A stretch of 64,000 nucleotides of DNA from a virus. Below are positions 1-64,000 of the stretch, in pieces (within the stretch, counting starts at the first letter, position 1; each line of letters opens with the position of its first letter). Location: positions 17,908 to 81,907 of IMG/VR virus record IMGVR_UViG_3300045974_000399. One strand, written 5' to 3'. Made by a program: the position numbers and the translations under genes. The notes under the pieces were generated by a model. That model did no database searches. It had not been told where the DNA came from and worked only from the letters and a program-made list of their open reading frames with translations.

Positions 1-909
1 CCTGTTTATATTGCAATTCAAGGTGGGCCGGCTTGGGTTATTTCTTAAGTAGTTTAGGCCTCTGATGTCTGCTGATTTGAAGTTTTGTGCGGCAGATTGC
101 TCAGGGACGCTATCAACTAAGTCCTGTATAAATCGGTTCATGTTCATATTGTACGGAGGATTAATCTTGTGGTCGGATACCTTGGAGATAACTATGTCGG
201 TATTCTTTAGCTTACGGAGCCTCTCAAAGATGTGTAGAATTTCACCTGATCTACCTGGTAAGACGTTCAACACAAAGACAAGATTATCATTAGGAATGGG
301 GTCAAAATAGTCGTATGACAATCTACTGAATTCTTGGTCAAAGTTATCTACATTTAGTGACCTGAGGATCAGGATCTTTGTAGGTAGTATTCGGATAAAA
401 CCCATCAAGTCATCATCCAAGTTAAGGCCATTAGTGAATAGTGTAATGCTATCAAAAGAGTGATACACACCCAACAATAGATTCTTTAATGCCCCCTTGT
501 CAATAGTAGGCTCACCCCCAAAGATATGTAAGTCTCGTATACTAGGATATAGCTCTTTATGCTTTAAGATGTGAGTAACGGACGCAAAGTCAGCTACGGG
601 TCTATTCCTACTCAGACAATACTCGCAGCTTAGATTGCACTCTGAGTTTGATACTACCAACGTAGTGTACTTTATTTCCTTTCGGTCTAGAGTATTGGCA
701 TAAAAGATTTGTCTCTGCTTAGGCGTTACCTCTTTTAGGTACACGCTACAAAACTGAACGTCTTCTATGCCCTCGCTGGATATTGAGATCAAAGGACTTA
801 CTTCAGCAAAGTTATCAAAAAGTATGTGACCATCTTTGACTTTTATTATGAACCCAGAAGTAACATCAGACAGAGCAATTAAGTTGTTTTTGGTTATTGC
901 AGGAATCAT
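1..909 (-). CDS. Radical SAM enzyme, possibly SPASM-type peptide maturase; truncated at window edge, absent from ORF track
   Basis: Manual translation from ATG 907-909 (ATGA overlap with upstream stop): MIPAITKNN...CNLSCEYC (CxxxCxxC, 616-639)...HIFGGEP...LFTNG. No stop in the part translated (421-909); absence from the ORF track fits a frame running off the edge. Confidence 0.93.
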   Translation of the reverse strand, partial: MIPAITKNNLIALSDVTSGFIIKVKDGHILFDNFAEVSPLISISSEGIEDVQFCSVYLKEVTPKQRQIFYANTLDRKEIKYTTLVVSNSECNLSCEYCLSRNRPVADFASVTHILKHKELYPSIRDLHIFGGEPTIDKGALKNLLLGVYHSFDSITLFTNGLNLDDDLMGFIRILPTKILILRSLNVDNFDQEFSRLSYDYFDPIPNDNLVFVLNVLPGRSGEILHIFERLRKLKNTDIVISKVSDHKINPPYNMNMNRFIQDLVDSVPEQSAAQNFKSADIRGLNYLRNNPSRPTLNCNINR

Positions 910-1658
910 ATTGCAGATACTCGATAATAGCTACTGTAGATTCCAAAAGAAGTACCTGCTATGTTTATGGTCTTACCTGATTTGAACACGTACTCACCAG
1001 AAACATTGAGAGTTATCTCAGCCTTGTGCAGATGCAAATCTAGGAGTGGATATGCTCCAGTACTTGGGTTAAGCTTAAGCTCCGTTATGTCCCTTAAAAG
1101 GTAGACTGAAGCAGCGCTATCAGAGGGACTAGATACAACCTCCAGAGAAACCTGACCAAGGGGGTCATACAGATTAAAATCCAGAGTTGTCGGATAATTA
1201 GGGCTAGATACCCAAGCTTCTCTTGATCTGTAAGCTACTACCTCAAGGCCATCCCTACTAATGCACTTGGTTATCAAACGGCTTGCTAAACGAGACTGAA
1301 GAAATGCACACAGCGTATCTGGATCGCTGAAGTACAAGAGGTTTATGTCTGCGTGTCGGTATATTGTAACTCCGAGCAAGTCCGTGGTATCCAGTATTCC
1401 GAATGAGCTTAACTCAAGCTCAAACTTGCTCTTGTAAAAGGATAGATCTTTAGTCTCCTCGTAGTCAAAGCCCCTGAAGGTGAAATCCCTGGCAGTTATC
1501 AAGGATACACCTTCCCGAATATTATTGTAAAACGGCGTGGCATTCAGATTAACGTCCGTAAGGATAAGACCCGAGGGGTCACCCGCTATATCAGGTACAA
1601 CCCGAATTAAGTCTGCCGTGCTAGCTGCATTCTTGTCTTTAACCATTAAGATCAACAT
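906..1658 (-). CDS. Hypothetical protein between tail fibre and radical SAM gene
   Basis: 250 aa ORF, AGGAG RBS, stop overlaps the radical SAM start. Confidence 0.6.
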   Translation of the reverse strand: MLILMVKDKNAASTADLIRVVPDIAGDPSGLILTDVNLNATPFYNNIREGVSLITARDFTFRGFDYEETKDLSFYKSKFELELSSFGILDTTDLLGVTIYRHADINLLYFSDPDTLCAFLQSRLASRLITKCISRDGLEVVAYRSREAWVSSPNYPTTLDFNLYDPLGQVSLEVVSSPSDSAASVYLLRDITELKLNPSTGAYPLLDLHLHKAEITLNVSGEYVFKSGKTINIAGTSFGIYSSYYRVSAI

Positions 1659-1685
1659 GTGTTTGTCTCCTAGAGAAGATTGACG

Positions 1686-3812
1686 TTACATCATTCCTTG
1701 GCAGCAGCTATGCGGAGAATAAAACTGACAAGTGCAAGGACAGGTACAGGTACAAGTGCAAGTACATGAGCAAAACTGAACGTTAGGCGGGTTAGAGTCA
1801 GAATATGGAACATACACAGGATTACTCGGGTCCGAAGTAAACGTTAGCTTTAGTGCATTCCCCAGAATCATATCCTTAGCTGGAACCAGAACATGGGCGG
1901 CAGCTGCATCCGTTTTATCGTATGCTAGTAAATTATACTGACCTGCCAATTTTTCAGCAGAAACCGGAGGGGCGATACCGTTCAAAGTAACTGTATTAGT
2001 TGCATTGTCCAGAGCTATGGTTAGGTAGCTACCTACAGCAATATTAAGAACATCCTCCGTGCCCTTGGCTATGATAGGTGTTTTACCTGGAGAGGCTATC
2101 GTTTTATACGCCAGCAACGTGCCGAGATTTGTTATGGTCATGGTTTTATTTACAGGGTCTGTTATTACAGCAACACCTGTACCACCATTTACTACCAGAG
2201 TATCCTGTAAAGCATTCATGTTAATTTGACCCTGCGAAGCATAGGCAGGGGTACTATTCGAGACCGCAATAGAGTGAACGTTCTGAGTGGTGTTTGTAAC
2301 CGTTATGGTCTCGGTAGCTGGATCTGTGGCTAAACCTATTCCCGGTCCAGCGCTAATTGCTCTCCGTGTTCCAACAATTCTACCCCAGGTAGAGTTACCT
2401 TCGTAGATAAGATAATCTCCAACGTTAAAGTGAACCCCACCCATTGTACCCTGAAGAGATATCTTCCAGTAGTGACCCTGACGAAGTTCAGTAAATATCG
2501 TGGTTGGTGTAGCGGGAGGATAAACTCCAGAGGAAGCGTCCCAAAGCCCTTTGTATAAGACATAGGGTAGCTCTGTGTTGTCAATCTTGTCCCACAAGCC
2601 AGTTCCTTCGTATACCAGCCAGTCACCTGTTTGGTAAGCTACGTTATTCAAGACCCCACCTACAGCGATAACGTAGTAACTACCGGGTGTTACTGCGTTG
2701 TTTGGATATCCTGCTGCGCCGGCATAAGTTCCATCTGGATTCTTGATATTCCAGCGACCTGCATATACCAAACCGGCAACGTGAGAGTAGGGCAATGACC
2801 AGATTATGATGTTTGATTTATCCGCCTCATTGTTAGCCGCCATGTTTACAACTTGGCTGGTGGGTATGATTGTTCCTGTTGTGGTTATCCCACAAGGATC
2901 CGAACTTTCCGGGGTAGCACCTGTTGCACCCAGCAAAGATAAGGCTTCATACAGCACCTCAAACTTACCTGTAAGTGCACCTGAACTGTGATACTTTATC
3001 GCCCGACATTGACCCTTACCTCGACCGGAATAGATATACATGAACGCCCAGTCAACAGAAATAAGTGGTGGCGGGGAGTCTACGATTAACGCAGAAAACA
3101 AGGTAAACGTATTGTGTACTCCGTCACCTGCCCCTGGAGAAGTTTCAGGAACGTCAGATGTAACACTCGTTACGGTACCCTGATATAGCAAGGAGCCATT
3201 CAAGAGACCCCAAGCTAGTGGGCCAGTATCAGACATTGCATACCGGGTAACGATTGCAGGATGAATCTTGGTATTCGTGGGAGAGTAATCCTTTGTTATC
3301 CCATGATTGACCACGTAGGCGTTACTTCCCGTCTTGGCAGGATGAGGAAGATCCCCATAGAAGTTGACTCGGGGTAAACTCATGGCCCAAGTCAGAGTCA
3401 AGTCAACTACTGAGCCCAAATAAGGAGATAATAAGACACAGTGCGTCTTATATATCTGACCAGGCTGCTTGACTATAGGCTCCGCGTAACAGGTAAGGGC
3501 AAAAAGTATCTGGACTCCAGCATTATTGGGGTCATCAATGTATAGACCGATTTCCCCAATAAACAAAGGACCTAGACCGGATGCGGTAACAGGTACAGTA
3601 CATACAAAGTCCATTACCTCATCCGTTAAAACGTCTACTGTGCCTATTGTCCCCTCGTACACTATTTCCCCATGAAGTGCAGTGTCCTCTTTCACAGGCG
3701 AGTAGTTTGTTCCGCTGCCTACCTTGAAGTTGAGTATCTGAAGCTTTATCTGCTTTGAGTTCGCATCAAGTATTCTTTCGTACCCGATGGCTGTTATCTG
3801 CATAGTGCTCAT
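1686..3812 (-). CDS. Tail fibre protein with Cys-rich C-terminus
   Basis: N-terminal baseplate-attachment-like segment (FKVGSG...IGEIGLY...LFA), repeated G.W.....YP / GD.L.Y.G...W modules, ends CSCTCTCTCTCPCTCQFYSPHSCCQGMM. Start moved to ATG 3812 (GGAG RBS). Confidence 0.8.
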   Translation of the reverse strand: MSTMQITAIGYERILDANSKQIKLQILNFKVGSGTNYSPVKEDTALHGEIVYEGTIGTVDVLTDEVMDFVCTVPVTASGLGPLFIGEIGLYIDDPNNAGVQILFALTCYAEPIVKQPGQIYKTHCVLLSPYLGSVVDLTLTWAMSLPRVNFYGDLPHPAKTGSNAYVVNHGITKDYSPTNTKIHPAIVTRYAMSDTGPLAWGLLNGSLLYQGTVTSVTSDVPETSPGAGDGVHNTFTLFSALIVDSPPPLISVDWAFMYIYSGRGKGQCRAIKYHSSGALTGKFEVLYEALSLLGATGATPESSDPCGITTTGTIIPTSQVVNMAANNEADKSNIIIWSLPYSHVAGLVYAGRWNIKNPDGTYAGAAGYPNNAVTPGSYYVIAVGGVLNNVAYQTGDWLVYEGTGLWDKIDNTELPYVLYKGLWDASSGVYPPATPTTIFTELRQGHYWKISLQGTMGGVHFNVGDYLIYEGNSTWGRIVGTRRAISAGPGIGLATDPATETITVTNTTQNVHSIAVSNSTPAYASQGQINMNALQDTLVVNGGTGVAVITDPVNKTMTITNLGTLLAYKTIASPGKTPIIAKGTEDVLNIAVGSYLTIALDNATNTVTLNGIAPPVSAEKLAGQYNLLAYDKTDAAAAHVLVPAKDMILGNALKLTFTSDPSNPVYVPYSDSNPPNVQFCSCTCTCTCTCPCTCQFYSPHSCCQGMM

Positions 3813-3840
3813 ACTGCTCTCCTTTTTGGTACGAAATTTC

Positions 3841-5679
3841 CTAGCCAAAATCCACTATTTTTCGAGACTTAACATCAGATAACTTTGCCACGTTTCTGCA
3901 TAAATACTGGATAGTAACACCTTCTTCAATCTCAGAGCACTCAGGAGTAATTTCCACTAGTCTAGGTATCCCGAATATAACCGCGTTATAGTCAGGATAT
4001 GGAGAGTACAAAACCATCTCAGAAGGAGCAAGCATGTAAAACATATCTACTACGCTCTTATCTAAAGGTAAATGCACAATATCATCTCGGGTATATGGCC
4101 TAAGATGATTCCAGTAGCTACGATATGTAGCCGGTGTAGTTATACTTGATATGAGCGCCCAGGATGAGGGGTTAGTTGTAGGATACTGATTCGTAGACAA
4201 TGCCCCTGATGCTACAGTGCACTTGTAAAATTTGCCCGAGGTCAACTCATACCTAGAGGTAGCATAAGGTTTTCCCGAGCCAACGTGAACTATATCTCCT
4301 ATATTGTACGGAATGAAAGGGTTCCAGATACCTTTGTGGGCTGCGGCGTCCGCGTCGGTCCAAATCAGACTGGAGGATCTAACTGACCACTTACTTAAGG
4401 TATCCGCGGGAGTAACATTGGGATTTATATGACCAATTCTAGGGTCTCCTGCGGTTAAGGTAGGATAGTGTAGATTAGACCCCATCATAAGATATATCGG
4501 TGCATAGTTTACAGTGCACACGTAGTCAATACCTGGGTCATTCTCATAAATTTCAGTCGTATAAATATTAGTTACAGGATTTACTGGTAGAGTCTCAGGA
4601 CGATAAAATAGCAGATAATTGCGGGTGTATAACTGAGTCAGAGTCCACGTGTCTGTAGGATCGCGCTGTTTCAACAGGAAGTTCAACAACAGCATGAATT
4701 TATCTGTGCCAGCCACAGACTTATACCTAGAAAGGTATATAACATAGTTAAGAAATGTTCCTGATAAAAGCCAGCTGAATTTGCTGAGGTCAAATCCCAA
4801 AAGTTTAGAGGTACGTGAAACTATTTCTGGATGAGTATCAATGGTTATCTGCCTAAGCCTACCTAGCTCTACGATAGGCATATCTACCTGGTCAAGAAGT
4901 GTTTCATCCGAAGCGGAAATATAGTCGGCAATGAACGGAGAATCCTGCATCCAAGGGGGTGCTTGTTTCTTACGAAGCGGAATATACTCCCACACTTTAA
5001 CGTATATATTCCAAGAAGTAACCGTAACAATAGAGTCTGGATCTACTCCACCTACAGAATCAGAGTCAACGCCACCAATGGAATCAACGCTTACGGTTAA
5101 ACTTGTTGGACTAGAAGAGGTTACAAATCCCTCAACAAAGGTCTTACTCTTTCCAGGTAGGGTACAGGAACAACGCACTCTTTCATTTACTGCTATTGTG
5201 TTCCCTGTAACTACAAACGTTAAACTACCATACCCGATATTATGAGAGGTCGAACTAGTTATTGGGGTGGTATAAAAATCCTTCCGAAAGGAAGCCGATG
5301 ACTCATGCCGAGAAACGCACACAAAGTGTATATGACCATACAGAACAATCTCATTCTCAGAGTACAGATGTCTAAATATCCAAGGTCGAGGTAAATCCCA
5401 GGACAGTCTATTCCAGCGACGCGCTAAGAAATCGGTCTTAAATAGCGTACTCGGGTTATGCGCTATCACGCACTCATAAACTGAGTTGTCATATTTTACA
5501 TTTTGTCCCACCTGGTATAGTTTTGTCCATATAGCGGGGTTTGATTCTGGAGCTTTCCCAACATTACTTTCTACCGCTGTATATATGAATCCGCTCCGAA
5601 GTACTACTGCGTTTATCAGATACGCTGTGCCAATATTCCAGGGCGTAGTAATTCCAGGTTTCCATATGTCCGCTCGCAT
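3841..5679 (-). CDS. Baseplate wedge / tail protein with carbohydrate-binding (CBM5/12-like) repeats
   Basis: Several W....Y..G..V.Y....Y.C...H repeats; central LLGFD...GT segment; lies between wedge gene and fibre. Start ATG 5679 with AGGAGG. Confidence 0.65.
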   Translation of the reverse strand: MRADIWKPGITTPWNIGTAYLINAVVLRSGFIYTAVESNVGKAPESNPAIWTKLYQVGQNVKYDNSVYECVIAHNPSTLFKTDFLARRWNRLSWDLPRPWIFRHLYSENEIVLYGHIHFVCVSRHESSASFRKDFYTTPITSSTSHNIGYGSLTFVVTGNTIAVNERVRCSCTLPGKSKTFVEGFVTSSSPTSLTVSVDSIGGVDSDSVGGVDPDSIVTVTSWNIYVKVWEYIPLRKKQAPPWMQDSPFIADYISASDETLLDQVDMPIVELGRLRQITIDTHPEIVSRTSKLLGFDLSKFSWLLSGTFLNYVIYLSRYKSVAGTDKFMLLLNFLLKQRDPTDTWTLTQLYTRNYLLFYRPETLPVNPVTNIYTTEIYENDPGIDYVCTVNYAPIYLMMGSNLHYPTLTAGDPRIGHINPNVTPADTLSKWSVRSSSLIWTDADAAAHKGIWNPFIPYNIGDIVHVGSGKPYATSRYELTSGKFYKCTVASGALSTNQYPTTNPSSWALISSITTPATYRSYWNHLRPYTRDDIVHLPLDKSVVDMFYMLAPSEMVLYSPYPDYNAVIFGIPRLVEITPECSEIEEGVTIQYLCRNVAKLSDVKSRKIVDFG

Positions 5680-5689
5680 GGAGTTCCTC

Positions 5690-7642
5690 CTAGTTCGGAA
5701 TAAGCTGTATTGAACCGTCAGCTCTAGTAACCTTAGTAAAGTTACCAGCCGCCTCCGAGGGGTCCACATAATTTACAGTATTCCGACTGGAGTAACCGGT
5801 TTCAATAACCAGATCACTACTGGAAACACTTATGTATGCGGGGGGTGTTGGTATGCCCGTTACGGGATGCACCGAAATTGGTATAGGGATAAAGTCAGAC
5901 GCAGGTACTAAGTCACCCGCTGGAGTTGGGTCAAAAAACTCTATATAGTCAATTTCAGGAATACTTGTCTTAAGGATATTAGATATATCTGTGAGTGCTA
6001 TTCGCTTATTCAATATCTGCTGGCTTGTGCTGAACACACTCAAAATAAAAGTTCTAGCACTAGCTGCAACCGTGGATAAATCTGTCCTCAAAAAGCACAT
6101 TATCTTTACTTGTAACTTGCGGGCATCCTTTATAGGATTCTGAGGTTTAAGAATTGAACCCTTATACTTATACTGGTCAAACCAGGTTAGAAACGCTGCC
6201 CACTCTGAGTTTGTCCAGTTTACGCCTGTATCAGAAAGAATACTCACCCATATTAGATTCATAAGCTTTGGGTGTGCATCTGTGGTTGTAAGGATATAAT
6301 CCACGGTCTCAACAGGATTTATTGGAGGCTCTGCGCTCTTATCCCAGAGTGGAATCATCATCTTAAGCAAGAGATCTCTTTCAAAGCGAATACAGACATC
6401 TCCAACCCCTGGATACGATAAACAATATGCAATATGGTCATCTGTTGTAACTGCTCTACAATTAGCTTTGAAGAGCATTGAGGCAGTAGCTTTGTAATAG
6501 CGTGCCGGCCTTTCATCATGCCCTGTGGCAGTAGTAGTCAAAATCCAAGTGCCTGCAGCTAACAGTTTTGCCTTGAAGTTATTTACGATAGATACAGTAG
6601 CATCCCTGCCGGAAACATGAACAATGGTTCCTATTCCGACTCCAGTTACCTCTTCTATCTGAAGTCCGACAAAAGACTTAGACCAAATACTACCAACAGG
6701 TAGATTAAATATTGGCAGCGCATCTGTGATTGAACTGATTTGAATAGATACGCTAGAAAGAGTCATACCCTCTGCGCTTTGCAGTACATTATCACGAGTT
6801 ACAAATCCCTTGACACCCTGTGGGGGTGTACTATTTAGGATAGCATTCAGAGTTACCGAGCTAAAGACCGAAGTAATTGGAGAACTGGCACCTAGGGTCT
6901 CAACATAAGTTATTTCTATGCTAGATCCATAAGCTGGTTTGGCACCATTTATTCCGTTACCAAATTGTAGTACAACGTCACCTGTCCCTAAGGTATCATC
7001 CACAAAAACAGTTGCGGAGGGGCCATAATTCCAAAGGCCGTCAATTATGCGTGTCCAAGTTACACCGCCAATTATCATCCTTATGTCTAAGTCTGAGATA
7101 CTCATTGGAGATATAGCAGGTATCGACAACTGCTGAAAGTCTGTTCCATCGGAAACATAGTTTCTGTAGTATAGAGAACCTTGATGTATAAATACTTTAT
7201 CAATTGCTGAAGTTGGATTACCTGAGATATCATTGGCAAAAGTTATCGGCGTTCGATTGAAGTAGTCAACACCAAGAACGTTAAACTGGGAGTACTCAGG
7301 AATAGTTACAGTTCCGGTTATTGGAAGAGTATCCTGAGAAAACCTGTTAAGCGTTATAATTTGCGCTGCAGGAAGCTTACGCATTATCCTAACACCTAGC
7401 ATCCGAGTAAGCGCATATATCGTGCTATCTCTATTTGCTGTGTCAAAAAAACCTTCCTTTAGTGACTGCTCGATAGACCACTGATTGTAGGTTCCAATTG
7501 CGCTGTTATGCTCAATCAGAGTTTCACCTGTAGACCCTTCGTTAAGATCAGTCCAAGAGTCTCTTTGCTTAAGGTCATCCTGAAGCGCAGCTACATAGGA
7601 TGTAAAATCTGCTTTTACGTTTATTAAATCCAGTTTTGGCAT
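5690..7642 (-). CDS. Baseplate wedge subunit (T4 gp6 / gpJ-like)
   Basis: W.D..EGS.G..L, F.DTA..., V.FG.G..G..P, Y..T.G and RAVT..D motifs; follows a gp25-like gene. Confidence 0.85.
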   Translation of the reverse strand: MPKLDLINVKADFTSYVAALQDDLKQRDSWTDLNEGSTGETLIEHNSAIGTYNQWSIEQSLKEGFFDTANRDSTIYALTRMLGVRIMRKLPAAQIITLNRFSQDTLPITGTVTIPEYSQFNVLGVDYFNRTPITFANDISGNPTSAIDKVFIHQGSLYYRNYVSDGTDFQQLSIPAISPMSISDLDIRMIIGGVTWTRIIDGLWNYGPSATVFVDDTLGTGDVVLQFGNGINGAKPAYGSSIEITYVETLGASSPITSVFSSVTLNAILNSTPPQGVKGFVTRDNVLQSAEGMTLSSVSIQISSITDALPIFNLPVGSIWSKSFVGLQIEEVTGVGIGTIVHVSGRDATVSIVNNFKAKLLAAGTWILTTTATGHDERPARYYKATASMLFKANCRAVTTDDHIAYCLSYPGVGDVCIRFERDLLLKMMIPLWDKSAEPPINPVETVDYILTTTDAHPKLMNLIWVSILSDTGVNWTNSEWAAFLTWFDQYKYKGSILKPQNPIKDARKLQVKIMCFLRTDLSTVAASARTFILSVFSTSQQILNKRIALTDISNILKTSIPEIDYIEFFDPTPAGDLVPASDFIPIPISVHPVTGIPTPPAYISVSSSDLVIETGYSSRNTVNYVDPSEAAGNFTKVTRADGSIQLIPN

Positions 7643-7663
7643 CGGCTGTGCCTCCCTAAAGTA

Positions 7664-8041
7664 TTAGCTGCGCTTGAAAACCAAAGGAACTGTTGACTTA
7701 GAACCTGTAGCCATATTAACTATTACCAGCGATATATAATAAGCGCTATCGTCTTGAGATTCCACTACCGCAGTTTCATCTTCTACTACTTTACCCCGTG
7801 GCTCATACTGCGCCGCGTACATCATTTCATCTTTGATGTAGGATGCTGTAAGAGCACAAACCGGCTGAAATAGAAGACTGATTATGTCGCACCCAAGATA
7901 ATACTTGAAGGGACGGTCTCCCCTTAGGGTGCTAAACAAGTTTATAAAACTATTCAGAATGGCGCGGTCGTCTTCCAGTAAGATAACGTTAGAATCGGCC
8001 CCAAAGAAAGTGTTGATATCCCTGTAAAGTGGCTTTGACAT
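7664..8041 (-). CDS. Baseplate wedge / sheath initiator (T4 gp25-like)
   Basis: AI.NS..NLFST.RG.RPF...GC.I..LLF and YEPR motifs. Confidence 0.9.
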   Translation of the reverse strand: MSKPLYRDINTFFGADSNVILLEDDRAILNSFINLFSTLRGDRPFKYYLGCDIISLLFQPVCALTASYIKDEMMYAAQYEPRGKVVEDETAVVESQDDSAYYISLVIVNMATGSKSTVPLVFKRS

Positions 8042-8078
8042 GTCTGTTACTCCCTAAATTACATAATCTTCCGTACTC

Positions 8079-9917
8079 TTAAGGGCGTGGTATCGGGGCG
8101 TCTGCTGCCTCTTTACCCTGGTTTATAACGGCAGTTAAGGTCTCGCCTCTGTAGGTAGCGGTTATAATATCCGTTCTAGGTACTCCTGCGATAGGCATGA
8201 TTACGGTTCCCGGACAAGTGTAAAGTCCAGATCCAGAAATAGTACCACCTAGGCTACCCGACACAGACCAAGTTGTTCCTACAGGAGCCTGTAATTGTAG
8301 TGTACGCCCAACCTCTACAAATGCACTAATAGGACTGAGCGTAAATTCTACTGCGGGAATAACTACGTAGGGGTTAACCACGGAAATAATATTTGTGTCT
8401 CTTGGACCTTCTAGCTCAGACATTCTGACGGTTTCATCCTGAGCTATGGGAGACGCATACTGGGTAAGCGGTAAATCATTCGGTACAATCATTACCACTA
8501 CCTCTACTTGTGCATAAGATATCTTGGTAGGATCTTTGTCACTGGTTATCTTTACCGTTACAATTTTTGCTACCCTTGGTGCGGTGTATAAACCAGTATC
8601 ACTTATTGTTCCAACATACCCGCTACCAGCTACTTCCCATAGAACCTTTTTGTTACCTGTACCTTCAACAACTGCAGTGAACTGATACTGCTCTCCGATG
8701 TTTACTTTAATGATACTTGGGTACACCTGAATGAATACTTCCTCTTCAGTCGGTTTTATAAGGGCCAGCTGCGTTGAATACGAAACAAGTAGGTTGGCGT
8801 ATGTGGTGGCTTTTATTGTTACAAATTCTGATGCTGATAGATTGGGAGTAGCGGTATAGAATCCATCCGCGTCTATTGTTCCGGAGCCAACCACACTCCA
8901 TATAACTCGATTGTTTGTAGACCCACTGACATACGCATAAAACTGGATTGTCCCGTCTAGCATTACCGAGGAATTTTCTGGACTTATTGTCAAGGAAACA
9001 ATTGCGTCACCCACACGATTACCCACTTCTGTCCCCGGGTAAATAAATCCGTCTGGATCGGGCACGTTTATCCCAATCTCAAGCTCAGGCGTAAACAAAG
9101 CTTGTAAGTCAGCATATCTACTATACATGGCGGAAGGGTCGACTCCAGTCATACAGGCGCAGAACCCACAAGTTGAAAGAAAGGGATTATCGGGAGGTCG
9201 ATTTGCTTCTGATTGCAGACGTGTGAAGATACCCCCGGAGGCAGGTGGTAGCATAATCATATACCCGCCTGCAGCAGCAAGGTTACCCATGAAGGCATTG
9301 GCTGAGGCTAATGCAGAATGATTTGCACTCAAAGCAAGACCCGCCGTTTTGGATGCGTAGCTTATATCCGCCATAATCCCCGTTATGGCATTAGCCACGC
9401 TATCCATTGTGCCGCCTAAACCAGGCATAAGATCTCTAAGCGTGGCAGACAGCCAAATATCTGTTGTAATACTGGGCGGATTAGGTTTTGGCGGTTGTAT
9501 CTTTGCCGTATTATTTATCCTGTCTGGCGGGCGAGCTATCTCTTTTACGATATCCAAAGAGGCCTTCATTTGAGCGTAGGTATCCAATAGAACATCGAAC
9601 TCAGGGGCAATAAAAATGCTGCAAACGCCCGTCGAAAAACCAGAGTTGAGCGGGGCATTAGCAGCCATTTCTAAGCGTGACAGCCAGTTGCCACGAGCAG
9701 GGGAAAGTCGGATAACGTAAAAGCCTGACGCTTCAAGTGCCGAGATTAAGGCTTCCATAGCTTGCATCTGAGCAGATATAGTTCCAAGCGCCATGTCTAA
9801 CACAGCTTTTAGCGCAACGAGTTTAAGCATCTCTTTAGACAAACCTGCTGATAGCGCATTTACAGAGGCTGCGACAGGACCAAGAGCTGCGGCTAGCGTT
9901 ACAGAGGACCAGGGCAT
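8079..9917 (-). CDS. Virion protein with internal duplication and Ig-like (Big_2-type) repeats
   Basis: Three repeats of ISP......G...QF.A.V.G..N..V.WSV...GTI...G.YTA. Confidence 0.7.
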   Translation of the reverse strand: MPWSSVTLAAALGPVAASVNALSAGLSKEMLKLVALKAVLDMALGTISAQMQAMEALISALEASGFYVIRLSPARGNWLSRLEMAANAPLNSGFSTGVCSIFIAPEFDVLLDTYAQMKASLDIVKEIARPPDRINNTAKIQPPKPNPPSITTDIWLSATLRDLMPGLGGTMDSVANAITGIMADISYASKTAGLALSANHSALASANAFMGNLAAAGGYMIMLPPASGGIFTRLQSEANRPPDNPFLSTCGFCACMTGVDPSAMYSRYADLQALFTPELEIGINVPDPDGFIYPGTEVGNRVGDAIVSLTISPENSSVMLDGTIQFYAYVSGSTNNRVIWSVVGSGTIDADGFYTATPNLSASEFVTIKATTYANLLVSYSTQLALIKPTEEEVFIQVYPSIIKVNIGEQYQFTAVVEGTGNKKVLWEVAGSGYVGTISDTGLYTAPRVAKIVTVKITSDKDPTKISYAQVEVVVMIVPNDLPLTQYASPIAQDETVRMSELEGPRDTNIISVVNPYVVIPAVEFTLSPISAFVEVGRTLQLQAPVGTTWSVSGSLGGTISGSGLYTCPGTVIMPIAGVPRTDIITATYRGETLTAVINQGKEAADAPIPRP

Positions 9918-9931
9918 GTTATTGCTCCTTG

Positions 9932-10591
9932 TTAGGAAGAGACTTTTATTCCACCCTTTATCAAGGTGTCAATGTCTTCAACGGTTATAATATAGAAGCT
10001 GCGTACTTGCAAGTCTACTTTAGCTGATATGGGATTGCCTTTACGGTCAAATATAGAATCATATGACTGGCTTATGCTGGTTATAACGCAGCTAGGAAGC
10101 CGAAAGAAATCTCCAAACTTTATGTCCACGCTAACCCCATTATCTGCAGTAGAGGTGGCCTGCTTCAAGGGTGAGAAGGGAGATTCAAGAGTTCCGATAG
10201 CGCTTACAGAAGGCAAAGCAATCTTCATCAACTGCTTTATTGGGTTTACTACCTCTATATCAGAGTCACTTTGCGCTTTGAAAATGAAAGGCACAGTTAA
10301 CTCTAACCCTGAAGTACCCTGCCATATCTGAGCGGTCATTACTTTTGCTTGAGTGGACTGCCCAAATATCGGGGCTAGCTTTGACACAAGCCCCGCTACC
10401 TGTCCTGCAGTTCCACCTAGCTTATTCATTTGTTCCTGGATGATACTCGCATACTGTGAAGCCCACTCTATAGTAAGATTAACCGAAAAGTTTTCAGGCA
10501 TGGGAGTTTCTATCCTGACGGTATCACCAACCCTAGGTTTAGCCGTGAGCTTTATAAGATATCGAGGATTCGTTGGATTTATTGTGCTCAC
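9932..10591 (-). CDS. Baseplate / tail tube initiator-like protein
   Basis: Directly after tape measure; VITSIS.SY....D..G.P..A.V.L tube-fold pattern. Confidence 0.55.
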   Translation of the reverse strand: MSTINPTNPRYLIKLTAKPRVGDTVRIETPMPENFSVNLTIEWASQYASIIQEQMNKLGGTAGQVAGLVSKLAPIFGQSTQAKVMTAQIWQGTSGLELTVPFIFKAQSDSDIEVVNPIKQLMKIALPSVSAIGTLESPFSPLKQATSTADNGVSVDIKFGDFFRLPSCVITSISQSYDSIFDRKGNPISAKVDLQVRSFYIITVEDIDTLIKGGIKVSS

Positions 10592-10604
10592 CGTAATCTC
10601 TCCT

Positions 10605-13600
10605 TTATACCAAACCAGCGGTAACCAGAAACAGGCCTAAATCATCTACTACGAAAGTGGCATCAGATAATGAGGGTGGTTTAGCTGGCTGAGCTAGCTG
10701 TGAGGACGCCATTGGCGGAGCACTCTTTATCTCAACACCCTTTTCAACGTCCTTATCGCCCGGATCGTGTGTTACTCTGCTTACCTTAAAAGGAGTTTCC
10801 TCCCTAGAAACAGGGAGTCCAATAGGCACCGTAGTATCATAGGCCTTGCGGGGAAAGGATGTTGCGTCATTAAGTAGCCGTGACGCAGTTATCTTTTCAG
10901 GCAACTCGGAGGCACTAACCGGTGGTCCAACAGCTTCCTGTCCCGGAGCTACAGCTACCGCTGCTTTTTCAGTAGGTTTTGTGGTAGTGGCTATACTAGA
11001 CTTATACGTGGGATAACCGATTGTTTTGGGTTCAGGCACAAGCTTTGAATACAGCTTACTTACCGTGCCAAATAAACCATTCTTAGACAATCCCTCAAGA
11101 GATAGTAAATCTAGAGTTGACTCAGGTTTTGCCTCCACAGGTTTCTGTTCAGGTGGCTTAGCACTAGCTACAGCTACCGCGGTCTTTGCCTTGAGTGGGC
11201 TAGGCCCAGATTCTGGTCTAGCCGTCTCTTTTCTTACAGATGCTGGCTTAGGTCTATCTTCAGGTGCTTCCTTATAAGATTCAGTTGAAATGGCAGCAGC
11301 AGTTTTGGGAGTAGTTCCAGGTTCTTTTGGTATTACTGGCCTTACTTCAGACTCAAGTGCTAGCCCGGATACTATCTCAGGTGCTATCGCTGTTGCCTCT
11401 AAATCTAACTTAGTCTCCGGAAGCATGACCGCAGGTTTTTCGTCTACGGCGGTCTTAACAGGCGCTCCTGCTGTAGGTAACACAGCAGCTTTAGCCTTTT
11501 CTGCTTTTGACTCAGCTGTTGGAAGTAAAGCATCTGTAAGTGGAGTATCAACCTTAGCGGCGGTTTTGTTGTCCATCGACAGACTATCTGCCAATGACTT
11601 TCTTACTTCAGCTGGAGCTTTACCCACACCCAAAAGTAGGGGTGGCTTTGTCCAAGCCGCAGGTAATACATTTTTCTTTACGCCTGTGCTTCCGCCTTTA
11701 CTCCCAGAACTTGACTCAAATATTACTATCTTTCCACTGTCATTCGATGCCACCATTGCTACGTGAGTTGGTGTAGTTGCGCTACGAGTATTACCATCAC
11801 GGTCAACGCTTGTTTTACCATTTCCAATGAATATTAAGTCTCCAGGTTGAGCATTAGCAAGCCCGATATCACCCTCAAGGAATCTATTCTCTTTCCTAGC
11901 CTTAGACATCTGGCCCATTGAACCGGCTCCTGCTTCAGCGCCCATTCTAGAGTATAGCTTACTTGTAAGCCCGGAGCAGTCAATACCGCCAGATTCACCG
12001 CTCTTAGCTCCCCACTGATATTGCAACCCGGACAAATCTGCAGCATACGCGTCAACCGGTGTAGCTACCTTACCAGCGCTACCTCGGAAGTCAACTCCAG
12101 CTAACTTGTCAAAAGCTTTACCGATGCCCCTACGAGCTTTTGTTCCGAAGCTCTCTTTTACAGGAGCACCTGCGGTAGGCTCGGGTGGATGTAAGGCATC
12201 ATAAACAGAGGCACCTCCACCCCCTGTTGCTAGATCCGCAGCCGCGTTAGCAGCCTTCTTTGTTTCACCGACAGGGTCAGCCAGAAACTTACCGATACCC
12301 CCAAACAGCGTAGCAAAAAACCCACCTTCTTTATATGCGTCCACTGTAGTAGTATTTAGAGTGTTAAGGGTCTTGGAGTCAGCTACTGCTAGTTTACGCT
12401 CTGCATTCCACCTGTCAGCCGCTTTCTTATCCTGCATGTCCTTATCTCGGGACATGCTTATTGTAGATATAGCAGCAGGCTTAGTCTCAGAAGGTATTAC
12501 CTTTGTGGTTTCGACAACCTGCTGAGCTAATGGAACCGCAGGAATATTCAGAGCTGACTTGGGTATATCAGCTGCGTAAGCCTCGCTAGGAGAAAAAGCT
12601 GAACTTATAGCTGAAGGTATCGCCGAAAGAGCCTCTACCTTTTTGTCATCTGTTTTCTCTTTTACTTCGACAGCTTCATCCAGTTTCTTTCCTTCTTTTT
12701 CTTCGGACTTGAATATCTTGTGGCTAAGGGCTTTCATTGACTTTTCGCCAACGATGCCCCCAACTATTGCGCCGATGGCTCCAGTGATAAGTGCAACAGG
12801 TCCACCTGGAGCACCAACAGCTGCGCCCAGTGTACCACCCAAAAGAGCGCCACCCATTGCCCCTCCACCTGTTGCTACGGCTCGGGCAGTTTTCACTCCT
12901 GTTGACTGATCCTTGTTTTCGTCGCTGGTATACTCTAGACCGCCTGAGACTACACCTGCAAGAGGAACCGCAATTTTCCCCAGTACTCTACCACCGGCTT
13001 TAGCTATTCCCATAGCTCCAGCTGCGCCTTCAGCTCCCTTGACCGCAGTAGCCGCACCTTCAGCAGCAACGGCAACTCCCTCCGCACCTTTTGCAGCTGT
13101 GGCGGCACCTTCAGCACCTTTGGCTAATGTAGACGCTCCTTTGGCGCCACCCTTAACCGCTCCTGCCTTCTTAGGGTTTCTCTTGAAGAAGTCATAGAGT
13201 CCACCACCTCCGGGTGACTGGAGGTCTATCGCCCTATGGATGCCCTTAAGCTCTTTTATGATTGTAGTAAGCTGATCTTCTGTTGTCTCTATGCTTTCAG
13301 CTACTAGCTCATTCTGTTCATCCTGTTTTGCTTCTCTTCTACTTTCTCCGATACCACCTGTAACTGAAGGGGTAGCTTGTGCTGAAGTAGCCTCGGCTGC
13401 AGAATGCGTGTGCTCCACGCTATCAGTTAATGCTTCAAGAACCGGCGCAGGTACCGCAGTACTAGGTAATCCCATAAGCTCAGACAACCTACGGGCCAAT
13501 GCACCGATACCTGGCATAAGGGTATTATTTCGATTTATCGTTCTTTCAAATACAGAGTCTTCTGCATTGGCAGGGATAGCGTGCGGTACTTCTTCTACAG

Positions 13601-14423
13601 GTCTTCTTTCCAACCTAGTCGGTTCAGGAATAGCAACAGCAGTTTGTTCTTCTACTGATGCTGGCTCAACTGCAACCGCAGGTGCGCTTACGGGTTCTGC
13701 TGATCTTATTATCGGGTTGGAGCTTTCTCCGTAGGTCCTACCTAAGATTGATGCCAAAAGATTTACTGCTCTTTCACCTAGTAAACCTGCTCTGCCTAAT
13801 TGATGCTCCACTGCTTCTGATCTATCTGGAGCAATTCTTTCGGTGGCAGCTAAAATACCAGTTCGACCCAAATTTCCAATACGTCTTGCCAAGGGTTCAA
13901 TGTAAGGAACTACCCTAGCCATTATGGCAGGTGTAGCATCTACTGCTACTTTCCTTACCACGTCCTCAAATAGGGTCTTTAGCAAACCTTTAGGCTGAGT
14001 ATTTTTATCAATTTTCTTAAGGGCTTCATGTATGAGAGTTAAAAGAGCCGCATTAGTTTTGAACCCCGTGCGTGTTACGTCTGCATGTTTTTTAGCATGC
14101 TCTTTCTTTTCTTTTCTCTCCTTCTTTTCTCCACTATGAACGCTTACGTTCTTTTCTTCCTTGGGTGCTTTTTCAACAGGAGCGGCTTCATCACCTTTTA
14201 AGCCCTTCTTAGGAGACTCTTCCTTTGCGTGGCTTACCGATACGTGGATAGCTATCTTACCATCCGTTCTTACGTCTTTCACAGACACCAAACGCTCAGA
14301 GGTACTCTCAGTAGACGGGGCTTCGCTACCGCCCAATCTACTGTGGAGTCTCCCTAAGCCAAGTTTGTGAACATGCTCTATATCTCTCGGTTTACTACGC
14401 CGATCTTTATCAGTTGTGGACAT
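10605..14423 (-). CDS. Tape measure-like protein with NlpC/P60 peptidoglycan hydrolase domain
   Basis: Gly/Ala-rich hydrophobic segments; YQWGA...GIDCSGL...PGDLIF...HVAM; position after chaperone. Confidence 0.8.
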   Translation of the reverse strand: MSTTDKDRRSKPRDIEHVHKLGLGRLHSRLGGSEAPSTESTSERLVSVKDVRTDGKIAIHVSVSHAKEESPKKGLKGDEAAPVEKAPKEEKNVSVHSGEKKERKEKKEHAKKHADVTRTGFKTNAALLTLIHEALKKIDKNTQPKGLLKTLFEDVVRKVAVDATPAIMARVVPYIEPLARRIGNLGRTGILAATERIAPDRSEAVEHQLGRAGLLGERAVNLLASILGRTYGESSNPIIRSAEPVSAPAVAVEPASVEEQTAVAIPEPTRLERRPVEEVPHAIPANAEDSVFERTINRNNTLMPGIGALARRLSELMGLPSTAVPAPVLEALTDSVEHTHSAAEATSAQATPSVTGGIGESRREAKQDEQNELVAESIETTEDQLTTIIKELKGIHRAIDLQSPGGGGLYDFFKRNPKKAGAVKGGAKGASTLAKGAEGAATAAKGAEGVAVAAEGAATAVKGAEGAAGAMGIAKAGGRVLGKIAVPLAGVVSGGLEYTSDENKDQSTGVKTARAVATGGGAMGGALLGGTLGAAVGAPGGPVALITGAIGAIVGGIVGEKSMKALSHKIFKSEEKEGKKLDEAVEVKEKTDDKKVEALSAIPSAISSAFSPSEAYAADIPKSALNIPAVPLAQQVVETTKVIPSETKPAAISTISMSRDKDMQDKKAADRWNAERKLAVADSKTLNTLNTTTVDAYKEGGFFATLFGGIGKFLADPVGETKKAANAAADLATGGGGASVYDALHPPEPTAGAPVKESFGTKARRGIGKAFDKLAGVDFRGSAGKVATPVDAYAADLSGLQYQWGAKSGESGGIDCSGLTSKLYSRMGAEAGAGSMGQMSKARKENRFLEGDIGLANAQPGDLIFIGNGKTSVDRDGNTRSATTPTHVAMVASNDSGKIVIFESSSGSKGGSTGVKKNVLPAAWTKPPLLLGVGKAPAEVRKSLADSLSMDNKTAAKVDTPLTDALLPTAESKAEKAKAAVLPTAGAPVKTAVDEKPAVMLPETKLDLEATAIAPEIVSGLALESEVRPVIPKEPGTTPKTAAAISTESYKEAPEDRPKPASVRKETARPESGPSPLKAKTAVAVASAKPPEQKPVEAKPESTLDLLSLEGLSKNGLFGTVSKLYSKLVPEPKTIGYPTYKSSIATTTKPTEKAAVAVAPGQEAVGPPVSASELPEKITASRLLNDATSFPRKAYDTTVPIGLPVSREETPFKVSRVTHDPGDKDVEKGVEIKSAPPMASSQLAQPAKPPSLSDATFVVDDLGLFLVTAGLV

Positions 14424-14428
14424 TAGGT

Positions 14429-14590
14429 TCACCTGGTCCTTTGTGTACTCTTTTTACGCTCAATATCTTCCACATAGGAGTCATACCAGTACAAAAGGCT
14501 TTTAACCGGAGTGAGATCATCCGTATGCCTATTACGCATTGAAGACAGAGTTATCTGAATATCGAGTATCTGCTTTTCAGTCAAGCTAGG
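14429..14590 (-). CDS. Unannotated 53-aa frame, probable +1 frameshift extension of upstream chaperone (gp51/gpT-like)
   Basis: Open frame PSLTEKQILDIQ...LLYWYDSYVEDIERKKSTQRTR* fills the gap; begins in +1 frame at CCC-TAG. Confidence 0.6.
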   Translation of the reverse strand, partial: PSLTEKQILDIQITLSSMRNRHTDDLTPVKSLLYWYDSYVEDIERKKSTQRTR

Positions 14591-15524
14591 GAAAGAAGGA
14601 AATATAATCCAGCACTAATTTCCTTCTTGAAGTCCCTCCACACTTCTGACAGGTAACATTGACGTATTCAGCAACGCCAAAATCAGTTAGCTCAGAAAGC
14701 AGCTCCTCAATTCCATCCTGAAGTGTGAAGTCAGGCTGACCTTCTAGTATATAAATCTTGTCCTTTAGTGTCTCCCCGTCTTTAATCCACTGAGCTAGTC
14801 CTACAATGTAAGCAGCTCCCTCAATGTCCATTATTTCTTCTTCTGTTAGCGTAGAGGTACCATTAAGAATCTGTTTCCTGCATTCCGAAAGCCTCTGATT
14901 AACTGACCAGACGTCCTCAAACAAACTCATCGAGGGCAAATCAATAGTTTCTGGAGCAGATATCTCATCGGGAAAAGTGTCAATGATAAGACTTGTCATA
15001 CCCAGTGTGGACAAGTTCTTGTACCCACATTCAGCTCCCTCTTCATTTGGAACAGGCTCCTCCGCACTAACTAGACCGGAGGTTAGGAATGCTGGTACAT
15101 TATCGCAGGTCCATTCAACCTTAAAGGGTTTCTTGGGATACGAATTGAGACGTAGCCAGTAAAGGCAATACTCGAAATCCTGTATCTTAAGAGAGAATAC
15201 ATCTTCAGATAGACATGCAGCTACTGCAGAAATAAGATACGTCAAGTTACCTGATTTCTTAGCCATGTATATAAGCTTGGCTTCTGAGGTACTGAATGGA
15301 CGTATCCAGAGTTGCTTGAAAGCATAGAACCGATAAGAAGTGGGTATAGGGTCTAGTAATACATACCGACCATCATTCCGAACGAATGTCTTTGGTGGAG
15401 TGGCTTTTTCAGGTTTGGGTGATTCTTTTACAGCAGGAATAGCAGCTTCCAAAACTACAAGCTGTTCTGGTTGAGTTGTGAGCTTAGTAGATTTATCGGG
15501 TGACGCAATTAGTATCTTTCGCAT
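14586..15524 (-). CDS. Baseplate hub / tail assembly chaperone (T4 gp26-like)
   Basis: IRPF...E.K, DFEY.L..LR..SY, C..CG, terminal FF; upstream of tape measure. Confidence 0.7.
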   Translation of the reverse strand: MRKILIASPDKSTKLTTQPEQLVVLEAAIPAVKESPKPEKATPPKTFVRNDGRYVLLDPIPTSYRFYAFKQLWIRPFSTSEAKLIYMAKKSGNLTYLISAVAACLSEDVFSLKIQDFEYCLYWLRLNSYPKKPFKVEWTCDNVPAFLTSGLVSAEEPVPNEEGAECGYKNLSTLGMTSLIIDTFPDEISAPETIDLPSMSLFEDVWSVNQRLSECRKQILNGTSTLTEEEIMDIEGAAYIVGLAQWIKDGETLKDKIYILEGQPDFTLQDGIEELLSELTDFGVAEYVNVTCQKCGGTSRRKLVLDYISFFP

Positions 15525-15541
15525 GTATATCCCCTTTAGGG

Positions 15542-16105
15542 TTATCGAGTAATTGGTCTCTCTATCTTGCAGGAATCAACTGATAGAGTTACCTTTAGAG
15601 ACAGTCGTTCTTCTGTAGAAGTAAGCGCCAGTGGTTCTATTTGGGTTGGCCATATCCCTGAGAGTATGGCAGTTGTAACGATGTTACCTGTTATGTCAGA
15701 CAAAAGGCTTGCCTCAAGACGTGCCTTATATACATCAGGTAACGTGTAACAACCTTCATAACCTGCTCCGCTCTCTAGGATAAGATTCTGCCATTTTAGA
15801 ACGCGATCCAGAGTGGTTCCCTGGTTATCTTCATACAGCGTTAAGACCGTTGAGTTAACGTTGTTGAATCCAGGAAAGTAAGTTTTGCTAGCTTGAATAT
15901 GAACGTCCGTTATGTCAAAGTAAGGAAAAGGCATATCTATGGACTCGACATGCGTTTTTAACCAAGCATTGTCAAACAGCGTAGAATTATACGCTGCTCC
16001 CTTACCAATTGCCAGTGATCTAACCACCCAGTGCGTAGATAAGAGCGGAGAACCTAGACTATTTACGCTGGCAATATCTGTTAACCAAAGTCCGGCTCCA
16101 GCCAT
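15542..16105 (-). CDS. Tail tube-like protein
   Basis: T.YED, W..LI, L.G.WP tube-fold (gp19/gp54-like) motifs. Confidence 0.65.
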   Translation of the reverse strand: MAGAGLWLTDIASVNSLGSPLLSTHWVVRSLAIGKGAAYNSTLFDNAWLKTHVESIDMPFPYFDITDVHIQASKTYFPGFNNVNSTVLTLYEDNQGTTLDRVLKWQNLILESGAGYEGCYTLPDVYKARLEASLLSDITGNIVTTAILSGIWPTQIEPLALTSTEERLSLKVTLSVDSCKIERPITR

Positions 16106-16127
16106 GGCTGCACTCCCTATCTGAGAA

Positions 16128-16153
16128 AAGACGGGGCAACTACGCCCCGTCTT
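16128..16153 (-). terminator. Intrinsic terminator after tail tube gene
   Basis: 10-bp stem AAGACGGGGC/GCCCCGTCTT with T-rich tail on minus strand. Confidence 0.75.
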
Positions 16154-16174
16154 CTCGGTGATTTCCCTCTGGTA

Positions 16175-16720
16175 TTAAATGCGCTCTACTTCAAAGTAGT
16201 CATACCTGAAGTTTGCGCTTACGTCCACGAAAGCCGCACTGGAGTTATCCAACGCGGTATCGGATACGTCCGTACACCAGAAGTTCTTGAACGTGATGAT
16301 CTTGACAGGTGTTGCTCCGTCAATCTCATTATACACATTCAGCAGGGCACTCATTGCCAGATAACCGCCGGGGAGCTGATTTTTTCCGCCACTGAGCTGC
16401 GTCCGGTAGTCTCGGGCCGCTTGCACCCAGCCAAGCATGGATGAGTAGATTTCGAGAGCATTGCTTTCGTTGTAGGTAATGCCCAGTGTTCCTGGGAACG
16501 TTGTCCGTCCGGCGAAGTTCAGCTTGTACCCGTGAAGCGGCAATTCCTGCGGCTCATTGGTAAGGCCAGGCATGCTGATGGTCTTGCAGCGGATCCGGAG
16601 TGCTTCTCGTGCAACCCGGTTACCGAAACCGGTAGGGATGCCTGTGAGAATCAACTCCCAGTTATCGGACATAAGAGGACTGTCGATTACTAGAGTTTCG
16701 TCAATGGTTATCCTTGCCAT
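16175..16720 (-). CDS. Major tail tube protein (T4 gp19-like)
   Basis: C...S.PG, FAGR.T.P, F.YDYF motifs; follows sheath. Confidence 0.85.
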   Translation of the reverse strand: MARITIDETLVIDSPLMSDNWELILTGIPTGFGNRVAREALRIRCKTISMPGLTNEPQELPLHGYKLNFAGRTTFPGTLGITYNESNALEIYSSMLGWVQAARDYRTQLSGGKNQLPGGYLAMSALLNVYNEIDGATPVKIITFKNFWCTDVSDTALDNSSAAFVDVSANFRYDYFEVERI

Positions 16721-16751
16721 CTCTTTCTCCTTTATGTGATATGGTCGTTCT

Positions 16752-18590
16752 TTACTTCACGACGGCGATTGTGACACCAGTTCTGGTAAGGATGAACCTG
16801 ACGTAAGCGCGCTTGAGCGGCATTCTGGGGTTCAGGTAAATGTCGATGTTGAGGTTACCTGCATCGGCATCGTCCTGCGTGTTGTTCGACTTGTCGCAGA
16901 TAATATCGTAGCTGATGAGTCCCTCTCCCAGTTTGATGGGGTCAAGCAGCGCAACCAGCCGGCCGAGAACTTCCTGCTTGAGAGCGTCTGACAACGGATC
17001 GAACACCGTATGCAGGATGGTGATCTCAGTGTAGAAAGCCAGGAATAGCATGAGGCGCCGGATGCTAATGGTTGAAAGAACGGTTTCACGGAGCTGAAGG
17101 GTAACGTCACCCCAAACAAATATCCCCAGATTCGGGATTACCCGGGTCGGATTGATCTGACTCTCAACCAGAAGATCCCGAGCTGCTTGGTCATAGGTAG
17201 CGCCTACATCCAGAATGTTGAGGTACGCACGCTTGATACCTGCCGGAGCAAACCAGGCTGCGGTGGTTCGGTCGGTTCGTGCGAAGATGGCCCCGAGATG
17301 CCCAGAAGGTGGAATCTGGATGACCGTATTATTGAAGGTGTCCTTGACCACGTACCATGGGGTATACAGAGCCCCATACGTAGAATCAGCATTACCGAGA
17401 TACGCTGCATCCGTACGATACTCGATGGGCTTGGTGGTAAGGTCGTAGCGGTCACCCTGAGCTGCACTGGAGATATCCAGAATGGCAAAAGCATCCTGAC
17501 GGTCCCGAGCCACGTTCATCATCTCTTTCTGAACTGCCGGGATGGTGTAGCCGCCGTTGATGAGGATGCTTGTTACTACACGCTCCTTACTCCGGTACAA
17601 CTGCCAACCACTGATTTTCTTGGTGGGAGTAGCAAACACATCCGTAGGGAACTCATCCACACCGTTGAGGATATCCGCCATTTCACTAGAGGTGAAACCC
17701 AAGCCAGAGTCTCCGCCTTTAAGGATGGCAAGATGCGTGTCGGTAGCGTCCTTGGAGTAGACTGCGGGCGTACCTGTCGGAGCGGGAAGCAAGTATTCCG
17801 AGGCCGCAGCATTGGCACGAACTCGTATGTACTTGGACTTACTGTTGACAACGTCTTCGATGAACTGCTGGGCACCCATACCGCTCAACTGCTGCTTGAG
17901 GCTGACAACGAAGGTCTCCAGAACTTTCGGACTGGTTGCTACGTCAGCAGCACCCACCACACTCAGACGGAAGGTGTTGGGATTCGCCGCATCAGTTTTT
18001 CCCTTGACGTCGCTGATGATAACACGATAGTCAGAGGTACTGGTACGCGGGTCAACGCCGAACACCCAGAACAGGTCGATATTGTGGGTTGTAGCGCTGA
18101 GCGTGGCATCAATGTCGGTATCGAGAGGTTTAGCGAAGAAAGTGCTGGGGTTGTAGGGGTCAACAAACTTTCCAGTTGTCCAGGATTCGAGGCCAACCGT
18201 GACAACGGTAGTGCCCTGAGCGCCCTGCTGTCCTTGAGGACCTTGCGGCCCAAGCTGGGGCAGCGAGTTAAGTTTCACTGAAAGTCCGCCAAAGCGGGCA
18301 TCCTTGTGAACACGGGTTACGAGAAGTGTGCGCATCTCGGTGAGGGCTTCAAGGGCGCAGTAAATTCCGTAATGCGACCCTGCGGCGGCAACGTTTACGT
18401 CAGGCGTACCGAACGTATCCAGCATCTGCTGGGTGCCTGTAATAGGCACAACCTGATCTACAGGCCCCTGCTTGGCAAAGATACAGATGGATCCAACTGA
18501 GGTATCGGGTGCTGTAGTTCCAGCCTTTTCCCCAGTGCGATCTTCTTCAGCAATGTAGACGCCAGCGCTTGCATGAATATTAGCTTTCAT
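16752..18590 (-). CDS. Tail sheath protein
   Basis: GVY..E.D, GP, FG.P, PPSG, WFAPAG..R, INP, VWG..TL, RRL motifs. Confidence 0.95.
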   Translation of the reverse strand: MKANIHASAGVYIAEEDRTGEKAGTTAPDTSVGSICIFAKQGPVDQVVPITGTQQMLDTFGTPDVNVAAAGSHYGIYCALEALTEMRTLLVTRVHKDARFGGLSVKLNSLPQLGPQGPQGQQGAQGTTVVTVGLESWTTGKFVDPYNPSTFFAKPLDTDIDATLSATTHNIDLFWVFGVDPRTSTSDYRVIISDVKGKTDAANPNTFRLSVVGAADVATSPKVLETFVVSLKQQLSGMGAQQFIEDVVNSKSKYIRVRANAAASEYLLPAPTGTPAVYSKDATDTHLAILKGGDSGLGFTSSEMADILNGVDEFPTDVFATPTKKISGWQLYRSKERVVTSILINGGYTIPAVQKEMMNVARDRQDAFAILDISSAAQGDRYDLTTKPIEYRTDAAYLGNADSTYGALYTPWYVVKDTFNNTVIQIPPSGHLGAIFARTDRTTAAWFAPAGIKRAYLNILDVGATYDQAARDLLVESQINPTRVIPNLGIFVWGDVTLQLRETVLSTISIRRLMLFLAFYTEITILHTVFDPLSDALKQEVLGRLVALLDPIKLGEGLISYDIICDKSNNTQDDADAGNLNIDIYLNPRMPLKRAYVRFILTRTGVTIAVVK

Positions 18591-18620
18591 ACTAAGAGAT
18601 CTCCTTTTCCTGGTTTTTTG

Positions 18621-19037
18621 TTACCGATTACGTTTGAGATATTTCTGAGGTCTGTCGTCCGCGGCTGATACATCGGCCGAGTCTTCAGATGTATCTCCGA
18701 CAGGTTCTTCTACACTGGGTTCTTCTACAAATGACCCTTCAAAGCTGGGTTCCACCTCAGATGCTTCCTCAGCTACAAACTCTGCTACTAACTGTTCCTC
18801 AGCCACAGAGTCTGTGGCTACTACTTCTGGAACTGCCTTGGAAACACTACCGTTAGCAGGATCTTGGTACACCAAACCTTCAAAGCGGAGTTCCTCTTCG
18901 GTATTAACTAGAGTAGCCTGCTCAATCAGGTCTGATTGCCCTGATGGTATACTTACCGCTTGTATACCGCCATCCGAGCTACGTACCTTTACTTCCTTGC
19001 CGATGGAACTGATGTTGTATACCCGTACAGTAACCAT
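18621..19037 (-). CDS. Hypothetical acidic virion-module protein
   Basis: AGGAGG RBS before MVTVRV; Glu-rich C-terminal half. Confidence 0.55.
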   Translation of the reverse strand: MVTVRVYNISSIGKEVKVRSSDGGIQAVSIPSGQSDLIEQATLVNTEEELRFEGLVYQDPANGSVSKAVPEVVATDSVAEEQLVAEFVAEEASEVEPSFEGSFVEEPSVEEPVGDTSEDSADVSAADDRPQKYLKRNR

Positions 19038-19059
19038 GAGCTCCTCCTTCGTGTATAAA

Positions 19060-19404
19060 TTATGTATCTGTGCTAAAATATGCACTAATGCCAGGAGTAG
19101 TGCCTGGCAGCTTGGGGAATACAGTTATCGTTCCAGGCTCACCATATAGCAAGAACAGCTCACTGCAGTCGATATCTATTGAAACCCCCGCTTTGGTCAT
19201 GCGAAGGATAACTGTGCTCGCTGGAACTATACAAATGAACCCTTTTGCAACCAACTCTACTCCCGCATCGGTAACCGTGTGGTTGGCTACCCTGAAATTA
19301 GATCCAGTTACTCTGGCCCCAACTCTGGCCTCAAGTAAATTTCGGCGCGAATCCAACTCCGTGAATAGCAAGGAAAAAATTGTGGTTATTGCCTTATCGC
19401 CCAT
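19060..19404 (-). CDS. Hypothetical protein
   Basis: ORF in neck/tail operon; GAGG RBS before MGDKA. Confidence 0.5.
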   Translation of the reverse strand: MGDKAITTIFSLLFTELDSRRNLLEARVGARVTGSNFRVANHTVTDAGVELVAKGFICIVPASTVILRMTKAGVSIDIDCSELFLLYGEPGTITVFPKLPGTTPGISAYFSTDT

Positions 19405-20140
19405 TTGCTTGTTCCTCGGTAACTCCAATCTCAGCAGCAGAGACAACTACCTCTTGACCTTTTTCGTCCCTAATGCGTATATTGGTAGTGACATTGATGG
19501 TATCAACTGATTTCGCCAGCGTGGCAAATCCTAGTTTACAGTGCATCTCAAAGGACACAGACAAATGCCCTGCTTCTGGATCCGTATCATTGCTGGTGTC
19601 AAGCATTGGATCAGGTGTACTAATAGAACCTGACTTCTTTACTATCACTTCATACTCGGTACCGAATGCCCGCAAAACAAAGTTTAACGCCCTGCCCATA
19701 TCCGCCAATAGTATACTTTGGCTTATCAAGAACAACCTTCGAGCATCATTGTCCATAACATGAAGCGTGAATTGCACCGTGCCCGGAAATACGTAGGCTA
19801 CAGTTACTGGCGAATTTCGTATCCGACTACCTCTGTCGTATATACCAGAATGTGCTATTGCCGTATTATTTCCCTGAGCTCGGTCTATATCTATGTCCGA
19901 TACAACCAGGTAGGCATAGGGGTACTTAGGGTTATTACCAGAACGTTTTTGTAGTAGCTCCTTCACGCGCTCAGTAAAAACAATGTCGATAACAGACTTT
20001 GTATCCAGGAGTCGATTAAATGCAGCGCGTACCCCATGAAAAGCCAACTCCAAGTAGGTTGTATCCTGAAGAGCTTTCAAGTTTGCATGACTATACTTGG
20101 TAAGGGTAGAGTCAAAGACAAAGGTGCAGTCAGCGTTCAT
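19394..20140 (-). CDS. Putative neck / tail-completion protein
   Basis: Between capsid and sheath genes; YPYAYL motif; call is positional. Confidence 0.45.
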   Translation of the reverse strand: MNADCTFVFDSTLTKYSHANLKALQDTTYLELAFHGVRAAFNRLLDTKSVIDIVFTERVKELLQKRSGNNPKYPYAYLVVSDIDIDRAQGNNTAIAHSGIYDRGSRIRNSPVTVAYVFPGTVQFTLHVMDNDARRLFLISQSILLADMGRALNFVLRAFGTEYEVIVKKSGSISTPDPMLDTSNDTDPEAGHLSVSFEMHCKLGFATLAKSVDTINVTTNIRIRDEKGQEVVVSAAEIGVTEEQANGR

Positions 20141-20145
20141 AGCGG

Positions 20146-20448
20146 TTATTCCCCCATCCAGGGTAGCGTCTTCCGTACTCTTTCCAAAAGGTCTGCGTCC
20201 CCATTCCTTAGAAGGTTCTTGTACTTGTGCATCTGCTTAGTGTACGTAGCGTCTCCCTTCTGCTTATTCAAGAATGTATGCCACAAAGCATTTACACCCC
20301 TTGGGTGTTTGGGAACGTGTAATCCACTTGAGGGGTTGTCCAATACAACTAGAACTTTAGCCGCCCCCGTCATCTCACCTTCTGTGTAAAGTTTATCTGA
20401 GGCTTGCAAAGCCATATACTTAAGTCGGAATCCTATAACTTTTAGCAT
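20146..20448 (-). CDS. Hypothetical protein
   Basis: 100 aa ORF tightly packed in operon. Confidence 0.5.
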   Translation of the reverse strand: MLKVIGFRLKYMALQASDKLYTEGEMTGAAKVLVVLDNPSSGLHVPKHPRGVNALWHTFLNKQKGDATYTKQMHKYKNLLRNGDADLLERVRKTLPWMGE

Positions 20449-20451
20449 TGG

Positions 20452-21141
20452 CTAGACCTCGAATTTTTTGGTAGCCTTGGCAAGCGCCACTATCTGCTGA
20501 GCAGATAAGGACTTGAGCTTGTTTAGCATTGAGTTGATAACGGACCGTACTCCGGGTTCATCAAACTCAGTCGGAAGAGACGCAGCATCACCTGAAAAAA
20601 GATTTGGAAATATTGAAACCAGAATGGGTATCTCTCTACGAACTTCCCAGTCTGCAGAACGGGCTTTCATGACCTTAAGTCTACTTCGGATTATGCCCAT
20701 GACATCTGAGCTGAGTTCAACTTCATCCGTTTCGACTATTGAGTCAAATTCAGGTACATCCTCATCAGAATCATTTACTACTTCCTCCTCAGGTTCATCT
20801 TCATCCGATATATCAATGGTTTCATCGTCATCTACATCCGAAGCTTGTTCTTTGACGAACTTGATAGCCGCCATAAGCGCGTCTCTATCATCTTTCGTCT
20901 CTTCAGCCAGTGATAGCGCAAGACTGAATGCTGACGCTGCCTCCTCATCTTCGGAAAGTTCAACCTGGCATATTTCATCTTCGGCACACTCAGCTAAACT
21001 AGCTAGGTGTGATTCAAAGGAACGAGAGTCAGATGCGGACGCAGCAGCAACAAATAAGCGTGCACTAGCTGAGACCTCACCGTGACGATATGCCTTCAGG
21101 GCTAGTAACAGCATATCTTCTGCAACCATACGTCCTTTCAT
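20452..21141 (-). CDS. Acidic head-associated protein
   Basis: GGAGGAG RBS; many x-A/L-S sites like the scaffold. Confidence 0.5.
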   Translation of the reverse strand: MKGRMVAEDMLLLALKAYRHGEVSASARLFVAAASASDSRSFESHLASLAECAEDEICQVELSEDEEAASAFSLALSLAEETKDDRDALMAAIKFVKEQASDVDDDETIDISDEDEPEEEVVNDSDEDVPEFDSIVETDEVELSSDVMGIIRSRLKVMKARSADWEVRREIPILVSIFPNLFSGDAASLPTEFDEPGVRSVINSMLNKLKSLSAQQIVALAKATKKFEV

Positions 21142-21175
21142 ACACTCCTCCAGCACACGGCAAATTGATAGTGAG

Positions 21176-21208
21176 AAAGGGTGAGTGATATGACGTCACT
21201 CACCCTTT
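21176..21208. terminator. Terminator hairpin after major capsid gene
   Basis: 13-bp perfect stem AAAGGGTGAGTGA/TCACTCACCCTTT. Confidence 0.8.
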
Positions 21209-21246
21209 TTGGAGCAAAACCGATTCATCCACGTTGTAGCACAGGC

Positions 21247-22341
21247 TTAAATTTTCTGGCCTTTCGCTACGGACCGGGCATTGGCGATGACGAGGGAGAG
21301 GCTCTCGCTCATGAACCAGCCGCGGGTGTTACGGCCCTGGAGGGCGCCGTCAATCGGGGTGGACTCAACGCCACCACGGGTGGTGAACTGACCATGATTC
21401 TGCTGGGCGCCGACGATGTAGATTTCACCCGTTCCGAGAACCTGGAGTTCCGGAGCGCGGTAGCCGTCGGTGACGAGCCGCATGCCGAGGAGGGTTCCGA
21501 GCTCGCCGTTCAGCACGAGGTCGAACTTGGTGACCGGATCAAGCATGGACATGAACTCGCTGTTGCCAACAATGTCATTCCAGTAGTCGTAGGAGAGCAG
21601 ACAGGTCGTTGCCGGAATTTTCCATTTTGCAACTTCGTTCCGAAGCGAGGTAAGGGTTGTCGGGGTCAGGGCGCCGGCGATGTATTTGATGAAGTTCGAG
21701 GAGCCTACGGTGGCGTCCGCAGCACGTTTCCAGAGACGATCTTCGGTGGTCATGATGGCCTGGAGGCCTTCGGTGTACTTCTCGTCCAGGATGTCCGAAG
21801 AGATCTGGTCGATATCTCGGTTTTCAACTTCGATGTTGGCATCGACGTAGAATTCCGGCGGGTACATCATGCGCTCACGGACGAGCTGGGGGAGAACCAT
21901 GGCGGCGCTGGTTGCCATTACGGCAACAACGTTGTTAACCCGCATTCTGCAGCGAGCTACTTCGCCCTGATTGAGCTGCTCTTCAATCAGGAGGTTCCGC
22001 ATGAAACCCTCACGCTGGCCGGATTCTTCGATCTTGGCAGCGAGAGCCATGCCGAGTTTCTGCCACTTGGTGCCGGTGCGGTCGTTGAAAGCAGCGGCGA
22101 GTACTTCACGGTGCATACGACGGTTGGTGTCGCTGGTCTTGCGGACGATTTCACCACGGCTACTGGCAGTTACCAGCTTGGCGATCTGGCCGAGCATGTC
22201 CTTGTCGGAAGTTGCGTTGAGGGTCCCGTCACTGGCAATAGCGGCTTCGCGGGAATCACCCAGCTTGAGGTCCTGAATTTCAGCGCCCGATGCGAGTGTA
22301 AACGTAACACCAGCATAAGGGTTCTTTTTCTGAGTTTTCAT
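21247..22341 (-). CDS. Major capsid protein
   Basis: 364 aa, strong codon bias, downstream of scaffold and decoration genes, strong terminator; EDR...A, G.LG.L.G and GWF..E patterns of HK97-fold capsids. Confidence 0.85.
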   Translation of the reverse strand: MKTQKKNPYAGVTFTLASGAEIQDLKLGDSREAAIASDGTLNATSDKDMLGQIAKLVTASSRGEIVRKTSDTNRRMHREVLAAAFNDRTGTKWQKLGMALAAKIEESGQREGFMRNLLIEEQLNQGEVARCRMRVNNVVAVMATSAAMVLPQLVRERMMYPPEFYVDANIEVENRDIDQISSDILDEKYTEGLQAIMTTEDRLWKRAADATVGSSNFIKYIAGALTPTTLTSLRNEVAKWKIPATTCLLSYDYWNDIVGNSEFMSMLDPVTKFDLVLNGELGTLLGMRLVTDGYRAPELQVLGTGEIYIVGAQQNHGQFTTRGGVESTPIDGALQGRNTRGWFMSESLSLVIANARSVAKGQKI

Positions 22342-22404
22342 GCGTCCATTCTCCTTTGGTTATTTTGGCGTAACGTTGAATTAAGCTTGGCAGTTCAGTT
22401 CAGA

Positions 22405-23124
22405 TTAACCGCTGTACGGCCCGAAGCCGATGGTGAGGAATGCCGACCCGAGCGCCGGGATGGACAGGATGTTGGCGTTCTTCAGTTCGGTCCCGCCGGA
22501 TTTGAGGGTGAACATGCCGCTGCCGCCCAGGTAGATGGGCCCGCCAGCTGCCCAGTTGTCACTGGAGTCGTACTGGTCAGTTGCCACGTCGCCGTCAACG
22601 ATAACGCCGACCACGCCAAGAGAAGATGCACCGGTAACGCCGCCCACCGGGCCGTTGCCCTGGATCTGGATTGCTTCGGTTACGGTCGGAGTGTAACGGT
22701 ACTGCACAGACAGGGTTTTGGTGTTGCTGGGTGAACCGGTATCAGAGGTATTCAGTTCGATGACGCCGGTGAGCAGGGTAATTTTGTATTTGCCTGCGTC
22801 AACGGAACCGGTGGTGGCCGTAAGCTTCGTGCCGTCAAGAAGAACCAGAATCTGGCCGGAGATGACATTGCCACGGTTGAGGGTTACGCTGGCATCGCCA
22901 GCAAGGGTAAACGAGTCGATGCGAGCGATGCTGTCGGGAACCTGGGTCTGGGACAGACTGATACCTGCGAACTTTTCGCCGGAAATCCCACCAGCAGGCT
23001 TAACTTTGCCAACGCCGTTTTCGAGGACATAAACCAGGGCGACGCCCTCGTTCTTGATGTCGTAGCCCAGTGCTACATCCCGGTGAAGGGAGTTCCGGAT
23101 CCGAGTACTCTGCTGTTTAATCAT
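22405..23124 (-). CDS. Capsid decoration / cement protein
   Basis: EG.ALV, FAG.S, G...T..YD, G.P.YLG..G.FT; directly upstream of MCP; same codon bias. Confidence 0.65.
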   Translation of the reverse strand: MIKQQSTRIRNSLHRDVALGYDIKNEGVALVYVLENGVGKVKPAGGISGEKFAGISLSQTQVPDSIARIDSFTLAGDASVTLNRGNVISGQILVLLDGTKLTATTGSVDAGKYKITLLTGVIELNTSDTGSPSNTKTLSVQYRYTPTVTEAIQIQGNGPVGGVTGASSLGVVGVIVDGDVATDQYDSSDNWAAGGPIYLGGSGMFTLKSGGTELKNANILSIPALGSAFLTIGFGPYSG

Positions 23125-23159
23125 CGTGCTTCTCCTTTTGTGTGATGTACTTCAGGGTG

Positions 23160-24863
23160 TTATAGCGATTTCATCACTGCGCCCAGATCGGTATCGAACG
23201 AGCTGGCCGAGGCTGTTTCCTCATGAAGAGGATGATTTCCGCGCGAGAAAGAGCTGAAAGGCACTGCCGTTGTTTCCATCTGACTGGCCAGCGCTTCAGA
23301 CACACTTTCGGGTTCTTCATCTTCGGACTCAACTACGTCCATATAGTTGGTTCCGGCGATTGCTTGCGAGAGTTCGATACGAACCGCTCGGGGTTTCGCG
23401 TGAAGTTCAGACGCTTTGTCGACCAGGGTCTGACAGAAAGCTTCAGCGGTTTCCTTGAAACAGCGGTCCATGATGCGTTCCGGGGAAGGAATACCAAGAG
23501 CACTGAGCTCCTGCCACATCTTCACCTTGAGCGGATTTACCACGTCCGCGAAAAATCCGCGGTTGATGCCGGCAGCGGCTAGACACATTGCCGAAGAGAA
23601 ATCCTTGGCAAGAGCTTCAGACTGTTTCCGGTAGTCAGCTTTTACGGAAGCGGTTTCAGCTTCCACCTGGCTGGCGATGAGACTGCGAATGGGTGCCTGG
23701 ATAACAAAGGGAGTGAATCCAATGCCGAGCAGCCCTTTGACGCCGTCACTGGCAAGAACAGCATTGGCTACTTTGGCAAACGCCTCGGTGTGGAAAATGG
23801 CCTTGTTGTTTCCAGCAGAGGCTTCGGTGATATAAGCTACCGGCTGAATGCCGACGGCCGCGATCCAACGTTTTGCACCTGTTGACGAGCAGGAGTATTC
23901 CACGGAGGTAACGTCGCCATCTTCCGCCAGGGTATCATTCACCATGTCGATGTCCACGGAACCTTCGTCATTGATGTAGTAAGCATCATCCGCCGAAGCT
24001 TCTTCAACTACTTCTTCGTCGTCCCCTGCGTCCTCATCGGCGTCGTCCTCGTCACCGAGATCTTCATCGGCGTCGTCCTCAATTACTTCCTCGTCATCCG
24101 AAGCTTCTTCGGCGTCGTCCTCATCCTCGTCCGGAAGCTCGATGTCTGCATCATCATCGCCTGCTTCTTCAGAGTCAACGTCTTCGGCGTCGTCTTCGTC
24201 GACTTCGTCCTCGGTATCCCCGTCAACGTCCGCGTCCGCGTCTTCATCATCCGCGTCTTCGTCATCTTCGGTTACTACCTCTTCATCACCCTCGTCTTCG
24301 TCAGCGGCTTCGTCTTCATCGCTGTCGTCTTCGTCGGCATCCCCGGCGTCTTCGTCTTCGTCAGAGTCATCTTCCTCTGCTTCGACGTCTTCGTCCTCGT
24401 CCTCGTCCGAAGATTCGGTTACAACCAGATCCCCAGAGTTGGAAGCTTGCGCCAGCTGAAGTTCCTCGGAGGAGGGCATCTGCAACTCTATCTGCTCGTA
24501 GGACGCGGCTTCAATACCCGAGCCACAAAGCAGACAATTTTCCAGCTTCTTTTCCGTCAGTACGACTTCGGCGCACTCACTGCACTCTGCGGTATAGGCA
24601 CGGATGCCTTCTCCGCCTTCCCCATCAGAAGCGAGAACCAGCCCGAGTTCCTTCTTGAGGACCCTTGCATGCTCGACGCCCAGCTTGGGGTCAAAGAACT
24701 GCACGTCTGCCAAGGGGTTAACTGCATAAACCCCATTGTCAGAGCTAACGATGAGCTGCCGCGACTTGCCCATGATGACCTGAGCAAACGATACAGCCGC
24801 CTCATTCAGTGTTCCGCCGACCGCAGATACACCTCTGAATTTAAGCGCGGTCTTCTGTTTCAT
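23160..24863 (-). CDS. Prohead scaffold / core protein with long acidic tract
   Basis: CSEC/CLLC pair, ~140-aa D/E tract, helical C-terminus; upstream of decoration and MCP. Confidence 0.65.
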   Translation of the reverse strand: MKQKTALKFRGVSAVGGTLNEAAVSFAQVIMGKSRQLIVSSDNGVYAVNPLADVQFFDPKLGVEHARVLKKELGLVLASDGEGGEGIRAYTAECSECAEVVLTEKKLENCLLCGSGIEAASYEQIELQMPSSEELQLAQASNSGDLVVTESSDEDEDEDVEAEEDDSDEDEDAGDADEDDSDEDEAADEDEGDEEVVTEDDEDADDEDADADVDGDTEDEVDEDDAEDVDSEEAGDDDADIELPDEDEDDAEEASDDEEVIEDDADEDLGDEDDADEDAGDDEEVVEEASADDAYYINDEGSVDIDMVNDTLAEDGDVTSVEYSCSSTGAKRWIAAVGIQPVAYITEASAGNNKAIFHTEAFAKVANAVLASDGVKGLLGIGFTPFVIQAPIRSLIASQVEAETASVKADYRKQSEALAKDFSSAMCLAAAGINRGFFADVVNPLKVKMWQELSALGIPSPERIMDRCFKETAEAFCQTLVDKASELHAKPRAVRIELSQAIAGTNYMDVVESEDEEPESVSEALASQMETTAVPFSSFSRGNHPLHEETASASSFDTDLGAVMKSL

Positions 24864-24996
24864 ACGGTACTCTCCTTTCACAACGGTTTGGATTGATGTA
24901 GCTCGGTGAATCTACAAATAGGTTTGCTGCGACGGTAACCTTATAAAACAATTACACTTAATTATAATCACCAAGTAAAATATCTACAGATAAGTG

Positions 24997-25027
24997 TAGG
25001 CCGTCTAGTGCGGGACTAGACGGCCTA
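24997..25027. terminator. Hairpin upstream of capsid operon
   Basis: 13-bp stem TAGGCCGTCTAGT/ACTAGACGGCCTA, 5-nt loop; weak U-tail. Confidence 0.6.
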
Positions 25028-25058
25028 TATCCAAGTATACTCATGCTACCTAGCAATA

Positions 25059-25442
25059 TTACACTTTAGTAACATTTGGTTCCAGAGCAGATATATCTAT
25101 TGCGTACCCTTCTAGCAGTAATGCTAGGTTTTTTAACCGGGTGGCACGTATCCGATTAATCTTGTTTGTTACCCGGACAAGAGCCTTAGGGTTTATCTGA
25201 CTAGATACGCTGGCAAGATACCTATCGAAAGAAGCATTGAGTAAGGTTTTACCAGCATCCAGTATTCTCGCGGTTATGACGGAAGCGTCTATCTCTGGAA
25301 ATACTGTCAAGGTAAACAAAGGCTTTTCTGGCTTTACCTCTGTAATAGTATCCTCAGCATCGTCTGTTTCAATGACCTCAGACTCGTCTACAACTGTGTC
25401 TTCAGTGTCATCTGCAATTACCACAGCATTAACTTTACGCAT
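25059..25442 (-). CDS. Hypothetical protein with MR leader
   Basis: MRKVNAVVIA start. Confidence 0.55.
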   Translation of the reverse strand: MRKVNAVVIADDTEDTVVDESEVIETDDAEDTITEVKPEKPLFTLTVFPEIDASVITARILDAGKTLLNASFDRYLASVSSQINPKALVRVTNKINRIRATRLKNLALLLEGYAIDISALEPNVTKV

Positions 25443-25453
25443 CTCATCCCCCT

Positions 25454-25759
25454 TTATAGGCGTATACCCGCGATATCCTGCTCTATTTCATCGACAAGTT
25501 GTAAGCAGTCTGCTCTTACTTCCTTGCTTACGCTATCGCTGAGTTTAGAGAAAGCCGCGGTTATTGTTGTTACCTGCTTAATTGAGTATACCTTACCGAG
25601 TGCCCCAAGAACTTCTTCCTCGACCTCAGATATTACTTCGGTTACTAAACCGATTAACCCATTACAGAGGTCATCTGTGCTACCAAAGGTAGGTAGAGAT
25701 GTAAGATAAATACCGGTGTCTCCTCCTGCGGTCTCTTCTACAACTTGCGTCTTACGCAT
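25454..25759 (-). CDS. Hypothetical protein with MR leader
   Basis: MRKTQVVEETA start, AGGAG RBS. Confidence 0.55.
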   Translation of the reverse strand: MRKTQVVEETAGGDTGIYLTSLPTFGSTDDLCNGLIGLVTEVISEVEEEVLGALGKVYSIKQVTTITAAFSKLSDSVSKEVRADCLQLVDEIEQDIAGIRL

Positions 25760-25776
25760 AACTGGCTCCTTGTATG

Positions 25777-26676
25777 TTATTTAAGCTCAAAATCAATCTG
25801 CAACAGTGCCGCGGAATTACCAGAAGCCAGACGTATTCGGTCAAGGATGGATTTTACTCCAGCTTCTTCTTCAACCTGCTCACGGACGTACCACTCCAGG
25901 AATATGCAGGTGGCAGCGTCAGTTTCCCTAGCCAGGAAATAAAGGTCGCTTATCTTACGAGTAATCATCTTCTCGTGCTGTAATGCAGCCATGAAAAACT
26001 CTTCGAGACTACATGGAGCGGTAACGATGGCTGGTTGCTCAGGTATGAAGACCATCCATTGTTTATCGAGCAGAAACTTGAACATCCCATCTGCGTGCTT
26101 TATCTCCTCCGAGTACTTATCCTTGAAAAACTTCTCGGTTCCAAATAGCCCTCGATTGTTTGCTACTCCGCTAAGCACCCAGTATAAGTTAGCAGATGCT
26201 ATTTCGAGGCCAACCTGGAGATTGAGAAGATTGAGCAGCTCAACATTCGTGGGCGTGATATCCACAGTACACCCACACGGGTTGTATCCTTTTCCCATTC
26301 CTTCAGGGGGATTTAAGAATGGATTATCCAAAACAGGTTCCGGAGGTGCTGGCTCGGTCTCACAAACTGGAGCAGTGCACTCAGGAGCTGGCTCACATAC
26401 AGGAGCAGGTTCAGGACAAGTCTCACAAACTGGAGCAGGTTCAGGGTAGGGCACGTTATCAGTTATGAGTTCCTCGGGGACTACAGCCGCAGGTGTCTCA
26501 ATTACTTCCAGCCTTTCAGAAGCCTCCCGTAGCTCGTCCAGTGAAATCGGTCTTAAGCTTAGCGCTCCATCCTGCTCTGGGATATCACCCATGCTTGTAG
26601 GAGCAGTAACGAATACCTCTGCAGAGGAAAACTCTGCATCTCCGTATAAACCTTGCAGTATTGCTTTCTTCATCAT
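25777..26676 (-). CDS. Non-heme ferritin with long Pro/Glu/Cys-rich N-terminal extension
   Basis: LN.Q...E..S...Y, EE..HA, LQHEK.IT, DAAT..FLEWYV.EQVEEE ferroxidase motifs. Confidence 0.92.
   Translation of the reverse strand: MMKKAILQGLYGDAEFSSAEVFVTAPTSMGDIPEQDGALSLRPISLDELREASERLEVIETPAAVVPEELITDNVPYPEPAPVCETCPEPAPVCEPAPECTAPVCETEPAPPEPVLDNPFLNPPEGMGKGYNPCGCTVDITPTNVELLNLLNLQVGLEIASANLYWVLSGVANNRGLFGTEKFFKDKYSEEIKHADGMFKFLLDKQWMVFIPEQPAIVTAPCSLEEFFMAALQHEKMITRKISDLYFLARETDAATCIFLEWYVREQVEEEAGVKSILDRIRLASGNSAALLQIDFELK
26340..26450 (-). repeat. Imperfect tandem repeats encoding PEPAPVCE
   Basis: Recurrent caaactggagcag / ggagcaggttcagg units. Confidence 0.7.
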
Positions 26677-26682
26677 GCACCC

Positions 26683-27087
26683 CTATTTCTTCTGTGATAG
26701 TATTACTTCGTATATGAGGTTTGACAGGATCTTTCCCTGCTCAAGTAGCTTCTTATTACCTTTTGCGGCAGCCAGATTTATCAGTACGCCTGACTGTCTG
26801 TATCTCCTGGCTACATCCACTTTATCCCGATGTTCCAAGTAGTTTATTATTTGGTTCCGTTGAAAATCCGTAAGCTTTTTTAGGTCTTTCGGTAGATCTA
26901 CTTCAGGTAGTACATCAGATATCTCGTAGCTGAGTATTGGGGTTGCCCATGCTTCTGTGAATGTCTTCTGGGCAACGTTGGACCAAGGCTTACCCCTTCG
27001 ATCATAGAGGTCTTTGGCCCATTCTAAAACTTTGGCCCGAGTATACCCCTGTCTTTTAAGCTGGAGTATTTTGTCGTACAGCTTCAT
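26683..27087 (-). CDS. Hypothetical protein with shared N-terminal helical domain
   Basis: N-terminus aligns with 39407..40291 and 47282..48442. Confidence 0.6.
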   Translation of the reverse strand: MKLYDKILQLKRQGYTRAKVLEWAKDLYDRRGKPWSNVAQKTFTEAWATPILSYEISDVLPEVDLPKDLKKLTDFQRNQIINYLEHRDKVDVARRYRQSGVLINLAAAKGNKKLLEQGKILSNLIYEVILSQKK

Positions 27088-27097
27088 AAGCGCCTCG

Positions 27098-27532
27098 TCA
27101 TCCTGTTATTTTTAGAACTTTGAGGGCTATCGGGAAGATAAATGACTCGCCCCACGGAATCTCTTTTTCTGTGAGCTTGAAGGGTGGCAGCCCATAACGC
27201 GCTAAGATGTCTGGAAGAAAATCCTTCTCGAATATCTCCCAAAATCCGTAGATAATCCCAAGCTTTACCCCGAACTTCCTAATGCTAGTGGCAAGGGTTT
27301 CAGCTACATCCTTAAGGTCTACTCTACTTAAGGTATTTTCAGCTATTTCAACCATGGCCTTATACTTTATTTCCTTAGTGGGAAACTTCTTGACCATGTA
27401 CTCCCATATCTTAGGGAGAGCTTTAGCAAGGGCCAGGATAATGAATTTCTTTGCATTGTTAAGAAGTAGCTGCTTGACTTGAATGCTAAGAGCAACCTCT
27501 TTATGAGTATACGTACACCTTGCTACACGCAT
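27098..27532 (-). CDS. Hypothetical protein with MR leader
   Basis: AGGAGG RBS. Confidence 0.55.
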   Translation of the reverse strand: MRVARCTYTHKEVALSIQVKQLLLNNAKKFIILALAKALPKIWEYMVKKFPTKEIKYKAMVEIAENTLSRVDLKDVAETLATSIRKFGVKLGIIYGFWEIFEKDFLPDILARYGLPPFKLTEKEIPWGESFIFPIALKVLKITG

Positions 27533-27543
27533 CTGGATTCCTC

Positions 27544-27969
27544 CTATATTTCCCCTCGGTAAGGTGGAAATAGCATACTGGGGGTCTTAGCTTCATACTC
27601 AGGGAGAACGTCATCTTCCTTTGGCTTCATTTTCTTCTTTGCTTCAAGCTCAACTATCAGATCCCTAGGCATGTCTCGTATTTCATCTTCATGCAATGCC
27701 CCACAAAATAGCTTTACTTTAATCTGTCTAGCAACGTCACGGGTCTCAACAGGCAGTTCTACATCCATATCATCGTCTACTCTGCCCAAAGGCCGAATAC
27801 GATTTTTATTTCTGAGGTTACCTTTTTTTGTTGTAGGAAAATCTTTAACGTCATACTTAGCGTTATCGTTAGACGGGAGATCTCCATTGGACGGTGTGTT
27901 ATTAAACGCGGGACGAGGAACCATTGGAGTAGGGGTGTTATACGCTATAACTACCGAGATTATACGCAT
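27544..27969 (-). CDS. Hypothetical protein with MR leader
   Basis: MRIISVVIA start. Confidence 0.55.
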   Translation of the reverse strand: MRIISVVIAYNTPTPMVPRPAFNNTPSNGDLPSNDNAKYDVKDFPTTKKGNLRNKNRIRPLGRVDDDMDVELPVETRDVARQIKVKLFCGALHEDEIRDMPRDLIVELEAKKKMKPKEDDVLPEYEAKTPSMLFPPYRGEI

Positions 27970-28015
27970 GCTAGACTCCGAAGCCAGAGGGCATCATAAT
28001 TGACTATACCTAAAA

Positions 28016-28207
28016 TTATAAACTTTCCGTTTTTTCTTTCAGACCAAACTTCTTGTTAGTAGGGTTAACCCAATAGCTATCTGGGTTACTAATCCAGTCA
28101 TAATACTCGGTCATTGTAACATCTATTAAGTCGGACGCCTTAGAAAGTGCCGAAGTAACCCTGCCCTGTATCTCACCGGTAGTCAAGTCAAATTTTAAGC
28201 AGTACAT
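28016..28207 (-). CDS. Small protein, possible fibre assembly chaperone
   Basis: 63 aa, AGGAG RBS, last gene of fibre-like block; F...TGEI.G pattern. Confidence 0.4.
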   Translation of the reverse strand: MYCLKFDLTTGEIQGRVTSALSKASDLIDVTMTEYYDWISNPDSYWVNPTNKKFGLKEKTESL

Positions 28208-28215
28208 GTTTTCTC

Positions 28216-28815
28216 CTAAGGATCAAAGTGTATGGGATCTGCACCCAGTTTATAAACAAGCGCATTTATCTGGTAAAATCGCCTAAGCGTAATAATCGGA
28301 TTGTTTATCAGAGTAAAGGTATCCCAGTACAATGCCTTATACAATCCTGCTGGCCTAGGTGTAGAAAAATTTACCCAGTCTATTGTCTTGGTTAGATACG
28401 CATAATTGTGAGAGACATGGGTATACGCCAGCATGTATATGTTACCATTCACAAATATGTTAGGGCATGAACCAAACATATCAGGCAATTGCCTCTTCTC
28501 AAGCGGCTCCTCACTACTCATATCCACCTTCATCAGGTAAAACTTAGTATTTAAGGAATATATAACCGTCCAGACTTTTGGGCTTAGCTTCGCCCAAACC
28601 ATGCCTCCATATAAGCCTTGACCCATATAGTAGTCTAGACCAGCACTAGTGTCAAGTGCGTCTTGTGCCGTAACAGGTTCATACTTCTGTACCTTTGAGC
28701 GCAATGAGAAGTAATCTAGGTTTTTTAGTACCCAAATCTTTCGGTTGTCGCTAGTGCCATAGTCTCTACAGTCTACCGCCAGACCACCTGGCCCTGAGAT
28801 ACGTCTCTGGAACAT
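28216..28815 (-). CDS. Beta-rich virion protein
   Basis: Aromatic, beta-strand-rich; T.DW.NFS BNR-like motif. Confidence 0.45.
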   Translation of the reverse strand: MFQRRISGPGGLAVDCRDYGTSDNRKIWVLKNLDYFSLRSKVQKYEPVTAQDALDTSAGLDYYMGQGLYGGMVWAKLSPKVWTVIYSLNTKFYLMKVDMSSEEPLEKRQLPDMFGSCPNIFVNGNIYMLAYTHVSHNYAYLTKTIDWVNFSTPRPAGLYKALYWDTFTLINNPIITLRRFYQINALVYKLGADPIHFDP

Positions 28816-28819
28816 AAAA

Positions 28820-31800
28820 TCACCATGACCTTAGTAAATAAACATACGCCATGTAAAAATCTTTGTTCGCGTCACTTCTACTGAAATAGATACGACCAAG
28901 GAGTTCATCAAATATAACCACATTCGTCTGTAAAGTATTAGAGTATATATCCGTGATGCTAACAGCTGACGCAGGGGACAGTATCGAAAACTTATCCCCG
29001 ACACTGGGTGTAGACGAGAATGGGTCGCAGGTGAATAGCTTAAGAGTGCTATCGTAAGCAATTATCTTTCGTGTCTCACCATTCCACTTAAGGTAATTGC
29101 CTAGGTAGAAATTATACCCTTTTGCTACCTCTGTAGAGTCAGTTATAATTGATCCGGAGTCTATAACAGCTGATATGTTCTGATTCAACAGATAGTCGGT
29201 TAAGTATGCGTGATACCCTGTTGACTTATCTAAGAAATAAAATTCAGAGTCACCACCAAAATCAGCACGAAGCCACTTGTCCATGTGTAATGCTCTAGCT
29301 TCTATAGTGGTATAGGGTATCCAACTTACTGTTCCTGAGTTTATCTTGAAATTATTAAACCGTGTAGCAGTAGATGGAGTAGAACAATATATATTTACCC
29401 TCATGTCATTCCATACTTGCATCGTAGTTATACTAAATGATACCCAAGCTGAACTGGTGCTATTCCAGTAGTAACCTGTGAATATATTGGATGACCTAGC
29501 TAGTCTGAACTTGGTTGTTGTATCCGCAGTAACTACCTGAGTACCTACCTGAGATCCAGAAGCTAACCACTGATAAAAGGTAAACCGATGATTCTGTAGA
29601 AATACCCCAATAGCATATCCCGTCTTGACGTCTACAACCCTTAGACCAGACCAGTTAGTGGTTCCATCATTAGAAATGCTAGGAACGTCTATCTGAATAT
29701 CGAAGTCACCTTCCAAGCTATACACACTAGTACAAGACGCGGTCTGCCCTGCAGTAAACTGGAGAGCTCCGGCAGTTAGCAGTGGGGCAGTACCTGAAGT
29801 TGTCCATCTTGAGGTATTCGGCACTTGACCTGTACTGTCAGTAAAGTACTCATCCCCAGGTTCTACGTTCTGTGTTGACTGCGTCACAAGATCATAGGTT
29901 TCAAACATCTGACGGGCATCCGCAAAGTAACTGACAAGTCTAACCCCTGTTAGGTATTGCTGGTTGTCTTTTATGAAACCATTCTTAACCGCGCCAAACT
30001 CATACCGGTCGGTATTGGCAAACGTTAGATTTTCATTCAGTGGGTTGGGCTGACAGCGTATCTGGATCTCATCAAACATATCCTGCCAATCAGCATGAAC
30101 AGGTCGGCCACGCATTGTAAGCATGTTGGAAGTCCAGTCTACTCTAACCCACTTTTCGTAAACGGTATCCCAAGAGTATCTAGAGTAGTCCATCTCGTGG
30201 TGACTGTTAGGGTACCCCTTCCAATCGTTGTAACTATTACCGGACCACCACGTGCCATGACCAAAAGCGATGATATGCTTCTTATTGATTACCCCTGTAG
30301 CCATCCGAGCACCCTCATTGTATGAAGATAAAGGCAGTGGGTACTGCTGACAAGCCCATGTAACCAGGGTAGGCTCATACACATATATTCTATCCACTTT
30401 TATGCTATCATTATTACTTCCCTGATACTCATCATATGCGGTGGTTGTGCTGTTGTCGAATAGGAAAGCTGAGGTAAAGGTTTGGTCAGGGTTATCATGA
30501 AAGTACCCACACCGAGTTGAAGTATTGTTTACATGTGGCCGTTGACTGAGAATGGTAAAGTCGGCAGGGTCAATTGTAACCATCTTGGTCTGACCAATAA
30601 CGTGTAGATAGTTGTCTATTGTCCGTATAACTGAACCTGCTCGGCTAACACGCCTGCAGTCATTTACTACCTTGGTGGTAAGATTTATGTAGTTTACTCG
30701 TTTGTCTACCTCACCAATGTTTACCCGATAGTCTAATACTTTGAACTCGTATCCTTTTTCGTGAGATTGATCTTTCAAGAAAGCAGCAATTCCCACATAT
30801 AGGTCACCCGCTATAGTCTGAGTGCTGGTACCAATATTTGTCCAAGTACAATCACCATCAGGAACATATAACTCATCCAGACTGTAAAAAGCTTGTACCA
30901 CGTTCGCCGAATCTCGGGTAAGCTTGAGATGTATAACTTGGAGCGTGTTAGAAGTCCTGACCGAAGGGTCCTCATAGTGAAGCTCTATACTTGATAAGCA
31001 TCCAGGATAACTCCCAGGATTATGATAGAAAGAGTCATACGCAGATAGACGATAGTAAGAATATGCGTCCACGTTGTTGAAATATCTGTAATTCGTGAAT
31101 CCTGCTGTAGTAGGCTCCCACTCTTGCGAAGCAACAGAATCCAGGGTTACCCAGGTTGTTCCATCCATACTACCTGACAAGGTCCAGGAATACAGCTGAT
31201 AGCTACCTGACCTATCAGTAGGGTTAACCAAAGCGTACTTGTTTATTACCGTAGGAGCGTTAAATTTCCACTGTGTATACCCACCTGTGCTGTTAACCTG
31301 CCAGTAGTCGTTATTAGACGTCCAGGCGTTTGCAGGACCAGACAGATTACCTGAGTTATAGGCACCATTAGCTGTGATGGCTAAATTCGAGGTATTAACA
31401 AGGCCGCTCTTAACTACCGCTGTAGCATCGGTAGTTGATACTCCAGATACGGTAGACAATGCCTCTGCCACCATCTGGGTGCCTACCCTGTTCATAAGCA
31501 CGGATTTATGCGTGTAGTTATTATTGGTGGGCGTAGGTATCGCTACTAAGCCAATACGCTGGTTTAGGTGCCGGGCATCGTACTTTAAGGCCATTGTAAC
31601 TTCAAAGGGGCCTGAGCGAAGACGCTGCGCCAAGAAGGTAGGGTGAAAGACAGTTCCTCCTATATTTCCACCGTTAGGCTGAATATATAGACTACTATCA
31701 GCCATACGAAAGAATCCACACCGATGCTGTATCAAAGACCAGTTATTTACTGTATAGGCGTTGAAGTTGGCAATACCGTTGAACTGACTTCGGTCTTGAA

Positions 31801-33463
31801 TGCCAATGCGCTCCATAATTATCATGGAGCTATCTTGACACAGAACAATTTCGTCAGTATCAGCCAAATAATTTCCCCAGCTATAATACTTGCAGAGACC
31901 ATCAGACCGCTCTACTACACCTGAAGAGAAAAGCCATAAGTCAGGGGAATGTATCCAGCTTGGCGTAAATATATAGGAAACTAGGTCAAGAATTGAAACC
32001 AAGCACTCATTTCTATGCCAGATGAGCATTGTCTTATTGTCAAGTATGATAGCGTGATGCGCTACATAAGGTGCAGTAGCAACCTTAGTCTCAACTAGAG
32101 TGGCAACGGTACCATCACCTGAAACATAACTGTAGATGTCTCTTTGATTATTTCTAGCATCAATGGCAAAGAACCTGTCGAAATAATCAACTACGGTATC
32201 ATACACAATATACAAGGCTTTTCTTGACCCTGGAAGGGCAATGTTACCACCACCTGTATCTAGGTTTTCAAGACAAGTGAATAGTCTTTCATCCCAGTTA
32301 TATCGAGTGGAAAAAACTACCCAGTCTCTAGATCCGAATTTTCCAAACAAAGTCTCTGCATGGACAACGTTTGACCAATCGGTATCATAGTAATGATGAG
32401 CGGGTCTTAAAATCCAGTCCTCTTTCTGAACCCAGTACAAAGCGGTGCTCATCCCAGCTATGTCATAGAGGTTTTCACCTGCGTCAATATATAGTGAGAA
32501 CTTGGCCCTGTTCATATCCAAAGGGGTAAAGGGATAATTCTTAGCCCTAACTTGAAATGCTTTCATGTACCCTACAGTAGGATTATTCAGGTCATAAAAG
32601 TCAATGGGGTTAGTCGCGGTTCCATCCGTTAGTCTCCAGCGTTTACCCCATACCCTACCAAGAGTGCTAAAAGGGAAGTACTTAATCGGTCCGAAGTAGT
32701 CAAAGGAAATAGACTTCCAGCCCCAGCCAACCCAGCTACCTAGGTTGTCCTTGCTACCAAGGCCAATAATTCCAGTGTCATATCTGAGATGTGTCCAGTC
32801 GAAAGACAGATCTCCAACGTTACCTACGGTGGATCCATACCACTGCCACTCTAGAGTAGTATTAGCAGACTCATCTGGCATTATATCATTTGAGAGGATT
32901 GAATCAAAAAGACGATATGAACTATACCTACTACCATCTCGGAACAACTGCCAATAAAGCATCCAGTTAACCGTGGTGCCATAGCCATAGTTCTGACGAG
33001 AAGTGGTTACATAGATATAGTAGAATACGGTTAGGGTTGTTTTGTCATCTTGAACTAAAGGAGTGGTAAGAACAGTGTAACAATACGCGGAAGTACCAGA
33101 ACCGCTGGTAGCTATACCAATTGTATTTACCGTTCTAACGGTACCTACCGCAGGGGCTAGAAAGGTAGTCTGAAACTTCCAGCGCTTATATGAATCCTCA
33201 CGAGATGGCCAAAGCGCATTGGCTATAACCACGTTAGGTATAACTGTGTCGGTGTACTTTGGTAAAACAGTATTTGTGCTAAGGCATACATAAGGTATAG
33301 CATTACCATTACGCATTGAGTTACCCAATCTACGGGTTCCCTCATCTAGCCAGAGGTTAGGCTGGGTGTGGTCAAATATGGTTTCACCATCACGCGTCGC
33401 TACCACCCTGACGATACCCTTGGCAGAAAAACCAGCCATACTAAATAATACTTTTGGATCCAT
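28820..33463 (-). CDS. Large fibre/spike-like virion protein with discoidin (F5/8C)-like and lectin-like domains
   Basis: 1547 aa; SWTLSGSMDGTTWVTLD and F.N..AYSYYRL (discoidin); GDFDIQID...FRLARS (ConA/LamG-like). Confidence 0.7.
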   Translation of the reverse strand: MDPKVLFSMAGFSAKGIVRVVATRDGETIFDHTQPNLWLDEGTRRLGNSMRNGNAIPYVCLSTNTVLPKYTDTVIPNVVIANALWPSREDSYKRWKFQTTFLAPAVGTVRTVNTIGIATSGSGTSAYCYTVLTTPLVQDDKTTLTVFYYIYVTTSRQNYGYGTTVNWMLYWQLFRDGSRYSSYRLFDSILSNDIMPDESANTTLEWQWYGSTVGNVGDLSFDWTHLRYDTGIIGLGSKDNLGSWVGWGWKSISFDYFGPIKYFPFSTLGRVWGKRWRLTDGTATNPIDFYDLNNPTVGYMKAFQVRAKNYPFTPLDMNRAKFSLYIDAGENLYDIAGMSTALYWVQKEDWILRPAHHYYDTDWSNVVHAETLFGKFGSRDWVVFSTRYNWDERLFTCLENLDTGGGNIALPGSRKALYIVYDTVVDYFDRFFAIDARNNQRDIYSYVSGDGTVATLVETKVATAPYVAHHAIILDNKTMLIWHRNECLVSILDLVSYIFTPSWIHSPDLWLFSSGVVERSDGLCKYYSWGNYLADTDEIVLCQDSSMIIMERIGIQDRSQFNGIANFNAYTVNNWSLIQHRCGFFRMADSSLYIQPNGGNIGGTVFHPTFLAQRLRSGPFEVTMALKYDARHLNQRIGLVAIPTPTNNNYTHKSVLMNRVGTQMVAEALSTVSGVSTTDATAVVKSGLVNTSNLAITANGAYNSGNLSGPANAWTSNNDYWQVNSTGGYTQWKFNAPTVINKYALVNPTDRSGSYQLYSWTLSGSMDGTTWVTLDSVASQEWEPTTAGFTNYRYFNNVDAYSYYRLSAYDSFYHNPGSYPGCLSSIELHYEDPSVRTSNTLQVIHLKLTRDSANVVQAFYSLDELYVPDGDCTWTNIGTSTQTIAGDLYVGIAAFLKDQSHEKGYEFKVLDYRVNIGEVDKRVNYINLTTKVVNDCRRVSRAGSVIRTIDNYLHVIGQTKMVTIDPADFTILSQRPHVNNTSTRCGYFHDNPDQTFTSAFLFDNSTTTAYDEYQGSNNDSIKVDRIYVYEPTLVTWACQQYPLPLSSYNEGARMATGVINKKHIIAFGHGTWWSGNSYNDWKGYPNSHHEMDYSRYSWDTVYEKWVRVDWTSNMLTMRGRPVHADWQDMFDEIQIRCQPNPLNENLTFANTDRYEFGAVKNGFIKDNQQYLTGVRLVSYFADARQMFETYDLVTQSTQNVEPGDEYFTDSTGQVPNTSRWTTSGTAPLLTAGALQFTAGQTASCTSVYSLEGDFDIQIDVPSISNDGTTNWSGLRVVDVKTGYAIGVFLQNHRFTFYQWLASGSQVGTQVVTADTTTKFRLARSSNIFTGYYWNSTSSAWVSFSITTMQVWNDMRVNIYCSTPSTATRFNNFKINSGTVSWIPYTTIEARALHMDKWLRADFGGDSEFYFLDKSTGYHAYLTDYLLNQNISAVIDSGSIITDSTEVAKGYNFYLGNYLKWNGETRKIIAYDSTLKLFTCDPFSSTPSVGDKFSILSPASAVSITDIYSNTLQTNVVIFDELLGRIYFSRSDANKDFYMAYVYLLRSW

Positions 33464-33475
33464 GTCATGCTCCCT

Positions 33476-34405
33476 TTATACGATAACTTTAGCTTCCATA
33501 CTGTATATCGTTAGCCGTCTAGCGGAGTAGCCTGCAACAGCCACCGCGTTAATATTTTCAACTACTGTTTCTATTATGCACTCATAGTTTGCTACCGGTC
33601 TAACTTTACTTACGATTGATCTTGGATGTGCCTCAAGAAAATTAGCTGTATCAGTAATAAAGAACTGAATAGGTTCACTGCTTAACCTAACTAGCTTTCT
33701 ATTAGTGTAACCGGCTAAAAACGCATCCAGAGTGTCCTCAACTGAAACCAGAAATGGAGTATTGATTTCTTCTTTTCGGCTCTCAGTTGTTATCTCAAGT
33801 ATTGTATAGACCGTAGTAAAAGAGTACTTGGCATAGGCTTTAACTCGCCAGTCTAACCAAGTATTCGTTGTTTCGCCAATCAATACGTCCTCTTCATAAA
33901 CCTTATACCAAACTTTAACCCCATTATACTGTGGGGCAGCTGTCCAATAAAGACGATACCCCTCAGCAACAGGATTAACTGGTTTTGGCTGAAAGTCAGG
34001 CCAGTCATCGGTAACACTTCTATACTGTAGCCCCTTATACATCAGTCTGCTGGGCTCTATATAGACCGTAACACCCTTAAAGCGTGGATCAATAGCATCC
34101 CACAATTGCAGTGGAGAAACAGGAAGTCCAAGCTCACCTGGTAGCATTTCTAAGCGCTGTATCTTAGCACCATTCTCGAAGTACAAGTATGCCTGAGGAT
34201 TCTCATATGAAAGAGTAGGATGCTGGCCCTGGATTACCTTATACGGAGTACTCCAAGACCCATCATCAGTTGTCTTGATTATATAAATGTCTAAACCTAT
34301 TGTGAATACTGCCCAGATTTTACCGTCAACAGTGGCAATATCACAAACATTTATTAGCTCAAGCATCTGCAGCATGTCATTATATGGCTGGCAGCATATC
34401 AGCAT
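33476..34405 (-). CDS. Virion protein, possible FN3-like segment
   Basis: LYWTA...V.WYKVY pattern; in fibre block. Confidence 0.4.
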   Translation of the reverse strand: MLICCQPYNDMLQMLELINVCDIATVDGKIWAVFTIGLDIYIIKTTDDGSWSTPYKVIQGQHPTLSYENPQAYLYFENGAKIQRLEMLPGELGLPVSPLQLWDAIDPRFKGVTVYIEPSRLMYKGLQYRSVTDDWPDFQPKPVNPVAEGYRLYWTAAPQYNGVKVWYKVYEEDVLIGETTNTWLDWRVKAYAKYSFTTVYTILEITTESRKEEINTPFLVSVEDTLDAFLAGYTNRKLVRLSSEPIQFFITDTANFLEAHPRSIVSKVRPVANYECIIETVVENINAVAVAGYSARRLTIYSMEAKVIV

Positions 34406-34417
34406 ATTGGTATCCTC

Positions 34418-35836
34418 CTATATTAAGGACCCCAGAATGTACCAGCTTACACCTTGCAAAGATTCATCCTCTGTACTTTGTGTAGTAAATATCAGAGTTT
34501 CTCCAGGAGCAAAGTACATCGGCTGCTGAGTCAAGGATATAAATGCCCCATCTCTGCTGTCCTTTACAAAACGAATAGCACCTATCATGATACCTGACTT
34601 TACTATAGATATATCAAAACGGTTACTAGTAGGTGCAACCGCAGCAAGAGCCTGACTACCCAAGAAACCAGAAGGTATTACCAGAGGCCTGCCTGCTAAA
34701 AATATGCTTACCACAGTGTTACCTGGGACAAAACTAGGAATACTCCCTACTATATCATACATGCCTGAATCAACTATCCAACAAGCATCAGATAGAAATA
34801 AAGATGGAGTTATCAGGACATAGGTAATCTGAGTTTCCACTATAAAAACTTTAAGTCCCTGCACTTGTTGATTTGTTGTTATCCTATCCCTGTCAGCTTT
34901 TGTTGGAACAGTTATGTAGGGCCTAGGCATCCAGATTAGTTGCCTGCCTGCGGTGTCAACGGTTGGTATACTCCCGTTGTAGCCATCGTAGGTATCTGGT
35001 GTATCTGTAAGCCGTAAGAATGTAGTATTATTTATATTGAATTGATTTGTAGGGTCAAGTAGCTCTGGGAATAATTCTTTTGGGTTGCGCTGCGGAGCCT
35101 CTGACCAAATAGCTAGCCGAACGTTACCTGCTAATACGGATACCCAGTTAAGTATAAAACCCCTGAACCCAAGTTGAATTCTTAAATACCAGTCAAGCTC
35201 ATCCATTCGTGCAGCTATAATTGCGCTACCCCAAGGGTCAGTTATACTATTTCTTCCATAAACAGAACAAAGGTCCCCCTCCCTGATGATTTTTTTCATC
35301 GTGGTGGCGGGACCCTTCAGTTCATGCTTAACTCCCCACTTGTCAATTAGACCAACCTGCTCATAACCTGTCCATAGCCTGAACTGGTTAGAAGCTCTAT
35401 AGCTGGGAGTATCTGGGTTAAATCCGAGGTAACCTGTATTCATATCAACAGGCATAACCTCATATTGGAACTCAAAGTCACCTGATAGCACCCATGTGCT
35501 TTCAAGCCAGTTATCAGTATGGTTCTGGTCTACTCGTAGATATCCACCTGCTGTATAGTAAGCACCTGAGTAGAACCCTGTTTGTCCGTACTCAGGTAAC
35601 TTAAGCCAGCGTGTAGGATCAGGGTAGGGTTCCACAGTAAAGTCATCGTCTGCGTACAAGAAGTGAACCTTAACTTCTCTGTAGTAGGGAACAACAACTA
35701 TGTAGCCTTTTGTCCAGGCTTGTTCAATGTCATTTGTGAGAATATCTAGGTATACGGACTCCCCGGCATTAAGTGTAATATCATTGACGACTACCCCACC
35801 ATTCCCGGCAAAGGCCGTTGCTATAACCTTAAACAT
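34418..35836 (-). CDS. Fibre-like virion protein
   Basis: FL.LTDTP..Y and G..VF..E....Y.L fibre motifs; N-terminus similar to 46059..46844. Confidence 0.55.
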   Translation of the reverse strand: MFKVIATAFAGNGGVVVNDITLNAGESVYLDILTNDIEQAWTKGYIVVVPYYREVKVHFLYADDDFTVEPYPDPTRWLKLPEYGQTGFYSGAYYTAGGYLRVDQNHTDNWLESTWVLSGDFEFQYEVMPVDMNTGYLGFNPDTPSYRASNQFRLWTGYEQVGLIDKWGVKHELKGPATTMKKIIREGDLCSVYGRNSITDPWGSAIIAARMDELDWYLRIQLGFRGFILNWVSVLAGNVRLAIWSEAPQRNPKELFPELLDPTNQFNINNTTFLRLTDTPDTYDGYNGSIPTVDTAGRQLIWMPRPYITVPTKADRDRITTNQQVQGLKVFIVETQITYVLITPSLFLSDACWIVDSGMYDIVGSIPSFVPGNTVVSIFLAGRPLVIPSGFLGSQALAAVAPTSNRFDISIVKSGIMIGAIRFVKDSRDGAFISLTQQPMYFAPGETLIFTTQSTEDESLQGVSWYILGSLI

Positions 35837-35866
35837 AGTGGCTCCTGCCTAAACGGTAATAGTTGC

Positions 35867-36604
35867 TTAAGTAGCCATCGACATTACCCTGTCCGAAACA
35901 GCGTAGATAAACGCAGGTGAGCCTACTGAGCTTGTCTCGAATGGAACAATCTTGTAGATACGTCTGTATACCAGTTCACCAGAAGTATCCCGATACAGCG
36001 TTTCCTTTGGACCGGTGTGCCGGCAACGCCCACGTTCCGCTCCACACTTGGAACAGGTATAACCTTCAAAGTAGGCACCCATTGAGTAACAATTTCTTTC
36101 CCCACTGAGTATCTGGTTTGCCAGCACAGGGTCTTTACTTCGGTCAAAGGACAGTAGTTCTACTACCTTAGCGAAGCCCTGACCCCAGCCTCGCAGCGGG
36201 GTAACGAAAGCATCCAGAATTACGCCTTTGGCCTGAGTCATATCTTGATTAGCGTGCTCGCTGTATGTTGGCTTACCTTTGAACCCCTTGTACGCCAGCT
36301 GTCCCATTTCGGGGTCGAAGCGAAGTAATTCATCCTTGGGAAAGGCAACACCATTGGTATTAGGCATATCGGACACAATTGTAGGCACTGGAACCATTAT
36401 GTAATCACGAAGATCCTTAGACAGATTATAGCACTCCGCAGCCGCAGGTAGCCAGAAATCGGCATCAAGTCGTGCTCCATTTACTCCTGTCATGTCAGAA
36501 GACAGAGCGGCGTTACGAGTAGTTTCTTTATACAGTTCCAGTGGCGCACTCCCACGAGAAGCACAGCTATACGTCACCATTTTTCCATCTTTAAAGAGTT
36601 CCAT
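35867..36604 (-). CDS. Prohead maturation protease
   Basis: N.NG..F...EL, EH, SMG, CxxC insert, FETSSV..PA; directly after portal. Confidence 0.75.
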   Translation of the reverse strand: MELFKDGKMVTYSCASRGSAPLELYKETTRNAALSSDMTGVNGARLDADFWLPAAAECYNLSKDLRDYIMVPVPTIVSDMPNTNGVAFPKDELLRFDPEMGQLAYKGFKGKPTYSEHANQDMTQAKGVILDAFVTPLRGWGQGFAKVVELLSFDRSKDPVLANQILSGERNCYSMGAYFEGYTCSKCGAERGRCRHTGPKETLYRDTSGELVYRRIYKIVPFETSSVGSPAFIYAVSDRVMSMAT

Positions 36605-36628
36605 CTCAGCCTCCACCTGTTTGATATG

Positions 36629-36769
36629 TTAGAATACCTTTGGTGCTGGTGTTATTTTTAGCTTTTTCCTACCCACCTTGGTTTTAGCATACTGCATCAA
36701 AATGGATGGCTTCTTTTTCTTACCTGTACGTGTCAGTCTTCGCTTTTTCATCAGCATAGAGCGCTTCAT
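36629..36769 (-). CDS. Unannotated 46-aa highly basic peptide
   Basis: GGAGG RBS; MKRSMLMKKRRLTRTGKKKKPSILMQYAKTKVGRKKLKITPAPKVF*; fills portal-protease gap. Confidence 0.65.
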   Translation of the reverse strand: MKRSMLMKKRRLTRTGKKKKPSILMQYAKTKVGRKKLKITPAPKVF

Positions 36770-36787
36770 GGCTTATAACCTCCAGAA

Positions 36788-38647
36788 TTATCTTTTACTT
36801 TCGTGCTTAGCACGAGCAGCTTCATCCTTGTGTAATTTTTCTGCAGCTTTGGCAATCAAGCGGTTCATCTTTGCATGAGCTCCTTTTTGGTTAGATATAT
36901 ACTTCGGCTTACCTGATTTAGTTTCACCGATTATATCGGAAGCTACTCCGTACTCTCTACCCAGAAGACCCTTTGATGCCTTACCTTTACTTTCCAGAAG
37001 CTTTCGATGCGTGGCTGAGATGTAGGGATTGTCCGAGCTAACGTGACCCAGGGTAGTGAACAGCTCATGAAGATCAGATGCCTCCTCAGAGTCGTCTTCA
37101 CTTTCAGGTGCGCCACCCCCGCCTTCAAGGCGTTTCTTTTGCTCAGATATCATCTTTCGTACCTTGAAGTCATCGTCCATCTCTTGGATTAGAGCATCAA
37201 GGGATAACCCGCCTGCCGCAGCCATAGTCCGCAGACTTACAGGTACACCTGCTTCGGTTAGGGTGTTTAGCATCTGAATATAATCTGTATCGCCCTCGGG
37301 CTTTAACTGTTTGTGCCAGTGAACCTGTGGTATAACCAGAGATGAGTTGTCCTGCAGTTCATAAAGAATTTCCTCTGGGTCCATACCCTTCTTTTTCCAT
37401 TTTCGGGCATCATCTGCATTCTTATAATACCCATTCACCACGGAAATCAAAGGGAATAATTTGTCATAAAATACCTTCCGAGTAAGCATGTCCCGATATG
37501 AGCGAAGACCTTCAATGAATACCGAAAGAGCTGCTTCAGCCGAGTTATAGTTAGCGTCTCCAGACAAGAATGACTCGCTTATGCCTAACGCTCTAAGCTT
37601 AGCAGGAACTGTCTCAGACCAAACACTAGTGATATTCCAGAAGTCTCCACCCTGCCTAATGTCAGCCACGTTAATATCCGACCGAGTCGCAACAATCGCC
37701 CCAATTGGATCAGCGTCAGCATTCATAAACAGTTCGGTTAAGTACTCCAAGTCCATGAGAGTAGGTTCCCAGTCCATGCCGTTTCCCGCTGTGATATGCA
37801 GGATGGCACGCTGCCGCTTAGCACTCTCAATAAGCGTACCCTTGAACAGATTTTTCTCCAGAAGGTATATCGGTAGGATACGTTTGTAGTAGGATATGCC
37901 TTCTCGGTTAGAAAGTGCTTTCCGGGGAACATACAGGGTTGTGAGGTTATCCAGTTCAAAAGATCCACCCTGCAACTTCTTGATGATGTCCTCTCCTAGA
38001 CGTTTCTTTATTCGCTCAATTCTTTTTGACTTACTGTTCAGTACATCAAGGGTTTCTCGAGCTACGGTCACGTTAATGATTGGGTCCTGTCCATAGAATG
38101 GCAACGGACTTATCTTACAGTGGTCAATGTCTTGCGGGATTATGTCGGTGAATATTCCCTTCTGTTTATTGAAAACCAGGGTACCAATAAAAGTCCCTAG
38201 AACAAGGTAGTCGATACTCATCTCTGGAAGAAGACGGAATATGTTTATCCTATCCAAAGACTCATAAAATTTACCCAGAAGCTGGTTCTGATCTTTGGAT
38301 ACACCACCCAGTGTAATATCTGAGAAGGGTAAGGTAGACATCAAGTCTGCTGCCGCTCCCGCCACGTTATCATAGTAGTATATATCTCGGTATAGATTAT
38401 TCAGCAAAGGGAAGTTTTCGTAGCCATCGGGAACAATACCCTTTAGCAGAGGGAACAGGTCTATATTCAACATGTTGTTACTTACAGAGGTGTTTCTCAA
38501 GGATGTGCTTTGCATTCCATCAAAAGCTGCCGAAGTTTCAATCATCCGGTCAGTTACTTTCTTAGAATCAGCCTTAGCTGCTACTGCTCGGGATGCAGTT
38601 CCTTGCAGCGTCCTTTCGTCCTGAATATGTCTACGAGAGCGAATCAT
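36788..38647 (-). CDS. Portal protein
   Basis: 619 aa between terminase and protease; YRDIY..D...G, G.S, ALGISE.FL.G...Y..A patterns. Confidence 0.8.
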   Translation of the reverse strand: MIRSRRHIQDERTLQGTASRAVAAKADSKKVTDRMIETSAAFDGMQSTSLRNTSVSNNMLNIDLFPLLKGIVPDGYENFPLLNNLYRDIYYYDNVAGAAADLMSTLPFSDITLGGVSKDQNQLLGKFYESLDRINIFRLLPEMSIDYLVLGTFIGTLVFNKQKGIFTDIIPQDIDHCKISPLPFYGQDPIINVTVARETLDVLNSKSKRIERIKKRLGEDIIKKLQGGSFELDNLTTLYVPRKALSNREGISYYKRILPIYLLEKNLFKGTLIESAKRQRAILHITAGNGMDWEPTLMDLEYLTELFMNADADPIGAIVATRSDINVADIRQGGDFWNITSVWSETVPAKLRALGISESFLSGDANYNSAEAALSVFIEGLRSYRDMLTRKVFYDKLFPLISVVNGYYKNADDARKWKKKGMDPEEILYELQDNSSLVIPQVHWHKQLKPEGDTDYIQMLNTLTEAGVPVSLRTMAAAGGLSLDALIQEMDDDFKVRKMISEQKKRLEGGGGAPESEDDSEEASDLHELFTTLGHVSSDNPYISATHRKLLESKGKASKGLLGREYGVASDIIGETKSGKPKYISNQKGAHAKMNRLIAKAAEKLHKDEAARAKHESKR

Positions 38648-38711
38648 TTTGTCTCCACCTCTTTTATCGAATTAGGGCCTACCTAAAATTACGAAATTCC
38701 GGTATTATTCC

Positions 38712-38930
38712 CTAATTGTGTACTGGGTATGCTACGCGACAGGGGACACAGTAATTAACCTTCTGATGCCCACTAGCCTTGCCTAGTCTTGCATGTTCCA
38801 TGTTACTGTTGCACTTGGGACAAATTCCTTCTGTCTCCAAGGTAAGCGCACCGGCCACGGTAACATCACCGCGCGCAACTTCTAGAGTTTTGAGTGGATT
38901 TGGTATCTCATCCAGACGATTTCGTAGCAT
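38712..38930 (-). CDS. Small zinc-ribbon protein
   Basis: CPKC...CVPC. Confidence 0.55.
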   Translation of the reverse strand: MLRNRLDEIPNPLKTLEVARGDVTVAGALTLETEGICPKCNSNMEHARLGKASGHQKVNYCVPCRVAYPVHN

Positions 38931-39420
38931 TGGCTATCTCCTTGTGTATGTAGATTCTTCTTCTTCTAGTATTTCTTTTTGAATATGTAGCCGCGCGCCA
39001 GGCAAGTCTGCATATCATTTTATACTTGAATGACTTCTTCATTTTTCTTTTCTTGGCGTTTAAGACCGTCCTAAGAAATCCTGTGCGGTTGCATAGGAGT
39101 AGTACGCCAATACCAAGCCTTCTGAGCTCCGGGTAGCAAGGTACAATCCAATCAGTATCATGAACACAGAAATATAACTGGTGAGAATAGGGTAAGTAGC
39201 TCTCATATTTATGATCCGATTTGAAGTCTGCTCGGCCAGATTTAACTTCTATTGCTATGGTTTTACCTCTAAGATTTATACCATATACATCAATACGCTT
39301 TTTATGCCACGTACTCTCCGCAATGCCAATTTCAGTGAATACTCCAAAGCCCCGCTTAGACAGGTGCATGGCTGCGGCAGTTGTAAGCGCCTTCGTAATA
39401 TGTTTCCTATCTGTTGACAT
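38908..39420 (-). CDS. MmcB-like PD-(D/E)xK endonuclease
   Basis: RIDV.......IEVKS.RADF..D.K...YL.Y...LYF. Confidence 0.8.
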   Translation of the reverse strand: MSTDRKHITKALTTAAAMHLSKRGFGVFTEIGIAESTWHKKRIDVYGINLRGKTIAIEVKSGRADFKSDHKYESYLPYSHQLYFCVHDTDWIVPCYPELRRLGIGVLLLCNRTGFLRTVLNAKKRKMKKSFKYKMICRLAWRAATYSKRNTRRRRIYIHKEIANATKSSG

Positions 39421-40291
39421 GCTCTCTGTCCCGCTGCTCTCTTATTGCTTTGAAATCAGCATCGAAATCTTTTCTGGCATTGTAAATGTTGTTCCACTGA
39501 GCTACAGTAAACTTAGAGGTATACTCTTGCCAGTGCAGTACATTCTGGCCATCAAGGAAAGAACCTTCCGCTAATCTAGTGGCATCAGTAGGTTGAATCC
39601 ACTTGGTTCGGCACACCCTTAAGATACGAGCTTTCTTTCTTTCGTCTTCAACAAGGTAAAACGTACCCTTCTTAAGAATAGCCGCCCTAACTGCTTTTAT
39701 GTCCAGGGCCTTAGAGGGCTTGGTGTTGGTAACAAGATTCGGAAACCCTATGATAGGTTCCCCTGCGTCATCCGTTTCCCTTCTCCATATGAAGGCCCCT
39801 GACTTTGGTGCTTTATTTGGATCTGAGTACACCGTACCGTCAGTCCCAGGATAGTTAGACAATAGCGGCTTCTTAAGCTTGGAATCCAGCAAAAGGCTGC
39901 GTAGATTTTTTGGGTCTAGGTTACCCGAATACTTTGATATGTACTTATTGACCCTAACTTCTCGGGGCGTCGCAGGTTTCTTGGGAGCCCCGGTAGAATC
40001 TGTACGCTCATCTTTGATCTTTGTTGTACGCGGCTTCTTATCGGACCGAATGTCTTTGATAGGTGACTTCCCTTTTTTAACCGGAGATTCCTTTATGGCT
40101 ACCTTCGGCTTCTTTTCAGGCTTTTCCTTAGCGATAGGCACCCGCTTTTTCCAGGAGGTGTCAAAAACTTCCTGAACGCTGGTTGTCCAGCGCTTACCTG
40201 CCAGCTTAACCTTGGACTTTGCCTTGACTAGTACCTCTGGCTTAGATAGACCTTTACCCTTCAGCTTAAGAATGTAATCAGATAACGTCAC
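39407..40291 (-). CDS. Lys-rich protein with shared N-terminal domain
   Basis: N-terminus aligns with SprT-like gene; GGAGG RBS, GTG start. Confidence 0.6.
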   Translation of the reverse strand: MTLSDYILKLKGKGLSKPEVLVKAKSKVKLAGKRWTTSVQEVFDTSWKKRVPIAKEKPEKKPKVAIKESPVKKGKSPIKDIRSDKKPRTTKIKDERTDSTGAPKKPATPREVRVNKYISKYSGNLDPKNLRSLLLDSKLKKPLLSNYPGTDGTVYSDPNKAPKSGAFIWRRETDDAGEPIIGFPNLVTNTKPSKALDIKAVRAAILKKGTFYLVEDERKKARILRVCRTKWIQPTDATRLAEGSFLDGQNVLHWQEYTSKFTVAQWNNIYNARKDFDADFKAIREQRDREHVNR

Positions 40292-40303
40292 GGCCCCCTC
40301 CTG

Positions 40304-40936
40304 TTAAAAGTCGATATTCTGTTGCTTAACTATATCACGGGTCCTGAAGTTATACGCTATGAGCTGACCCATACCCTTCTTATCCCGCGTTATGCCTCCA
40401 TCCAGTACTACCTTTGTCCTCTTTCGGGCTTGACTCTTTATTACACTCTGCTTAGTTGGAGTGTGACCCTCCAATATAGTAGTATGAGTATCCACGTTAA
40501 CTATATCCAGATCACCATGATGAAGCACATACTTCTTTGTAGTAACAACTGAAGGCATCTCACGCAGAAGCTTTATATACTTTCGAGGTATCTGCTTAAC
40601 TTCACTAGCTCCAAAGCTTTGAAGAGTCTCTGGATACTTTTTCTCAAACTCAACCCGATGCACAGGCATTGTCCAAGCATCAAGAAGTTTCTGGTCATTG
40701 TTCCCGCGAATGAATACTACTTCTTGGCCTCTGTCCCGCAATGCTATCAGGATATCCAAAACGCCTTTAGAATCAGGGCCCTTGTTGATATAGTCCCCAA
40801 GAAAGTACAGTTTATCAATAGCCCTAAGCTTTATCTTGGATAACAGCTTTAGAAGTGTCTTGGGACATCCATGCGTGTCACCTATCGCCCATTTATTTCT
40901 AGTTTCAATACTTGCCAACGCTCTGATAACTTTCAC
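40304..40936 (-). CDS. Metallophosphoesterase (PPP / lambda phosphatase-like)
   Basis: GDTHG, GDYINKGPDS, RGNND, HG, GHTP motifs. Confidence 0.88.
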   Translation of the reverse strand: MKVIRALASIETRNKWAIGDTHGCPKTLLKLLSKIKLRAIDKLYFLGDYINKGPDSKGVLDILIALRDRGQEVVFIRGNNDQKLLDAWTMPVHRVEFEKKYPETLQSFGASEVKQIPRKYIKLLREMPSVVTTKKYVLHHGDLDIVNVDTHTTILEGHTPTKQSVIKSQARKRTKVVLDGGITRDKKGMGQLIAYNFRTRDIVKQQNIDF

Positions 40937-41499
40937 TATGTCCTCCTTGCCATTCCCTCTGGTCTGGATACGTTAAGACCCTTAGAGTCTCTGTCGTAGC
41001 GTTCCTTAGGGAAGGTCTTGAATATATCCGAGATGTCTTCGCACTCAATCTTACTAAATAGCATTTCATCGGTAGTACGAGAGTTCTTTGATGGCCGTAA
41101 AAGTAAATGCACAGGAATAAGCACGTTATCCCCGAATACATCCTGAATGGCTTTACAACGAGTACGGCCTTCATGCCCACCTGTCTGCCAAAACTTATCC
41201 GCTATAACCCAATGCAGGGTTAAGAATGGATTACCCATCGGTGTACCCTCCTCAATACATCTTTTCATGAAGTTTGAGTTAGGGTACTCAGTTCTAACTT
41301 TAGCCAGAAACAGAAACTCTTTGGGCTTCATATAGCAGGTTACACCTTCATACTCTATATTCTCATTGAATGGCGTCTGACCCACTCCATAACGAGCATT
41401 AAACAGTTGATCCATGCAGGGCATACCAGCTATGTACTTATTATCCCCTACTCGGGGCTTGAAGGAGTTGGAAAGTATTCTATATCGGGTCACACGCAT
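40936..41499 (-). CDS. ParB/Srx-like domain protein
   Basis: P.L......W...GHEGRTR..A.......IPV; TGATG coupling to TerL-C stop. Confidence 0.45.
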   Translation of the reverse strand: MRVTRYRILSNSFKPRVGDNKYIAGMPCMDQLFNARYGVGQTPFNENIEYEGVTCYMKPKEFLFLAKVRTEYPNSNFMKRCIEEGTPMGNPFLTLHWVIADKFWQTGGHEGRTRCKAIQDVFGDNVLIPVHLLLRPSKNSRTTDEMLFSKIECEDISDIFKTFPKERYDRDSKGLNVSRPEGMARRT

Positions 41500-43019
41500 C
41501 AGCATCTCCTTCGTATCGTCCCCATTGCCTTACCGTCAGATGCTAACTGAGAACCTACACTTGCGCCTTTACTACTCCCCATCTTTGTTGTAACTGAACC
41601 CAGCGCGCCACCCCCTGATGATACTGCGTCAGGACCATTAAACAGGTCTTGATTCTCATCTGCCAGAAGTCTAGTCATAGCCAAGCAATATGCACGGAAC
41701 ATATCATCATTAAGATTTTCGCCTTTCAGCACCTTAGACCCAGAGTCCTGAACGGTAATACATTGAAGAACAAAGTGGGCGACAGGGGCCTTAGAGAAGC
41801 AATTAGGATAACTGGCGTGGTCATACTCCATTATCTCATCTTTTTCCCACTCAGGCCGCGGTAAAGATACTTCCTTGTCTTCTAGATAGGCTTTGGCAAT
41901 GCCCATTTCAGAATACGATACTGAGTACTGATGAGCATCTATCTCATGGGCTGCTGCGATATCCTGCAACAGCTTTATAGATTGCCACCTGTCAGCACAA
42001 ACCATCTGTATGTTCCGGCTCTCTATCAAGGGCACGATGAGCTTGGCATACACAAGAGAGTGGTTAACTGGAACTCCAGGCAAAGGCTGTACTTCAAGAA
42101 GCAAATCAATAACTGGCTGACCGGTATCCCTGTCGATATGCGCTATGCAGCAACCAAAAGCGTTGTTTGAAAACCCTGCATCCAAAGCCAGTATGGAAGG
42201 ACGCTTGGCTCTTCGTATCTTTCCAGGGATAGCAAATCGCGTTATATCCTTTGACTTCTTATTCGTGCGCTGTCTAAAGGATATCTCTGTGGCATTCCGA
42301 TAGTTCTTAGAGCACTCCAGAACAGTCATTATATTTCGGATGAACGGGTTATTCGTCAAAGGTGGATTTGCCCCGTAGTCGCGTTCCGCTTCAACAGGGT
42401 CCTTTGTATACTCAGCAGCCAAATCTTCCCGGGTTATGTTTGGATTCATCTCCCAGGTTGGTCGGTGAAACGCCAGTATTGTATTCGTCAACTTGGCCTG
42501 CTTTACCAAGCTCATTATCTTATCACGAGCATGCGAAGGAGAACTGACGTTTGTGAAGTATGCAGTTAGGATGTTGTCGTAGCCATTTCGTATCAGCTTA
42601 TTCGCTGCTGCTCTAACAGTAAGAAGCGAACGCTCAAGCGCGATATACACCTCGCCCGCGTCATCCTTTATCTTCTTCTTCAAAGCGTCGTTATTGAACC
42701 ACCCGATCTCATCTATAGCCCCAAAGAATCTGGTTCTACCGCGTAGAGTTTTCTTGTTTGGACCCGAGGCGTACATCAGGAGTTTTCTGTGGCGATATAG
42801 GATGAACGTATCCTTAAACCGATATAGCTCTTCACCGTACCGCTCTGAGTACTCATCCAGCATTTCATGATAAGCACAATTATGAACATTTACCCCATTC
42901 GCAAAATAGTTATGATGATTCTCAACCTCTATATCGTAAACTGGTTTTAACCCCACAGAACGTATTGAAGTAACCGTTGCTAACTTTATTCTTTTACCGT
43001 CAATTTCAATCTCACGCAT
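41499..43019 (-). CDS. terL: Terminase large subunit, C-terminal part, preceded by split intein C-fragment
   Basis: 47-aa IntC ending VYDIEV...NYFANGVNVHN then Cys+1; LRGR...AIDE (Walker B), SSP, LALDAG nuclease motif; AAGGA RBS before ATG 43019. Confidence 0.9.
   Translation of the reverse strand: MREIEIDGKRIKLATVTSIRSVGLKPVYDIEVENHHNYFANGVNVHNCAYHEMLDEYSERYGEELYRFKDTFILYRHRKLLMYASGPNKKTLRGRTRFFGAIDEIGWFNNDALKKKIKDDAGEVYIALERSLLTVRAAANKLIRNGYDNILTAYFTNVSSPSHARDKIMSLVKQAKLTNTILAFHRPTWEMNPNITREDLAAEYTKDPVEAERDYGANPPLTNNPFIRNIMTVLECSKNYRNATEISFRQRTNKKSKDITRFAIPGKIRRAKRPSILALDAGFSNNAFGCCIAHIDRDTGQPVIDLLLEVQPLPGVPVNHSLVYAKLIVPLIESRNIQMVCADRWQSIKLLQDIAAAHEIDAHQYSVSYSEMGIAKAYLEDKEVSLPRPEWEKDEIMEYDHASYPNCFSKAPVAHFVLQCITVQDSGSKVLKGENLNDDMFRAYCLAMTRLLADENQDLFNGPDAVSSGGGALGSVTTKMGSSKGASVGSQLASDGKAMGTIRRRC
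42879..43019 (-). mobile_element. Split intein C-fragment (47 aa)
   Basis: Intein block F (VYDIEV) and block G (HN|C). Confidence 0.92.
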
Positions 43020-43941
43020 ATGATTTTTCCTTGACGAGGGAGCCATTACGCCGCATTACTAGGATTTTAAATTCAAATCCAGCTTCTAGGCAGGCTTTAC
43101 GTTTTCTTGTATTCACCTTTTTCTTTTGTCGCTGCGTAAAGGTACTCTTTACTTCAACGATAAGATTTAAATGTGGAATATAAATATCAGGATGGTATAC
43201 GTGTTTCTTTCTCTCAAAGGTATAGGGTATACTAGGAATACCTTTGCAGCCAATACCACACCTTATTTGAGAAGGCGATATACCTGAGGCCAGTAGATAA
43301 TCCAAAGCTTGTGGCTCATAACCTTGAATCAAAACAATTTTTCTACCCAACTTGTACTCTTTGTGATTATACGAAGTAATTAGATTCTTATCAAATAGTT
43401 CTTTATTCTGAAGTGCATGCTCAGCTCCATAGCGTTTTAACATCGTGCTTTTAATCTTTTCTCTTACCTCAGGTCTCTGTGCAGAATGTGCTACCCCGTA
43501 CTTTTTTATACTCTTCTTTTTAGCACGTAACTTAGAACAATCTGGTTCAGGACAACCTGCTATTCGTAAGTTAGAAAATATTGGTTTCCATATATGCCCA
43601 CAACGTAGACATTCTGCAGTTACTCTTTTGTTCATCCTAAGCAATAGCTTTTTGGTAATAACCCTTATTTTTTGTTTACTAAGATTTTTCAGCATTCTTT
43701 CAGTTGAAAAGCTAGAGCTATTCTTTGCCCTCTCAAGCTGGTCCTTTTGACGTTGACAGACACAGCGATATTTACGAAAATAGTAAAGGTGTCGTTCTCG
43801 AGTATCCCCGCATTCCCTACATTTAGCCTTTAAGATGCTAGAGGTTACACGCTCTAGTATTTCGTAGGTAGATACCTTGAGTATCTGCTGGACCTCAAGA
43901 AATGTTCTTTCAGTTTTTTCCTTGCGTGTTTCTGTAGGCAT
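43012..43941 (-). CDS. Free-standing homing endonuclease, PD-(D/E)xK type with zinc-finger repeats
   Basis: CRECG, CLRCGH.W, KKYGV / KRYG repeats, YHPDIYI....LIVEVKS; AT-rich; lies between intein halves. Confidence 0.85.
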   Translation of the reverse strand: MPTETRKEKTERTFLEVQQILKVSTYEILERVTSSILKAKCRECGDTRERHLYYFRKYRCVCQRQKDQLERAKNSSSFSTERMLKNLSKQKIRVITKKLLLRMNKRVTAECLRCGHIWKPIFSNLRIAGCPEPDCSKLRAKKKSIKKYGVAHSAQRPEVREKIKSTMLKRYGAEHALQNKELFDKNLITSYNHKEYKLGRKIVLIQGYEPQALDYLLASGISPSQIRCGIGCKGIPSIPYTFERKKHVYHPDIYIPHLNLIVEVKSTFTQRQKKKVNTRKRKACLEAGFEFKILVMRRNGSLVKEKSYA

Positions 43942-44018
43942 GCTGTCTCCTAGACAATCTTTGATATACCTCAAATTACGATAATCAAAGATTGTCTAGC
44001 ATTGCGTGATAAACCAGC

Positions 44019-45005
44019 CTATTCTACTACAACTTCATCACCTTCACGCAGTTCAGATACTTTCTTCCAAACTAGCCGGTTGTTCTCAAAGACACGTACC
44101 TGATGTTTATCTGTAGCAGGAAGCTGTTGATTTGTGTCTAGAGAGATTTCAAAGCATTCCTTCACACCATTATTGAATAGCTGTACCGCCTTTTCGGGCC
44201 CCTCAAGTGTCCGAAGTAAATCACCTGGGCAGATGTCTTCGATCAACTTCTTTGAGCCATCAGCTAAGGTAATCTCTGTACCTTTGGCGATACAGAACCA
44301 AGGCGACTCAGCTAGATATTCATAGAAAGGGTCCCACAGTGTTTCCTTTGCTTGTGCGTAAGTCAAAGCAACGAAAGTACCATGAAGTATTGTCCCTGCA
44401 TTTAATCCTAACAGTTGGATAGGATTCTGCAGCTTAAGAAACCTGTGGACAATGTACGCAGCAATCATGGCAATCATATGCGACTTGGCACTACGTTGCC
44501 CTGCTAGTCCAGCTAGCTCTTGATAGGGTTTAAGCTCCCCGTTGTTTATCATGTCAGAGCGCTTAGCCCCGCACTTAGGGCACTTACCATACACAAGCAG
44601 CGTTACTTTTTTCTTGAACAGCTTAAGAGAGGCGTCAACAGGAACGTTCTCAAACCACACTAAGTCAGTACAGTGTGGACAATACTCCTGAAATAATTTT
44701 GTGGGTATCTCATTCTGACGAGCAAATCCCTTAACCTTAAGGAACTCTGCCCCGTTCAAGAATGTTACAAAGTTTGGAGCAGTAGGAAGATGTGAATCAT
44801 TTATTTTTACGTCCAGCGGCACGCCCAAATCGGACTTAAGTATCGACTTAATCAGGCGATACATGTTGAACTTTACATCTGGAGCCGATACTTCGGGTAA
44901 CCGTGAACTGGTTGATGTCTGGTTAGGGTCTGTGTTTACATCTAGAAATAAATCTACTCTCTTTATTGGTACAGGTTTTACTGATTTCAGTTTTTTGCGC
45001 TTCAT
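44019..45005 (-). CDS. terL: Terminase large subunit, N-terminal part, ending in split intein N-fragment
   Basis: AGQRSAKS Walker A-like motif, QA...W, then SPWF|CIAKGTEITLADG. Confidence 0.9.
   Translation of the reverse strand: MKRKKLKSVKPVPIKRVDLFLDVNTDPNQTSTSSRLPEVSAPDVKFNMYRLIKSILKSDLGVPLDVKINDSHLPTAPNFVTFLNGAEFLKVKGFARQNEIPTKLFQEYCPHCTDLVWFENVPVDASLKLFKKKVTLLVYGKCPKCGAKRSDMINNGELKPYQELAGLAGQRSAKSHMIAMIAAYIVHRFLKLQNPIQLLGLNAGTILHGTFVALTYAQAKETLWDPFYEYLAESPWFCIAKGTEITLADGSKKLIEDICPGDLLRTLEGPEKAVQLFNNGVKECFEISLDTNQQLPATDKHQVRVFENNRLVWKKVSELREGDEVVVE
44022..44294 (-). mobile_element. Split intein N-fragment (91 aa)
   Basis: Block A CIAKGT.I.LADG...IEDI..GD; block B ATDKH; ends W....EL..GD.V then stop. 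Confidence 0.92.
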
Positions 45006-45022
45006 TTAGTGCCTCGTGGCAT

Positions 45023-45205
45023 CTATTTAGTTTTTCTTGACTTAGCTCTATTACTAGTTATCCTAGAGACATACGCCCAGTAATGAGAATCGCGTTCGCC
45101 AAACTTCTTATCGGCTTGTAACTTAGCGGCTTCCCAGTACTCCTCTAGTTTCGCAAGAGGTACTCTAGTAGATTTATGTAAAGCAAGTAGCTGATTAGCT
45201 GGCAT
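45023..45205 (-). CDS. Small helical protein
   Basis: 60 aa, GGGAG RBS. Confidence 0.5.
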   Translation of the reverse strand: MPANQLLALHKSTRVPLAKLEEYWEAAKLQADKKFGERDSHYWAYVSRITSNRAKSRKTK

Positions 45206-45220
45206 ACACGTCTCCCTGCA

Positions 45221-45475
45221 TTATACGGTTATCTGTTCACCTTGATGCCCTGTATTAGCATCCTTCGGTGGATTTCTTTTGCCTCGGGCTCCCATGCCCC
45301 TCGGCCAACCTTTTTGGCTCTTTATATCATCTTCTGTTTGTTCCATCACCTGCTCCAGCGCATCCACGTTAGGGTGTAGTGGCTCCTCATCCAATGGCCC
45401 GGACTGAGTTTTAGGTGCCATATTATAGTCGGATCCCCACCCACTTGAAGTTATTGCTACACGTTTTATTTTCAT
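45221..45475 (-). CDS. Small hypothetical protein with MK leader
   Basis: MKIKRVAITS start. Confidence 0.45.
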   Translation of the reverse strand: MKIKRVAITSSGWGSDYNMAPKTQSGPLDEEPLHPNVDALEQVMEQTEDDIKSQKGWPRGMGARGKRNPPKDANTGHQGEQITV

Positions 45476-45485
45476 GGCCACACCC

Positions 45486-45992
45486 TTAGGATTCATCTAG
45501 TGGTTCAGAGGTCTCACTGGTTAGGGTTAATTTTCTATCCAGGAATATTTTGTTCAATATCTCCAAGAAATACTCCTTTTCACCTTGACTGCTCCAGCTG
45601 TTTACTACGCATAAAGTAAGATGTGGCTTATACTCTTCATAGTCAAAGGTGAACCCGTATTTCTTACGCAAAGCTGACTGGCGTTTATCCAAACTAGGGC
45701 AGGATAGCAGAGCTACCAGTATATCTCCCTCTGAAGTCTCTGCCCAATTCTCAACCCCAGTTATGTACGCAGTGTGCATTAGAGTTGGATCAGCAGAAAA
45801 CGCATCATTATCGGTTCGCGAGTATATCTCAGTAACATGCAAGCTATCTGGATCTCTAACAGTGCAGTTAATCTGGAGCTTAACTCTGTCTATCAAACAG
45901 CAGATTGTGTTAGCGGCACTCAGTAGAGGTTTTACTGAAACATATACTCCACCGGGCGCTGCTTTGGCTAAAGTAATAGTCAGTACTCTCAT
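45486..45992 (-). CDS. acb1: 2H phosphoesterase, Acb1 / T4 gp57B-like anti-CBASS nuclease
   Basis: Two HxT motifs (LHVTEIYSR, YKPHLTL) plus G.YV, W...G..LV..L..P.L and G...DY..Y.PH.TL pattern recalled for Acb1. Confidence 0.8.
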   Translation of the reverse strand: MRVLTITLAKAAPGGVYVSVKPLLSAANTICCLIDRVKLQINCTVRDPDSLHVTEIYSRTDNDAFSADPTLMHTAYITGVENWAETSEGDILVALLSCPSLDKRQSALRKKYGFTFDYEEYKPHLTLCVVNSWSSQGEKEYFLEILNKIFLDRKLTLTSETSEPLDES

Positions 45993-46023
45993 ACGATTTC
46001 CTTTTATCTGAATTTAGTACATA

Positions 46024-46043
46024 GGAGGGGCGATTGCCCCTCC
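46024..46043. terminator. Hairpin after fibre-like gene
   Basis: GGAGGGGC/GCCCCTCC stem. Confidence 0.5.
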
Positions 46044-46058
46044 CCTCAATCTAGGTAG

Positions 46059-46844
46059 TTACGCTTTATGCTTCAAGGCATATAGCGTGTAAGTATCCCC
46101 GGCAGTGGGGGTTATTACAGGCGCGCCAGAGTTGAAGAAAATAACAGACAGGGTTGTGCTGTTTGCGAAACTACACCCCAAAATGGTTAGCCCGGCTTGC
46201 AAAGTCTGTTTTGTCAGCCGAATAGGAATGTCCGTGGCGCTTAGCCCAGTAAAACCATCCAGGTACTGTTCGCTAATACCTGTAGCTACCCCGTTAAGAG
46301 CTCCGGTGGACGCATGGGATACAACTTCGTACCCATTGAGATATGCTGCGTCTGTTGCGCTTGTGGCACTTGTTGCTGTGTCCGCGGTAGTAGCGTGGTC
46401 CGCATTGGTGGCTGTGGTAGCTGTTGTGGCTGTGGTAGCAGAGTCTGCGGTGGTAGCATGACCGGCATTGGTAGCTGTTGTAGCTGTAGTGGCTGTAGTG
46501 GCGCTATCGGCAACAGTAGCATGTCCTGCATTTGTTGCTGTGTCAGCGGTAGTAGCATGATCCGCATTGGTAGCAGAATCAGCTGTGGTAGCATGACCAG
46601 CATTAGTCGCGGTAGTAGCTGTAGTTGCATGACCGGCATTGGTAGCGGTATCCGCTGCTACCGCATGGGCTACAGTACCCTCGAGATCAATTATGCCCAC
46701 TGCAGTAATGTACCCCGTTGATAAAGCATCAGAAAGGTCTGCTGACAGCGCGGATACTTCAAAAGAAGCACCAGCAGTTCTTTCCATGCCGTCAAGCTCA
46801 AGAGATCCATTCCCAATCTTACCTGTTACTGTGATCTTAATCAT
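46059..46844 (-). CDS. Short fibre-like protein with Ala/Thr repeats
   Basis: (ATTATNAGH / ATTADS)n followed by A.YLNG; strong RBS. Confidence 0.65.
   Translation of the reverse strand: MIKITVTGKIGNGSLELDGMERTAGASFEVSALSADLSDALSTGYITAVGIIDLEGTVAHAVAADTATNAGHATTATTATNAGHATTADSATNADHATTADTATNAGHATVADSATTATTATTATNAGHATTADSATTATTATTATNADHATTADTATSATSATDAAYLNGYEVVSHASTGALNGVATGISEQYLDGFTGLSATDIPIRLTKQTLQAGLTILGCSFANSTTLSVIFFNSGAPVITPTAGDTYTLYALKHKA
46350..46670 (-). repeat. Imperfect 9/27-nt tandem repeats (A-T-T / A-x-H-A)
   Basis: Recurrent gtagcatgaccggcattggtagc units. Confidence 0.8.
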
Positions 46845-46908
46845 CTCATTTCTCCTTGTGTGTGATATACCTCGTTAAGTTAATCGGCGGGGCAAAGTAG
46901 GGCGATAA

Positions 46909-47199
46909 CTAGATAGTAATCAGTTTAAGACCATTGACAAACTCCAGAAGCTTTTTGTCCACAGCAGTAAACAGGTCCGTATTATCTGTAGCTGCAGACT
47001 TTGTCTTTCGTAAAGCTGTTAGAGTCTCAATGTTCCTGCGATAGCATTGATGTAGCTCAGACTCAGGGCTGAGCTTAGCCGACCTAACCTCGGATGCTGC
47101 ACGGTCTTTCCAGTGGTCAAAGTCAAATTGGTCGCGCTTAGCTGCTATTCGTGATACTTCAGTTTCTGCCTCTTCCTTACTTAATTTTACGTCTTCCAT
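46909..47199 (-). CDS. Hypothetical protein
   Basis: 96 aa, AAGGAG RBS. Confidence 0.55.
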   Translation of the reverse strand: MEDVKLSKEEAETEVSRIAAKRDQFDFDHWKDRAASEVRSAKLSPESELHQCYRRNIETLTALRKTKSAATDNTDLFTAVDKKLLEFVNGLKLITI

Positions 47200-47281
47200 G
47201 TCTGTGTCTCCTTTTCACGCTATGCCCTCTCGGGCGCCCCCTGTGAGTTAAGGCCACAAACTTTTCCCCGCCAAATCGTTG

Positions 47282-48442
47282 TTACCAGAGTATTCCCTTA
47301 CGCGTGTTCCTACGCATGGTCCTTATTTCTTTCTTGTCTTTCTTGTAGCCTACAATGTTACGAGCGGCGCTGAGCATTGCCTCGGTCTTTATCCGGGTGG
47401 CCTCTGTCTCTTCCACCTGATACAGCCAAGAACGAGGTACTATTTTCCATCGACTTGAATCCGGGATGGTGATAAATATGAAGCGTTTACCTGCTTCATC
47501 GTTACGCGTAACTACCATTCCAGTGTGCCAGGTTTTCTTTTCAGGGTCAAAGTACTTGGCAGCAGCAGGCAACTGATGAGCCATCAAGGTATAGAATGGC
47601 TTCTCTGTTTTCTCAGCCTCCTTCTTAGCCTCTTTCTTCTCTACGTGATGCTCGCGCTCCTCTTCAGTCATGTAGACATCGTTATGGTTTTTGTCGAAGC
47701 GTGAAGGGTTAACCCCGCAACGCCGCATCCAGTTACACCAGATAGTTCCGTGAGCTTCCCTGGCAGTTTTATATGTCGCCCCGTCAATTTTCCTAGCCGC
47801 TTGGTGACACATCTCATGGACACACAGCTCACGAAACTCCTCGTAAGGCGCTAGGAATGTTCTCGTACTGAAAGAAAATTCGTTCCGTCCTTGCTGATAA
47901 CAAGCTCGCCTACGGAACCCCTGTCCAGTGTCGCGAGTAAAAGACCAAACAGCTTTAGGCAGCTTGTTATGGAAGTATAGCTTATTTAGATACGGCCACA
48001 AGTCTTTGGCAAGGAAATCAAGCTTGCTCTGCGCTTTCTTGTCGCCCATAGCAGCAAATTTAGCATATTTCAATTTCAATGCCTCTTCGTCACCTCGGGA
48101 GGGTACTGCGTCTTCCTTTGGCTCAGGACTTTTAGCTACTTTTACAGGCTTACCTTCAGGCGGTTCTTCTGTTTTCTTAATCAGCTTAACCTTCTTTGGA
48201 GCAACGTCTGTTTTCACGTTCTTAATAGGCTTTTTGGTTATCGCAGGCTTTTCAGCCACTACCTTCTTTTCCTTCGCAGGAGCCTTAGCAACTCTCTTTT
48301 TCCACGCGGTGTCAAATACTTCTTGCTGAGCTTTTGTCCAGCGTTTGCTTATCTTCTTTAGGGCAGCCTTGGCTTTTTCCAGGGCAGCTACCTTGGATAT
48401 TCCTTTGGCTTTCCACTTCTGGATGGCTGTGGATAATAGCAT
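47282..48442 (-). CDS. SprT-like zinc metalloprotease with Lys-rich N-terminus
   Basis: LN..YF...LP, HEMCH, HG..W..WM...G. Confidence 0.85.
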   Translation of the reverse strand: MLLSTAIQKWKAKGISKVAALEKAKAALKKISKRWTKAQQEVFDTAWKKRVAKAPAKEKKVVAEKPAITKKPIKNVKTDVAPKKVKLIKKTEEPPEGKPVKVAKSPEPKEDAVPSRGDEEALKLKYAKFAAMGDKKAQSKLDFLAKDLWPYLNKLYFHNKLPKAVWSFTRDTGQGFRRRACYQQGRNEFSFSTRTFLAPYEEFRELCVHEMCHQAARKIDGATYKTAREAHGTIWCNWMRRCGVNPSRFDKNHNDVYMTEEEREHHVEKKEAKKEAEKTEKPFYTLMAHQLPAAAKYFDPEKKTWHTGMVVTRNDEAGKRFIFITIPDSSRWKIVPRSWLYQVEETEATRIKTEAMLSAARNIVGYKKDKKEIRTMRRNTRKGILW

Positions 48443-48488
48443 CCTGAGTCTCCTTTAACCACGGTCTTGTACGTTTCAATAACCTAAA

Positions 48489-49490
48489 TTACATGTTTTT
48501 TGAGTGCATTCTTTTCCCCATTCGCCTAAAGTATAACATTTGGCAGAGGGTAAGTAACAGACAGAACAGTATAAAGTCAGGCAATACCCAGGGTTCGGTT
48601 ATATAGGGCAAAGGTATATTCATACCAAACCACCCTGTAAGAAATGATAGGGGTACAAATATTGACATTAGTATTGTGAGTTGATTCATCTGTTTTTGCT
48701 GTCGCATACTACTGTCATTATTGATAAAGTCCAGGAGGTCTCTATTGCCTTGTAGAAGAAACTCAAAATCTTGTGTCAAAATAAGTAAGTGGTCATGTAA
48801 GTCACAGAAATATCCATGCGTACCCTCTAAAATAAAAGGCCTACAGTTTTCCTTTAACTCAGCAGCGATATCTCGCATGGAGCGAGTACTAACCAAAAAG
48901 GCATATGACTTTGACCTGTGAGACTGTATACTTCGTAATGAAGGCGAAGTATTATTGAAGGCAAGAGCATCCATCTCTGATAATTCATCTGTCCAGCGCT
49001 GTACTAGAGGAAAGTAATTATCTACGATTATATCCATTAATGCCCACAGTAGATAATCAAGTCCAGAACTTCGTATGTGAGAACCAGACTGAGCTAGTCT
49101 TTCTCTAACTGGTTCAAAGATATCTTCTAAGTTTGGTTGAAATGATAATAATACGTTGTACTGCGGTAACAAGACAAATGATACCTGTTCATTGTCTTTG
49201 GTTATTGTGGTTATAAACAAGTAATTTTCTCTACACTCAATCTTAGGTCTTTGGCTAAGACTAAGAATGTCTTCCACGCATAGTCTGTGTAGACAGTACT
49301 TGTCTTTTAGCACAACTATACTAGCAACATCTTCAAGCCCCCTAACTTCAATCCAGTGATTCGTTTCCAAATACGGTTCAGTTCCAAGTGACTCTGATGA
49401 ATAGTAAAGATCGAATATCTTTGTACCTACTCCAGGTGGCCCATGATAGGTTAAACTTCCTGGGGGTGCTCCTACTTTATTAGCGTTCAT
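48489..49490 (-). CDS. corA: CorA-family Mg/Co transporter
   Basis: G.PPG.L.Y.G, QRPKIE, EQVS, IVDNYF, P.SF.TG.FGMN and two C-terminal TM helices. Confidence 0.93.
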   Translation of the reverse strand: MNANKVGAPPGSLTYHGPPGVGTKIFDLYYSSESLGTEPYLETNHWIEVRGLEDVASIVVLKDKYCLHRLCVEDILSLSQRPKIECRENYLFITTITKDNEQVSFVLLPQYNVLLSFQPNLEDIFEPVRERLAQSGSHIRSSGLDYLLWALMDIIVDNYFPLVQRWTDELSEMDALAFNNTSPSLRSIQSHRSKSYAFLVSTRSMRDIAAELKENCRPFILEGTHGYFCDLHDHLLILTQDFEFLLQGNRDLLDFINNDSSMRQQKQMNQLTILMSIFVPLSFLTGWFGMNIPLPYITEPWVLPDFILFCLLLTLCQMLYFRRMGKRMHSKNM

Positions 49491-49708
49491 TCGCTAACCC
49501 CCGCGTTGAATGAGTCCTCTCCTAGTCCACAATGATGTCTATAACTAGAGTAAGAAACTGCGGATACATCTATAGCGGACATAAACAGCTGTTGATGCCT
49601 AAGTTTATCTTGGAAGGAATCAAGCAAAGCGCACTTATCCCTACAGGACTCTTTCTGTTTAATCCCATTACAAACGCGGCAAGGTGATTCCAAAATTACA
49701 TCCTTCAT
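49487..49708 (-). CDS. Small Cys-rich protein
   Basis: SPCRVC...C...C. Confidence 0.5.
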   Translation of the reverse strand: MKDVILESPCRVCNGIKQKESCRDKCALLDSFQDKLRHQQLFMSAIDVSAVSYSSYRHHCGLGEDSFNAGVSE

Positions 49709-49725
49709 GGTATGACTCCTATGGT

Positions 49726-49986
49726 CTAAGGTGGTTTTAACCCAAATACGTTTTCTTTAACACCGAAAAGGTACCCACAGCTAGGACAGTACAGCTGCGT
49801 TTTTTGATTTGGGTTGAAATCACCAATAGACCACCAGTCAGTGCAGTTACCACAATTAAAGTGATAAAGTATCTCCTTAGAGTATGTGTGCACTATGCTC
49901 TTACTGGTTACTGCAGACGGAAATGCAGAGGGGTCTAGAAGATTAAGGTGGCATAATACCTTTGTTAACCACGTTTTTGCTTTCAT
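49726..49986 (-). CDS. Zinc-ribbon protein
   Basis: HFNCGNC..WW...CPSCG. Confidence 0.55.
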   Translation of the reverse strand: MKAKTWLTKVLCHLNLLDPSAFPSAVTSKSIVHTYSKEILYHFNCGNCTDWWSIGDFNPNQKTQLYCPSCGYLFGVKENVFGLKPP

Positions 49987-50018
49987 GGAGTACCTTCCGT
50001 TACCATTTAGAGAAGAAA

Positions 50019-50044
50019 AGGGTGGTCGAAAGATCGACCACCCT
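50019..50044 (-). terminator. Intrinsic terminator
   Basis: 11-bp stem AGGGTGGTCGA/TCGACCACCCT with T-rich tail on minus strand. Confidence 0.75.
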
Positions 50045-50086
50045 CACTCCTACGACCACCTCGTAGAAATATTAAGGTGGCGTTGC

Positions 50087-50482
50087 TTATCGTGCTTGGT
50101 GCTCCCTGCAGACGTCAATATTATTTTCAGAATCGGCGTCGTATACCTCTGTTATGGTTGGGGGCTCTTTCTGAAGACTAACTGAAGGCGTTGACTTCTT
50201 TCCTTTCTTTGGGGAAACCTTTACCTTTTTCTCTGCTTGTGCGCTGAGCAGTTGCTCACGAAGAGCCTTCAACGTCAACTCTGGAACAGGGTTTAATTCC
50301 TTAAAGATGCGTACTGCATCCCGAGCCTCTGCGATATGCCTCGGGGCGGCTCTTTTAGCTTTGAATGTAGCCAGCTTATTCTTAAGCTGCTCATACTTGG
50401 CTCTTACTCTAATCTGGCCTTGCAGTTCACGCCTAACGCTAACTGTCCCTGCTGTTACCACGCCCACCTGACGTACTAGCAT
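50087..50482 (-). CDS. Basic protein, paralog of N-domain of 50962..51921
   Basis: Shared REL...R..YE.L..KL...KAK.A....I..A..AVR.FK..N.VP. Confidence 0.65.
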   Translation of the reverse strand: MLVRQVGVVTAGTVSVRRELQGQIRVRAKYEQLKNKLATFKAKRAAPRHIAEARDAVRIFKELNPVPELTLKALREQLLSAQAEKKVKVSPKKGKKSTPSVSLQKEPPTITEVYDADSENNIDVCREHQAR

Positions 50483-50567
50483 AACTGCTCCTGCTTTGTG
50501 GGTACATCTACAAATAGTCGGCTATTGGGATTTGCCGATATCCACTTAAAATTATGAAGTTCAATTA

Positions 50568-50945
50568 TTAGGTAATGCTGTGTAAAGCGGTTGTGGCTTC
50601 TGAGATGCAAGCACGTAACCTAAGTGAGTTCTCAAGGGTAGGATACAAGGCTTTTACGTTCTGGATTTTATCCAAAGCCTGAACCAAAACCATGTTGTTT
50701 TGCTCCTGAAGAACTGCATCTGCGGTGCGAAAAGCATCCATGTGATCCAGGGTAGATGACCCATTACACACCGCAGTAACACATAACATCATATCCATTA
50801 CCTTGTCCAACTCTGCTATTAGGAATCCGATTACCGAGCCGTGAGTTTCACCTTCTAGACCCTTGCCTTCACAAAGCACCGAAAGGTCATCTTGAACGTC
50901 CAGGTCGTCTTTCCAGCTTTTTATATCCGTGAGTTTCAGCACCAC
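50568..50945 (-). CDS. Hypothetical protein
   Basis: GTG start with AAGGAG RBS. Confidence 0.5.
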   Translation of the reverse strand: MVLKLTDIKSWKDDLDVQDDLSVLCEGKGLEGETHGSVIGFLIAELDKVMDMMLCVTAVCNGSSTLDHMDAFRTADAVLQEQNNMVLVQALDKIQNVKALYPTLENSLRLRACISEATTALHSIT

Positions 50946-50961
50946 GCCGTTCTCCTTGTTA

Positions 50962-51921
50962 TTATTTCTTGATGGGCTTAACCATCGTGAAGTAGGTTGG
51001 ACTACCTGTTGCATACCCTGCTGCAATCAGAGCAGCCACTTCTTTCTTGGCGGGTTCTGCTCCTCCAGGGCCAATCATGGTCATCCACTTACCGCACTTG
51101 TAGAAACTGCTGTCCCCGCCGAAGTGGGAAATGGGCTTACCTTTAGACCAGTTCAGCAGGAACTCCGCTGACTGCTGTAAAGGAAATATGGCACCAGGTT
51201 TCACAGGTTTTTGTTTTTCTACCTTGACCCTGCGTACTTCAACCGTTGGCTTCTTGGGTATCTTGGGGGCCCTGACAGGCGCAGGCTTGGGGGAGTCCTG
51301 CTTAACGTTGATAGGGCCAGTGCCCTTAGTATCAACTTTAGTTTTGGACTTTGCGTTTTCCGCGGCTATCATGTCCTCAATCTTCTTTATTTCTTTATTC
51401 CAGTGAGCGATCTTGGTGCGGGATCCCTCTTTGGTGTCGATCTTCAGCATGGCCTTTGCCGAACGAAGTGACAGCTTCAGCATCTTCATACGGTCTGCCC
51501 CCCTCTCGTACTGCTTAGGGTGCTTGAGCTGATCTTTCCAGGCTTGGATAACCATAGGCGGAGTACCCTTTGGGGGCAGCTGGCCATTACTTATGAAGAA
51601 CTTCACCGCGGCGTCCATTTCTGCCCTGTCATAGCCCAAGTCTTTTTCTTTCCGCTTCACAGGGACCTTGACCGTGGTTTTTTCTCCAGCTGAGTCAAGC
51701 TTCTTCTGAAGAACCGCAACAGAAGACGTTGGCACAGCATTTGCAGACTTGAACGCCCGAACGGCTTCCTTGGCTGCTGTGATACGGATCTTGGACGCGC
51801 CTTTGGCTTTCAGGCCATCCAGCTTGGCCACAAGCTTCTCGTAGCGCTGCCGGAGTTTAAGCTTCTTTTTCAGCTCACGAGCATCTGCTGAAATCTCCAT
51901 TGTTAGTCGATGTATCTTCAT
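50962..51921 (-). CDS. Lys-rich putative internal head protein
   Basis: MKIHRLTMEISA leader; very basic. Confidence 0.55.
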   Translation of the reverse strand: MKIHRLTMEISADARELKKKLKLRQRYEKLVAKLDGLKAKGASKIRITAAKEAVRAFKSANAVPTSSVAVLQKKLDSAGEKTTVKVPVKRKEKDLGYDRAEMDAAVKFFISNGQLPPKGTPPMVIQAWKDQLKHPKQYERGADRMKMLKLSLRSAKAMLKIDTKEGSRTKIAHWNKEIKKIEDMIAAENAKSKTKVDTKGTGPINVKQDSPKPAPVRAPKIPKKPTVEVRRVKVEKQKPVKPGAIFPLQQSAEFLLNWSKGKPISHFGGDSSFYKCGKWMTMIGPGGAEPAKKEVAALIAAGYATGSPTYFTMVKPIKK

Positions 51922-51940
51922 CTCGTTGCTCTCCCTTTCA

Positions 51941-52273
51941 TCAAAATGGTTTTACATTAAGGACGGTGCCTTTCGTCCGTATGGTCTTTGTGCTTAAGCT
52001 TGCCCTAACCGTGACCTGAGCGGGAAGATTTGTATCACCCATCTCAAGACGGTATACATGTATGACCTGCATCGGAGTATCCCGAACAGTACTAGAGGTC
52101 TGTTTATACCCTTGGCCTTCCAGAAACTTACGAAGGCCAAGAAGTGTATCGTCACCGTCCAGAGGAGCAGAATAAATCTCCCCACGTTTTAGCACGGTAT
52201 CGGCAATTGTCCGTATGATCTTCATTGTCTCTCGACTAATCATTGAGCATTCTACTTTTAATACTCGCATCAC
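51941..52273 (-). CDS. Hypothetical protein with MR leader
   Basis: AGGAG RBS. Confidence 0.5.
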   Translation of the reverse strand: MMRVLKVECSMISRETMKIIRTIADTVLKRGEIYSAPLDGDDTLLGLRKFLEGQGYKQTSSTVRDTPMQVIHVYRLEMGDTNLPAQVTVRASLSTKTIRTKGTVLNVKPF

Positions 52274-52279
52274 ATCTCC

Positions 52280-53956
52280 TTATATCAGCGCCCAACTTTC
52301 TTTACCATTGACGAGTGGGTGTATTCCTCGGATTATTACCTCAGTAAATAGGTACGCAGGCGCCCACGTATCATAGGCCTCCGCTACCTTCTCAGGGTCA
52401 TCATATATCTGCTCACGCAGGTTAGAGTTCGGGACGTAGAATTTCTGATAGGCTCGGTAGCGCATGTCCCGAATAAACTTGGACAGTAGCCACTCTGGAA
52501 CCCACTCAAAACCCTTATTCGACTCCAATACTTCTAACGCTGGAACCTTTACCGAATGTATCCAGACGTTTTGACCAAACAGCGTATACTGAACATATGC
52601 TGCAGTAAGAATATGAGAAATGTAGGGATCTTCCCGCTCACGCATTATCTTCTTAAGTGCCACCCTAAGGTCTTTTGGGAGCTCAGAAAGGTCTTTCAAA
52701 GTGAGTCCAACGGCGTATGCCTTTTGTATCTGGTCAAATACATCACGGTCTTCAAAGCCCATACTATAGACATCCGCTTGGTGTATCAAAGACCCTAATC
52801 CTTCTTCTGGGGAAGGTGGCTCTTTATCCCGAGTTTTAGCCAGGATGGTTTTGTTGATTATGCCCTTCTTTGCTGCTTTCCTAAGCAAGGGAACAAGAGG
52901 ACTATCCTTAGCCCAAGGTTCTTTTTTGAGGTCATTGTAGGTTGTTTCGTCCTGATGCCGACGATCCAAGAAGCGGTATACGCGTAGCTGCTCAAGGGTC
53001 AAGTCTTCAGGAAGATCCAACTTCTTCTCAGCTTTTTCTTGGAATTTCCGGCCGTCCAGAAGCTCCTCCATCACCTTATCATCCACGCGCCCAACAAGAT
53101 CGAAGATCCTGGGATGAGATTTTACGCGCTTCAATAACTCCTGCTGAACCTTCTTGGAGGGCTTAAACCACTGAACGTTCTCAGGATCCGCGTTTACTGC
53201 ATCCAATTGAACCCGTTCTGTAGGACTCGGTAGGTATTTCAGATTTGCTTTGTTCTTGAAGTACGCTACTTCCTGCGCTTTGGGAGTAGGGTTAGTGATA
53301 TAGCGTATGGCCAGACCTTTCGGACTGGATTCAATAGCCAGCAGCTGTAGGTCTTCTGCAGGACGGTCATAGAACTCAATTGAAAGCCCATTGTTCTCGA
53401 TGGCCGCTCGAAGTACTTTCTTGGTTGGTTGGTCTATCAAGGATATAGCAGAGGGATGCGCCTTAACCGCCAACAGCTGTTGTGGTTCGGTTGGTCGTTC
53501 GATGAACTGAATTGCCAGGCCATTTGACTTCAACGCCAAAGCAATAGCATCGGCATGCGGGGATTTTATGTGCTGAATAGCAAATGGGTCGGACAACACA
53601 GCTGCTTTCTGCTGGTCACGCGTCGGGTTTTGTACGTACTGAATTGCTATACCATTCTGACGTAGGGCCTCCGAGATCAGACTATTGCTGGGTATCAAGA
53701 GATGCCTAAGCTGCAATCCGTCTTCACGGACCGCCGCCATATAATCTGCCTCTGTCGGAGCATGCAATTCTGAAATCAAGTCAGGTCGCTCCGTCAATGC
53801 TATCTTACGGAGGTCTTCATCAGGGTCCTTAAGCTGGAGAATATACTCAGGGTGACGAAGAAGGCGCGTGGACAACTCGTCCTTTGTAAGCGCGTTTATT
53901 TTTTCAGGCGTAAGCACCTTGGAGTGCTCACGATAACGTAGGCGTGTTACTCGCAT
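52280..53956 (-). CDS. Helical repeat protein (DUF4116-like)
   Basis: About ten ~22-aa repeats AV..NG.AI.YI..PT...Q..A. Confidence 0.7.
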   Translation of the reverse strand: MRVTRLRYREHSKVLTPEKINALTKDELSTRLLRHPEYILQLKDPDEDLRKIALTERPDLISELHAPTEADYMAAVREDGLQLRHLLIPSNSLISEALRQNGIAIQYVQNPTRDQQKAAVLSDPFAIQHIKSPHADAIALALKSNGLAIQFIERPTEPQQLLAVKAHPSAISLIDQPTKKVLRAAIENNGLSIEFYDRPAEDLQLLAIESSPKGLAIRYITNPTPKAQEVAYFKNKANLKYLPSPTERVQLDAVNADPENVQWFKPSKKVQQELLKRVKSHPRIFDLVGRVDDKVMEELLDGRKFQEKAEKKLDLPEDLTLEQLRVYRFLDRRHQDETTYNDLKKEPWAKDSPLVPLLRKAAKKGIINKTILAKTRDKEPPSPEEGLGSLIHQADVYSMGFEDRDVFDQIQKAYAVGLTLKDLSELPKDLRVALKKIMREREDPYISHILTAAYVQYTLFGQNVWIHSVKVPALEVLESNKGFEWVPEWLLSKFIRDMRYRAYQKFYVPNSNLREQIYDDPEKVAEAYDTWAPAYLFTEVIIRGIHPLVNGKESWALI

Positions 53957-53988
53957 CTTCAGCTCCCTTTGAACACGGGGGGTGGTTG

Positions 53989-54429
53989 TTACATTTCTTC
54001 CATGTACTCTGCTACCAAGGCAACAACCTTCTTGGAATGCCCTTGACTCCAGGCATGACAGAATTGAGTGCGCTGCTCCGGATTATCCAGCATGTACTGA
54101 TTGAAACCAGAAGTGAAGTCCGTTACTTCTACCGGAAGTCGCGCAGAACCTTTTGCGTTGCCCCCGAGCAAGATCCTTGCCATCCGTACTTCAGCAGGGT
54201 CAATGTCATTCTCATCAATCGAGTCCTGCCCGTATACATCCTCTAGGAGTCTTTTCCGGTCTTCTTTTGAAGCCGCATCAGCAAGCTTCTTACACTCAGC
54301 CCGATGCCAGCGCGTAAGCTCATCACCCTGGCCACTACCTAGAACGTCCAGCCATGCTTCTCTTAAGGCCTCGTAGCTCTCGGTGCCTACGGCTGCTGTC
54401 TCTTGAATTGATACGGTTACGCGTCTCAT
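53989..54429 (-). CDS. Hypothetical protein with MR leader
   Basis: MRRVTVSIQETAA. Confidence 0.55.
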   Translation of the reverse strand: MRRVTVSIQETAAVGTESYEALREAWLDVLGSGQGDELTRWHRAECKKLADAASKEDRKRLLEDVYGQDSIDENDIDPAEVRMARILLGGNAKGSARLPVEVTDFTSGFNQYMLDNPEQRTQFCHAWSQGHSKKVVALVAEYMEEM

Positions 54430-54454
54430 GTCTTAATCTCCTTATGTACGTTAG

Positions 54455-55009
54455 TTATTCCTGAATAAGGGTTGCAAGCTCTAAGCTATTAGAGCCCACC
54501 AGTTCTCTGAGCAGCATTCTAGCCGTGCCCAAGGCGCTGGGTGGGTCCAACTCACGCTTTGACTCGATGTTCAGCGTAATCAGCGAGGTTTGGGTAAGTC
54601 CGGCAGAAACTATTCCAGCCAAGCCTTTGGGTTTGTAGTCGGTCTTCTTAAGGCGAAGTGTCACCATGTAGTTGTAGTTCTCGATGCCTGCGGTAGCCTG
54701 CTGCAAAGTTACGCGTCTCATTTCTACGTCCTCCGAGATATGTTGATACTGTTGTTGGTGTCGTTTCAATCTGGCTACTGACAGCATAACCAGGCGCACA
54801 AGCTCATTACGACCCACTGTCCCTGCCCTGCTGGGTACTAGTCGGAAGTTTTTATACATACTGTCCAGGATGTCCATGATTTTCCGTGTAGACTTTCCTT
54901 CCTGAAGGAACTCCTTTGCTTCCTCGTCTACATCAACCAAGGTGGTTGTTCCCAGATCATTCTCCACACGGACTTTCGTTTCGGCAAAAGCAAGGGCCAA
55001 GTGTCTCAT
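54455..55009 (-). CDS. Hypothetical protein with MR leader and internal second start
   Basis: Internal GGAGG + MRRVTLQQATA at 54721. Confidence 0.55.
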   Translation of the reverse strand: MRHLALAFAETKVRVENDLGTTTLVDVDEEAKEFLQEGKSTRKIMDILDSMYKNFRLVPSRAGTVGRNELVRLVMLSVARLKRHQQQYQHISEDVEMRRVTLQQATAGIENYNYMVTLRLKKTDYKPKGLAGIVSAGLTQTSLITLNIESKRELDPPSALGTARMLLRELVGSNSLELATLIQE

Positions 55010-55021
55010 TACGCATACTCC

Positions 55022-55186
55022 TTATGTGTTCCTACTTCGTTTTTGCCATGTTACTGCCACAGCCAAAATAACTATCAATAGCACTAGCTCTGATTCAATG
55101 ATTGTATCCACGCTGTATCCCGCAGTTACAAGTAAAAGGAATAAGATTGTTCCTACTATTACCGCGGCTATAATTTTAAGTAACAT
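55022..55186 (-). CDS. Small two-TM membrane protein
   Basis: Two hydrophobic stretches, basic tail, AGGAG RBS. Confidence 0.5.
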   Translation of the reverse strand: MLLKIIAAVIVGTILFLLLVTAGYSVDTIIESELVLLIVILAVAVTWQKRSRNT

Positions 55187-55252
55187 CCGTATCTCCTGTG
55201 AAGGTCGGTGCCCCTTCGACAAGCGCGGAAATATCTTAGGGGCGGGGGGTTC

Positions 55253-55432
55253 TTAGTGGAAATTAGTTACCAATATCAGAAGAAAAGCAGTGGCTACAGC
55301 TAGGTATTCCGGATATTGATTGAGCAATCTTTGGACATTAGCACCACGCCTAAACAGCGGTGTAGTAACTATTGACCCAAGTTTATCCAAGGCTGGTCCA
55401 AACACTCTATCCACTTTCGTAAACAAGGCCAT
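55253..55432 (-). CDS. Small membrane-anchored protein
   Basis: C-terminal hydrophobic helix, AAGGAG RBS. Confidence 0.45.
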   Translation of the reverse strand: MALFTKVDRVFGPALDKLGSIVTTPLFRRGANVQRLLNQYPEYLAVATAFLLILVTNFH

Positions 55433-55465
55433 TTGGTATCTCCTTTCGTGTAGGATATGCGTCAT

Positions 55466-55858
55466 TTATTCCGCGCTTGGGGATGCTGTGGGCACCCCTT
55501 TTCTGACTATCACCCGGAGAGCTTCGTTACGCCAAGGTTTTGTTATGTAATGGTGTATCTGATTTGTCCGAACAGCGCGCTGTAAAAGTGGACGTGCTGC
55601 AAAGCCCGAAAGTATTATCCGGAGCGCAGTGGGAACAAGATCACGTACCTGACGGAGCAGTACTAGCCCGTCCATCACAGGCATCCTGTAGTCTGCTATT
55701 ACTGCAAATACATTTTGGTCCATGGTAATTAAGTCAATTGCTTCTTGACCAGACAGCAAAGGACGTACTTGGTAGGGCTCACTACGGAATGTCCGACAGA
55801 GCGCGGTTAAAATCAGCGGTTCATCATCAACTAGTATCAGTATCGGTCGGGGGTCCAT
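55466..55858 (-). CDS. Stand-alone response regulator receiver domain
   Basis: LVDDE, ADYRMP.MDG, LSG, KPW: all CheY-like catalytic positions present. Confidence 0.92.
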   Translation of the reverse strand: MDPRPILILVDDEPLILTALCRTFRSEPYQVRPLLSGQEAIDLITMDQNVFAVIADYRMPVMDGLVLLRQVRDLVPTALRIILSGFAARPLLQRAVRTNQIHHYITKPWRNEALRVIVRKGVPTASPSAE

Positions 55859-55949
55859 GTGCCCTCCTTTCCCCTAAAATTACGATTCTATCGGGTTTCC
55901 ACTAACCAAAGAAGGCCCCCACCCACTCGGGGTAGAGGCCTATCTACTG

Positions 55950-56177
55950 TTACTTCTTTCGGCCTTCTGGCCAAATTTTCTCTTCCGTCAGAAGATATCC
56001 CTTGTTAGTCAGACCAACCAGGGTAACGTACATCCGAGTTAGAGCCCTCTCCGCGGAGAGGTGTTTCTGGTCGATCTTGTAGAGCAATACTCGCATCTCG
56101 GCTACTGCTTGCTCGTACACATCCTGCTTACTTGGCTGTGGTTCAGATGGCGAAACAACTTTTTTGGTCGGTGGCAT
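55950..56177 (-). CDS. Hypothetical protein
   Basis: 75 aa ORF. Confidence 0.45.
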   Translation of the reverse strand: MPPTKKVVSPSEPQPSKQDVYEQAVAEMRVLLYKIDQKHLSAERALTRMYVTLVGLTNKGYLLTEEKIWPEGRKK

Positions 56178-56222
56178 GATGAACCCCCTGCTTTGGATTT
56201 GCCTTCACCACCTTATTTACAG

Positions 56223-57038
56223 TTATTTTTTCGCGGTCTTCATGGTCTTCTTTGCAATCATACGCTGAGGAGCAATCTTGTTGAGTAGGGTCCGGAGTTT
56301 TTCGGCACGAGCTTCTTTCTTACCCATTGCCTGCTGATAGGCAGCATTAGCATCGTCAATCGTTTTCTGAACGGTGCTCTTGGCAACCTGGATCTCGGCC
56401 TGGAGTTTCTTAAGCTCCGCCTGGAGCGCCTTGATCTTGTCCTTGGGGTACTTCTCGTCCTGAGCGGTCTTTCCCTGCAGGGGCTTAAGGTACTCGTTAA
56501 TCAACTTGACGTCCACTTTGGGAGCCACTTTGATCTTCTTGGCCGTCAGCTGCTCCTTGATGATCCTTTGAGCTTCTTTCAGACATTTCTCCGCGGTAAC
56601 CTTGGGATCAGCCTTGTACGCGGCGGAAATCATCTTGTCCACCAGAGGACGCACCTTTGCCCATGCCCGCATATCCTCGGTCATAGGTTTGTCTACCTTA
56701 CCTACATTCCGCTTCTTACTAGCGGCTGCCGCATCTTTAGGGGCCTTGGCTGCCGCAGGTTTAGGGGCTTTCCACGCTTTGCCACTCAACTGCTTGTACT
56801 TACCCAGGATATCGGAATGATCTCCGGTAGTTGGGATAACCACAGCCATTAACTTCTTTACCTGGTCAGAAAGACGACCTTCTCGCGTTTCCAGGGCCTC
56901 ACGGGTATCGTCATCAACGTCCCCATCCAGCTTGCCTTGAACTCTTTCCCAGTCGGATAGGGCTTTGTTAAGCTCCCTCTCCGTTACCGCAGGGCTGGGC
57001 TTCTTTACGGCACTTGTTTCCAGCATTACCTTTCGCAT
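56223..57038 (-). CDS. Lys/Ala-rich coiled-coil putative internal head protein
   Basis: Start MRKVMLETSA at 57038 with GAGGAG RBS. Confidence 0.55.
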   Translation of the reverse strand: MRKVMLETSAVKKPSPAVTERELNKALSDWERVQGKLDGDVDDDTREALETREGRLSDQVKKLMAVVIPTTGDHSDILGKYKQLSGKAWKAPKPAAAKAPKDAAAASKKRNVGKVDKPMTEDMRAWAKVRPLVDKMISAAYKADPKVTAEKCLKEAQRIIKEQLTAKKIKVAPKVDVKLINEYLKPLQGKTAQDEKYPKDKIKALQAELKKLQAEIQVAKSTVQKTIDDANAAYQQAMGKKEARAEKLRTLLNKIAPQRMIAKKTMKTAKK

Positions 57039-57051
57039 TGTTCTCTCCTCT

Positions 57052-57513
57052 TCATAGTGAGTTATGGAATTCAGCCTGTCTGGCTTTGGTTTCGTTGTCA
57101 TATTGCAATCGCCGTTTCTTCTCTGCTCTTTGGAACGCCCTGATGGCTGTAACGGTGTTCCCAACAACTACCTCAAGCTCGGTGATAACGCCCTTCAAAG
57201 TGAGACCAGGCGCCAAGGGTTTGGGCGGTCCTATGTTGGAGTTAGTCTGAGTGGTCTCCTGCAACTGGAAGACATAGCGCCCATTCCGGTAGCTAATGGA
57301 CACAGCTATGTTCTGCGCAAGCTGGACCGTGAGGTTAGACACTCCGTGACCCAGCTGTCCACCTTTGGAGATATACTGGACGCCCTTTATATCCTTCTTG
57401 TTCAGGGCGTCATGTAGTTGCTCCAGGGCCTTGCCTCCAACGTTCTTTGCTTTGGGCATAACCATCGACATTAAATTCTCTACTTCCTTCTTTGCCAAAG
57501 TTGTACATCTCAT
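57052..57513 (-). CDS. Hypothetical protein with MR leader
   Basis: MRCTTLA; AGGAG RBS. Confidence 0.5.
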   Translation of the reverse strand: MRCTTLAKKEVENLMSMVMPKAKNVGGKALEQLHDALNKKDIKGVQYISKGGQLGHGVSNLTVQLAQNIAVSISYRNGRYVFQLQETTQTNSNIGPPKPLAPGLTLKGVITELEVVVGNTVTAIRAFQRAEKKRRLQYDNETKARQAEFHNSL

Positions 57514-57516
57514 CTT

Positions 57517-57963
57517 TTATTCTCCTTTGGGAGTGACGACCAGTTCGTAGCGGTTTTCCTTATCCACTACTTTAAGGGCCCGTATGTTTCCACGGATGAT
57601 TGCCAGTATTTTCTTGATCTCCAGCCGTGGGTTCTTTTTCTGAAGTTTCACTTCGGGCTTCGTTCGGATGATACCCAACGTCCGTGCGTACTTACGGCCA
57701 GCAGGCGTGATCTTGATCTCACCAGGGATGGGCCGCGTCTTCTTCGCGTACTCTTTTTTCACCAGCCATTGCAGGGCCTGCTGGACAGTCTTGGACCTGT
57801 CACGGACCGAGTGAATGCCCATGCTGTAGCCTCGGCCGCTGACCAAGTCCGCCAGGATCTCTCGTATTGCTTTGTCCATCTTTGGACTGCCACCCAACTG
57901 GCGTGTATTCACCTTAGGGGTGGGATCTACTTTAGGCGTAGCGGCCAAGACTACTTTTCGCAT
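57517..57963 (-). CDS. Basic protein, possible winged-helix
   Basis: AL.WLV.K.Y........ITPAG wHTH-like end. Confidence 0.45.
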   Translation of the reverse strand: MRKVVLAATPKVDPTPKVNTRQLGGSPKMDKAIREILADLVSGRGYSMGIHSVRDRSKTVQQALQWLVKKEYAKKTRPIPGEIKITPAGRKYARTLGIIRTKPEVKLQKKNPRLEIKKILAIIRGNIRALKVVDKENRYELVVTPKGE

Positions 57964-57976
57964 GTTAGGCTCCTAT

Positions 57977-58456
57977 TCAGTCGAGTTGTCCTTCAATTTC
58001 TTCTGGGGTTATCGTTCGGTAATAGTCACCCGGGCACATTAAGACTTCCCCGTCAGTCGTGTACCCTACACCAAACGGGTCGTCCTTTGGTAGGTGATTA
58101 AGTTGGGCATACAGCTCAATGTTCACCACAATCTGCTCTGGCTCAACGTCTCTCTCAAGCACGACAGGGTTGTCCATATCATCGGAATAGCTTGCGGCTA
58201 CCTCTGGGTCGGTAGTCCAACTTTGAAGAGGAACCTTCCTGGTCTTAACTTCAGTACCTTTACGCAGAGCTCTGACCTGTGAGTCCGTTAGGTTTTGAGC
58301 TCTGTATAAAGGCCCTTTGGCCGAACGATACTTAGCTGCAACCATATTCCGGTTTATGCGGTTGGGACTATCCGGGTCTTCCAGCCAAGCTTTAATCAGC
58401 TCATACAGTTCATCCTCTGATGCCTGCTCTTCAAACCGAATAGTCAATTTCCGCAT
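57977..58456 (-). CDS. ADP-ribosyltransferase-like protein
   Basis: LYRA, SWTTDPEVA..Y, DGEV: R-S-E pattern; start MRKLTIRFEEQAS at 58456. Confidence 0.6.
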   Translation of the reverse strand: MRKLTIRFEEQASEDELYELIKAWLEDPDSPNRINRNMVAAKYRSAKGPLYRAQNLTDSQVRALRKGTEVKTRKVPLQSWTTDPEVAASYSDDMDNPVVLERDVEPEQIVVNIELYAQLNHLPKDDPFGVGYTTDGEVLMCPGDYYRTITPEEIEGQLD

Positions 58457-58461
58457 GATGG

Positions 58462-58998
58462 TTACTCCGGCATCATGAAGTCGTAGATGTCCATTGTTGC
58501 ACCAGTACGATTGATATCCGACTGCAGATGAATTTGAATCTGGCAAATACCCGCGGGAACAGTGAACTTCAACTCCTGGAAGTTGGTGTAAGGCGCCGCG
58601 GGTTTTCCAGGGAATGGAGCATTCCACAGTTTACCCACACACGATCCACAACCCAGCATATCGGTAGATATATACACCGCTAGAAACTGGTTGCTGAGTT
58701 TCAGACAACGTGCTTTTAGCGTAGCCTGGCCACCCTTGTTAGTGGCGGGTAACACCTTAGACAGCATGTAGGTATTGCCGGTATTACTACCGACAGGCAT
58801 GTTCGGGGGCTGCGGATCATTCCAGTAGTTACCTGGACGCGCTGACAGTCCCACTACATTGTTCGGACCCAGTTGTGGGAAGGAAAATGTTGGGGGGTCT
58901 GCCACAGGCTTCGCAGGTTTGCACAACTGGTTCCACGTGCCATTGTTGAGGGTCAAGTTCCAGCCATTGAGGTCTGCCTGTCCGAATTGTGATTTCAT
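58462..58998 (-). CDS. Beta-sandwich-like hypothetical protein
   Basis: Trp/Pro/Gly-rich; F.VPAG...IQI and YDF end resemble jelly-roll CBMs. Confidence 0.4.
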   Translation of the reverse strand: MKSQFGQADLNGWNLTLNNGTWNQLCKPAKPVADPPTFSFPQLGPNNVVGLSARPGNYWNDPQPPNMPVGSNTGNTYMLSKVLPATNKGGQATLKARCLKLSNQFLAVYISTDMLGCGSCVGKLWNAPFPGKPAAPYTNFQELKFTVPAGICQIQIHLQSDINRTGATMDIYDFMMPE

Positions 58999-59090
58999 CC
59001 TAGTCTCCTCGTTTATGCAGTTAGCTGCGGTTTATAGGGGACATCTATGGCGCTCTAGTGAGCTGGAACCCACTAGAGCACCCGGGTTAA

Positions 59091-61508
59091 TCATGCTAGA
59101 TATTTATTGGCGGATATGGTGCAGGATTCCGTTCCAGCGTTCCACGTGGCGAACACGTCACCGCTAAGCTTGGAAGTATACACATAAGGCTGGCCACGCT
59201 TCTGACCGGGCTTTGAGGTGAACTCGGACATGCCAGCACGCTTCAGAACCGACTCAAAGAGGTAAGAGGTCTCGAACGTGCCCTTGCCAGAAGAGTAAAT
59301 GCCACCGCTGCCATTGAGCACACGTATCCCATCCAGATTGGCGATTATCTTATCGAGCCCGTAGGTAGCAGTGGGTTGCACTGTAGCCTTAGGCGCGACT
59401 GACCGGGGCGGCTTCGTGCCCAGGTATTCGATAGAGTTCTTGAGCCCCAGCTTCTGGATGATCTTGTCCATCTTAGGTTTCTTGCCAGGTGCCAGGATGC
59501 CCTCGACTTCACGCCCGCCACGCAGCCAGATAGATGTATCATCCCCGAAGTCCACCCGAAAGTCCGATCCTTCTTGTTCGGAGTCCTGGATGTCGTAAGC
59601 CTCCATAATGTCCTCAAGAAAGTCCGCGGCGTCCACAATCGGCTTGGTGATTGACTGCTTCGGCTTGTCCTCATGCTTACCTGGGACATTGTAGGCCAAC
59701 ACCCTCCCGACCTTCTTGGGGTAGTCATAGGAGAAGCCCAGGAGACCAAGGTTAGGGTCTGTCCACTGATACATTGACCAGACTGCTTTGGTCATCCCTG
59801 GATCACTTGAGCCACGGCCTGCGGTTATCGGAGCTTTGAGCTTATCAACTACAAAGCTCCGAACTACCTCAGCTTGACCTCTAGTCAGCGTGAGGTTAAC
59901 CGTGTCTACAGCGGTAGCGCTATTGTGCGTGGACACTTTCAGCGCGCCTTTGAGGCCCATCGTCTTAGCCCACGCTGCCAGATCGGCTTCGGTGCAGAAT
60001 GGAGTCTTACTGGTCTTGACCACCGGAGCCGCTGCAGCAGGTACTTCCGGAGCAACTACCGTCCGGCGCTCTTTGGTGGGCAGCGGAGGAACATCGCCTT
60101 CAACACGTACACGCTTGGCAGGTGAATCGCCGTAGACGTAGCCGCCCATATCCAACCATGAGGCCAGATCGCCAATCCACTGGCTGGCTTTGTACGAATG
60201 AAGGGGTGACCCTGGAGTTGAAGAGCCGTTGCCGTTGCCTACCCCACCGAACTGACGTGACCGAAGGAACCACTCAGGGCCAGACCGGTTGGTGCCCTGT
60301 GAGTAGCCTGTGGTGTAGGAGAACTCTTCCGGGAAGGTGTAAGAGCCCTTCTTGTTGTAGAACACCAACGACCAGATGGGAGACGTGTGGCGGTCGCCCG
60401 GTTGATCTTTAACTACCTTGGACTTGAATGTCTGCCCTTGAATCTGATACTCAAACTTGTTGGCGGTGCTGGAAGGACGAGTGCGACCTGGCGGTCGAGA
60501 AGGTCGGCCTGGACCAAGAACTTTCTTTACCTTCGGCTCGTGCCCAATAGGAGTGGTGCGCTCATCTACTACCTTAGCGGACTTCCCACCTTTCTGGGTT
60601 ACGGTTACAAAGAACGTTGTCTCACTGACCCAGAACTTAACCGATAGGTCAGGCGAAGTCCAAATGCGCTTGTTCTTCTCGGTGAAACCCTGCTTCGTCA
60701 GAAATACCTTGAACTTAGCCAGTTCCTTTTCGCCGAACAAGGCGACCTGCTTGATGAAGGTCCCCTCCGGAGCTGAAGCCCAAGGATGGAACCCCAGACC
60801 CTGCAGCTTGGTGGTTAAGTTACGCATGCCGATTGTGTCTGTTGAGGGTCCTTTTTTCACCGCAGGAGCAGGTCCCGGACCACGAGAACTCTTGGTGTAG
60901 GTTATCTCTGAATTTAAGCCCGCTTTCTTAATCGCGGGTTCAACTACATCTTCAAGAGATGCATCCAGAGAACCACCTACGGTTGTGCCATCCACTTTGA
61001 TTGTCTTACCGAGGATGTTCAAACCGTTTTTACCCTTAGGGGTTCCAACAGCGTCCAACGGGGTCAATACTTTGTTAAGGATCGTGATGAGCTTGGCCCA
61101 GCGAACTGCAGTTACTTTCGACCACTCTTTGGTAAAAGCGTTAACCGCGGGTACCGCCTTGGCAGGAGCAGGCGTATTGTCAGTAGCAGCGTTCAGTTTC
61201 TTGAGGAACCGTAGCCACGCTTTCATGTCGTAGCCGGCGATGCTGCTGGACTTGAATGACCCTGCTTTGAGGAACTTGATCTCGTGCTTGACACGCTTGC
61301 CAGCTACCTTGAGCGTGAACTCCAAGTTGTACCCTACGTCTTTGGCCCGGACACCCATCTCGGTCTTCAGGAACGCACGAATAGTATCTCGGTCAGTCGC
61401 AGGCACACCCTTCCCTTTACTTGTGCCAATCTTAAGCACCCTGGGCGCGGCAGCAGGGGCTTTAGCACTCTCTTCCTTCATCTTCATTGATACCGATACT
61501 ACTCTCAT
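59091..61508 (-). CDS. Large modular Lys-rich putative internal head protein
   Basis: Leader MRVVSVSMKMKEESA; small domains joined by K/P/A linkers. Confidence 0.55.
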   Translation of the reverse strand: MRVVSVSMKMKEESAKAPAAAPRVLKIGTSKGKGVPATDRDTIRAFLKTEMGVRAKDVGYNLEFTLKVAGKRVKHEIKFLKAGSFKSSSIAGYDMKAWLRFLKKLNAATDNTPAPAKAVPAVNAFTKEWSKVTAVRWAKLITILNKVLTPLDAVGTPKGKNGLNILGKTIKVDGTTVGGSLDASLEDVVEPAIKKAGLNSEITYTKSSRGPGPAPAVKKGPSTDTIGMRNLTTKLQGLGFHPWASAPEGTFIKQVALFGEKELAKFKVFLTKQGFTEKNKRIWTSPDLSVKFWVSETTFFVTVTQKGGKSAKVVDERTTPIGHEPKVKKVLGPGRPSRPPGRTRPSSTANKFEYQIQGQTFKSKVVKDQPGDRHTSPIWSLVFYNKKGSYTFPEEFSYTTGYSQGTNRSGPEWFLRSRQFGGVGNGNGSSTPGSPLHSYKASQWIGDLASWLDMGGYVYGDSPAKRVRVEGDVPPLPTKERRTVVAPEVPAAAAPVVKTSKTPFCTEADLAAWAKTMGLKGALKVSTHNSATAVDTVNLTLTRGQAEVVRSFVVDKLKAPITAGRGSSDPGMTKAVWSMYQWTDPNLGLLGFSYDYPKKVGRVLAYNVPGKHEDKPKQSITKPIVDAADFLEDIMEAYDIQDSEQEGSDFRVDFGDDTSIWLRGGREVEGILAPGKKPKMDKIIQKLGLKNSIEYLGTKPPRSVAPKATVQPTATYGLDKIIANLDGIRVLNGSGGIYSSGKGTFETSYLFESVLKRAGMSEFTSKPGQKRGQPYVYTSKLSGDVFATWNAGTESCTISANKYLA

Positions 61509-61529
61509 ACGCCTGTCTCCTTTAACCGC

Positions 61530-62144
61530 TTAATAGTATTGACCTTGATTCTTTTCGGTATCGAAATAAGCAAGTCTCTCACTCCGCTTGCTATGCGGGT
61601 TTACAACCGAGTAGACCCAAGAGTCCATCGACCCGAACCAGACTTTGGTGACCTCATTCGGATCGTAGACGCTGTGTATCTGCTTCTCCAGATCTTCTAT
61701 CCTGGTGTAAACCGCTTGCTTCTTGGATGAGGCTGTTTCACCTGAGCCAAGCGTAAAGGTAATGTCCAGGTTACGAAGCTTTATATCTTCGTGCGTCCGC
61801 AACTGGTTGAGATAATACAGATCGAGCTCACTCCCGCTGATACCTTTGGGTGCGGGTTTCCAGTGCGGCTCTTCCTCGATTAGGCCCTTCAGTCGAACCC
61901 AATCAGCTGCCTTGATCTCACCTGACCAGCTATAGGGTCCCAGCTGCTTGAGATGAGCATTGGTGTTATACATCTCATCAGTCAGGTAGAATACCTGCTG
62001 CATTATGGCAGTTGCCTTCCTGCGGGAGAAATCTTCCCCGGACTGATTCTCAACACCGGAACGCAGCGCCTCAATAACCTTGGGGGTTGTCTCAACTTGA
62101 AACTTAAGGGATGCCGCTGCTAGGGCTATGTGCAAGGTTCTCAT
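61530..62144 (-). CDS. Hypothetical protein, paralog of 62160..62888
   Basis: MRTLHIALA; shared LK..GP..W.GEI...D and L.Q.RTHE. Confidence 0.6.
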   Translation of the reverse strand: MRTLHIALAAASLKFQVETTPKVIEALRSGVENQSGEDFSRRKATAIMQQVFYLTDEMYNTNAHLKQLGPYSWSGEIKAADWVRLKGLIEEEPHWKPAPKGISGSELDLYYLNQLRTHEDIKLRNLDITFTLGSGETASSKKQAVYTRIEDLEKQIHSVYDPNEVTKVWFGSMDSWVYSVVNPHSKRSERLAYFDTEKNQGQYY

Positions 62145-62159
62145 TCCATCTCCTTTTTG

Positions 62160-62888
62160 TTACCGAAGTTCAAATTTAGCTTTGACCCAGTCAAGGTCAA
62201 GCGCTTCATGAGTACGGAACTGGTCCAGTATCTCCAGAGTGGCTGCGTCGCCTTTCAACTTAGGCGACCTCTCCCAACCCTGCTTGTCAAGATACTCTTG
62301 AAACTCCAGCATATCCGAGCCGCCGATTTCACCTGCCCACCGATTGGGCCCTGCCTTCTTAAGGTTGGGGTTAATGGTTGGCCCGTCATCAAAGGCAAAC
62401 AGATCAGTAACCAGCTCGATAGCTGTTGCTTCATCCGCCGAGTTATCCTCGTCCATATCAGAGATAGCGGACCTTATCTCTTCAATTGTCTCTGGCGGAA
62501 CAGTTATGTAGAACTTAACTGCAGGACCGGCTTTGCGTGGGGATACTTTCGTCTTGGATTTAGGGGCGACCTTACCCTCTAGCGTTGCCATCATTGCCAG
62601 AAGACCAGCATCGCCCGTTATCACCCCTACGTCCCTGTAAGAGTCGGCTATCCCCCGGAACTCCCGCACTTGCTTGAAGTGAGTAGTAGCGGTCTTGATA
62701 TCCTTCTTCTTGAGACACAGCAATCCCGCAGAAAACTCTTTGAGAATACCCTGCTTATCAGGAGGGCTTTTGAACCTGGCCTTCGCTGCTCTTAGGTTCT
62801 TTTCCAGAGCAACAATCAGCGCGGGCAAGAGTGGAGAATCAGCTATAGCAGCATCGTCCCCGGCTAGTGATATGTGCAGGGTTCTCAT
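62160..62888 (-). CDS. Hypothetical protein, paralog of 61530..62144
   Basis: MRTLHISLA; shared C-terminal domain. Confidence 0.6.
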   Translation of the reverse strand: MRTLHISLAGDDAAIADSPLLPALIVALEKNLRAAKARFKSPPDKQGILKEFSAGLLCLKKKDIKTATTHFKQVREFRGIADSYRDVGVITGDAGLLAMMATLEGKVAPKSKTKVSPRKAGPAVKFYITVPPETIEEIRSAISDMDEDNSADEATAIELVTDLFAFDDGPTINPNLKKAGPNRWAGEIGGSDMLEFQEYLDKQGWERSPKLKGDAATLEILDQFRTHEALDLDWVKAKFELR

Positions 62889-62890
62889 GA

Positions 62891-63772
62891 CTAGACCACC
62901 TCGTAGCGCAGACCGTTACCTTCGGCTGCTCTCTGGATAAAATCCTTGTCGAGCTTGCTGCTGAGCTCTCCAGTTACCGCACCGTTTTTGGTGTATATCG
63001 TTCCGTCGTCACCGAAGTCGATCTTAAACCCACCACCGGGCCGCATATTAACTTCGCACTCGAACTCATTCTCAATAGTTTTGACAAACTTCCGAGTAGT
63101 AGGAGTACCTTTCGGGGCGGGAACAGCAGGTGCGGCAGGCACACGCCGTGCTTTGGGAGCCATGATACCTTTGCTAAGCAGGTCCATGGAGAAGTTCTTT
63201 AGGGCTACGCTGCCAGATCCGACCTTGGTCTCATAGTGAACAGTGTCATTCACAATGGTAACCTGCATCGGGCTATTTCCCTTGACGATGTACCCTGCGT
63301 ACTGACCCTTGAAGCTAGGGTCCTTAGTGTTATCCACAAACCCGGACTCGGTAAGCTGAGCCACTACGCTTTTGAGCAGGCGGGCGTTAGCGGACTTCAC
63401 CATCTTCGAAGGTTTTACTTCAGTAGTGGCAGGACGGTTGTCTGCTTTGCCAACCTTAGGCACCAACTTCTCTGCTTTGATGGGCTTGATCTTGACCCGG
63501 GTAATCCAGTGTGGGATGCTCTGTGCTTTCCCATAAGGAAGGAACGTAGCCGCCCAGTGCTTAACTTCGCTGGGGTGGTCTTTCGGAGCGGTAAGAATCT
63601 GGCCATTGCCGAACTTCTTCCACGTCCAGCCTGTGGCCAAGCAGTAGGTTACCAGCTCATCCAGCTGCTTCACAGTCAGTCCCAGTTGCCTGGCGCTCTG
63701 CTTCTTCAACAGCGTGAAGTCAATCTTGGCTACAGCCGCTGTCTCTACACTTGATAAGGTTACTCGTCTCAT
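62891..63772 (-). CDS. Modular Lys-rich putative internal head protein
   Basis: MRRVTLSSVETAA; DFGDD module shared with 59091..61508. Confidence 0.55.
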   Translation of the reverse strand: MRRVTLSSVETAAVAKIDFTLLKKQSARQLGLTVKQLDELVTYCLATGWTWKKFGNGQILTAPKDHPSEVKHWAATFLPYGKAQSIPHWITRVKIKPIKAEKLVPKVGKADNRPATTEVKPSKMVKSANARLLKSVVAQLTESGFVDNTKDPSFKGQYAGYIVKGNSPMQVTIVNDTVHYETKVGSGSVALKNFSMDLLSKGIMAPKARRVPAAPAVPAPKGTPTTRKFVKTIENEFECEVNMRPGGGFKIDFGDDGTIYTKNGAVTGELSSKLDKDFIQRAAEGNGLRYEVV

Positions 63773-64000
63773 TGTGTTCTCCTTTGGTTCGTTTCGGTTA
63801 TAAGTTAATTACGAAGACCCTGGACGTCCACACCCAGTATACGCCGAGTTCGGACACCCTGCGGTAGCCTTGAGTTTACTATGCTTGCCCAGAGAGTCTG
63901 CTTGGTATTCACTGGTATCTCGGGTGTCTACGTCTACCTAGATTAACTAGCTACTAGTGAGTGGGTAGCACAGTTATATAAGCGAAAGAGGCCCCAATTA

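Follow-up and report, generated by a model that had tools for sequence, protein, structure and literature searches.

Several systems in which a radical SAM (rSAM) enzyme with a SPASM domain acts on a cysteine-rich substrate have been described, and CteB/CteA (thermocellin, a SCIFF ranthipeptide; structures 5WGG and 5WHY) is the closest to the locus reported here. Like rSAM2, one of two enzymes described below, CteB consists of an N-terminal peptide-binding domain, an rSAM core and a SPASM domain, and its substrate is likewise Cys-rich, with Thr as an acceptor. However, the two enzymes share only about 15% identity, rSAM2 scores below the TIGR03974 cut-off, and whereas the substrate of CteB is a free peptide of about 45 aa, the putative target here is the C-terminal end of a virion fibre some 700 aa long, accompanied by two divergent enzymes. 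A precedent for thioethers on a large Cys-rich protein comes from Methanococcus voltae, where CrpC (TIGR04463), an rSAM/SPASM enzyme with an RRE, introduces ranthionine bridges among the C-terminal Cys repeats of the full-size protein CrpA (Dieter et al. 2026; PMC13692751). That system differs in being archaeal and cellular, in its 17-residue repeats with C-x-x-Q/D motifs and in having no link to a virion, and we saw no family-level match between the CrpC family and our enzymes. PapB/PapA (freyrasin) and QhpD/QhpC are also thioether-forming rSAM/SPASM systems, and QhpD works on a protein subunit, but their acceptors are Asp or Glu in C-x3-D/E motifs, which the fibre tail lacks, and our enzymes reach 17-47 bits on their models. 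In addition, NCBIfam holds systems defined in silico (CXXX-repeat TIGR04115, His-Xaa-Ser HxsA-C, CefB and CcpM) that likewise place an rSAM/SPASM gene beside a protein with periodic Cys; these families, defined bioinformatically, have different repeat periods, and our enzymes remain below their cut-offs. Finally, the HxH iron sites of T4 gp37 and gp12 also present a periodic metal-ligand pattern at a trimeric fibre end, but with His rather than Cys, no dedicated enzyme and no adjacent rSAM genes.

A literature search for rSAM-modified phage fibres found no paper, and one cyanophage study mentions an rSAM maturase merely as an 'antibiotic gene' (PMC12801897). We believe that the system described below is probably a new variant of rSAM/SPASM protein cross-linking.

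A cysteine-tailed fibre gene and its neighbours

The window, by which we mean the whole 64,000-nt stretch that was analysed (G000:C1:17908-81907), is part of an 81.9-kb virus record, and the adjoining DNA was also read. The features on which the argument rests are as follows.

L003:16329-17573, same strand as the fibre gene: rSAM2, 414 aa, wholly beyond the window start
1-909, minus strand: first 303 codons of rSAM1 (full gene L003:17563-18816, 417 aa)
906-1658, minus strand: P0003, a 250-aa orphan protein, between fibre and rSAM1
1686-3848, minus strand: tail fibre gene, 720 aa counted from a TTG, or about 708 aa with the ATG at 3812 as start
1689-1772, minus strand: Cys ladder, the last 28 fibre residues, (C-X)7-C, a spacer of 8 residues, CCQGMM
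1689-1913, minus strand: conserved C-terminal module of about 75 aa from the tail alignment, a leader-like segment, then the ladder, then CC[QK]G
3841-5769, minus strand: tail protein with a CBM5/12 module (phrog_14098; PF02839, E 6e-11)
5690-7642, minus strand: baseplate wedge subunit (phrog_219, E 9e-37)

The fibre gene, whose true start is likely the ATG at 3812, encodes a fibre-type N-terminal attachment domain that matches tail-collar families (phrog_1162, E 4e-7; phrog_3737 tail fibre, E 8e-5) and, weakly, PF12571 (19.1 bits, below the cut-off of 23), and it lies in a tail/baseplate module; tblastn matched it to fibres of the jumbo phages Lu11, phiRSL1 and Motura, and a search of NCBIfam, including the models for target proteins, gave nothing at E 0.1 or better. 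Its C-terminus reads NVQF, then CSCTCTCTCTCPCTC, then QFYSPHSCCQGMM. The cysteine-rich end to which the earlier note had drawn attention is evident in the counts: 10 of the 15 Cys in the 720 residues fall within the last 28 (693, 695 and so on to 707, then 715 and 716, eight of them strictly alternating) and only five within the first 692, and the hypergeometric probability of finding at least 10 there is 3.6e-12. At the DNA level the ladder is an imperfect TGY-ACN hexamer repeat with 75% matches, and its codons vary synonymously (tgc/tgt, act/acc), which fits maintenance of the protein sequence rather than a fresh microsatellite. A further Cys-rich ORF in the window (46314-46721, plus strand) was discarded as an antisense frame of a real gene.

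Downstream of the fibre the genes are closely packed. The fibre stop and the P0003 start are separated by 27 nt containing GGAG, the P0003 stop overlaps the rSAM1 start (ATGA), and rSAM1 runs 11 nt into rSAM2, with GGAGG upstream. Because of this spacing, fibre, P0003, rSAM1 and rSAM2 are probably co-transcribed; promoter and terminator scans of the stretch remained at background level. P0003 and the two rSAM genes are flanked by baseplate and fibre genes on one side and a collagen-like fibre on the other, and the upstream baseplate wedge and tail protein assign both fibre and rSAM genes to the tail module. P0003 had no match in Pfam, NCBIfam or PHROG and no homologue among 5.8e9 proteins, and the Atlas search gave only weak tail-protein-like leads.

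Two divergent radical SAM enzymes

The earlier note had read an untracked ORF at the window edge (<1..909) as an rSAM enzyme, and this assignment holds. rSAM1 carries the cluster motif CNLSCEYC at residues 91-98 after 90 preceding residues, followed by FGGEP and TNG, and thus combines the CX3CX2C motif with the GGEP-type SAM-binding motif that mark the radical SAM superfamily. The Pfam Radical_SAM model nevertheless scores slightly below its gathering score, both for the truncated ORF (E 2e-6) and for the full-length protein (PF04055, E 4e-6, 27.6 bits against a cut-off of 29.5). The enzyme is very divergent: in hhalign it aligns to the family profile by its rSAM core alone (residues 84-181), a search of IMG/VR found no related loci, and its only homologue is a 454-aa protein of a related locus, L006, at 22% identity. 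Its AF2 model is poor (pLDDT 52), with low confidence at the N-terminus and values below 50 in the C-terminal Cys part. This part contains 12 Cys, including CRTCPLIYSCTARC (CX2CX5CX3C), and these Cys are conserved in the L006 homologue. Reading of the adjoining DNA, which had been proposed as a check for a SPASM domain and further rSAM genes, thus yielded both a Cys-rich C-terminal domain on rSAM1 and a second rSAM gene.

rSAM2 carries CNMDCSFC and SGGEPLL, exceeds the PF04055 cut-off (E 3e-11) and gives a model with a pLDDT of 87.4. Its best Foldseek matches are CteB (5why/5wgg, E 2e-13), TigE, anSME and ChlB, and the best PDB match of its sequence profile is likewise CteB (E 5e-13). In VIA comparisons CteB aligns over the full length (Z 21.7, model residues 5-406, 360 aligned), ChlB and anSME score similarly (Z 21.9 and Z 21.1, the latter aligned through residue 414) and EpeE follows at Z 16, whereas viperin, MoaA and QueE reach Z 10-14 over the core only. 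Grouping with enzymes that act on nucleotides or cofactors would have counted against the reading of the earlier note, but rSAM2 is far closer to CteB and anSME. SPASM domains are defined by an auxiliary-cluster pattern of CX9-15GX4C, CX2CX5CX3C and a final C, and by inspection the C-terminal Cys of rSAM2 follow CX9GX4C, CX3CX5CX3C and C. On the modelled fold and this pattern, rSAM2 qualifies as a SPASM-domain rSAM enzyme of the CteB/anSME type; the Pfam SPASM model matched neither rSAM1 nor rSAM2. Residues 8-76 are modelled as four strands and two helices; an RRE is defined as a PqqD-like, leader-binding element at the N-terminus, built of three strands and helices. CteB and TigE align from residues 5-6 onward, and anSME and ChlB from residues 73-79.

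Neither enzyme belongs to a named maturase family, since neither reaches any NCBIfam equivalog cut-off; against NF047865 (PapB), TIGR03974, TIGR03906 and TIGR04068 the best scores were 16-50 bits, with cut-offs of 340-500. For rSAM2, tblastn against 50,697 GenBank phage records found no family member, metagenomes contained one, on a 1.5-kb contig, and a search of 185,579 species genomes returned generic rSAM enzymes at 20-25% identity with neither a close cellular homologue nor an indication of the host among the matches listed; the rSAM-B family has about 20 representatives. A predicted complex of rSAM2 with the 91-aa fibre tail, run without controls, scored 0.01, a value that weighs neither way on binding.

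Recurrence of the ladder beside radical SAM genes

The last 75 or so residues of the fibre recur on other proteins. An alignment of the window fibre, the L006 fibre and P0005, a 438-aa protein from a 6.9-kb metagenome contig whose body is unrelated, defines a common module in which a leader-like segment (Y.L..Y...PAK....G.aL.l.F....VY.P) precedes the ladder and its CC[QK]G end. The number of ladder units varies among homologues from 5 to 12, C-T-C-T-C is the core common to all four ladders, and unrelated proteins also retain the residues that flank the ladder and the CC[QK]G at the end. Searches with the module alignment in IMG/VR and with P0005 in metagenomes gave no confirmed or related locus, respectively.

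The earlier note had asked whether ladder-tailed fibres co-occur with rSAM genes, and they do, both in a relative and in an unrelated phage. The L006 fibre is 45% identical to ours in its N-terminal part, cannot be aligned in the middle and shares the last 75 or so residues, with the terminus CGCTCTCTCQC..CNCC; next comes a 245-aa ORF, which occupies the position of P0003 without detectable similarity to it, and then four rSAM genes, one of them MiaB/RimO-like. Because L006 shares ancestry with the window it does not count as independent support, and only the second case, L112, does. In this lambda-like phage a 191-aa protein downstream of the J protein carries three HxH motifs (HYH, HYH and HTH) and ends in a CTCTCT... 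ladder, and directly after it lie a PapB-like rSAM/SPASM gene and a B12-type rSAM gene. The former matches the whole PapB model at 208 bits, with QhpD (136 bits), SCIFF and CXXX-repeat maturases next. In a control set of 120 IMG/VR loci (1.08 Mb) matched by ladder DNA pattern, rSAM ORFs were present in two, L112 and L197, and these were also the only control loci with a coding C-terminal ladder plus the downstream flank. Cys-tailed ORFs accounted for 13 of 1021 within 3 kb of phage rSAM genes and for 0 of 1110 farther away, counts that include duplicate loci. Phage loci with CxxxC, CxxC and CNCNYCT tails were also found.

A candidate cross-linked fibre tip

Since the pairing recurs in unrelated phages, we believe that this uncultured giant pond phage probably subjects its own fibre tip to chemical modification. 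Our main reading, to which we give a probability of roughly 0.6, is that the fibre tail is modified by the rSAM enzymes, the products probably being Cys-Thr thioethers. The fibre C-terminus would be a built-in substrate, in which a segment of about 45 residues resembling a RiPP leader precedes a (Cys-Thr)n ladder and the CC[QK]G end. Two dedicated enzymes, each combining an rSAM core with about 85 additional N-terminal residues and a Cys-rich auxiliary-cluster domain, would be expressed from this one tightly coupled string of genes and would act on the tail inside the infected cell, either ahead of fibre assembly or in the course of it. The likeliest chemistry would be radical formation of ranthionine-type thioether bridges, in which the sulfur of Cys is joined to a carbon of the adjacent Thr or of another residue, a reaction that CteB carries out on SCIFF peptides and CrpC on CrpA. 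CteB is known to use Thr as a thioether acceptor; the lack of Asp/Glu, on which PapB and QhpD rely as acceptors, counts against the proposal. The outcome would be a covalently stapled fibre end resistant to redox change and proteases. A fuller version, which we put forward tentatively and at somewhat less than even odds, is that the leader-like segment recruits the twin rSAM/SPASM enzymes to lay a Cys-Thr thioether ladder on the host-recognition tip, possibly with bridges between the three chains of the trimer, and that tail and enzymes move between unrelated fibres as portable cassettes.

Other explanations have to be weighed against this reading. The ladder could be a structural metal site (Zn, Fe, Cu or Fe-S) in the trimer, with the Cys lined up along one face of a beta strand as ligands in the manner of the HxH iron of T4 gp37, while the rSAM enzymes serve elsewhere. 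C-X-C and CC are classic metal-thiolate ligands, as in metallothioneins, and the HxH motifs of the L112 ladder protein would suit such a site; yet the idea, which we consider unlikely, leaves unexplained both the conserved Thr between the Cys and the presence of rSAM enzymes of the peptide- or protein-modifying type beside coding ladders in independent phage lineages and at no other site among the 120 control loci. An equally minor possibility is that the enzymes do modify the tail but form no thioethers, catalysing instead formylglycine formation (anSME-like), epimerisation (YydG/EpeE-like), methylation, methylthiolation or C-C cross-linking. anSME, ChlB and EpeE are structurally about as close to rSAM2 as CteB is, and the sister clusters add a methylthiotransferase-like enzyme (L006) or a B12-type rSAM (L112). 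However, it is the thioether synthase CteB that gives the best sequence and full-length fold match, the independent L112 enzyme resembles PapB, QhpD and SCIFF maturases, all of them thioether-forming, and the C/S-x-P/A-x-R target motif of anSME-like oxidation is absent from the tail.

It is very improbable that the tail is cleaved away and set free as a small RiPP with an antimicrobial or signalling role, with the fibre as mere carrier. The combination of a leader-like segment, a Cys-rich core and an rSAM/SPASM gene is indeed that of sacti- and ranthipeptide clusters, but no protease or exporter/transporter was found among the operon's neighbours, from baseplate to DNA ligase, and the C-terminal module occurs on three different fibre-type bodies within tail modules. 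These facts also bear on the proposal of the earlier note that the fibre undergoes RiPP-style modification: the link between ladder and rSAM genes is real and recurrent, but the label, which strictly denotes a short precursor of leader and core with protease release and/or export, is not quite apt because the core would sit on a 700-aa structural protein with no such genes nearby. Most improbable, in our judgement, is a slippage-prone, functionless repeat that lies beside the rSAM genes by chance. Hexamer-repeat DNA and a varying number of units are what slippage would give, but synonymous variation preserves the frame and the Cys positions, flanks and terminal CC[QK]G are maintained on unrelated proteins, and the co-occurrence test speaks against chance adjacency.

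Host range depends on the tips of tail fibres, which also have to withstand harsh environments. If thioether modification of the fibre tail by the rSAM enzymes is confirmed, enzymatic cross-linking of fibres would add a new, rSAM-made layer to virion maturation, alongside the chain-mail of the HK97 capsid, and the substrate range of rSAM/SPASM maturases would extend beyond peptides to large structural proteins. It would also provide a compact pair of tag and enzyme for stapling engineered proteins. Moreover, it would explain many orphan phage rSAM genes, for example those of the Campylobacter phages CP220 and CPt10, whose 11-12 rSAM genes have been interpreted as metabolic (PMC2853527).

A fibre with a cysteine ladder and its neighbours

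As the earlier note had observed, the tail fibre encoded on the minus strand at window 1686-3848 (720 aa) ends in a Cys-rich tail, its ORF terminating in ...NVQF followed by CSCTCTCTCTCPCTC and QFYSPHSCCQGMM. Ten of its 15 Cys fall within the last 28 residues, eight of them in strict alternation (hypergeometric P 3.6e-12), and among the real ORFs of the ~82-kb record our Cys scan found such a ladder in the fibre only. The ladder is encoded by imperfect TGY-ACN repeats that carry synonymous changes, which argues that it is maintained as protein. The same scan also picked out an ORF at window 25777-26676. Further inside the fibre lie two copies of a ~60-aa repeat (G.W......YP...G.YW.I...G...G..Y..GDW; window 2370-2780, residues about 355-495), which is present in at least six copies in the fibre of a second IMG/VR contig, L006 (L006:8004-10568), so that fibre length changes with the number of repeats.

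The window covers bases 17908-81907 of the 81.9-kb IMG/VR virus record (CheckV completeness 31%), and the 17.9 kb 5' of its start, here called L003, was read as well. Only one sequencing run, a pond metagenome, is listed for the stretch; it probably represents the source sample. A gap of 27 nt separates the fibre from a 250-aa orphan gene, whose stop shares ATGA with the start of the first radical SAM gene, rSAM1; this gene in turn overlaps a second one, rSAM2, by 11 nt. The surrounding genes are:

Upstream of the fibre and radical SAM genes: baseplate wedge gene and CBM5/12 tail protein
L003:15859-16227: 122-aa membrane protein, between rSAM2 and the collagen-like tail fibre, beyond the window start
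L003:15190-15846: 218-aa protein with a signal-peptide-like N-terminus and a weak TIGR02594 match, between the same two genes
L003:13657-15174: collagen-like tail fibre, downstream of rSAM2
L003:10756-13191: NAD-dependent DNA ligase (811 aa), downstream of rSAM2

With baseplate and tail genes on one side and a collagen-like fibre on the other, the radical SAM pair therefore lies within a tail module. The 122-aa and 218-aa proteins may act in lysis or belong to the fibre system, and the ligase carries an N-terminal extension of ~240 aa that no Pfam model covers. Distant relatives of the baseplate and fibre proteins (23-34% identity) are found in jumbo myoviruses of Proteobacteria, among them Motura, PaBG, phiRSL1 and Lu11.

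The two radical SAM enzymes

The ORF cut by the window start is indeed a radical SAM gene, with CNLSCEYC at residues 91-98, FGGEP and TNG, and reading into L003 gave its full length of 417 aa and a C-terminal 120 residues containing 12 Cys, including a SPASM-type CX2CX5CX3C motif. The adjoining DNA, where the earlier note had suggested looking for further radical SAM genes, also contains one: rSAM2 encodes 414 aa with CNMDCSFC, SGGEPLL and the C-terminal Cys pattern CX9GX4C ... CX3CX5CX3C ... C.

Neither enzyme reached an NCBIfam equivalog cut-off, the partial matches being a mixture of peptide maturases and generic cores, and among 1.84e9 representative proteins a profile search picked up 23 at E <1e-30, counting the two enzymes themselves and those of L006. 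A model of rSAM2 built with these relatives (pLDDT 87.4, pTM 0.87) was matched by Foldseek first to CteB, the thioether synthase of SCIFF peptides (E 2e-13), followed by TigE, anSME, ChlB, SkfB and SuiB; CteB was likewise the top PDB match of the rSAM2 sequence profile. In VIA comparisons, CteB aligned over residues 5-406 (Z 21.7, 360 aligned), ChlB over 73-406 (Z 21.9) and anSME over 79-414 (Z 21.1), whereas viperin, MoaA, BtrN and QueE reached only Z 10-14, and the extra N-terminal domain of rSAM2 aligned solely with enzymes that possess one. With both fold and profile matches led by CteB, rSAM2 is, on its predicted structure, a peptide- or protein-modifying radical SAM enzyme of CteB architecture. 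rSAM1 is far more divergent; its family alignment is limited to the core, its predicted structure is poor, and its one homologue is the first radical SAM protein of the L006 cluster (22% identity over residues 75-383, C-terminal Cys conserved). GenBank phage records gave no match to this divergent family, and the matches listed from cellular genomes included no close homologue.

Recurrence of the fibre module and of Cys-repeat tails

IMG/VR contigs of one group (L004-L007, L023-L025 and others) encode an 854-aa fibre that is 45% identical to the window fibre in its N-terminal part and not alignable in the middle, yet shares the last ~75 residues, ending ...EFCGCTCTCTCQC...CNCC. Behind it follow a 245-aa ORF and four radical SAM genes, of which one resembles rSAM1, two resemble rSAM2 and one is MiaB/RimO-like; the last (L006:12700-13818, 372 aa, 149 bits) is a methylthiotransferase type without a TRAM domain. 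The 438-aa metagenome protein P0005 has an unrelated body and the same module, ending ...YCSCTCTCPCPC...CCQGMCW. Since the module is common to different fibre bodies, the travelling unit is the module itself (conserved segment, ladder, CC[QK]G), and from these alignments we regard the ~75-aa module as portable.

A scan of IMG/VR at the DNA level for C.CTCTC.C.C, whose matches were mostly non-coding simple repeats, also yielded the lambda-like phage L112. Two genes past its J protein (phrog_31, E 2e-151) lies a protein (191 aa) that contains three HxH motifs and terminates in CCECECTCTCT...EQCCSECDCGD, and directly 3' of this gene are a PapB-like radical SAM/SPASM gene (NF047865, 208 bits, whole model covered) and a B12-type radical SAM gene. 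A C-T-C-T-C core is common to all four ladders. A radical SAM family HMM run on 120 pattern-match loci (1.08 Mb) gave matches in L112 and one other locus, L197, only, and of the 120 only these two had a C-terminal ladder that is coding, together with flanking sequence downstream. Around phage radical SAM genes, 13 of 1021 ORFs at <=3 kb had Cys-repeat tails vs 0 of 1110 beyond, near-identical duplicate loci included. The B12-binding protein of L112 (L112:2898-4247) is PhpK-like (88 bits), and extra tailoring-type radical SAM genes are thus present in both sister clusters, L006 and L112.

Other phage contigs pair radical SAM genes with Cys-repeat tails of other periods (L026:4040-6619, also L028; L034:8914-9429; L044:7876-8490; L060:4964-5482; L065:11213-11881), the tail types being CxxC on an 860-aa protein, CTSCTS, FCPCNCN heptads, CNCNYCT heptads and CxxxC. 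The C-x-C ladder of the window is one variant within this broad set. In addition, L277:505-2109, L282:8169-9752, L309:8001-9599 and ~30 more metagenome loci encode 530-650-aa proteins with about eight terminal ACHS/ACHD repeats, ending ...CHDACHSACHSACHS...VSGGSH, with HxsB-like radical SAM genes directly downstream; they resemble His-Xaa-Ser (HxsA) targets attached to large proteins.

Proposed chemistry and a cultured case

CteB links Cys to a carbon of Thr; for PapB and QhpD the partner of Cys is Asp/Glu. A recent study showed that CrpC introduces ranthionine links in a large Cys-rich protein (PMC13692751). Taken together with the C-T-C-T-C core, this chemistry leads us to propose that the conserved segment before the ladder would recruit the radical SAM enzymes, which would then form thioethers from Cys to Thr, or to neighbouring residues, in the fibre tail. 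We put the probability that the tail is their substrate at roughly 60%, and hold the exact chemistry with less confidence than that: the ladder might bind metal, or undergo other Cys chemistry in place of thioethers. Our search of the full-text literature found no paper tying radical SAM enzymes to phage fibre proteins. We class the locus as a novel variant of the radical SAM/SPASM protein cross-linking systems, distinguished by the short alternating C-T ladder, the ~75-aa module and the divergent enzyme family.

A cultured phage shows a related arrangement. Campylobacter phage CPt10 (NC_027996.1) encodes gp145 (535 aa; L353:2050-3654), with seven CxCNYCT heptads, for which its record has no annotation other than 21-bp DNA repeats; 2.3 kb downstream of them is the PapB-like radical SAM gene gp141 (L353:5974-7143), and between the two is a gene annotated 'tail fiber protein attachment catalyst'. 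The 2010 genome paper on CP220 and CPt10 interpreted their 11-12 radical SAM genes as metabolic (PMC2853527). CPt10 could serve as a tractable model for the pairing of radical SAM enzymes with Cys-repeat tails.

Follow-up and report, generated by a model that had tools for sequence, protein, structure and literature searches.

Why should a large set of neighbouring phage genes, encoding proteins with little else in common, begin with the same short leader? The window analysed here is a 64,000-nt stretch of DNA (coordinates prefixed w are positions in it) from a fragment of an uncultured jumbo phage, its genome about 31% complete, whose nearest named phage is the distantly related Pseudomonas phage PaBG. 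A preliminary description, confined to w25059-63772, had proposed that the leader takes effector proteins into the capsid and is cleaved off there. The core of that idea is supported indirectly by a protease fold, the add-on character of the tag, clustering with head genes, a portal junction and basic cargo in a relative, whereas three details are not supported. The reading we favour, with a probability of about 0.55, is that the tag is a portable capsid-targeting peptide of an uncultured jumbo-phage lineage, working like the capsid-targeting sequence (CTS) of T4. If so, enzymes such as an immune-signal destroyer would be loaded into the phage head.

The leader itself has been corroborated. 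All 22 listed starts, and that at w15524, were confirmed on the minus strand, where every gene discussed here lies, and each has a Shine-Dalgarno-like AGGAG or GGAG 4-11 nt 5' of it. Start codons throughout are predictions. In five genes (starts w58456, w57038, w52270, w45475 and w41499) the longest open reading frame begins further 5', and the downstream start is preferred because it has a ribosome-binding site and abuts the preceding gene. The w45475 start is also backed by orthologues in two relatives, which likewise begin MKIKRV. The pattern M-[RK]-x-hydrophobic-x-hydrophobic, scanned as ^M?M[RK].[VILTFAMC].[VILFMAYC], matches 25 of the 95 contig genes, compared with 2.6% of internal-Met windows in the same proteins (binomial p 1.6e-18). 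Within w25059-63772 it is found in 22 of 51 genes, and in the rest of the contig in 3 of 44 (Fisher p 5e-5). Chance alone would give about one match in those 44 genes. Therefore, the tag (MRKILIAS) of a baseplate protein (w14586-15524; Pfam T4_baseplate), a doubtful member whose orthologue in the complete 295-kb relative G001 has none, may be a coincidence.

What is being selected? Over the first 30 nt, information content is concentrated at second codon positions, which points to selection on the peptide and not on RNA or DNA. What if the pattern were instead a translation-initiation or mRNA requirement after the start codon? In bacterial genes that are well expressed, codons two and three are often A-rich and encode basic residues, and third codon positions of the tag do show a mild preference for A. 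However, four Arg codons are in use at position 2 (AGA 8, CGA 5, CGT 5, CGG 1), the second-position information extends to codon 6-8, nothing at the RNA level would call for Glu-Thr-Ala at residues 10-12, and ribosome-binding sites are just as good in untagged genes of these operons. This makes such a requirement very improbable.

The shared N-terminus might also be a remnant of common descent, one family having duplicated and its bodies diverged, with no targeting role. There are tandem paralogues, namely w62160-62888 (242 aa; MRTLHISLAG, a short form) with w61530-62144 (204 aa; MRTLHIALAA, with FQVE/TT at residue 18, the slash marking here and below a predicted cut) and three G001 genes at 233.8-236.1 kb. 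There are also tandem arrays of small tagged genes, such as that at 270.0-271.6 kb of G001. Beyond the tag, the only other paralogue pair in the window joins the largest putative cargo, an 805-aa protein (w59091-61508; MRVVSVSMKMKEE/SAK), to a 293-aa protein (w62891-63772), and both pairs are weak. No relative of the 805-aa protein was found in IMG/VR, and the 293-aa protein has no match in Pfam or PHROG. In the public Atlas annotation, the 805-aa protein begins at Met8. When the first 20 residues were removed from 88 tagged proteins of three phages, BLAST left 79 unlinked groups, 71 of them singletons. Against common descent, the tag sits on independent folds (Acb1 2H phosphoesterase, calcineurin-like phosphatase, NUDIX, ART) of otherwise untagged families, orthologues occur both with and without it, and it is better conserved than the protein bodies. 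A family remnant is thus quite improbable. The tag exists, is selected at the protein level, and is modular and clade-restricted.

The leader had been described as a basic start, a beta strand and then Ala or Ser. The first part stands, but the Ala/Ser ending is loose. Better defined, in about half of cases, is a Glu at position 7-13 followed by T/S and then A/S; at position 10 Glu is the commonest residue (16/84), and the next positions hold T and then A/S. The long form has 10 residues ending in hydrophobic-x-Glu, with Thr-Ser/Ala next. It is seen in the 293-aa protein (MRRVTLSSVE/TAAV), and Glu is also at position 10 in w57977-58456 (159 aa; MRKLTIRFEE/QAS), w54455-55009 (184 aa; MRHLALAFAE/TK) and w53989-54429 (146 aa; MRRVTVSIQE/TAA). 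Further tags with a predicted cut are those of w56223-57038 (271 aa; MRKVMLE/TSA), w51941-52270 (109 aa; MRVLKVE/CS), w50962-51921 (319 aa; MKIHRLTME/ISA), w27098-27532 (144 aa; MRVARCTYTHKE/VALS), w25454-25759 (101 aa; MRKTQVVEE/TAG) and w52280-53956 (558 aa, with DUF4116 inside; MRVTRLRYRE/HS). The last of these has a G001 homologue that aligns from residue 73 onward only.

A second, short form, MRKVV[IL]A[SG] (e.g., MRKVVIAS), has no Glu, and w57517-57963 (148 aa; MRKVVLAA) belongs to it. Other tags are those of w57052-57513 (153 aa; MRCTTLAKKEVE), w45221-45475 (84 aa; MKIKRVAITSS, the MKIKRV start recurring in proteins of G001 and a further relative, G002), w40936-41499 (187 aa; MRVTRYRILS), w27544-27969 (141 aa; MRIISVVIAY) and w25059-25442 (127 aa; MRKVNAVVIAD). 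Orthologues of w40936-41499 in G001 and G002, at 36-38% identity, retain a tag-like start. A promoter-like TAATTTTAGG lies 49 nt 5' of w27544-27969. One variant, MLVRQVGVVTA on w50087-50482 (131 aa), lacks a basic residue at position 2; it resembles MTIRQVALAS, which adjoins the protease in the phage L037.

Where might the tag be cut? The presumed processor is a prohead protease with the T4 gp21 fold (w35867-36604; PHROG 18299). Its model (pLDDT 85) has 5JBL as best match with probability 1.0, and H117 and S174 are invariant. The characterised gp21-type proteases all cut after Glu (PMC9026906, PMC10052503, PMC12991175), at sites of the form I/L-x-E or A-x-E (PMC12991175, PMC10052503). In addition, the portal protein (w36788-38647; PHROG 16240) has RMIE/TSA at residues 34-40, before its conserved body. 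This junction, R-[ML]-[IV]-E/T-S, is kept in the present contig, G001, G002 and a third relative, L031, and reads E/A in remoter relatives. The Glu is kept before the portal body in all relatives, with T-S after it only in the tagged clade. Given the Glu specificity and the conserved portal junction, a cut after Glu (hydrophobic-x-E, then T-S/A) is more likely than the cleavage after Ala or Ser that was first suggested. Nevertheless, in about half of the tags residues 1-20 contain no Glu, which leaves cleavage of those unaccounted for. Furthermore, E-[TS]-[AS] is not depleted within the mature parts of tagged proteins, which means that the motif alone is insufficient to define a cut site. The protease N-terminus carries GKMVTYSCAS, resembling a short tag, and [KR]-x-V-V-Y-S-S near it marks exactly the tagged clade. 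This likeness is of a short motif and could be a coincidence.

Could a host protease of the Prp kind remove the tag instead? Prp trims ribosomal protein L27 and, in Staphylococcus phage 80alpha, capsid and scaffold proteins too, and the end of the short form, hydrophobic-hydrophobic-Ala-Ser/Gly, is loosely like the F-F-A/S site of L27. However, the L-N-L-Q-F-F core is missing from the tag, the phage encodes its own gp21-type protease, and the tag co-varies with the clade of that protease. Processing by Prp is the most improbable of the readings considered.

The tag is also present in four relatives, G001, G002, L031 and L033 (protease identity at least 54%), and was not found in PaBG or in relatives whose portals are at most 42% identical. 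G001 has about 50 tagged genes, which are clustered (20 adjacent tagged pairs versus 7 expected). In all five phages there are tagged clusters between terminase, portal and protease. Operons mix tagged and untagged genes, and position by itself is therefore no proof. Just upstream of the major capsid protein (MCP) gene is one for a 567-aa protein (w23160-24863), a likely scaffold or core component and protease substrate, which has about 200 aa of poly-acidic sequence and four E-[TS]-[AS] sites. Its FKE/TAE is conserved in G001, where a second junction reads E/IAS. The MCP (w21247-22341, 364 aa) is 74% identical to that of G001 and agrees in position and N-terminus with PaBG gp080, annotated 'major head protein'. 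Both proteins lie beyond w25059-63772, the span of the preliminary description.

Perhaps the tag docks its proteins on a common partner other than the capsid interior, for instance a phage chaperone, the lumen of the tail or baseplate, a site of assembly at the membrane or an intracellular phage compartment, and its protease-site likeness is incidental. Short amphipathic beta strands serve generically for docking, half of the tags lack Glu, a baseplate protein in the window (w15524) carries a tag, and one G001 tagged block (125-138 kb) stands at the end of the tail/baseplate operon. However, the densest clusters in five phages are those among the head genes, the head genes alone among candidate partners co-vary with the tag, the likeness of tag end and portal junction is confined to the tagged clade, and the cargo is basic, as in known internal head proteins. 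We consider a different partner unlikely, although less so than the other alternatives.

What would a capsid-targeting peptide carry? The cargo changes rapidly and consists of small proteins, many of them basic. In G001 the tagged proteins have a median pI of 9.0 versus 6.05 (p 1.5e-5), whereas in the present contig the trend is not significant. The Pfam domains behind the tags differ (Acb1, Metallophos, DUF4116, ART-PolyVal, NUDIX). In the window they include an Acb1-like 2H phosphodiesterase acting on cyclic nucleotides (w45486-45992, 168 aa), with a 13-residue, Glu-less tag, MRVLTITLAKAAP. The Pfam Acb1 match (E 9e-21) begins at residue 15, and alignments to 150 Acb1 representatives mostly start at query residue 13-16. 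Both HxT motifs are invariant, and the G001 orthologue has no tag. In the AlphaFold model (pLDDT 93) residues 1-15 are of low confidence and without secondary structure; as modelled, the tag is an unstructured extension. A calcineurin-like metallophosphatase (w40304-40936, 210 aa; MKVIRALASIE/TR) matches Pfam Metallophos (E 2e-14) from residue 16, and its G002 orthologue also has an N-terminal extension. The preliminary description had listed both enzymes correctly, and they are the only cargo named there for the window that Pfam confirms; its ParB-like and ART-like proteins find no ParB_N or ART-PolyVal match in the contig. It is G001 that has a tagged ART-PolyVal (ADP-ribosyltransferase) protein, together with a tagged NUDIX hydrolase.

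We infer the following sequence of events. The basic-then-beta-strand start, M-[RK]-x-hydrophobic-x-hydrophobic-x-hydrophobic, would dock the newly made protein on the assembling prohead core, where its partner might be the protease, the inner surface of the shell or the acidic protein that resembles a scaffold. The prohead protease would then cut the long form after Glu, before Thr/Ser-Ala/Ser, and the mature enzyme would remain in the head and enter the host along with the DNA. Short-form tags may target their proteins and stay in place.

The closest parallel is T4, whose CTS, MKTYQEFIAE, has 10 residues ending in I-A-E (PMC8442874, PMC9026906), with processing governed by a hydrophobic position 8 and Glu at position 10 (PMC9026906). 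The long form shares this length, the M-[KR] start and both positions. In each case the proteins that bear the short N-terminal peptide are non-essential, evolve fast, are for the most part basic and are not otherwise related. The phage protease shares the gp21 fold, and the cargo includes counter-defence and host-modifying enzymes (the ART of a relative recalling Alt). However, the lineage is PaBG-related rather than T4-like, and the tag, known here from sequence alone, has no homology to the T4 CTS or internal proteins. It has Arg at position 2, a beta-strand-like alternation, Thr-Ser/Ala at P1'/P2' where T4 has Ala, and a second form without Glu. Its clients are also more numerous, with at least 22 in one-third of a genome and about 50 in the complete G001, whereas T4 has a handful.

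The jumbo phages phiKZ, 201phi2-1 and SPN3US also have a gp21-type protease (gp175/gp245), which cuts propeptides of head and ejection proteins at A/S/G-x-E, after Glu and with Ser favoured at P1' (PMC10052503). They too have many head proteins (about 50 in SPN3US) and a portal with an N-terminal propeptide. In contrast to the tag, most of their propeptides are 111-254 residues long with no shared portable element, P3 is Ala/Ser/Gly where the window phage usually has a hydrophobic residue, and in SPN3US about 80% of the head proteins escape cleavage and have no common leader.

A third comparison is with the polyvalent proteins that enter cells together with phage or plasmid DNA (Iyer et al., 2017; PMC5512222). 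Two domains, ART-PolyVal and KMPT-N, have been described in proteins that are injected along with the DNA of phages (PMC5512222, PMC7824862). The conflict domains are of a similar kind (ART-PolyVal, KMPT-N, SprT-like peptidase and nucleotide-signal hydrolases), and so is the presumed purpose, delivery along with DNA. However, polyvalent proteins place many domains in one giant polypeptide, whereas the window has single-domain proteins, each with its own short tag. In other words, the window arrangement would be a disaggregated version of a polyvalent protein.

It is clear that a shared start is present in this phage. The tag, a short N-terminal peptide of the form M-[RK]-x-hydrophobic-x-hydrophobic, heads mostly unrelated genes between window positions 25059 and 63772, and all of the starts listed in the preliminary description are present, each with an AGGAG-type ribosome-binding site. 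Counted with the pattern ^M?M[RK].[VILTFAMC].[VILFMAYC], it occurs in 25 of the 95 contig genes versus 2.6% of windows starting at an internal Met (p = 1.6e-18), and in 22 of the 51 genes inside 25059-63772 versus 3 of the 44 outside (p = 5e-5). Chance is rejected as its source. Four codons are in use for the Arg at position 2, and the nucleotide information of the tag region lies mostly at second codon positions, so the conserved thing is the peptide; a motif at the RNA level is rejected. The same codon evidence can be set beside a third-ranked rival explanation, an effect on translation. What if the tag is a relic of paralogy, ranked second among the rivals? Once the first 20 residues are removed, the 88 tagged proteins of the three phages form 79 groups that BLAST does not link. 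Nor is the tag an operon-wide feature, since untagged genes are interspersed with tagged ones. As originally noticed, a CorA-type Mg2+ channel (48489-49490, minus strand) and a stand-alone response-regulator receiver domain (55466-55858, minus strand) lack it, and so do the MmcB-like and SprT-like proteins that lie among tagged genes.

The virus record is a single 81,907-bp contig without a terminal repeat (the window is bases 17908-81907), with a CheckV completeness of about 31%, and every gene within the window is on the minus strand. Clear PHROG matches identify the portal (36788-38647) and the prohead protease (35867-36604, head maturation protease). The portal shares 46% identity with its counterpart in the Pseudomonas jumbo phage PaBG, about 39% with those in jumbo phages of Erwinia and Dickeya, and 63-65% with those in two IMG/VR records: G001, a circularly permuted record of 294,944 bp that is rated complete, and G002, a fragment of 44.5 kb. 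By protease, the closest relative is a 98-kb contig (83% identity). Alcaligenes phage Afa-NA1, with a portal 39% identical, is not syntenic and was rejected for comparison. At the DNA level the head region had no match among 50,697 phage records. From the portal, the protease, the terminase and the IMG/VR relatives, this is an uncultured jumbo phage with about a third of its genome in the window. The large terminase (41499-45005, minus strand) is spread over three ORFs: an N-terminal part with the N-half of a Hint intein, a free-standing DUF7487/HNH-type endonuclease gene, and the intein C-half with the remainder. In G001 and G002 it is one uninterrupted ORF of 707-710 aa. A promoter-like motif, [CT][GA]TAATTT[TG]AGG, is found on the minus strand at about 55882, 43978, 38691 and 28018, and in these places it precedes four genes by 24-49 nt, those of the receiver-domain protein, the intein endonuclease, the portal and a tagged protein (start 27969). 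A looser variant precedes the genes starting at 63772 and 8041.

The consensus of 84 tags is M-[RK]-[KIT]-[VIL]-x-[VIL]-x-[ILVF], and there are two forms. The long form reaches a Glu, whose commonest place is position 10 (16 of 84); Thr comes next, and Ala or Ser after it. Examples are MRRVTLSSVE↓TA, MRRVTVSIQE↓TA and MRKLTIRFEE↓QA in the window and MRKITVRFTE↓TSA in G001 (the arrow follows the Glu). The short form, MRKVV[IL]A[SGA], has no Glu. Both are an add-on to the protein body. Pfam alignments of the Acb1 and metallophosphatase domains begin only at residues 15-16, the alignments of most of 150 Acb1 representatives start at query residue 13-16, and an AlphaFold model of the Acb1-like protein (pLDDT 93) has low confidence and no secondary structure over residues 1-15. 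In G001 the orthologues of the Acb1-like protein and of the baseplate protein at 14586-15524 are without the tag. Where orthologues keep it, it is more conserved than the body; MKIKRV-I--RE, for instance, is kept at 31% overall identity.

Could the tag be an export signal? A Sec, Tat or lipoprotein signal peptide has a basic N-region and, behind it, a hydrophobic core at least about 10 residues long. On direct reading of the sequences this is rejected: in the tags every hydrophobic residue tends to be followed by a polar one, and by position 8-12 charged residues appear. Removal by a host protease ranks fourth among the rivals. Prp/L27-type leaders carry an L-N-L-Q-F-F↓A-S-like motif that is removed by a host cysteine protease, whereas the tags have no F-F core.

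The tag can also be linked with the prohead protease. A model of this enzyme (pLDDT 85) has T4 gp21 as its sole confident fold match (5JBL, probability 1.0); a phmmer search against PDB sequences returned only noise, the gp21 match having come from the fold search. Neither His117 nor Ser174 varies among 63 homologues, and their spacing resembles that of the gp21 pair H85/S140 (PMC12991175). Cleavage by gp21 follows the Glu of I/L-x-E, and that by SPN3US gp245 follows A-x-E, Ser being the P1' residue (PMC12991175, PMC10052503). All portal relatives have a Glu directly ahead of the conserved body. The junction reads R-[ML]-[IV]-E↓T-S in the studied contig, G001, G002 and the metagenome contig L031, and E↓A in remoter phages including PaBG, so what follows the Glu changes in step with whether the tag is present. 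About half of the tags have the same arrangement as the portal junction, with Glu at position 7-13 followed by T/S-A/S, although depletion of E-[TS]-[AS] inside the mature parts of the cargo was not seen. The preliminary description had proposed a capsid-targeting leader cut after Ala or Ser. That position is not borne out, and Glu is the likelier one given gp21-type cutting and the conserved portal junction.

These sequence comparisons suggest that the tag is a putative lineage-specific capsid-targeting peptide, the long form of which would be removed by the prohead protease after Glu. We put the probability of this reading slightly above one half, at roughly 0.55. A main weakness is the Glu-less short form carried by the Acb1-like protein, the processing of which is unexplained. 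The leading rival is that the tag docks to another partner. In exactly the tagged clade, the proteases have a [GN]-[KR]-x-[VCA]-[VAT]-Y-[SA]-[SCA] motif not far from the N-terminus. It resembles the short tag R-K-V-V-[IL]-[AS]-S, and remoter proteases lack it.

A further candidate substrate lies just upstream of the capsid gene. This acidic 567-aa protein (23160-24863, minus strand) combines a Cys-rich N-terminal part with about 200 aa of near-pure Asp/Glu and a C-terminal domain that is conserved. It resembles a scaffold or core protein more than an ATPase, the label of its PaBG counterpart. It has four E-[TS]-[AS] sites; FKE↓TAE is kept in G001, where a second junction is E↓IAS. Conserved sites of this kind would fit a scaffold cut up by the protease.

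How does the tag compare with known systems? The T4 capsid-targeting sequence (CTS) is the 10-residue MKTYQEFIAE, in which targeting depends on residues 4 and 7 and processing on residues 8 and 10 (PMC8442874, PMC9026906). Here the long form matches it in length and layout (hydrophobic at 8, Glu at 10), but there is no sequence homology between the CTS and M-R-K-V-x-[VI]-x-[FI]-x-E. As in T4-type systems, a short N-terminal peptide (10-19 aa in those systems) sits on unrelated mature parts, here in 22 window genes, and a gp21-family prohead protease is encoded. The tagged proteins searched gave zero PHROG or Pfam matches to T4 internal proteins. Head propeptides of phiKZ and SPN3US are different: they have Ala, Ser or Gly at P3, mostly exceed 100 residues and are protein-specific, whereas the tag mostly has F/I/V/Y/M at P3, spans 7-13 residues and is common to many proteins. 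A literature search found no paper describing a tag of this sort outside T4-type phages, and data on proteolysis or N-termini were not found in the PaBG paper.

The distribution of the tag follows relatedness to this phage. Among 351 confident gene calls in G001, about 50 are tagged, clustering at 125-138, 228-239 and 258-276 kb; the third block contains the terminase, portal and protease, and adjacent tagged pairs number 20 against 7 expected. G002 has tags between portal and protease, and its genes from 24 kb on have none. In L031 and another metagenome contig, L033 (proteases 66% and 54% identical), tagged genes adjoin the protease. The tag is absent from PaBG and from six IMG/VR relatives whose portals are at most 42% identical. 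In a remote relative, L042, where the protease is 44% identical and fused into a 593-aa protein, four consecutive small genes after it (11808-13570) share a different start, x-[KR]-[VL]-x-A-R-L-x-E-[TE]-A. This hints that lineage-specific tags may be a wider habit.

What does the tag sit on? One presumed cargo protein of the window is an Acb1-like 2H phosphodiesterase (45486-45992, minus strand; Pfam PF23474, E = 9e-21) bearing the short form. Both of its HxT motifs are intact, H52-x-T54 and H124-x-T126 being invariant or near-invariant in 73 homologues, and with its 2H fold it is a predicted Acb1 anti-CBASS enzyme. A word-based homologue search found only the protein itself. Two Acb1-family proteins from other contigs, P0131 and P0111, begin MKVLTATTVETA and MRIQISLSKGSIVE, starts with the look of a long-form tag ahead of a G-x-Y-x-x-V core. 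In the window the tag also heads a calcineurin-like phosphatase, a protein with DUF4116 and numerous orphans. ParB-like and ART-like members, once proposed, were not recovered, as ParB_N and ART-PolyVal are absent from the contig. G001, by comparison, has tagged ART-PolyVal, NUDIX, nucleotidyltransferase-like and KMPT-N proteins, and ART-PolyVal and KMPT-N-type domains are known from proteins injected with DNA (PMC5512222, PMC7824862). Tagged proteins are short, with median lengths of 145-187 aa, and have a single domain. They are basic in G001 (median pI 9.0 vs 6.05, p = 1.5e-5), a trend that is not significant in the studied contig. Ten tagged proteins of 53989-63772 had no usable match in Pfam or PHROGs, and an 805-aa cargo (59091-61508) had none in Protein Atlas. 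IMG/VR scans with this protein, a 558-aa cargo and P0131 gave zero relatives, as did a metagenome scan with P0131. The public call of the 805-aa gene (59091-61508, minus strand; ESM Atlas record) begins at Met8 and hides the tag. Such leaders may be systematically overlooked or cut short in automatic annotation. A ferritin-like domain protein (25777-26676, minus strand; Pfam E = 2e-25) has a 148-aa N-terminal extension with the tag-like start MMKKAILQGL; its 180-aa G001 orthologue lacks the extension.

If the capsid-targeting reading is true, some 20 to 50 different enzymes would be shipped with the DNA, far more than T4's few, among them an Acb1-type enzyme that breaks down the cyclic-nucleotide alarm signals of bacteria. 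Such pre-delivered counter-defence would alter the understanding of early phage-host conflict. The tag would also allow virion-borne effectors of uncultured giant phages to be predicted from sequence, and provide a short peptide with which foreign proteins could be put into large capsids. More tentatively, and at somewhat under even odds, the PaBG-related giant-phage lineage may have evolved a general head-import code for delivering many enzymes with its DNA. Any protein with a 7-13-residue basic beta-strand tag would then be loaded into the head and delivered, and dozens of ready-made counter-defence or takeover enzymes (CBASS-signal-destroying Acb1, ADP-ribosyltransferase, NUDIX hydrolase, phosphatases) would arrive before phage gene expression. 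Polyvalent proteins combine two to fifteen conflict domains in one polypeptide (Iyer et al., 2017), unlike the single-domain tagged proteins; a general import code would be the disaggregated counterpart of these injected proteins. On that reading the protease would bear this strand too, with cargo using the protease's own docking site, and engineers would gain a natural packaging tag that can be transferred.

Several different proteins in each genome, the SprT-like one among them, start with a second shared N-terminal module about 50 aa long. It occurs at 39407-40291, 47282-48442 and 26683-27087 (minus strand) in the window, at 230417-231412, 271907-273250 and 274276-275388 in G001 and at 10895-12184 and 15129-16202 in G002. 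The full module, M-x-L-S-x-x-I-x-K-x-K-x-K-G-x-S-K...G-E-R-W-T...K-Q-x-x-F-D-x-x-W, was aligned in 39407-40291, in 230417-231412 and 274276-275388 of G001 and in 15129-16202 of G002; the others share the first 20-25 residues. It has zero matches in Pfam. It may be another targeting domain.

Follow-up and report, generated by a model that had tools for sequence, protein, structure and literature searches.

A putative fractured terminase gene in a PaBG/Lu11-like jumbo phage: a canonically split intein on either side of a DUF7487 nuclease gene

The window analysed here—a stretch of 64,000 nucleotides spanning positions 17,908 to 81,907 of IMG/VR record IMGVR_UViG_3300045974_000399—derives from an uncultured PaBG/Lu11-like jumbo phage in a pond metagenome. 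According to the open reading frame (ORF) calls, its minus strand carries a cassette of three genes, in which the two parts of the terminase large subunit (TerL), each fused to one half of an intein (IntN and IntC), are separated by a free-standing nuclease gene:

44019..45005, minus strand: TerL-N plus IntN ORF, 328 aa, with its TAG stop at 44021-44019
44295..45005, minus strand: TerL N-extein, 237 aa (phrog_17415 terminase large subunit, E 1e-60)
44019..44294, minus strand: IntN, 91 aa plus TAG (Hom_end_hint and Intein_splicing matches)
43950..43999, minus strand: perfect inverted repeat (16-bp arms, 18-nt loop), after the IntN stop and ahead of the nuclease ATG
43012..43941, minus strand: free-standing nuclease gene, 309 aa from the ATG at 43941 (PF24308, DUF7487)
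42879..43019, minus strand: IntC, 47 aa from the ATG at 43019 (Intein_splicing positions 118-155)
41499..42878, minus strand: TerL C-extein, 459 aa plus stop (phrog_17415, E 4e-147, profile positions 474-937)

None of the three ORFs is disrupted, and each has a good start context. The two TerL ORFs lie in one frame, yet more than 25 stop codons stand between them. The non-coding stretch between the end of the IntN ORF and the start codon of the nuclease gene is only about 77 nt long, and the end of the nuclease gene overlaps the beginning of the IntC ORF by 8 nt (ATGCGTGA). The IntC ATG at 43019 is preceded by a Shine-Dalgarno sequence, AAGGA; the alternative, first in-frame ATG at 43046 would yield an IntC of 56 aa and has no such sequence. 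A Logan contig of the source run spans the whole stretch at a depth of 91, with no variant and no joints, and comes from the same sample as the record, so that it is not independent of it. A run search found the sequence in the source DNA run only.

The terminase identity of the exteins is established by profile matches to both halves, by the Walker A, Walker B and C-terminal nuclease elements, and by tblastn to annotated TerLs. The N-extein contains a zinc ribbon (CPxC...CPxC) and the Walker A motif GQRSAKS and ends in AESPWF, while the C-extein starts with the Cys+1 of CAYHEM and continues with Walker B (FFGAIDEIGW) and the nuclease domain. The two halves of the ATPase are thus encoded by different genes, with Walker A in the N gene and Walker B in the C gene, just where a first-pass annotation of the letters alone had placed them; its ORFs and junctions, SPWF followed by a 91-aa IntN and a stop, and a 47-aa IntC joined as VHN/CAYHEM (the slash marking the splice point), were likewise recovered when re-read from the sequence. 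The comparison with intein-free homologues which that annotation proposed placed the insertion exactly. The N-extein is colinear up to residue 237 with the TerL of Phage NCTB and more than 45 other TerLs, and the C gene shares 42% identity with the TerLs of NCTB and PaBG, the alignments beginning at residue 58-59. More than 45 intein-free TerLs run continuously across the junction as SPWF-xx-YH without a gap (SPWF-KK-YHAL in NCTB), and the site is empty and continuous in NCTB, PaBG, Dickeya and Erwinia phages and 39 IMG/VR TerLs. By this alignment, the intein sits between Walker A and Walker B, directly after SPWF.

The annotation's central claim, a split intein within TerL, is borne out by matches of both halves to intein profiles and to solved inteins in the PDB: IntN matches the Prp8 intein (E 6e-5) and IntC the Spl DnaX mini-intein (E 3.6e-7). 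Each half scores below the Pfam gathering cut-off, as is usual for half-domains. IntN carries Cys1 (CIAKGTEITL), the block-B residues T61-x-x-H64 (ATDKHQV) and an acidic tail (ELREGDEVVVE); IntC contributes blocks F and G, VYDIEVENHHNYFANGVNVHN, and the terminal His-Asn, followed by Cys+1. The residues of a class-1 intein—Cys1, TxxH, His-Asn and Cys+1—are therefore complete. Joined together, the halves are colinear with three contiguous mini-inteins (P0140, P0256, P0184), with no block missing. Among 34 homologues of IntN, Cys1 and His64 are conserved in 100% and Thr61 in 97%. From these features the pair is classified as a class-1 intein with a canonical split (91+47 aa), and it is predicted to be active in protein trans-splicing. 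The complementary charges proposed earlier hold in part: IntN has a net charge of -5 and the acidic tail described, but IntC is not basic as a whole, its net charge being 0 and only its first 26 residues carrying +3. The pair had also been put forward as a separate one. No solved or characterised intein matching it was found, which speaks against identity with a described intein; it is, however, no singleton but one member of a large family.

The gene between the halves encodes a DUF7487 protein (PF24308, 122.3 bits against a gathering cut-off of 27), and all of its 386 homologues carry PF24308. It comprises two Cys4 zinc ribbons, two KYG..H..Q repeats and a C-terminal nuclease with the motif E209...P251-D252...E263-V-K265, which is invariant in 26 homologues. 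No sequence match was found in the PDB with either the single sequence or a profile, and Foldseek with the structure model (pLDDT 89.9) returned nothing at E<=0.001. Structural matches of the model found with VIA were TnsA (Z 8.8, the best, with an rmsd of 3.6 over 116 residues), Vsr (Z 6.2) and I-Bth0305I (Z 5.8). Judged from the model and the conserved columns, the protein belongs to the PD-(D/E)XK superfamily, with an E...PD...ExK site on a restriction-endonuclease-like fold. Assignment to the Vsr-like/EDxHD class, which uses Asp, His and Asp with the His as general base, was rejected, since the conserved columns show the classical PD...ExK and the fold similarity is middling (Z 5.8-6.2). 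The protein is likely a homing endonuclease; its cleavage activity and its target, intein-free TerL, would follow from this assignment.

Upstream of the nuclease ATG, the inverted repeat folds as RNA into a hairpin of -32.3 kcal/mol (z -5.2), the 3′ arm of which extends over the first two bases of the nuclease gene's ribosome-binding site, AGGAG. Scans of the sequence for sigma-70 promoters and terminators gave fewer matches than in shuffled sequence. A loop motif, TAATTTG, was considered as a promoter; it occurs only a single time on the window's coding strand and was not counted as one.

The arrangement recurs well beyond the window. A full HMMER search identified 33 protein clusters with a homologous IntN at their C-terminus, joined at the same W[FY]/C site, the cluster representatives being at most 50% identical to one another and their IntNs 91-104 aa long; a word-based search with IntN had retrieved the window alone, so that the family emerged only in the full search. 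Cys1 and His64 are invariant in this IntN family at a median pairwise identity of 45%. The same three-gene layout is found at six IMG/VR loci (L096, L100, L103, L105, L109, L112), all six of which have both halves, the VHN/C ending and a nuclease gene in between, frameshifted in L103. A contiguous mini-intein at or adjoining the site occurs in only three relatives, those named above; of about 36 sequence clusters of this TerL intein family, 33 are split and 3 contiguous. The split is accompanied by nuclease genes of at least two unrelated kinds and, in one case, by a decayed one. On the extein tree, the seven occurrences require at least 5-6 gains or losses, and L055, the sister of the window (support 99), has an empty site; the apparent patchiness is inflated by the use of different probes to retrieve intein-bearing and empty loci. 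Such a scattered distribution with empty-site sisters is as expected of a homing element, as far as the tree of TerL sequences can indicate.

Taken together, the locus is very probably a fractured terminase gene, in which a class-1 mini-intein has been cut in two by a DUF7487 PD-(D/E)XK homing-endonuclease gene. The nuclease gene would have entered the intein at its canonical endonuclease-insertion loop and thereby turned one gene into two. The TerL halves would be translated separately, the second probably tied to the end of the nuclease ORF by the ATGCGTGA overlap, and the acidic IntN would associate with the basic N-terminal strand of IntC to form a HINT fold. Protein trans-splicing by Cys1, Thr-x-x-His, His-Asn and Cys+1 would then yield a TerL of 696 aa in which SPWF-CAYHEM forms the junction and the ATPase domain is continuous. 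During co-infection, the nuclease probably cuts intein-free TerL alleles, whereupon the whole cassette would be copied in (homing), and its own translation is probably held down by the hairpin over part of its ribosome-binding site. This interpretation is supported by the agreement of the split point, the gene overlap and the hairpin with published features of fractured genes. As the record covers only about 31% of a genome, a second, intact TerL may lie elsewhere.

TerL might, alternatively, function as two chains with no peptide bond between them, either because the intein halves serve as a non-covalent dimerization handle or because the TerL halves reassemble by themselves. Genes fractured by endonucleases without an intein do function (Dassa 2009, PMC2677866). 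The endonuclease-split NrdA of Aeromonas phage Aeh1 provides an example of such self-reassembly. Against this, Cys1, the block-B Thr and His, His-Asn and Cys+1 are conserved across the homologues at 27-57% identity, which disfavors a handle-only role because a mere handle would not need conserved splicing residues; moreover, a HINT domain of 138 aa that stayed in place between Walker A and Walker B would probably disrupt the ATPase core. The two-chain reading is therefore improbable. A broken gene, that is, a defective phage or a decaying intein with no working terminase from the locus, has slightly poorer prospects still. In its favor, the record is a metagenomic fragment with a completeness of 31%, and the frameshifted nuclease of L103 demonstrates that parts of the cassette do decay. 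This is countered by the abundance of the phage in the sample (depth 91), by the three intact ORFs, and by the recurrence of the split, with its catalytic residues conserved, in 33 diverged clusters and six loci. Finally, rejoining of the halves before or during translation into a contiguous cis-splicing intein, either through an intron that contains the nuclease ORF or through bypassing by the ribosome, would accord with the shared frame of the IntN and IntC ORFs in the window and in 5 of 7 loci, but is hardly credible given that Rfam covariance models of group I and II introns had no match at E<=1 in 41000-45500, that so little non-coding sequence precedes the nuclease ATG and the nuclease stop runs into the IntC start, and that IntC is equipped with an ATG and a Shine-Dalgarno sequence of its own. 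RNA splicing, named in the first-pass annotation as a finding that would count against a split intein, is thus without support, and, to our knowledge, no case of ribosomes bypassing about 1 kb is on record.

If the fractured-gene interpretation is correct, the locus adds a further well-documented essential late gene that would depend on protein splicing, without introducing a new principle. Protein engineering relies heavily on split inteins, and there is an active search for new pairs that are fast or orthogonal. The locus opens the way to a natural family of canonically split, diverged Cys1/Cys+1 pairs, which number at least 33 and have known native junctions (-1 Phe/Tyr, +1 Cys); this suffices for consensus design and orthogonality screens. 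The locus also identifies the terminases of PaBG-like jumbo phages as intein hot spots with four insertion sites and assigns a likely role, that of a homing endonuclease, to the unannotated family DUF7487. A more far-reaching view, rather doubtful at present, is that the split state is maintained by selection and not merely tolerated, and that DUF7487 constitutes an undescribed, widespread homing-endonuclease family. The prevalence of the split in 33 of about 36 clusters, together with varied or decayed nuclease genes, raises the possibility that separate synthesis and trans-splicing have been co-opted. Trans-splicing of the packaging ATPase might then, for instance, hold back or titrate the assembly of the terminase until a late stage of infection.

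Gene fracture involving a split intein and a free-standing endonuclease gene has been described at the gp41-1, NrdJ-1, IMPDH-1 and NrdA-2 loci (Dassa 2009, PMC2677866). The three-gene layout has thus been known since 2009, in keeping with the first-pass remark that fractured phage genes with intervening endonucleases exist, whereas the large, canonically split TerL intein family to which the window copy belongs is absent from the papers found in the literature. Shared with the published loci are the three-gene layout, the phage origin, the acidic IntN and the split at the endonuclease-insertion loop, which lies between blocks N4 and C2. In length, both halves agree with the published loci (IntN 91 aa against 88-105 aa, IntC 47 aa against 33-54 aa), and the 3′ end of the endonuclease gene overlaps the downstream gene by 8 nt, compared with 6-69 bp. 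A hairpin precedes the endonuclease ATG, a feature reported for the 5′ untranslated regions of 15 of the 16 endonuclease genes at fractured loci (Dassa 2009, PMC2677866), although that of the window lacks the TATAAATA late-promoter box. The loci also differ in the host protein, here a jumbo-phage TerL with its site after SPWF, and in the nuclease, a DUF7487 protein with E...PD...ExK and zinc ribbons being neither of the types reported for fractured genes (GIY-YIG or Vsr-like). With I-Bth0305I, Vsr-like enzymes and the N-terminal nuclease of TnsA, it shares a restriction-endonuclease-like C-terminal catalytic domain and N-terminal DNA-binding modules, but no likeness at the level of PDB sequences, and it differs from the Vsr/EDxHD nucleases in its classical E...PD...EVK in place of a His-based site.

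The characterized TerL split inteins—GOS-TerL, AceL-TerL and the consensus Cat-TerL—resemble the present pair in being naturally split, metagenomic, located in a phage large terminase and followed by Cys+1. All of them are atypically split, after block N1, with IntNs of 25-37 aa, in line with the very short N-fragments mentioned in the first-pass annotation, and IntCs of 104-122 aa, in a T4-type gp17. The halves from the window have no significant sequence match to TerL inteins in the PDB, and their lengths of 91 and 47 aa, with a canonical split, rule out membership in this class; they also sit in an unrelated TerL lineage. Contiguous TerL inteins are known from PaBG-like ("Lupandier") and Dickeya/Erwinia jumbo phages (PMC7412058) and also from mycobacteriophages. 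Those of the PaBG-like, Dickeya and Erwinia phages reside in the same TerL family and are likewise class 1; in contrast to the pair described here, they splice in cis and occupy the Walker A P-loop (GQRxGK/C), about 65 residues upstream of the window site.

The window comes from an IMG/VR virus record of 81.9 kb with a completeness estimate of 31%, and the nearest relatives of its terminase large subunit (TerL) belong to jumbo phages of 250-295 kb (NCTB, PaBG, Lu11, the Dickeya JA phages, and the Erwinia Y3/Alexandra phages). On the minus strand, three ORFs follow in succession, encoding the N-terminal TerL half with an intein N-fragment (TerL-N+IntN), a putative nuclease, and an intein C-fragment with the C-terminal half (IntC+TerL-C):

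45005..44019, minus strand: TerL-N+IntN ORF, 328 aa
Residues 1-237 of this ORF: TerL N-terminus with zinc ribbon and Walker A GQRSAKS, ending ...AESPWF
Residues 238-328 of this ORF: IntN, starting CIAKGTEITLADG, with ATDKHQV within, ending ELREGDEVVVE, then stop
43941..43012, minus strand: DUF7487 protein, 309 aa (PF24308, 122 bits)
43019..41499, minus strand: IntC+TerL-C ORF with a 47-aa IntC ending ...VYDIEVENHHNYFANGVNVHN

The coordinates, lengths, and junction sequences in the first-pass annotation, which had described a terminase fractured by a naturally split intein, proved correct upon inspection of ORFs and junctions. After IntC, TerL-C continues with Cys+1, AYHEM, Walker B (FFGAIDEIGW), and the nuclease domain (phrog_17415, E 4e-147). 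IntC most probably starts at the ATG at 43019, which has AAGGA upstream and overlaps the stop of the nuclease gene as ATGCGTGA; the first in-frame ATG of the ORF, at 43046, is without a ribosome-binding site. Two flanking minus-strand ORFs resemble, by eye, a metallophosphoesterase-type phosphatase (40304-40936; GDTHG...GNND) and a 2H phosphoesterase (45486-45992; two H-x-T motifs).

Both fragments are recognizable as intein sequence: IntN matches Hom_end_hint, Intein_splicing, and the Prp8 intein (E 6e-5), and IntC, in turn, aligns with positions 118-155 of Intein_splicing and with the Spl DnaX mini-intein (E 3.6e-7). In an alignment with contiguous mini-inteins of three relatives (metagenomic proteins P0140, P0256, and P0184), every intein block is present across IntN and IntC, and the IntN end and IntC start fall in one short loop after the ...D-VVVE strand, where endonuclease insertions and splits canonically occur. 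Using tblastn of both exteins against all fetched loci, N-extein residue 237 was found to abut C-extein residue 2-3 in NCTB (...LLESPWF-KK-YHALL...), PaBG, the Dickeya and Erwinia phages, and 39 IMG/VR TerLs; comparison with intein-free homologues, as proposed at first pass, thus places the insertion exactly. Splicing would yield an SPWF-CAYHEM junction and a 696-aa TerL, compared with 678 aa in NCTB. The observation of a split-intein terminase is confirmed and its interpretation supported; the window TerL would be assembled by trans-splicing. The opposing possibility named in the first-pass annotation, that RNA splicing joins the halves, is unsupported: a search against Rfam at E<=1 gave nothing beyond chance microRNA-model matches on a palindrome, only ~77 nt of non-coding sequence separate the IntN stop from the nuclease ATG, and the nuclease gene and IntC overlap. 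At the sequence level, the intervening stretch does not read as an intron; a look-up of sequencing runs containing it returned no RNA run.

A word-based protein search with IntN returned the window itself as the sole match. HMMER recovered 467 matches among 1.84 billion cluster representatives, and 33 of the best 150 are homologous IntNs forming the last 91-104 residues of TerL N-fragments, directly after W[FY]/C (slashes mark splice junctions). Together with the window (n=34), they show a median pairwise identity of 45% (minimum 27%), invariant Cys1 and His64, and 97% conservation of Thr61; all 34 IntNs are net acidic. Only three relatives among the matches listed carry a contiguous mini-intein at or beside the SPWF site. 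Six IMG/VR loci with both halves, retrieved with a DNA pattern combining the DNG motif with the junction, share one layout: TerL-N+IntN, an intervening ORF, IntC ending VHN/C, then TerL-C. The intervening ORF is DUF7487 in L100, L103 (the same locus as L102), L105, and L109, and an unrelated one in the remaining two:

L096:3993-4697, minus strand: unrelated intervening ORF, ~225-235 aa
L112:1929-2600, plus strand: unrelated intervening ORF, ~225-235 aa

The latter has no significant Pfam match and a weak I-HmuI NUMOD-like match (E 0.03). This one split intein thus has at least two types of nuclease gene as partners. In L103, a frameshift divides the DUF7487 gene (reverse strand, oriented 3237-4072) into two ORFs, apparently through decay, and L109 has an additional 257-aa ORF (772-1542) between IntN and the nuclease gene. 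IntN and IntC ORFs share a reading frame in five of seven loci (window, L096, L100, L105, L112; chance p ~0.045 under independence of loci, which are not independent), possibly a relic of the original insertion.

In a maximum-likelihood tree of C-extein residues 55-400 from 43 TerLs, on which intein-bearing and empty loci had been retrieved with different probes, the seven intein-bearing genes require at least 5-6 gains or losses, with three starred empty-site sister relations (window/L055, L105/L084, and L112+L096/L066; each 99). Such a scattered pattern is expected of a homing element or of repeated loss. Contiguous inteins also occupy the Walker A P-loop (GQRxGK/C...HN/S) in TerLs of L005:4183-7377, L051:2223-5036, L085-L087, L090, L091, and L093, one from L005 being of full-length size with a ~370-aa insert of LAGLIDADG type by eye; Dickeya JA29 has a mini-intein there. 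Two further sites in this TerL family, at Walker B and inside the N-terminal zinc-ribbon motif (HN/CPRCS), are together represented by L067, L073, L090, L091, L100, L109, P0162, P0131, P0144, and P0170; P0162 appears split at Walker B, its last segment being an IntN after CVDEH/S. L100 and L109 combine the SPWF split intein with a second intein at Walker B; some terminases would therefore depend on two or three splicing events. Related inteins a few residues off the SPWF site (P0201, SPWFKAYH/C; P0184, ...TLKN/C.../CAFF) suggest site sliding or independent insertion.

Among 26 homologues of the DUF7487 protein (30-45% identity), two Cys4 ribbons, two KYG..H..Q repeats, QGYEP, YHPD, and EVK are (near-)invariant. 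In its AlphaFold model (pLDDT 89.9), the C-terminal domain is structurally closest to TnsA (Z 8.8), followed by Vsr (Z 6.2) and I-Bth0305I (Z 5.8); Foldseek gave PD-(D/E)XK matches, weak only. The predicted active site of this putative nuclease is a classical E...PD...ExK, not of GIY-YIG type. Upstream of the gene lies a hairpin:

43999-43984 and 43965-43950: perfect 16-bp inverted repeat, fold -32.3 kcal/mol, z -5.2

The stem takes in the first bases of the gene's AGGAG site, and hairpins occupy the corresponding position in L100 (stem including the ATG), L103, L105, and L109; a regulatory role is plausible. The hairpins of several divergent loci (window 43966-43983, L100, L103, L109) have TAATTTG or TAATTT in the loop or close to it; with a single copy of the heptamer on the window's coding strand, it is no obvious general promoter motif.

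In literature searches, no paper found mentioned DUF7487, and none was found to describe it as nuclease of a TerL split intein, or to describe a canonically split intein at the SPWF site of TerL. For PaBG-like phages, contiguous TerL inteins are on record (PMC7412058), but in the sequences examined these lie in the Walker A P-loop whereas the window's is at SPWF. The characterized TerL split inteins GOS-TerL, AceL-TerL, and Cat are all atypically split, in contrast to the canonical window pair, which bears out its earlier separation from short-N TerL split inteins. The locus has the "fractured gene" layout described by Dassa et al. 2009 (PMC2677866), who already had one terminase locus in their set, a T4-type gp17, atypically split with a 122-aa IntC; the active site of DUF7487 differs from the Vsr-type site of their "Vsr-like" family. 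In their survey, the endonuclease 5′ untranslated region contains a hairpin in 15/16 cases, and a 6-69-bp overlap with the downstream gene occurs in 15 loci; the window has both features. It is supported as a fresh example of this known arrangement, and a doorway to a sizeable split-intein family.
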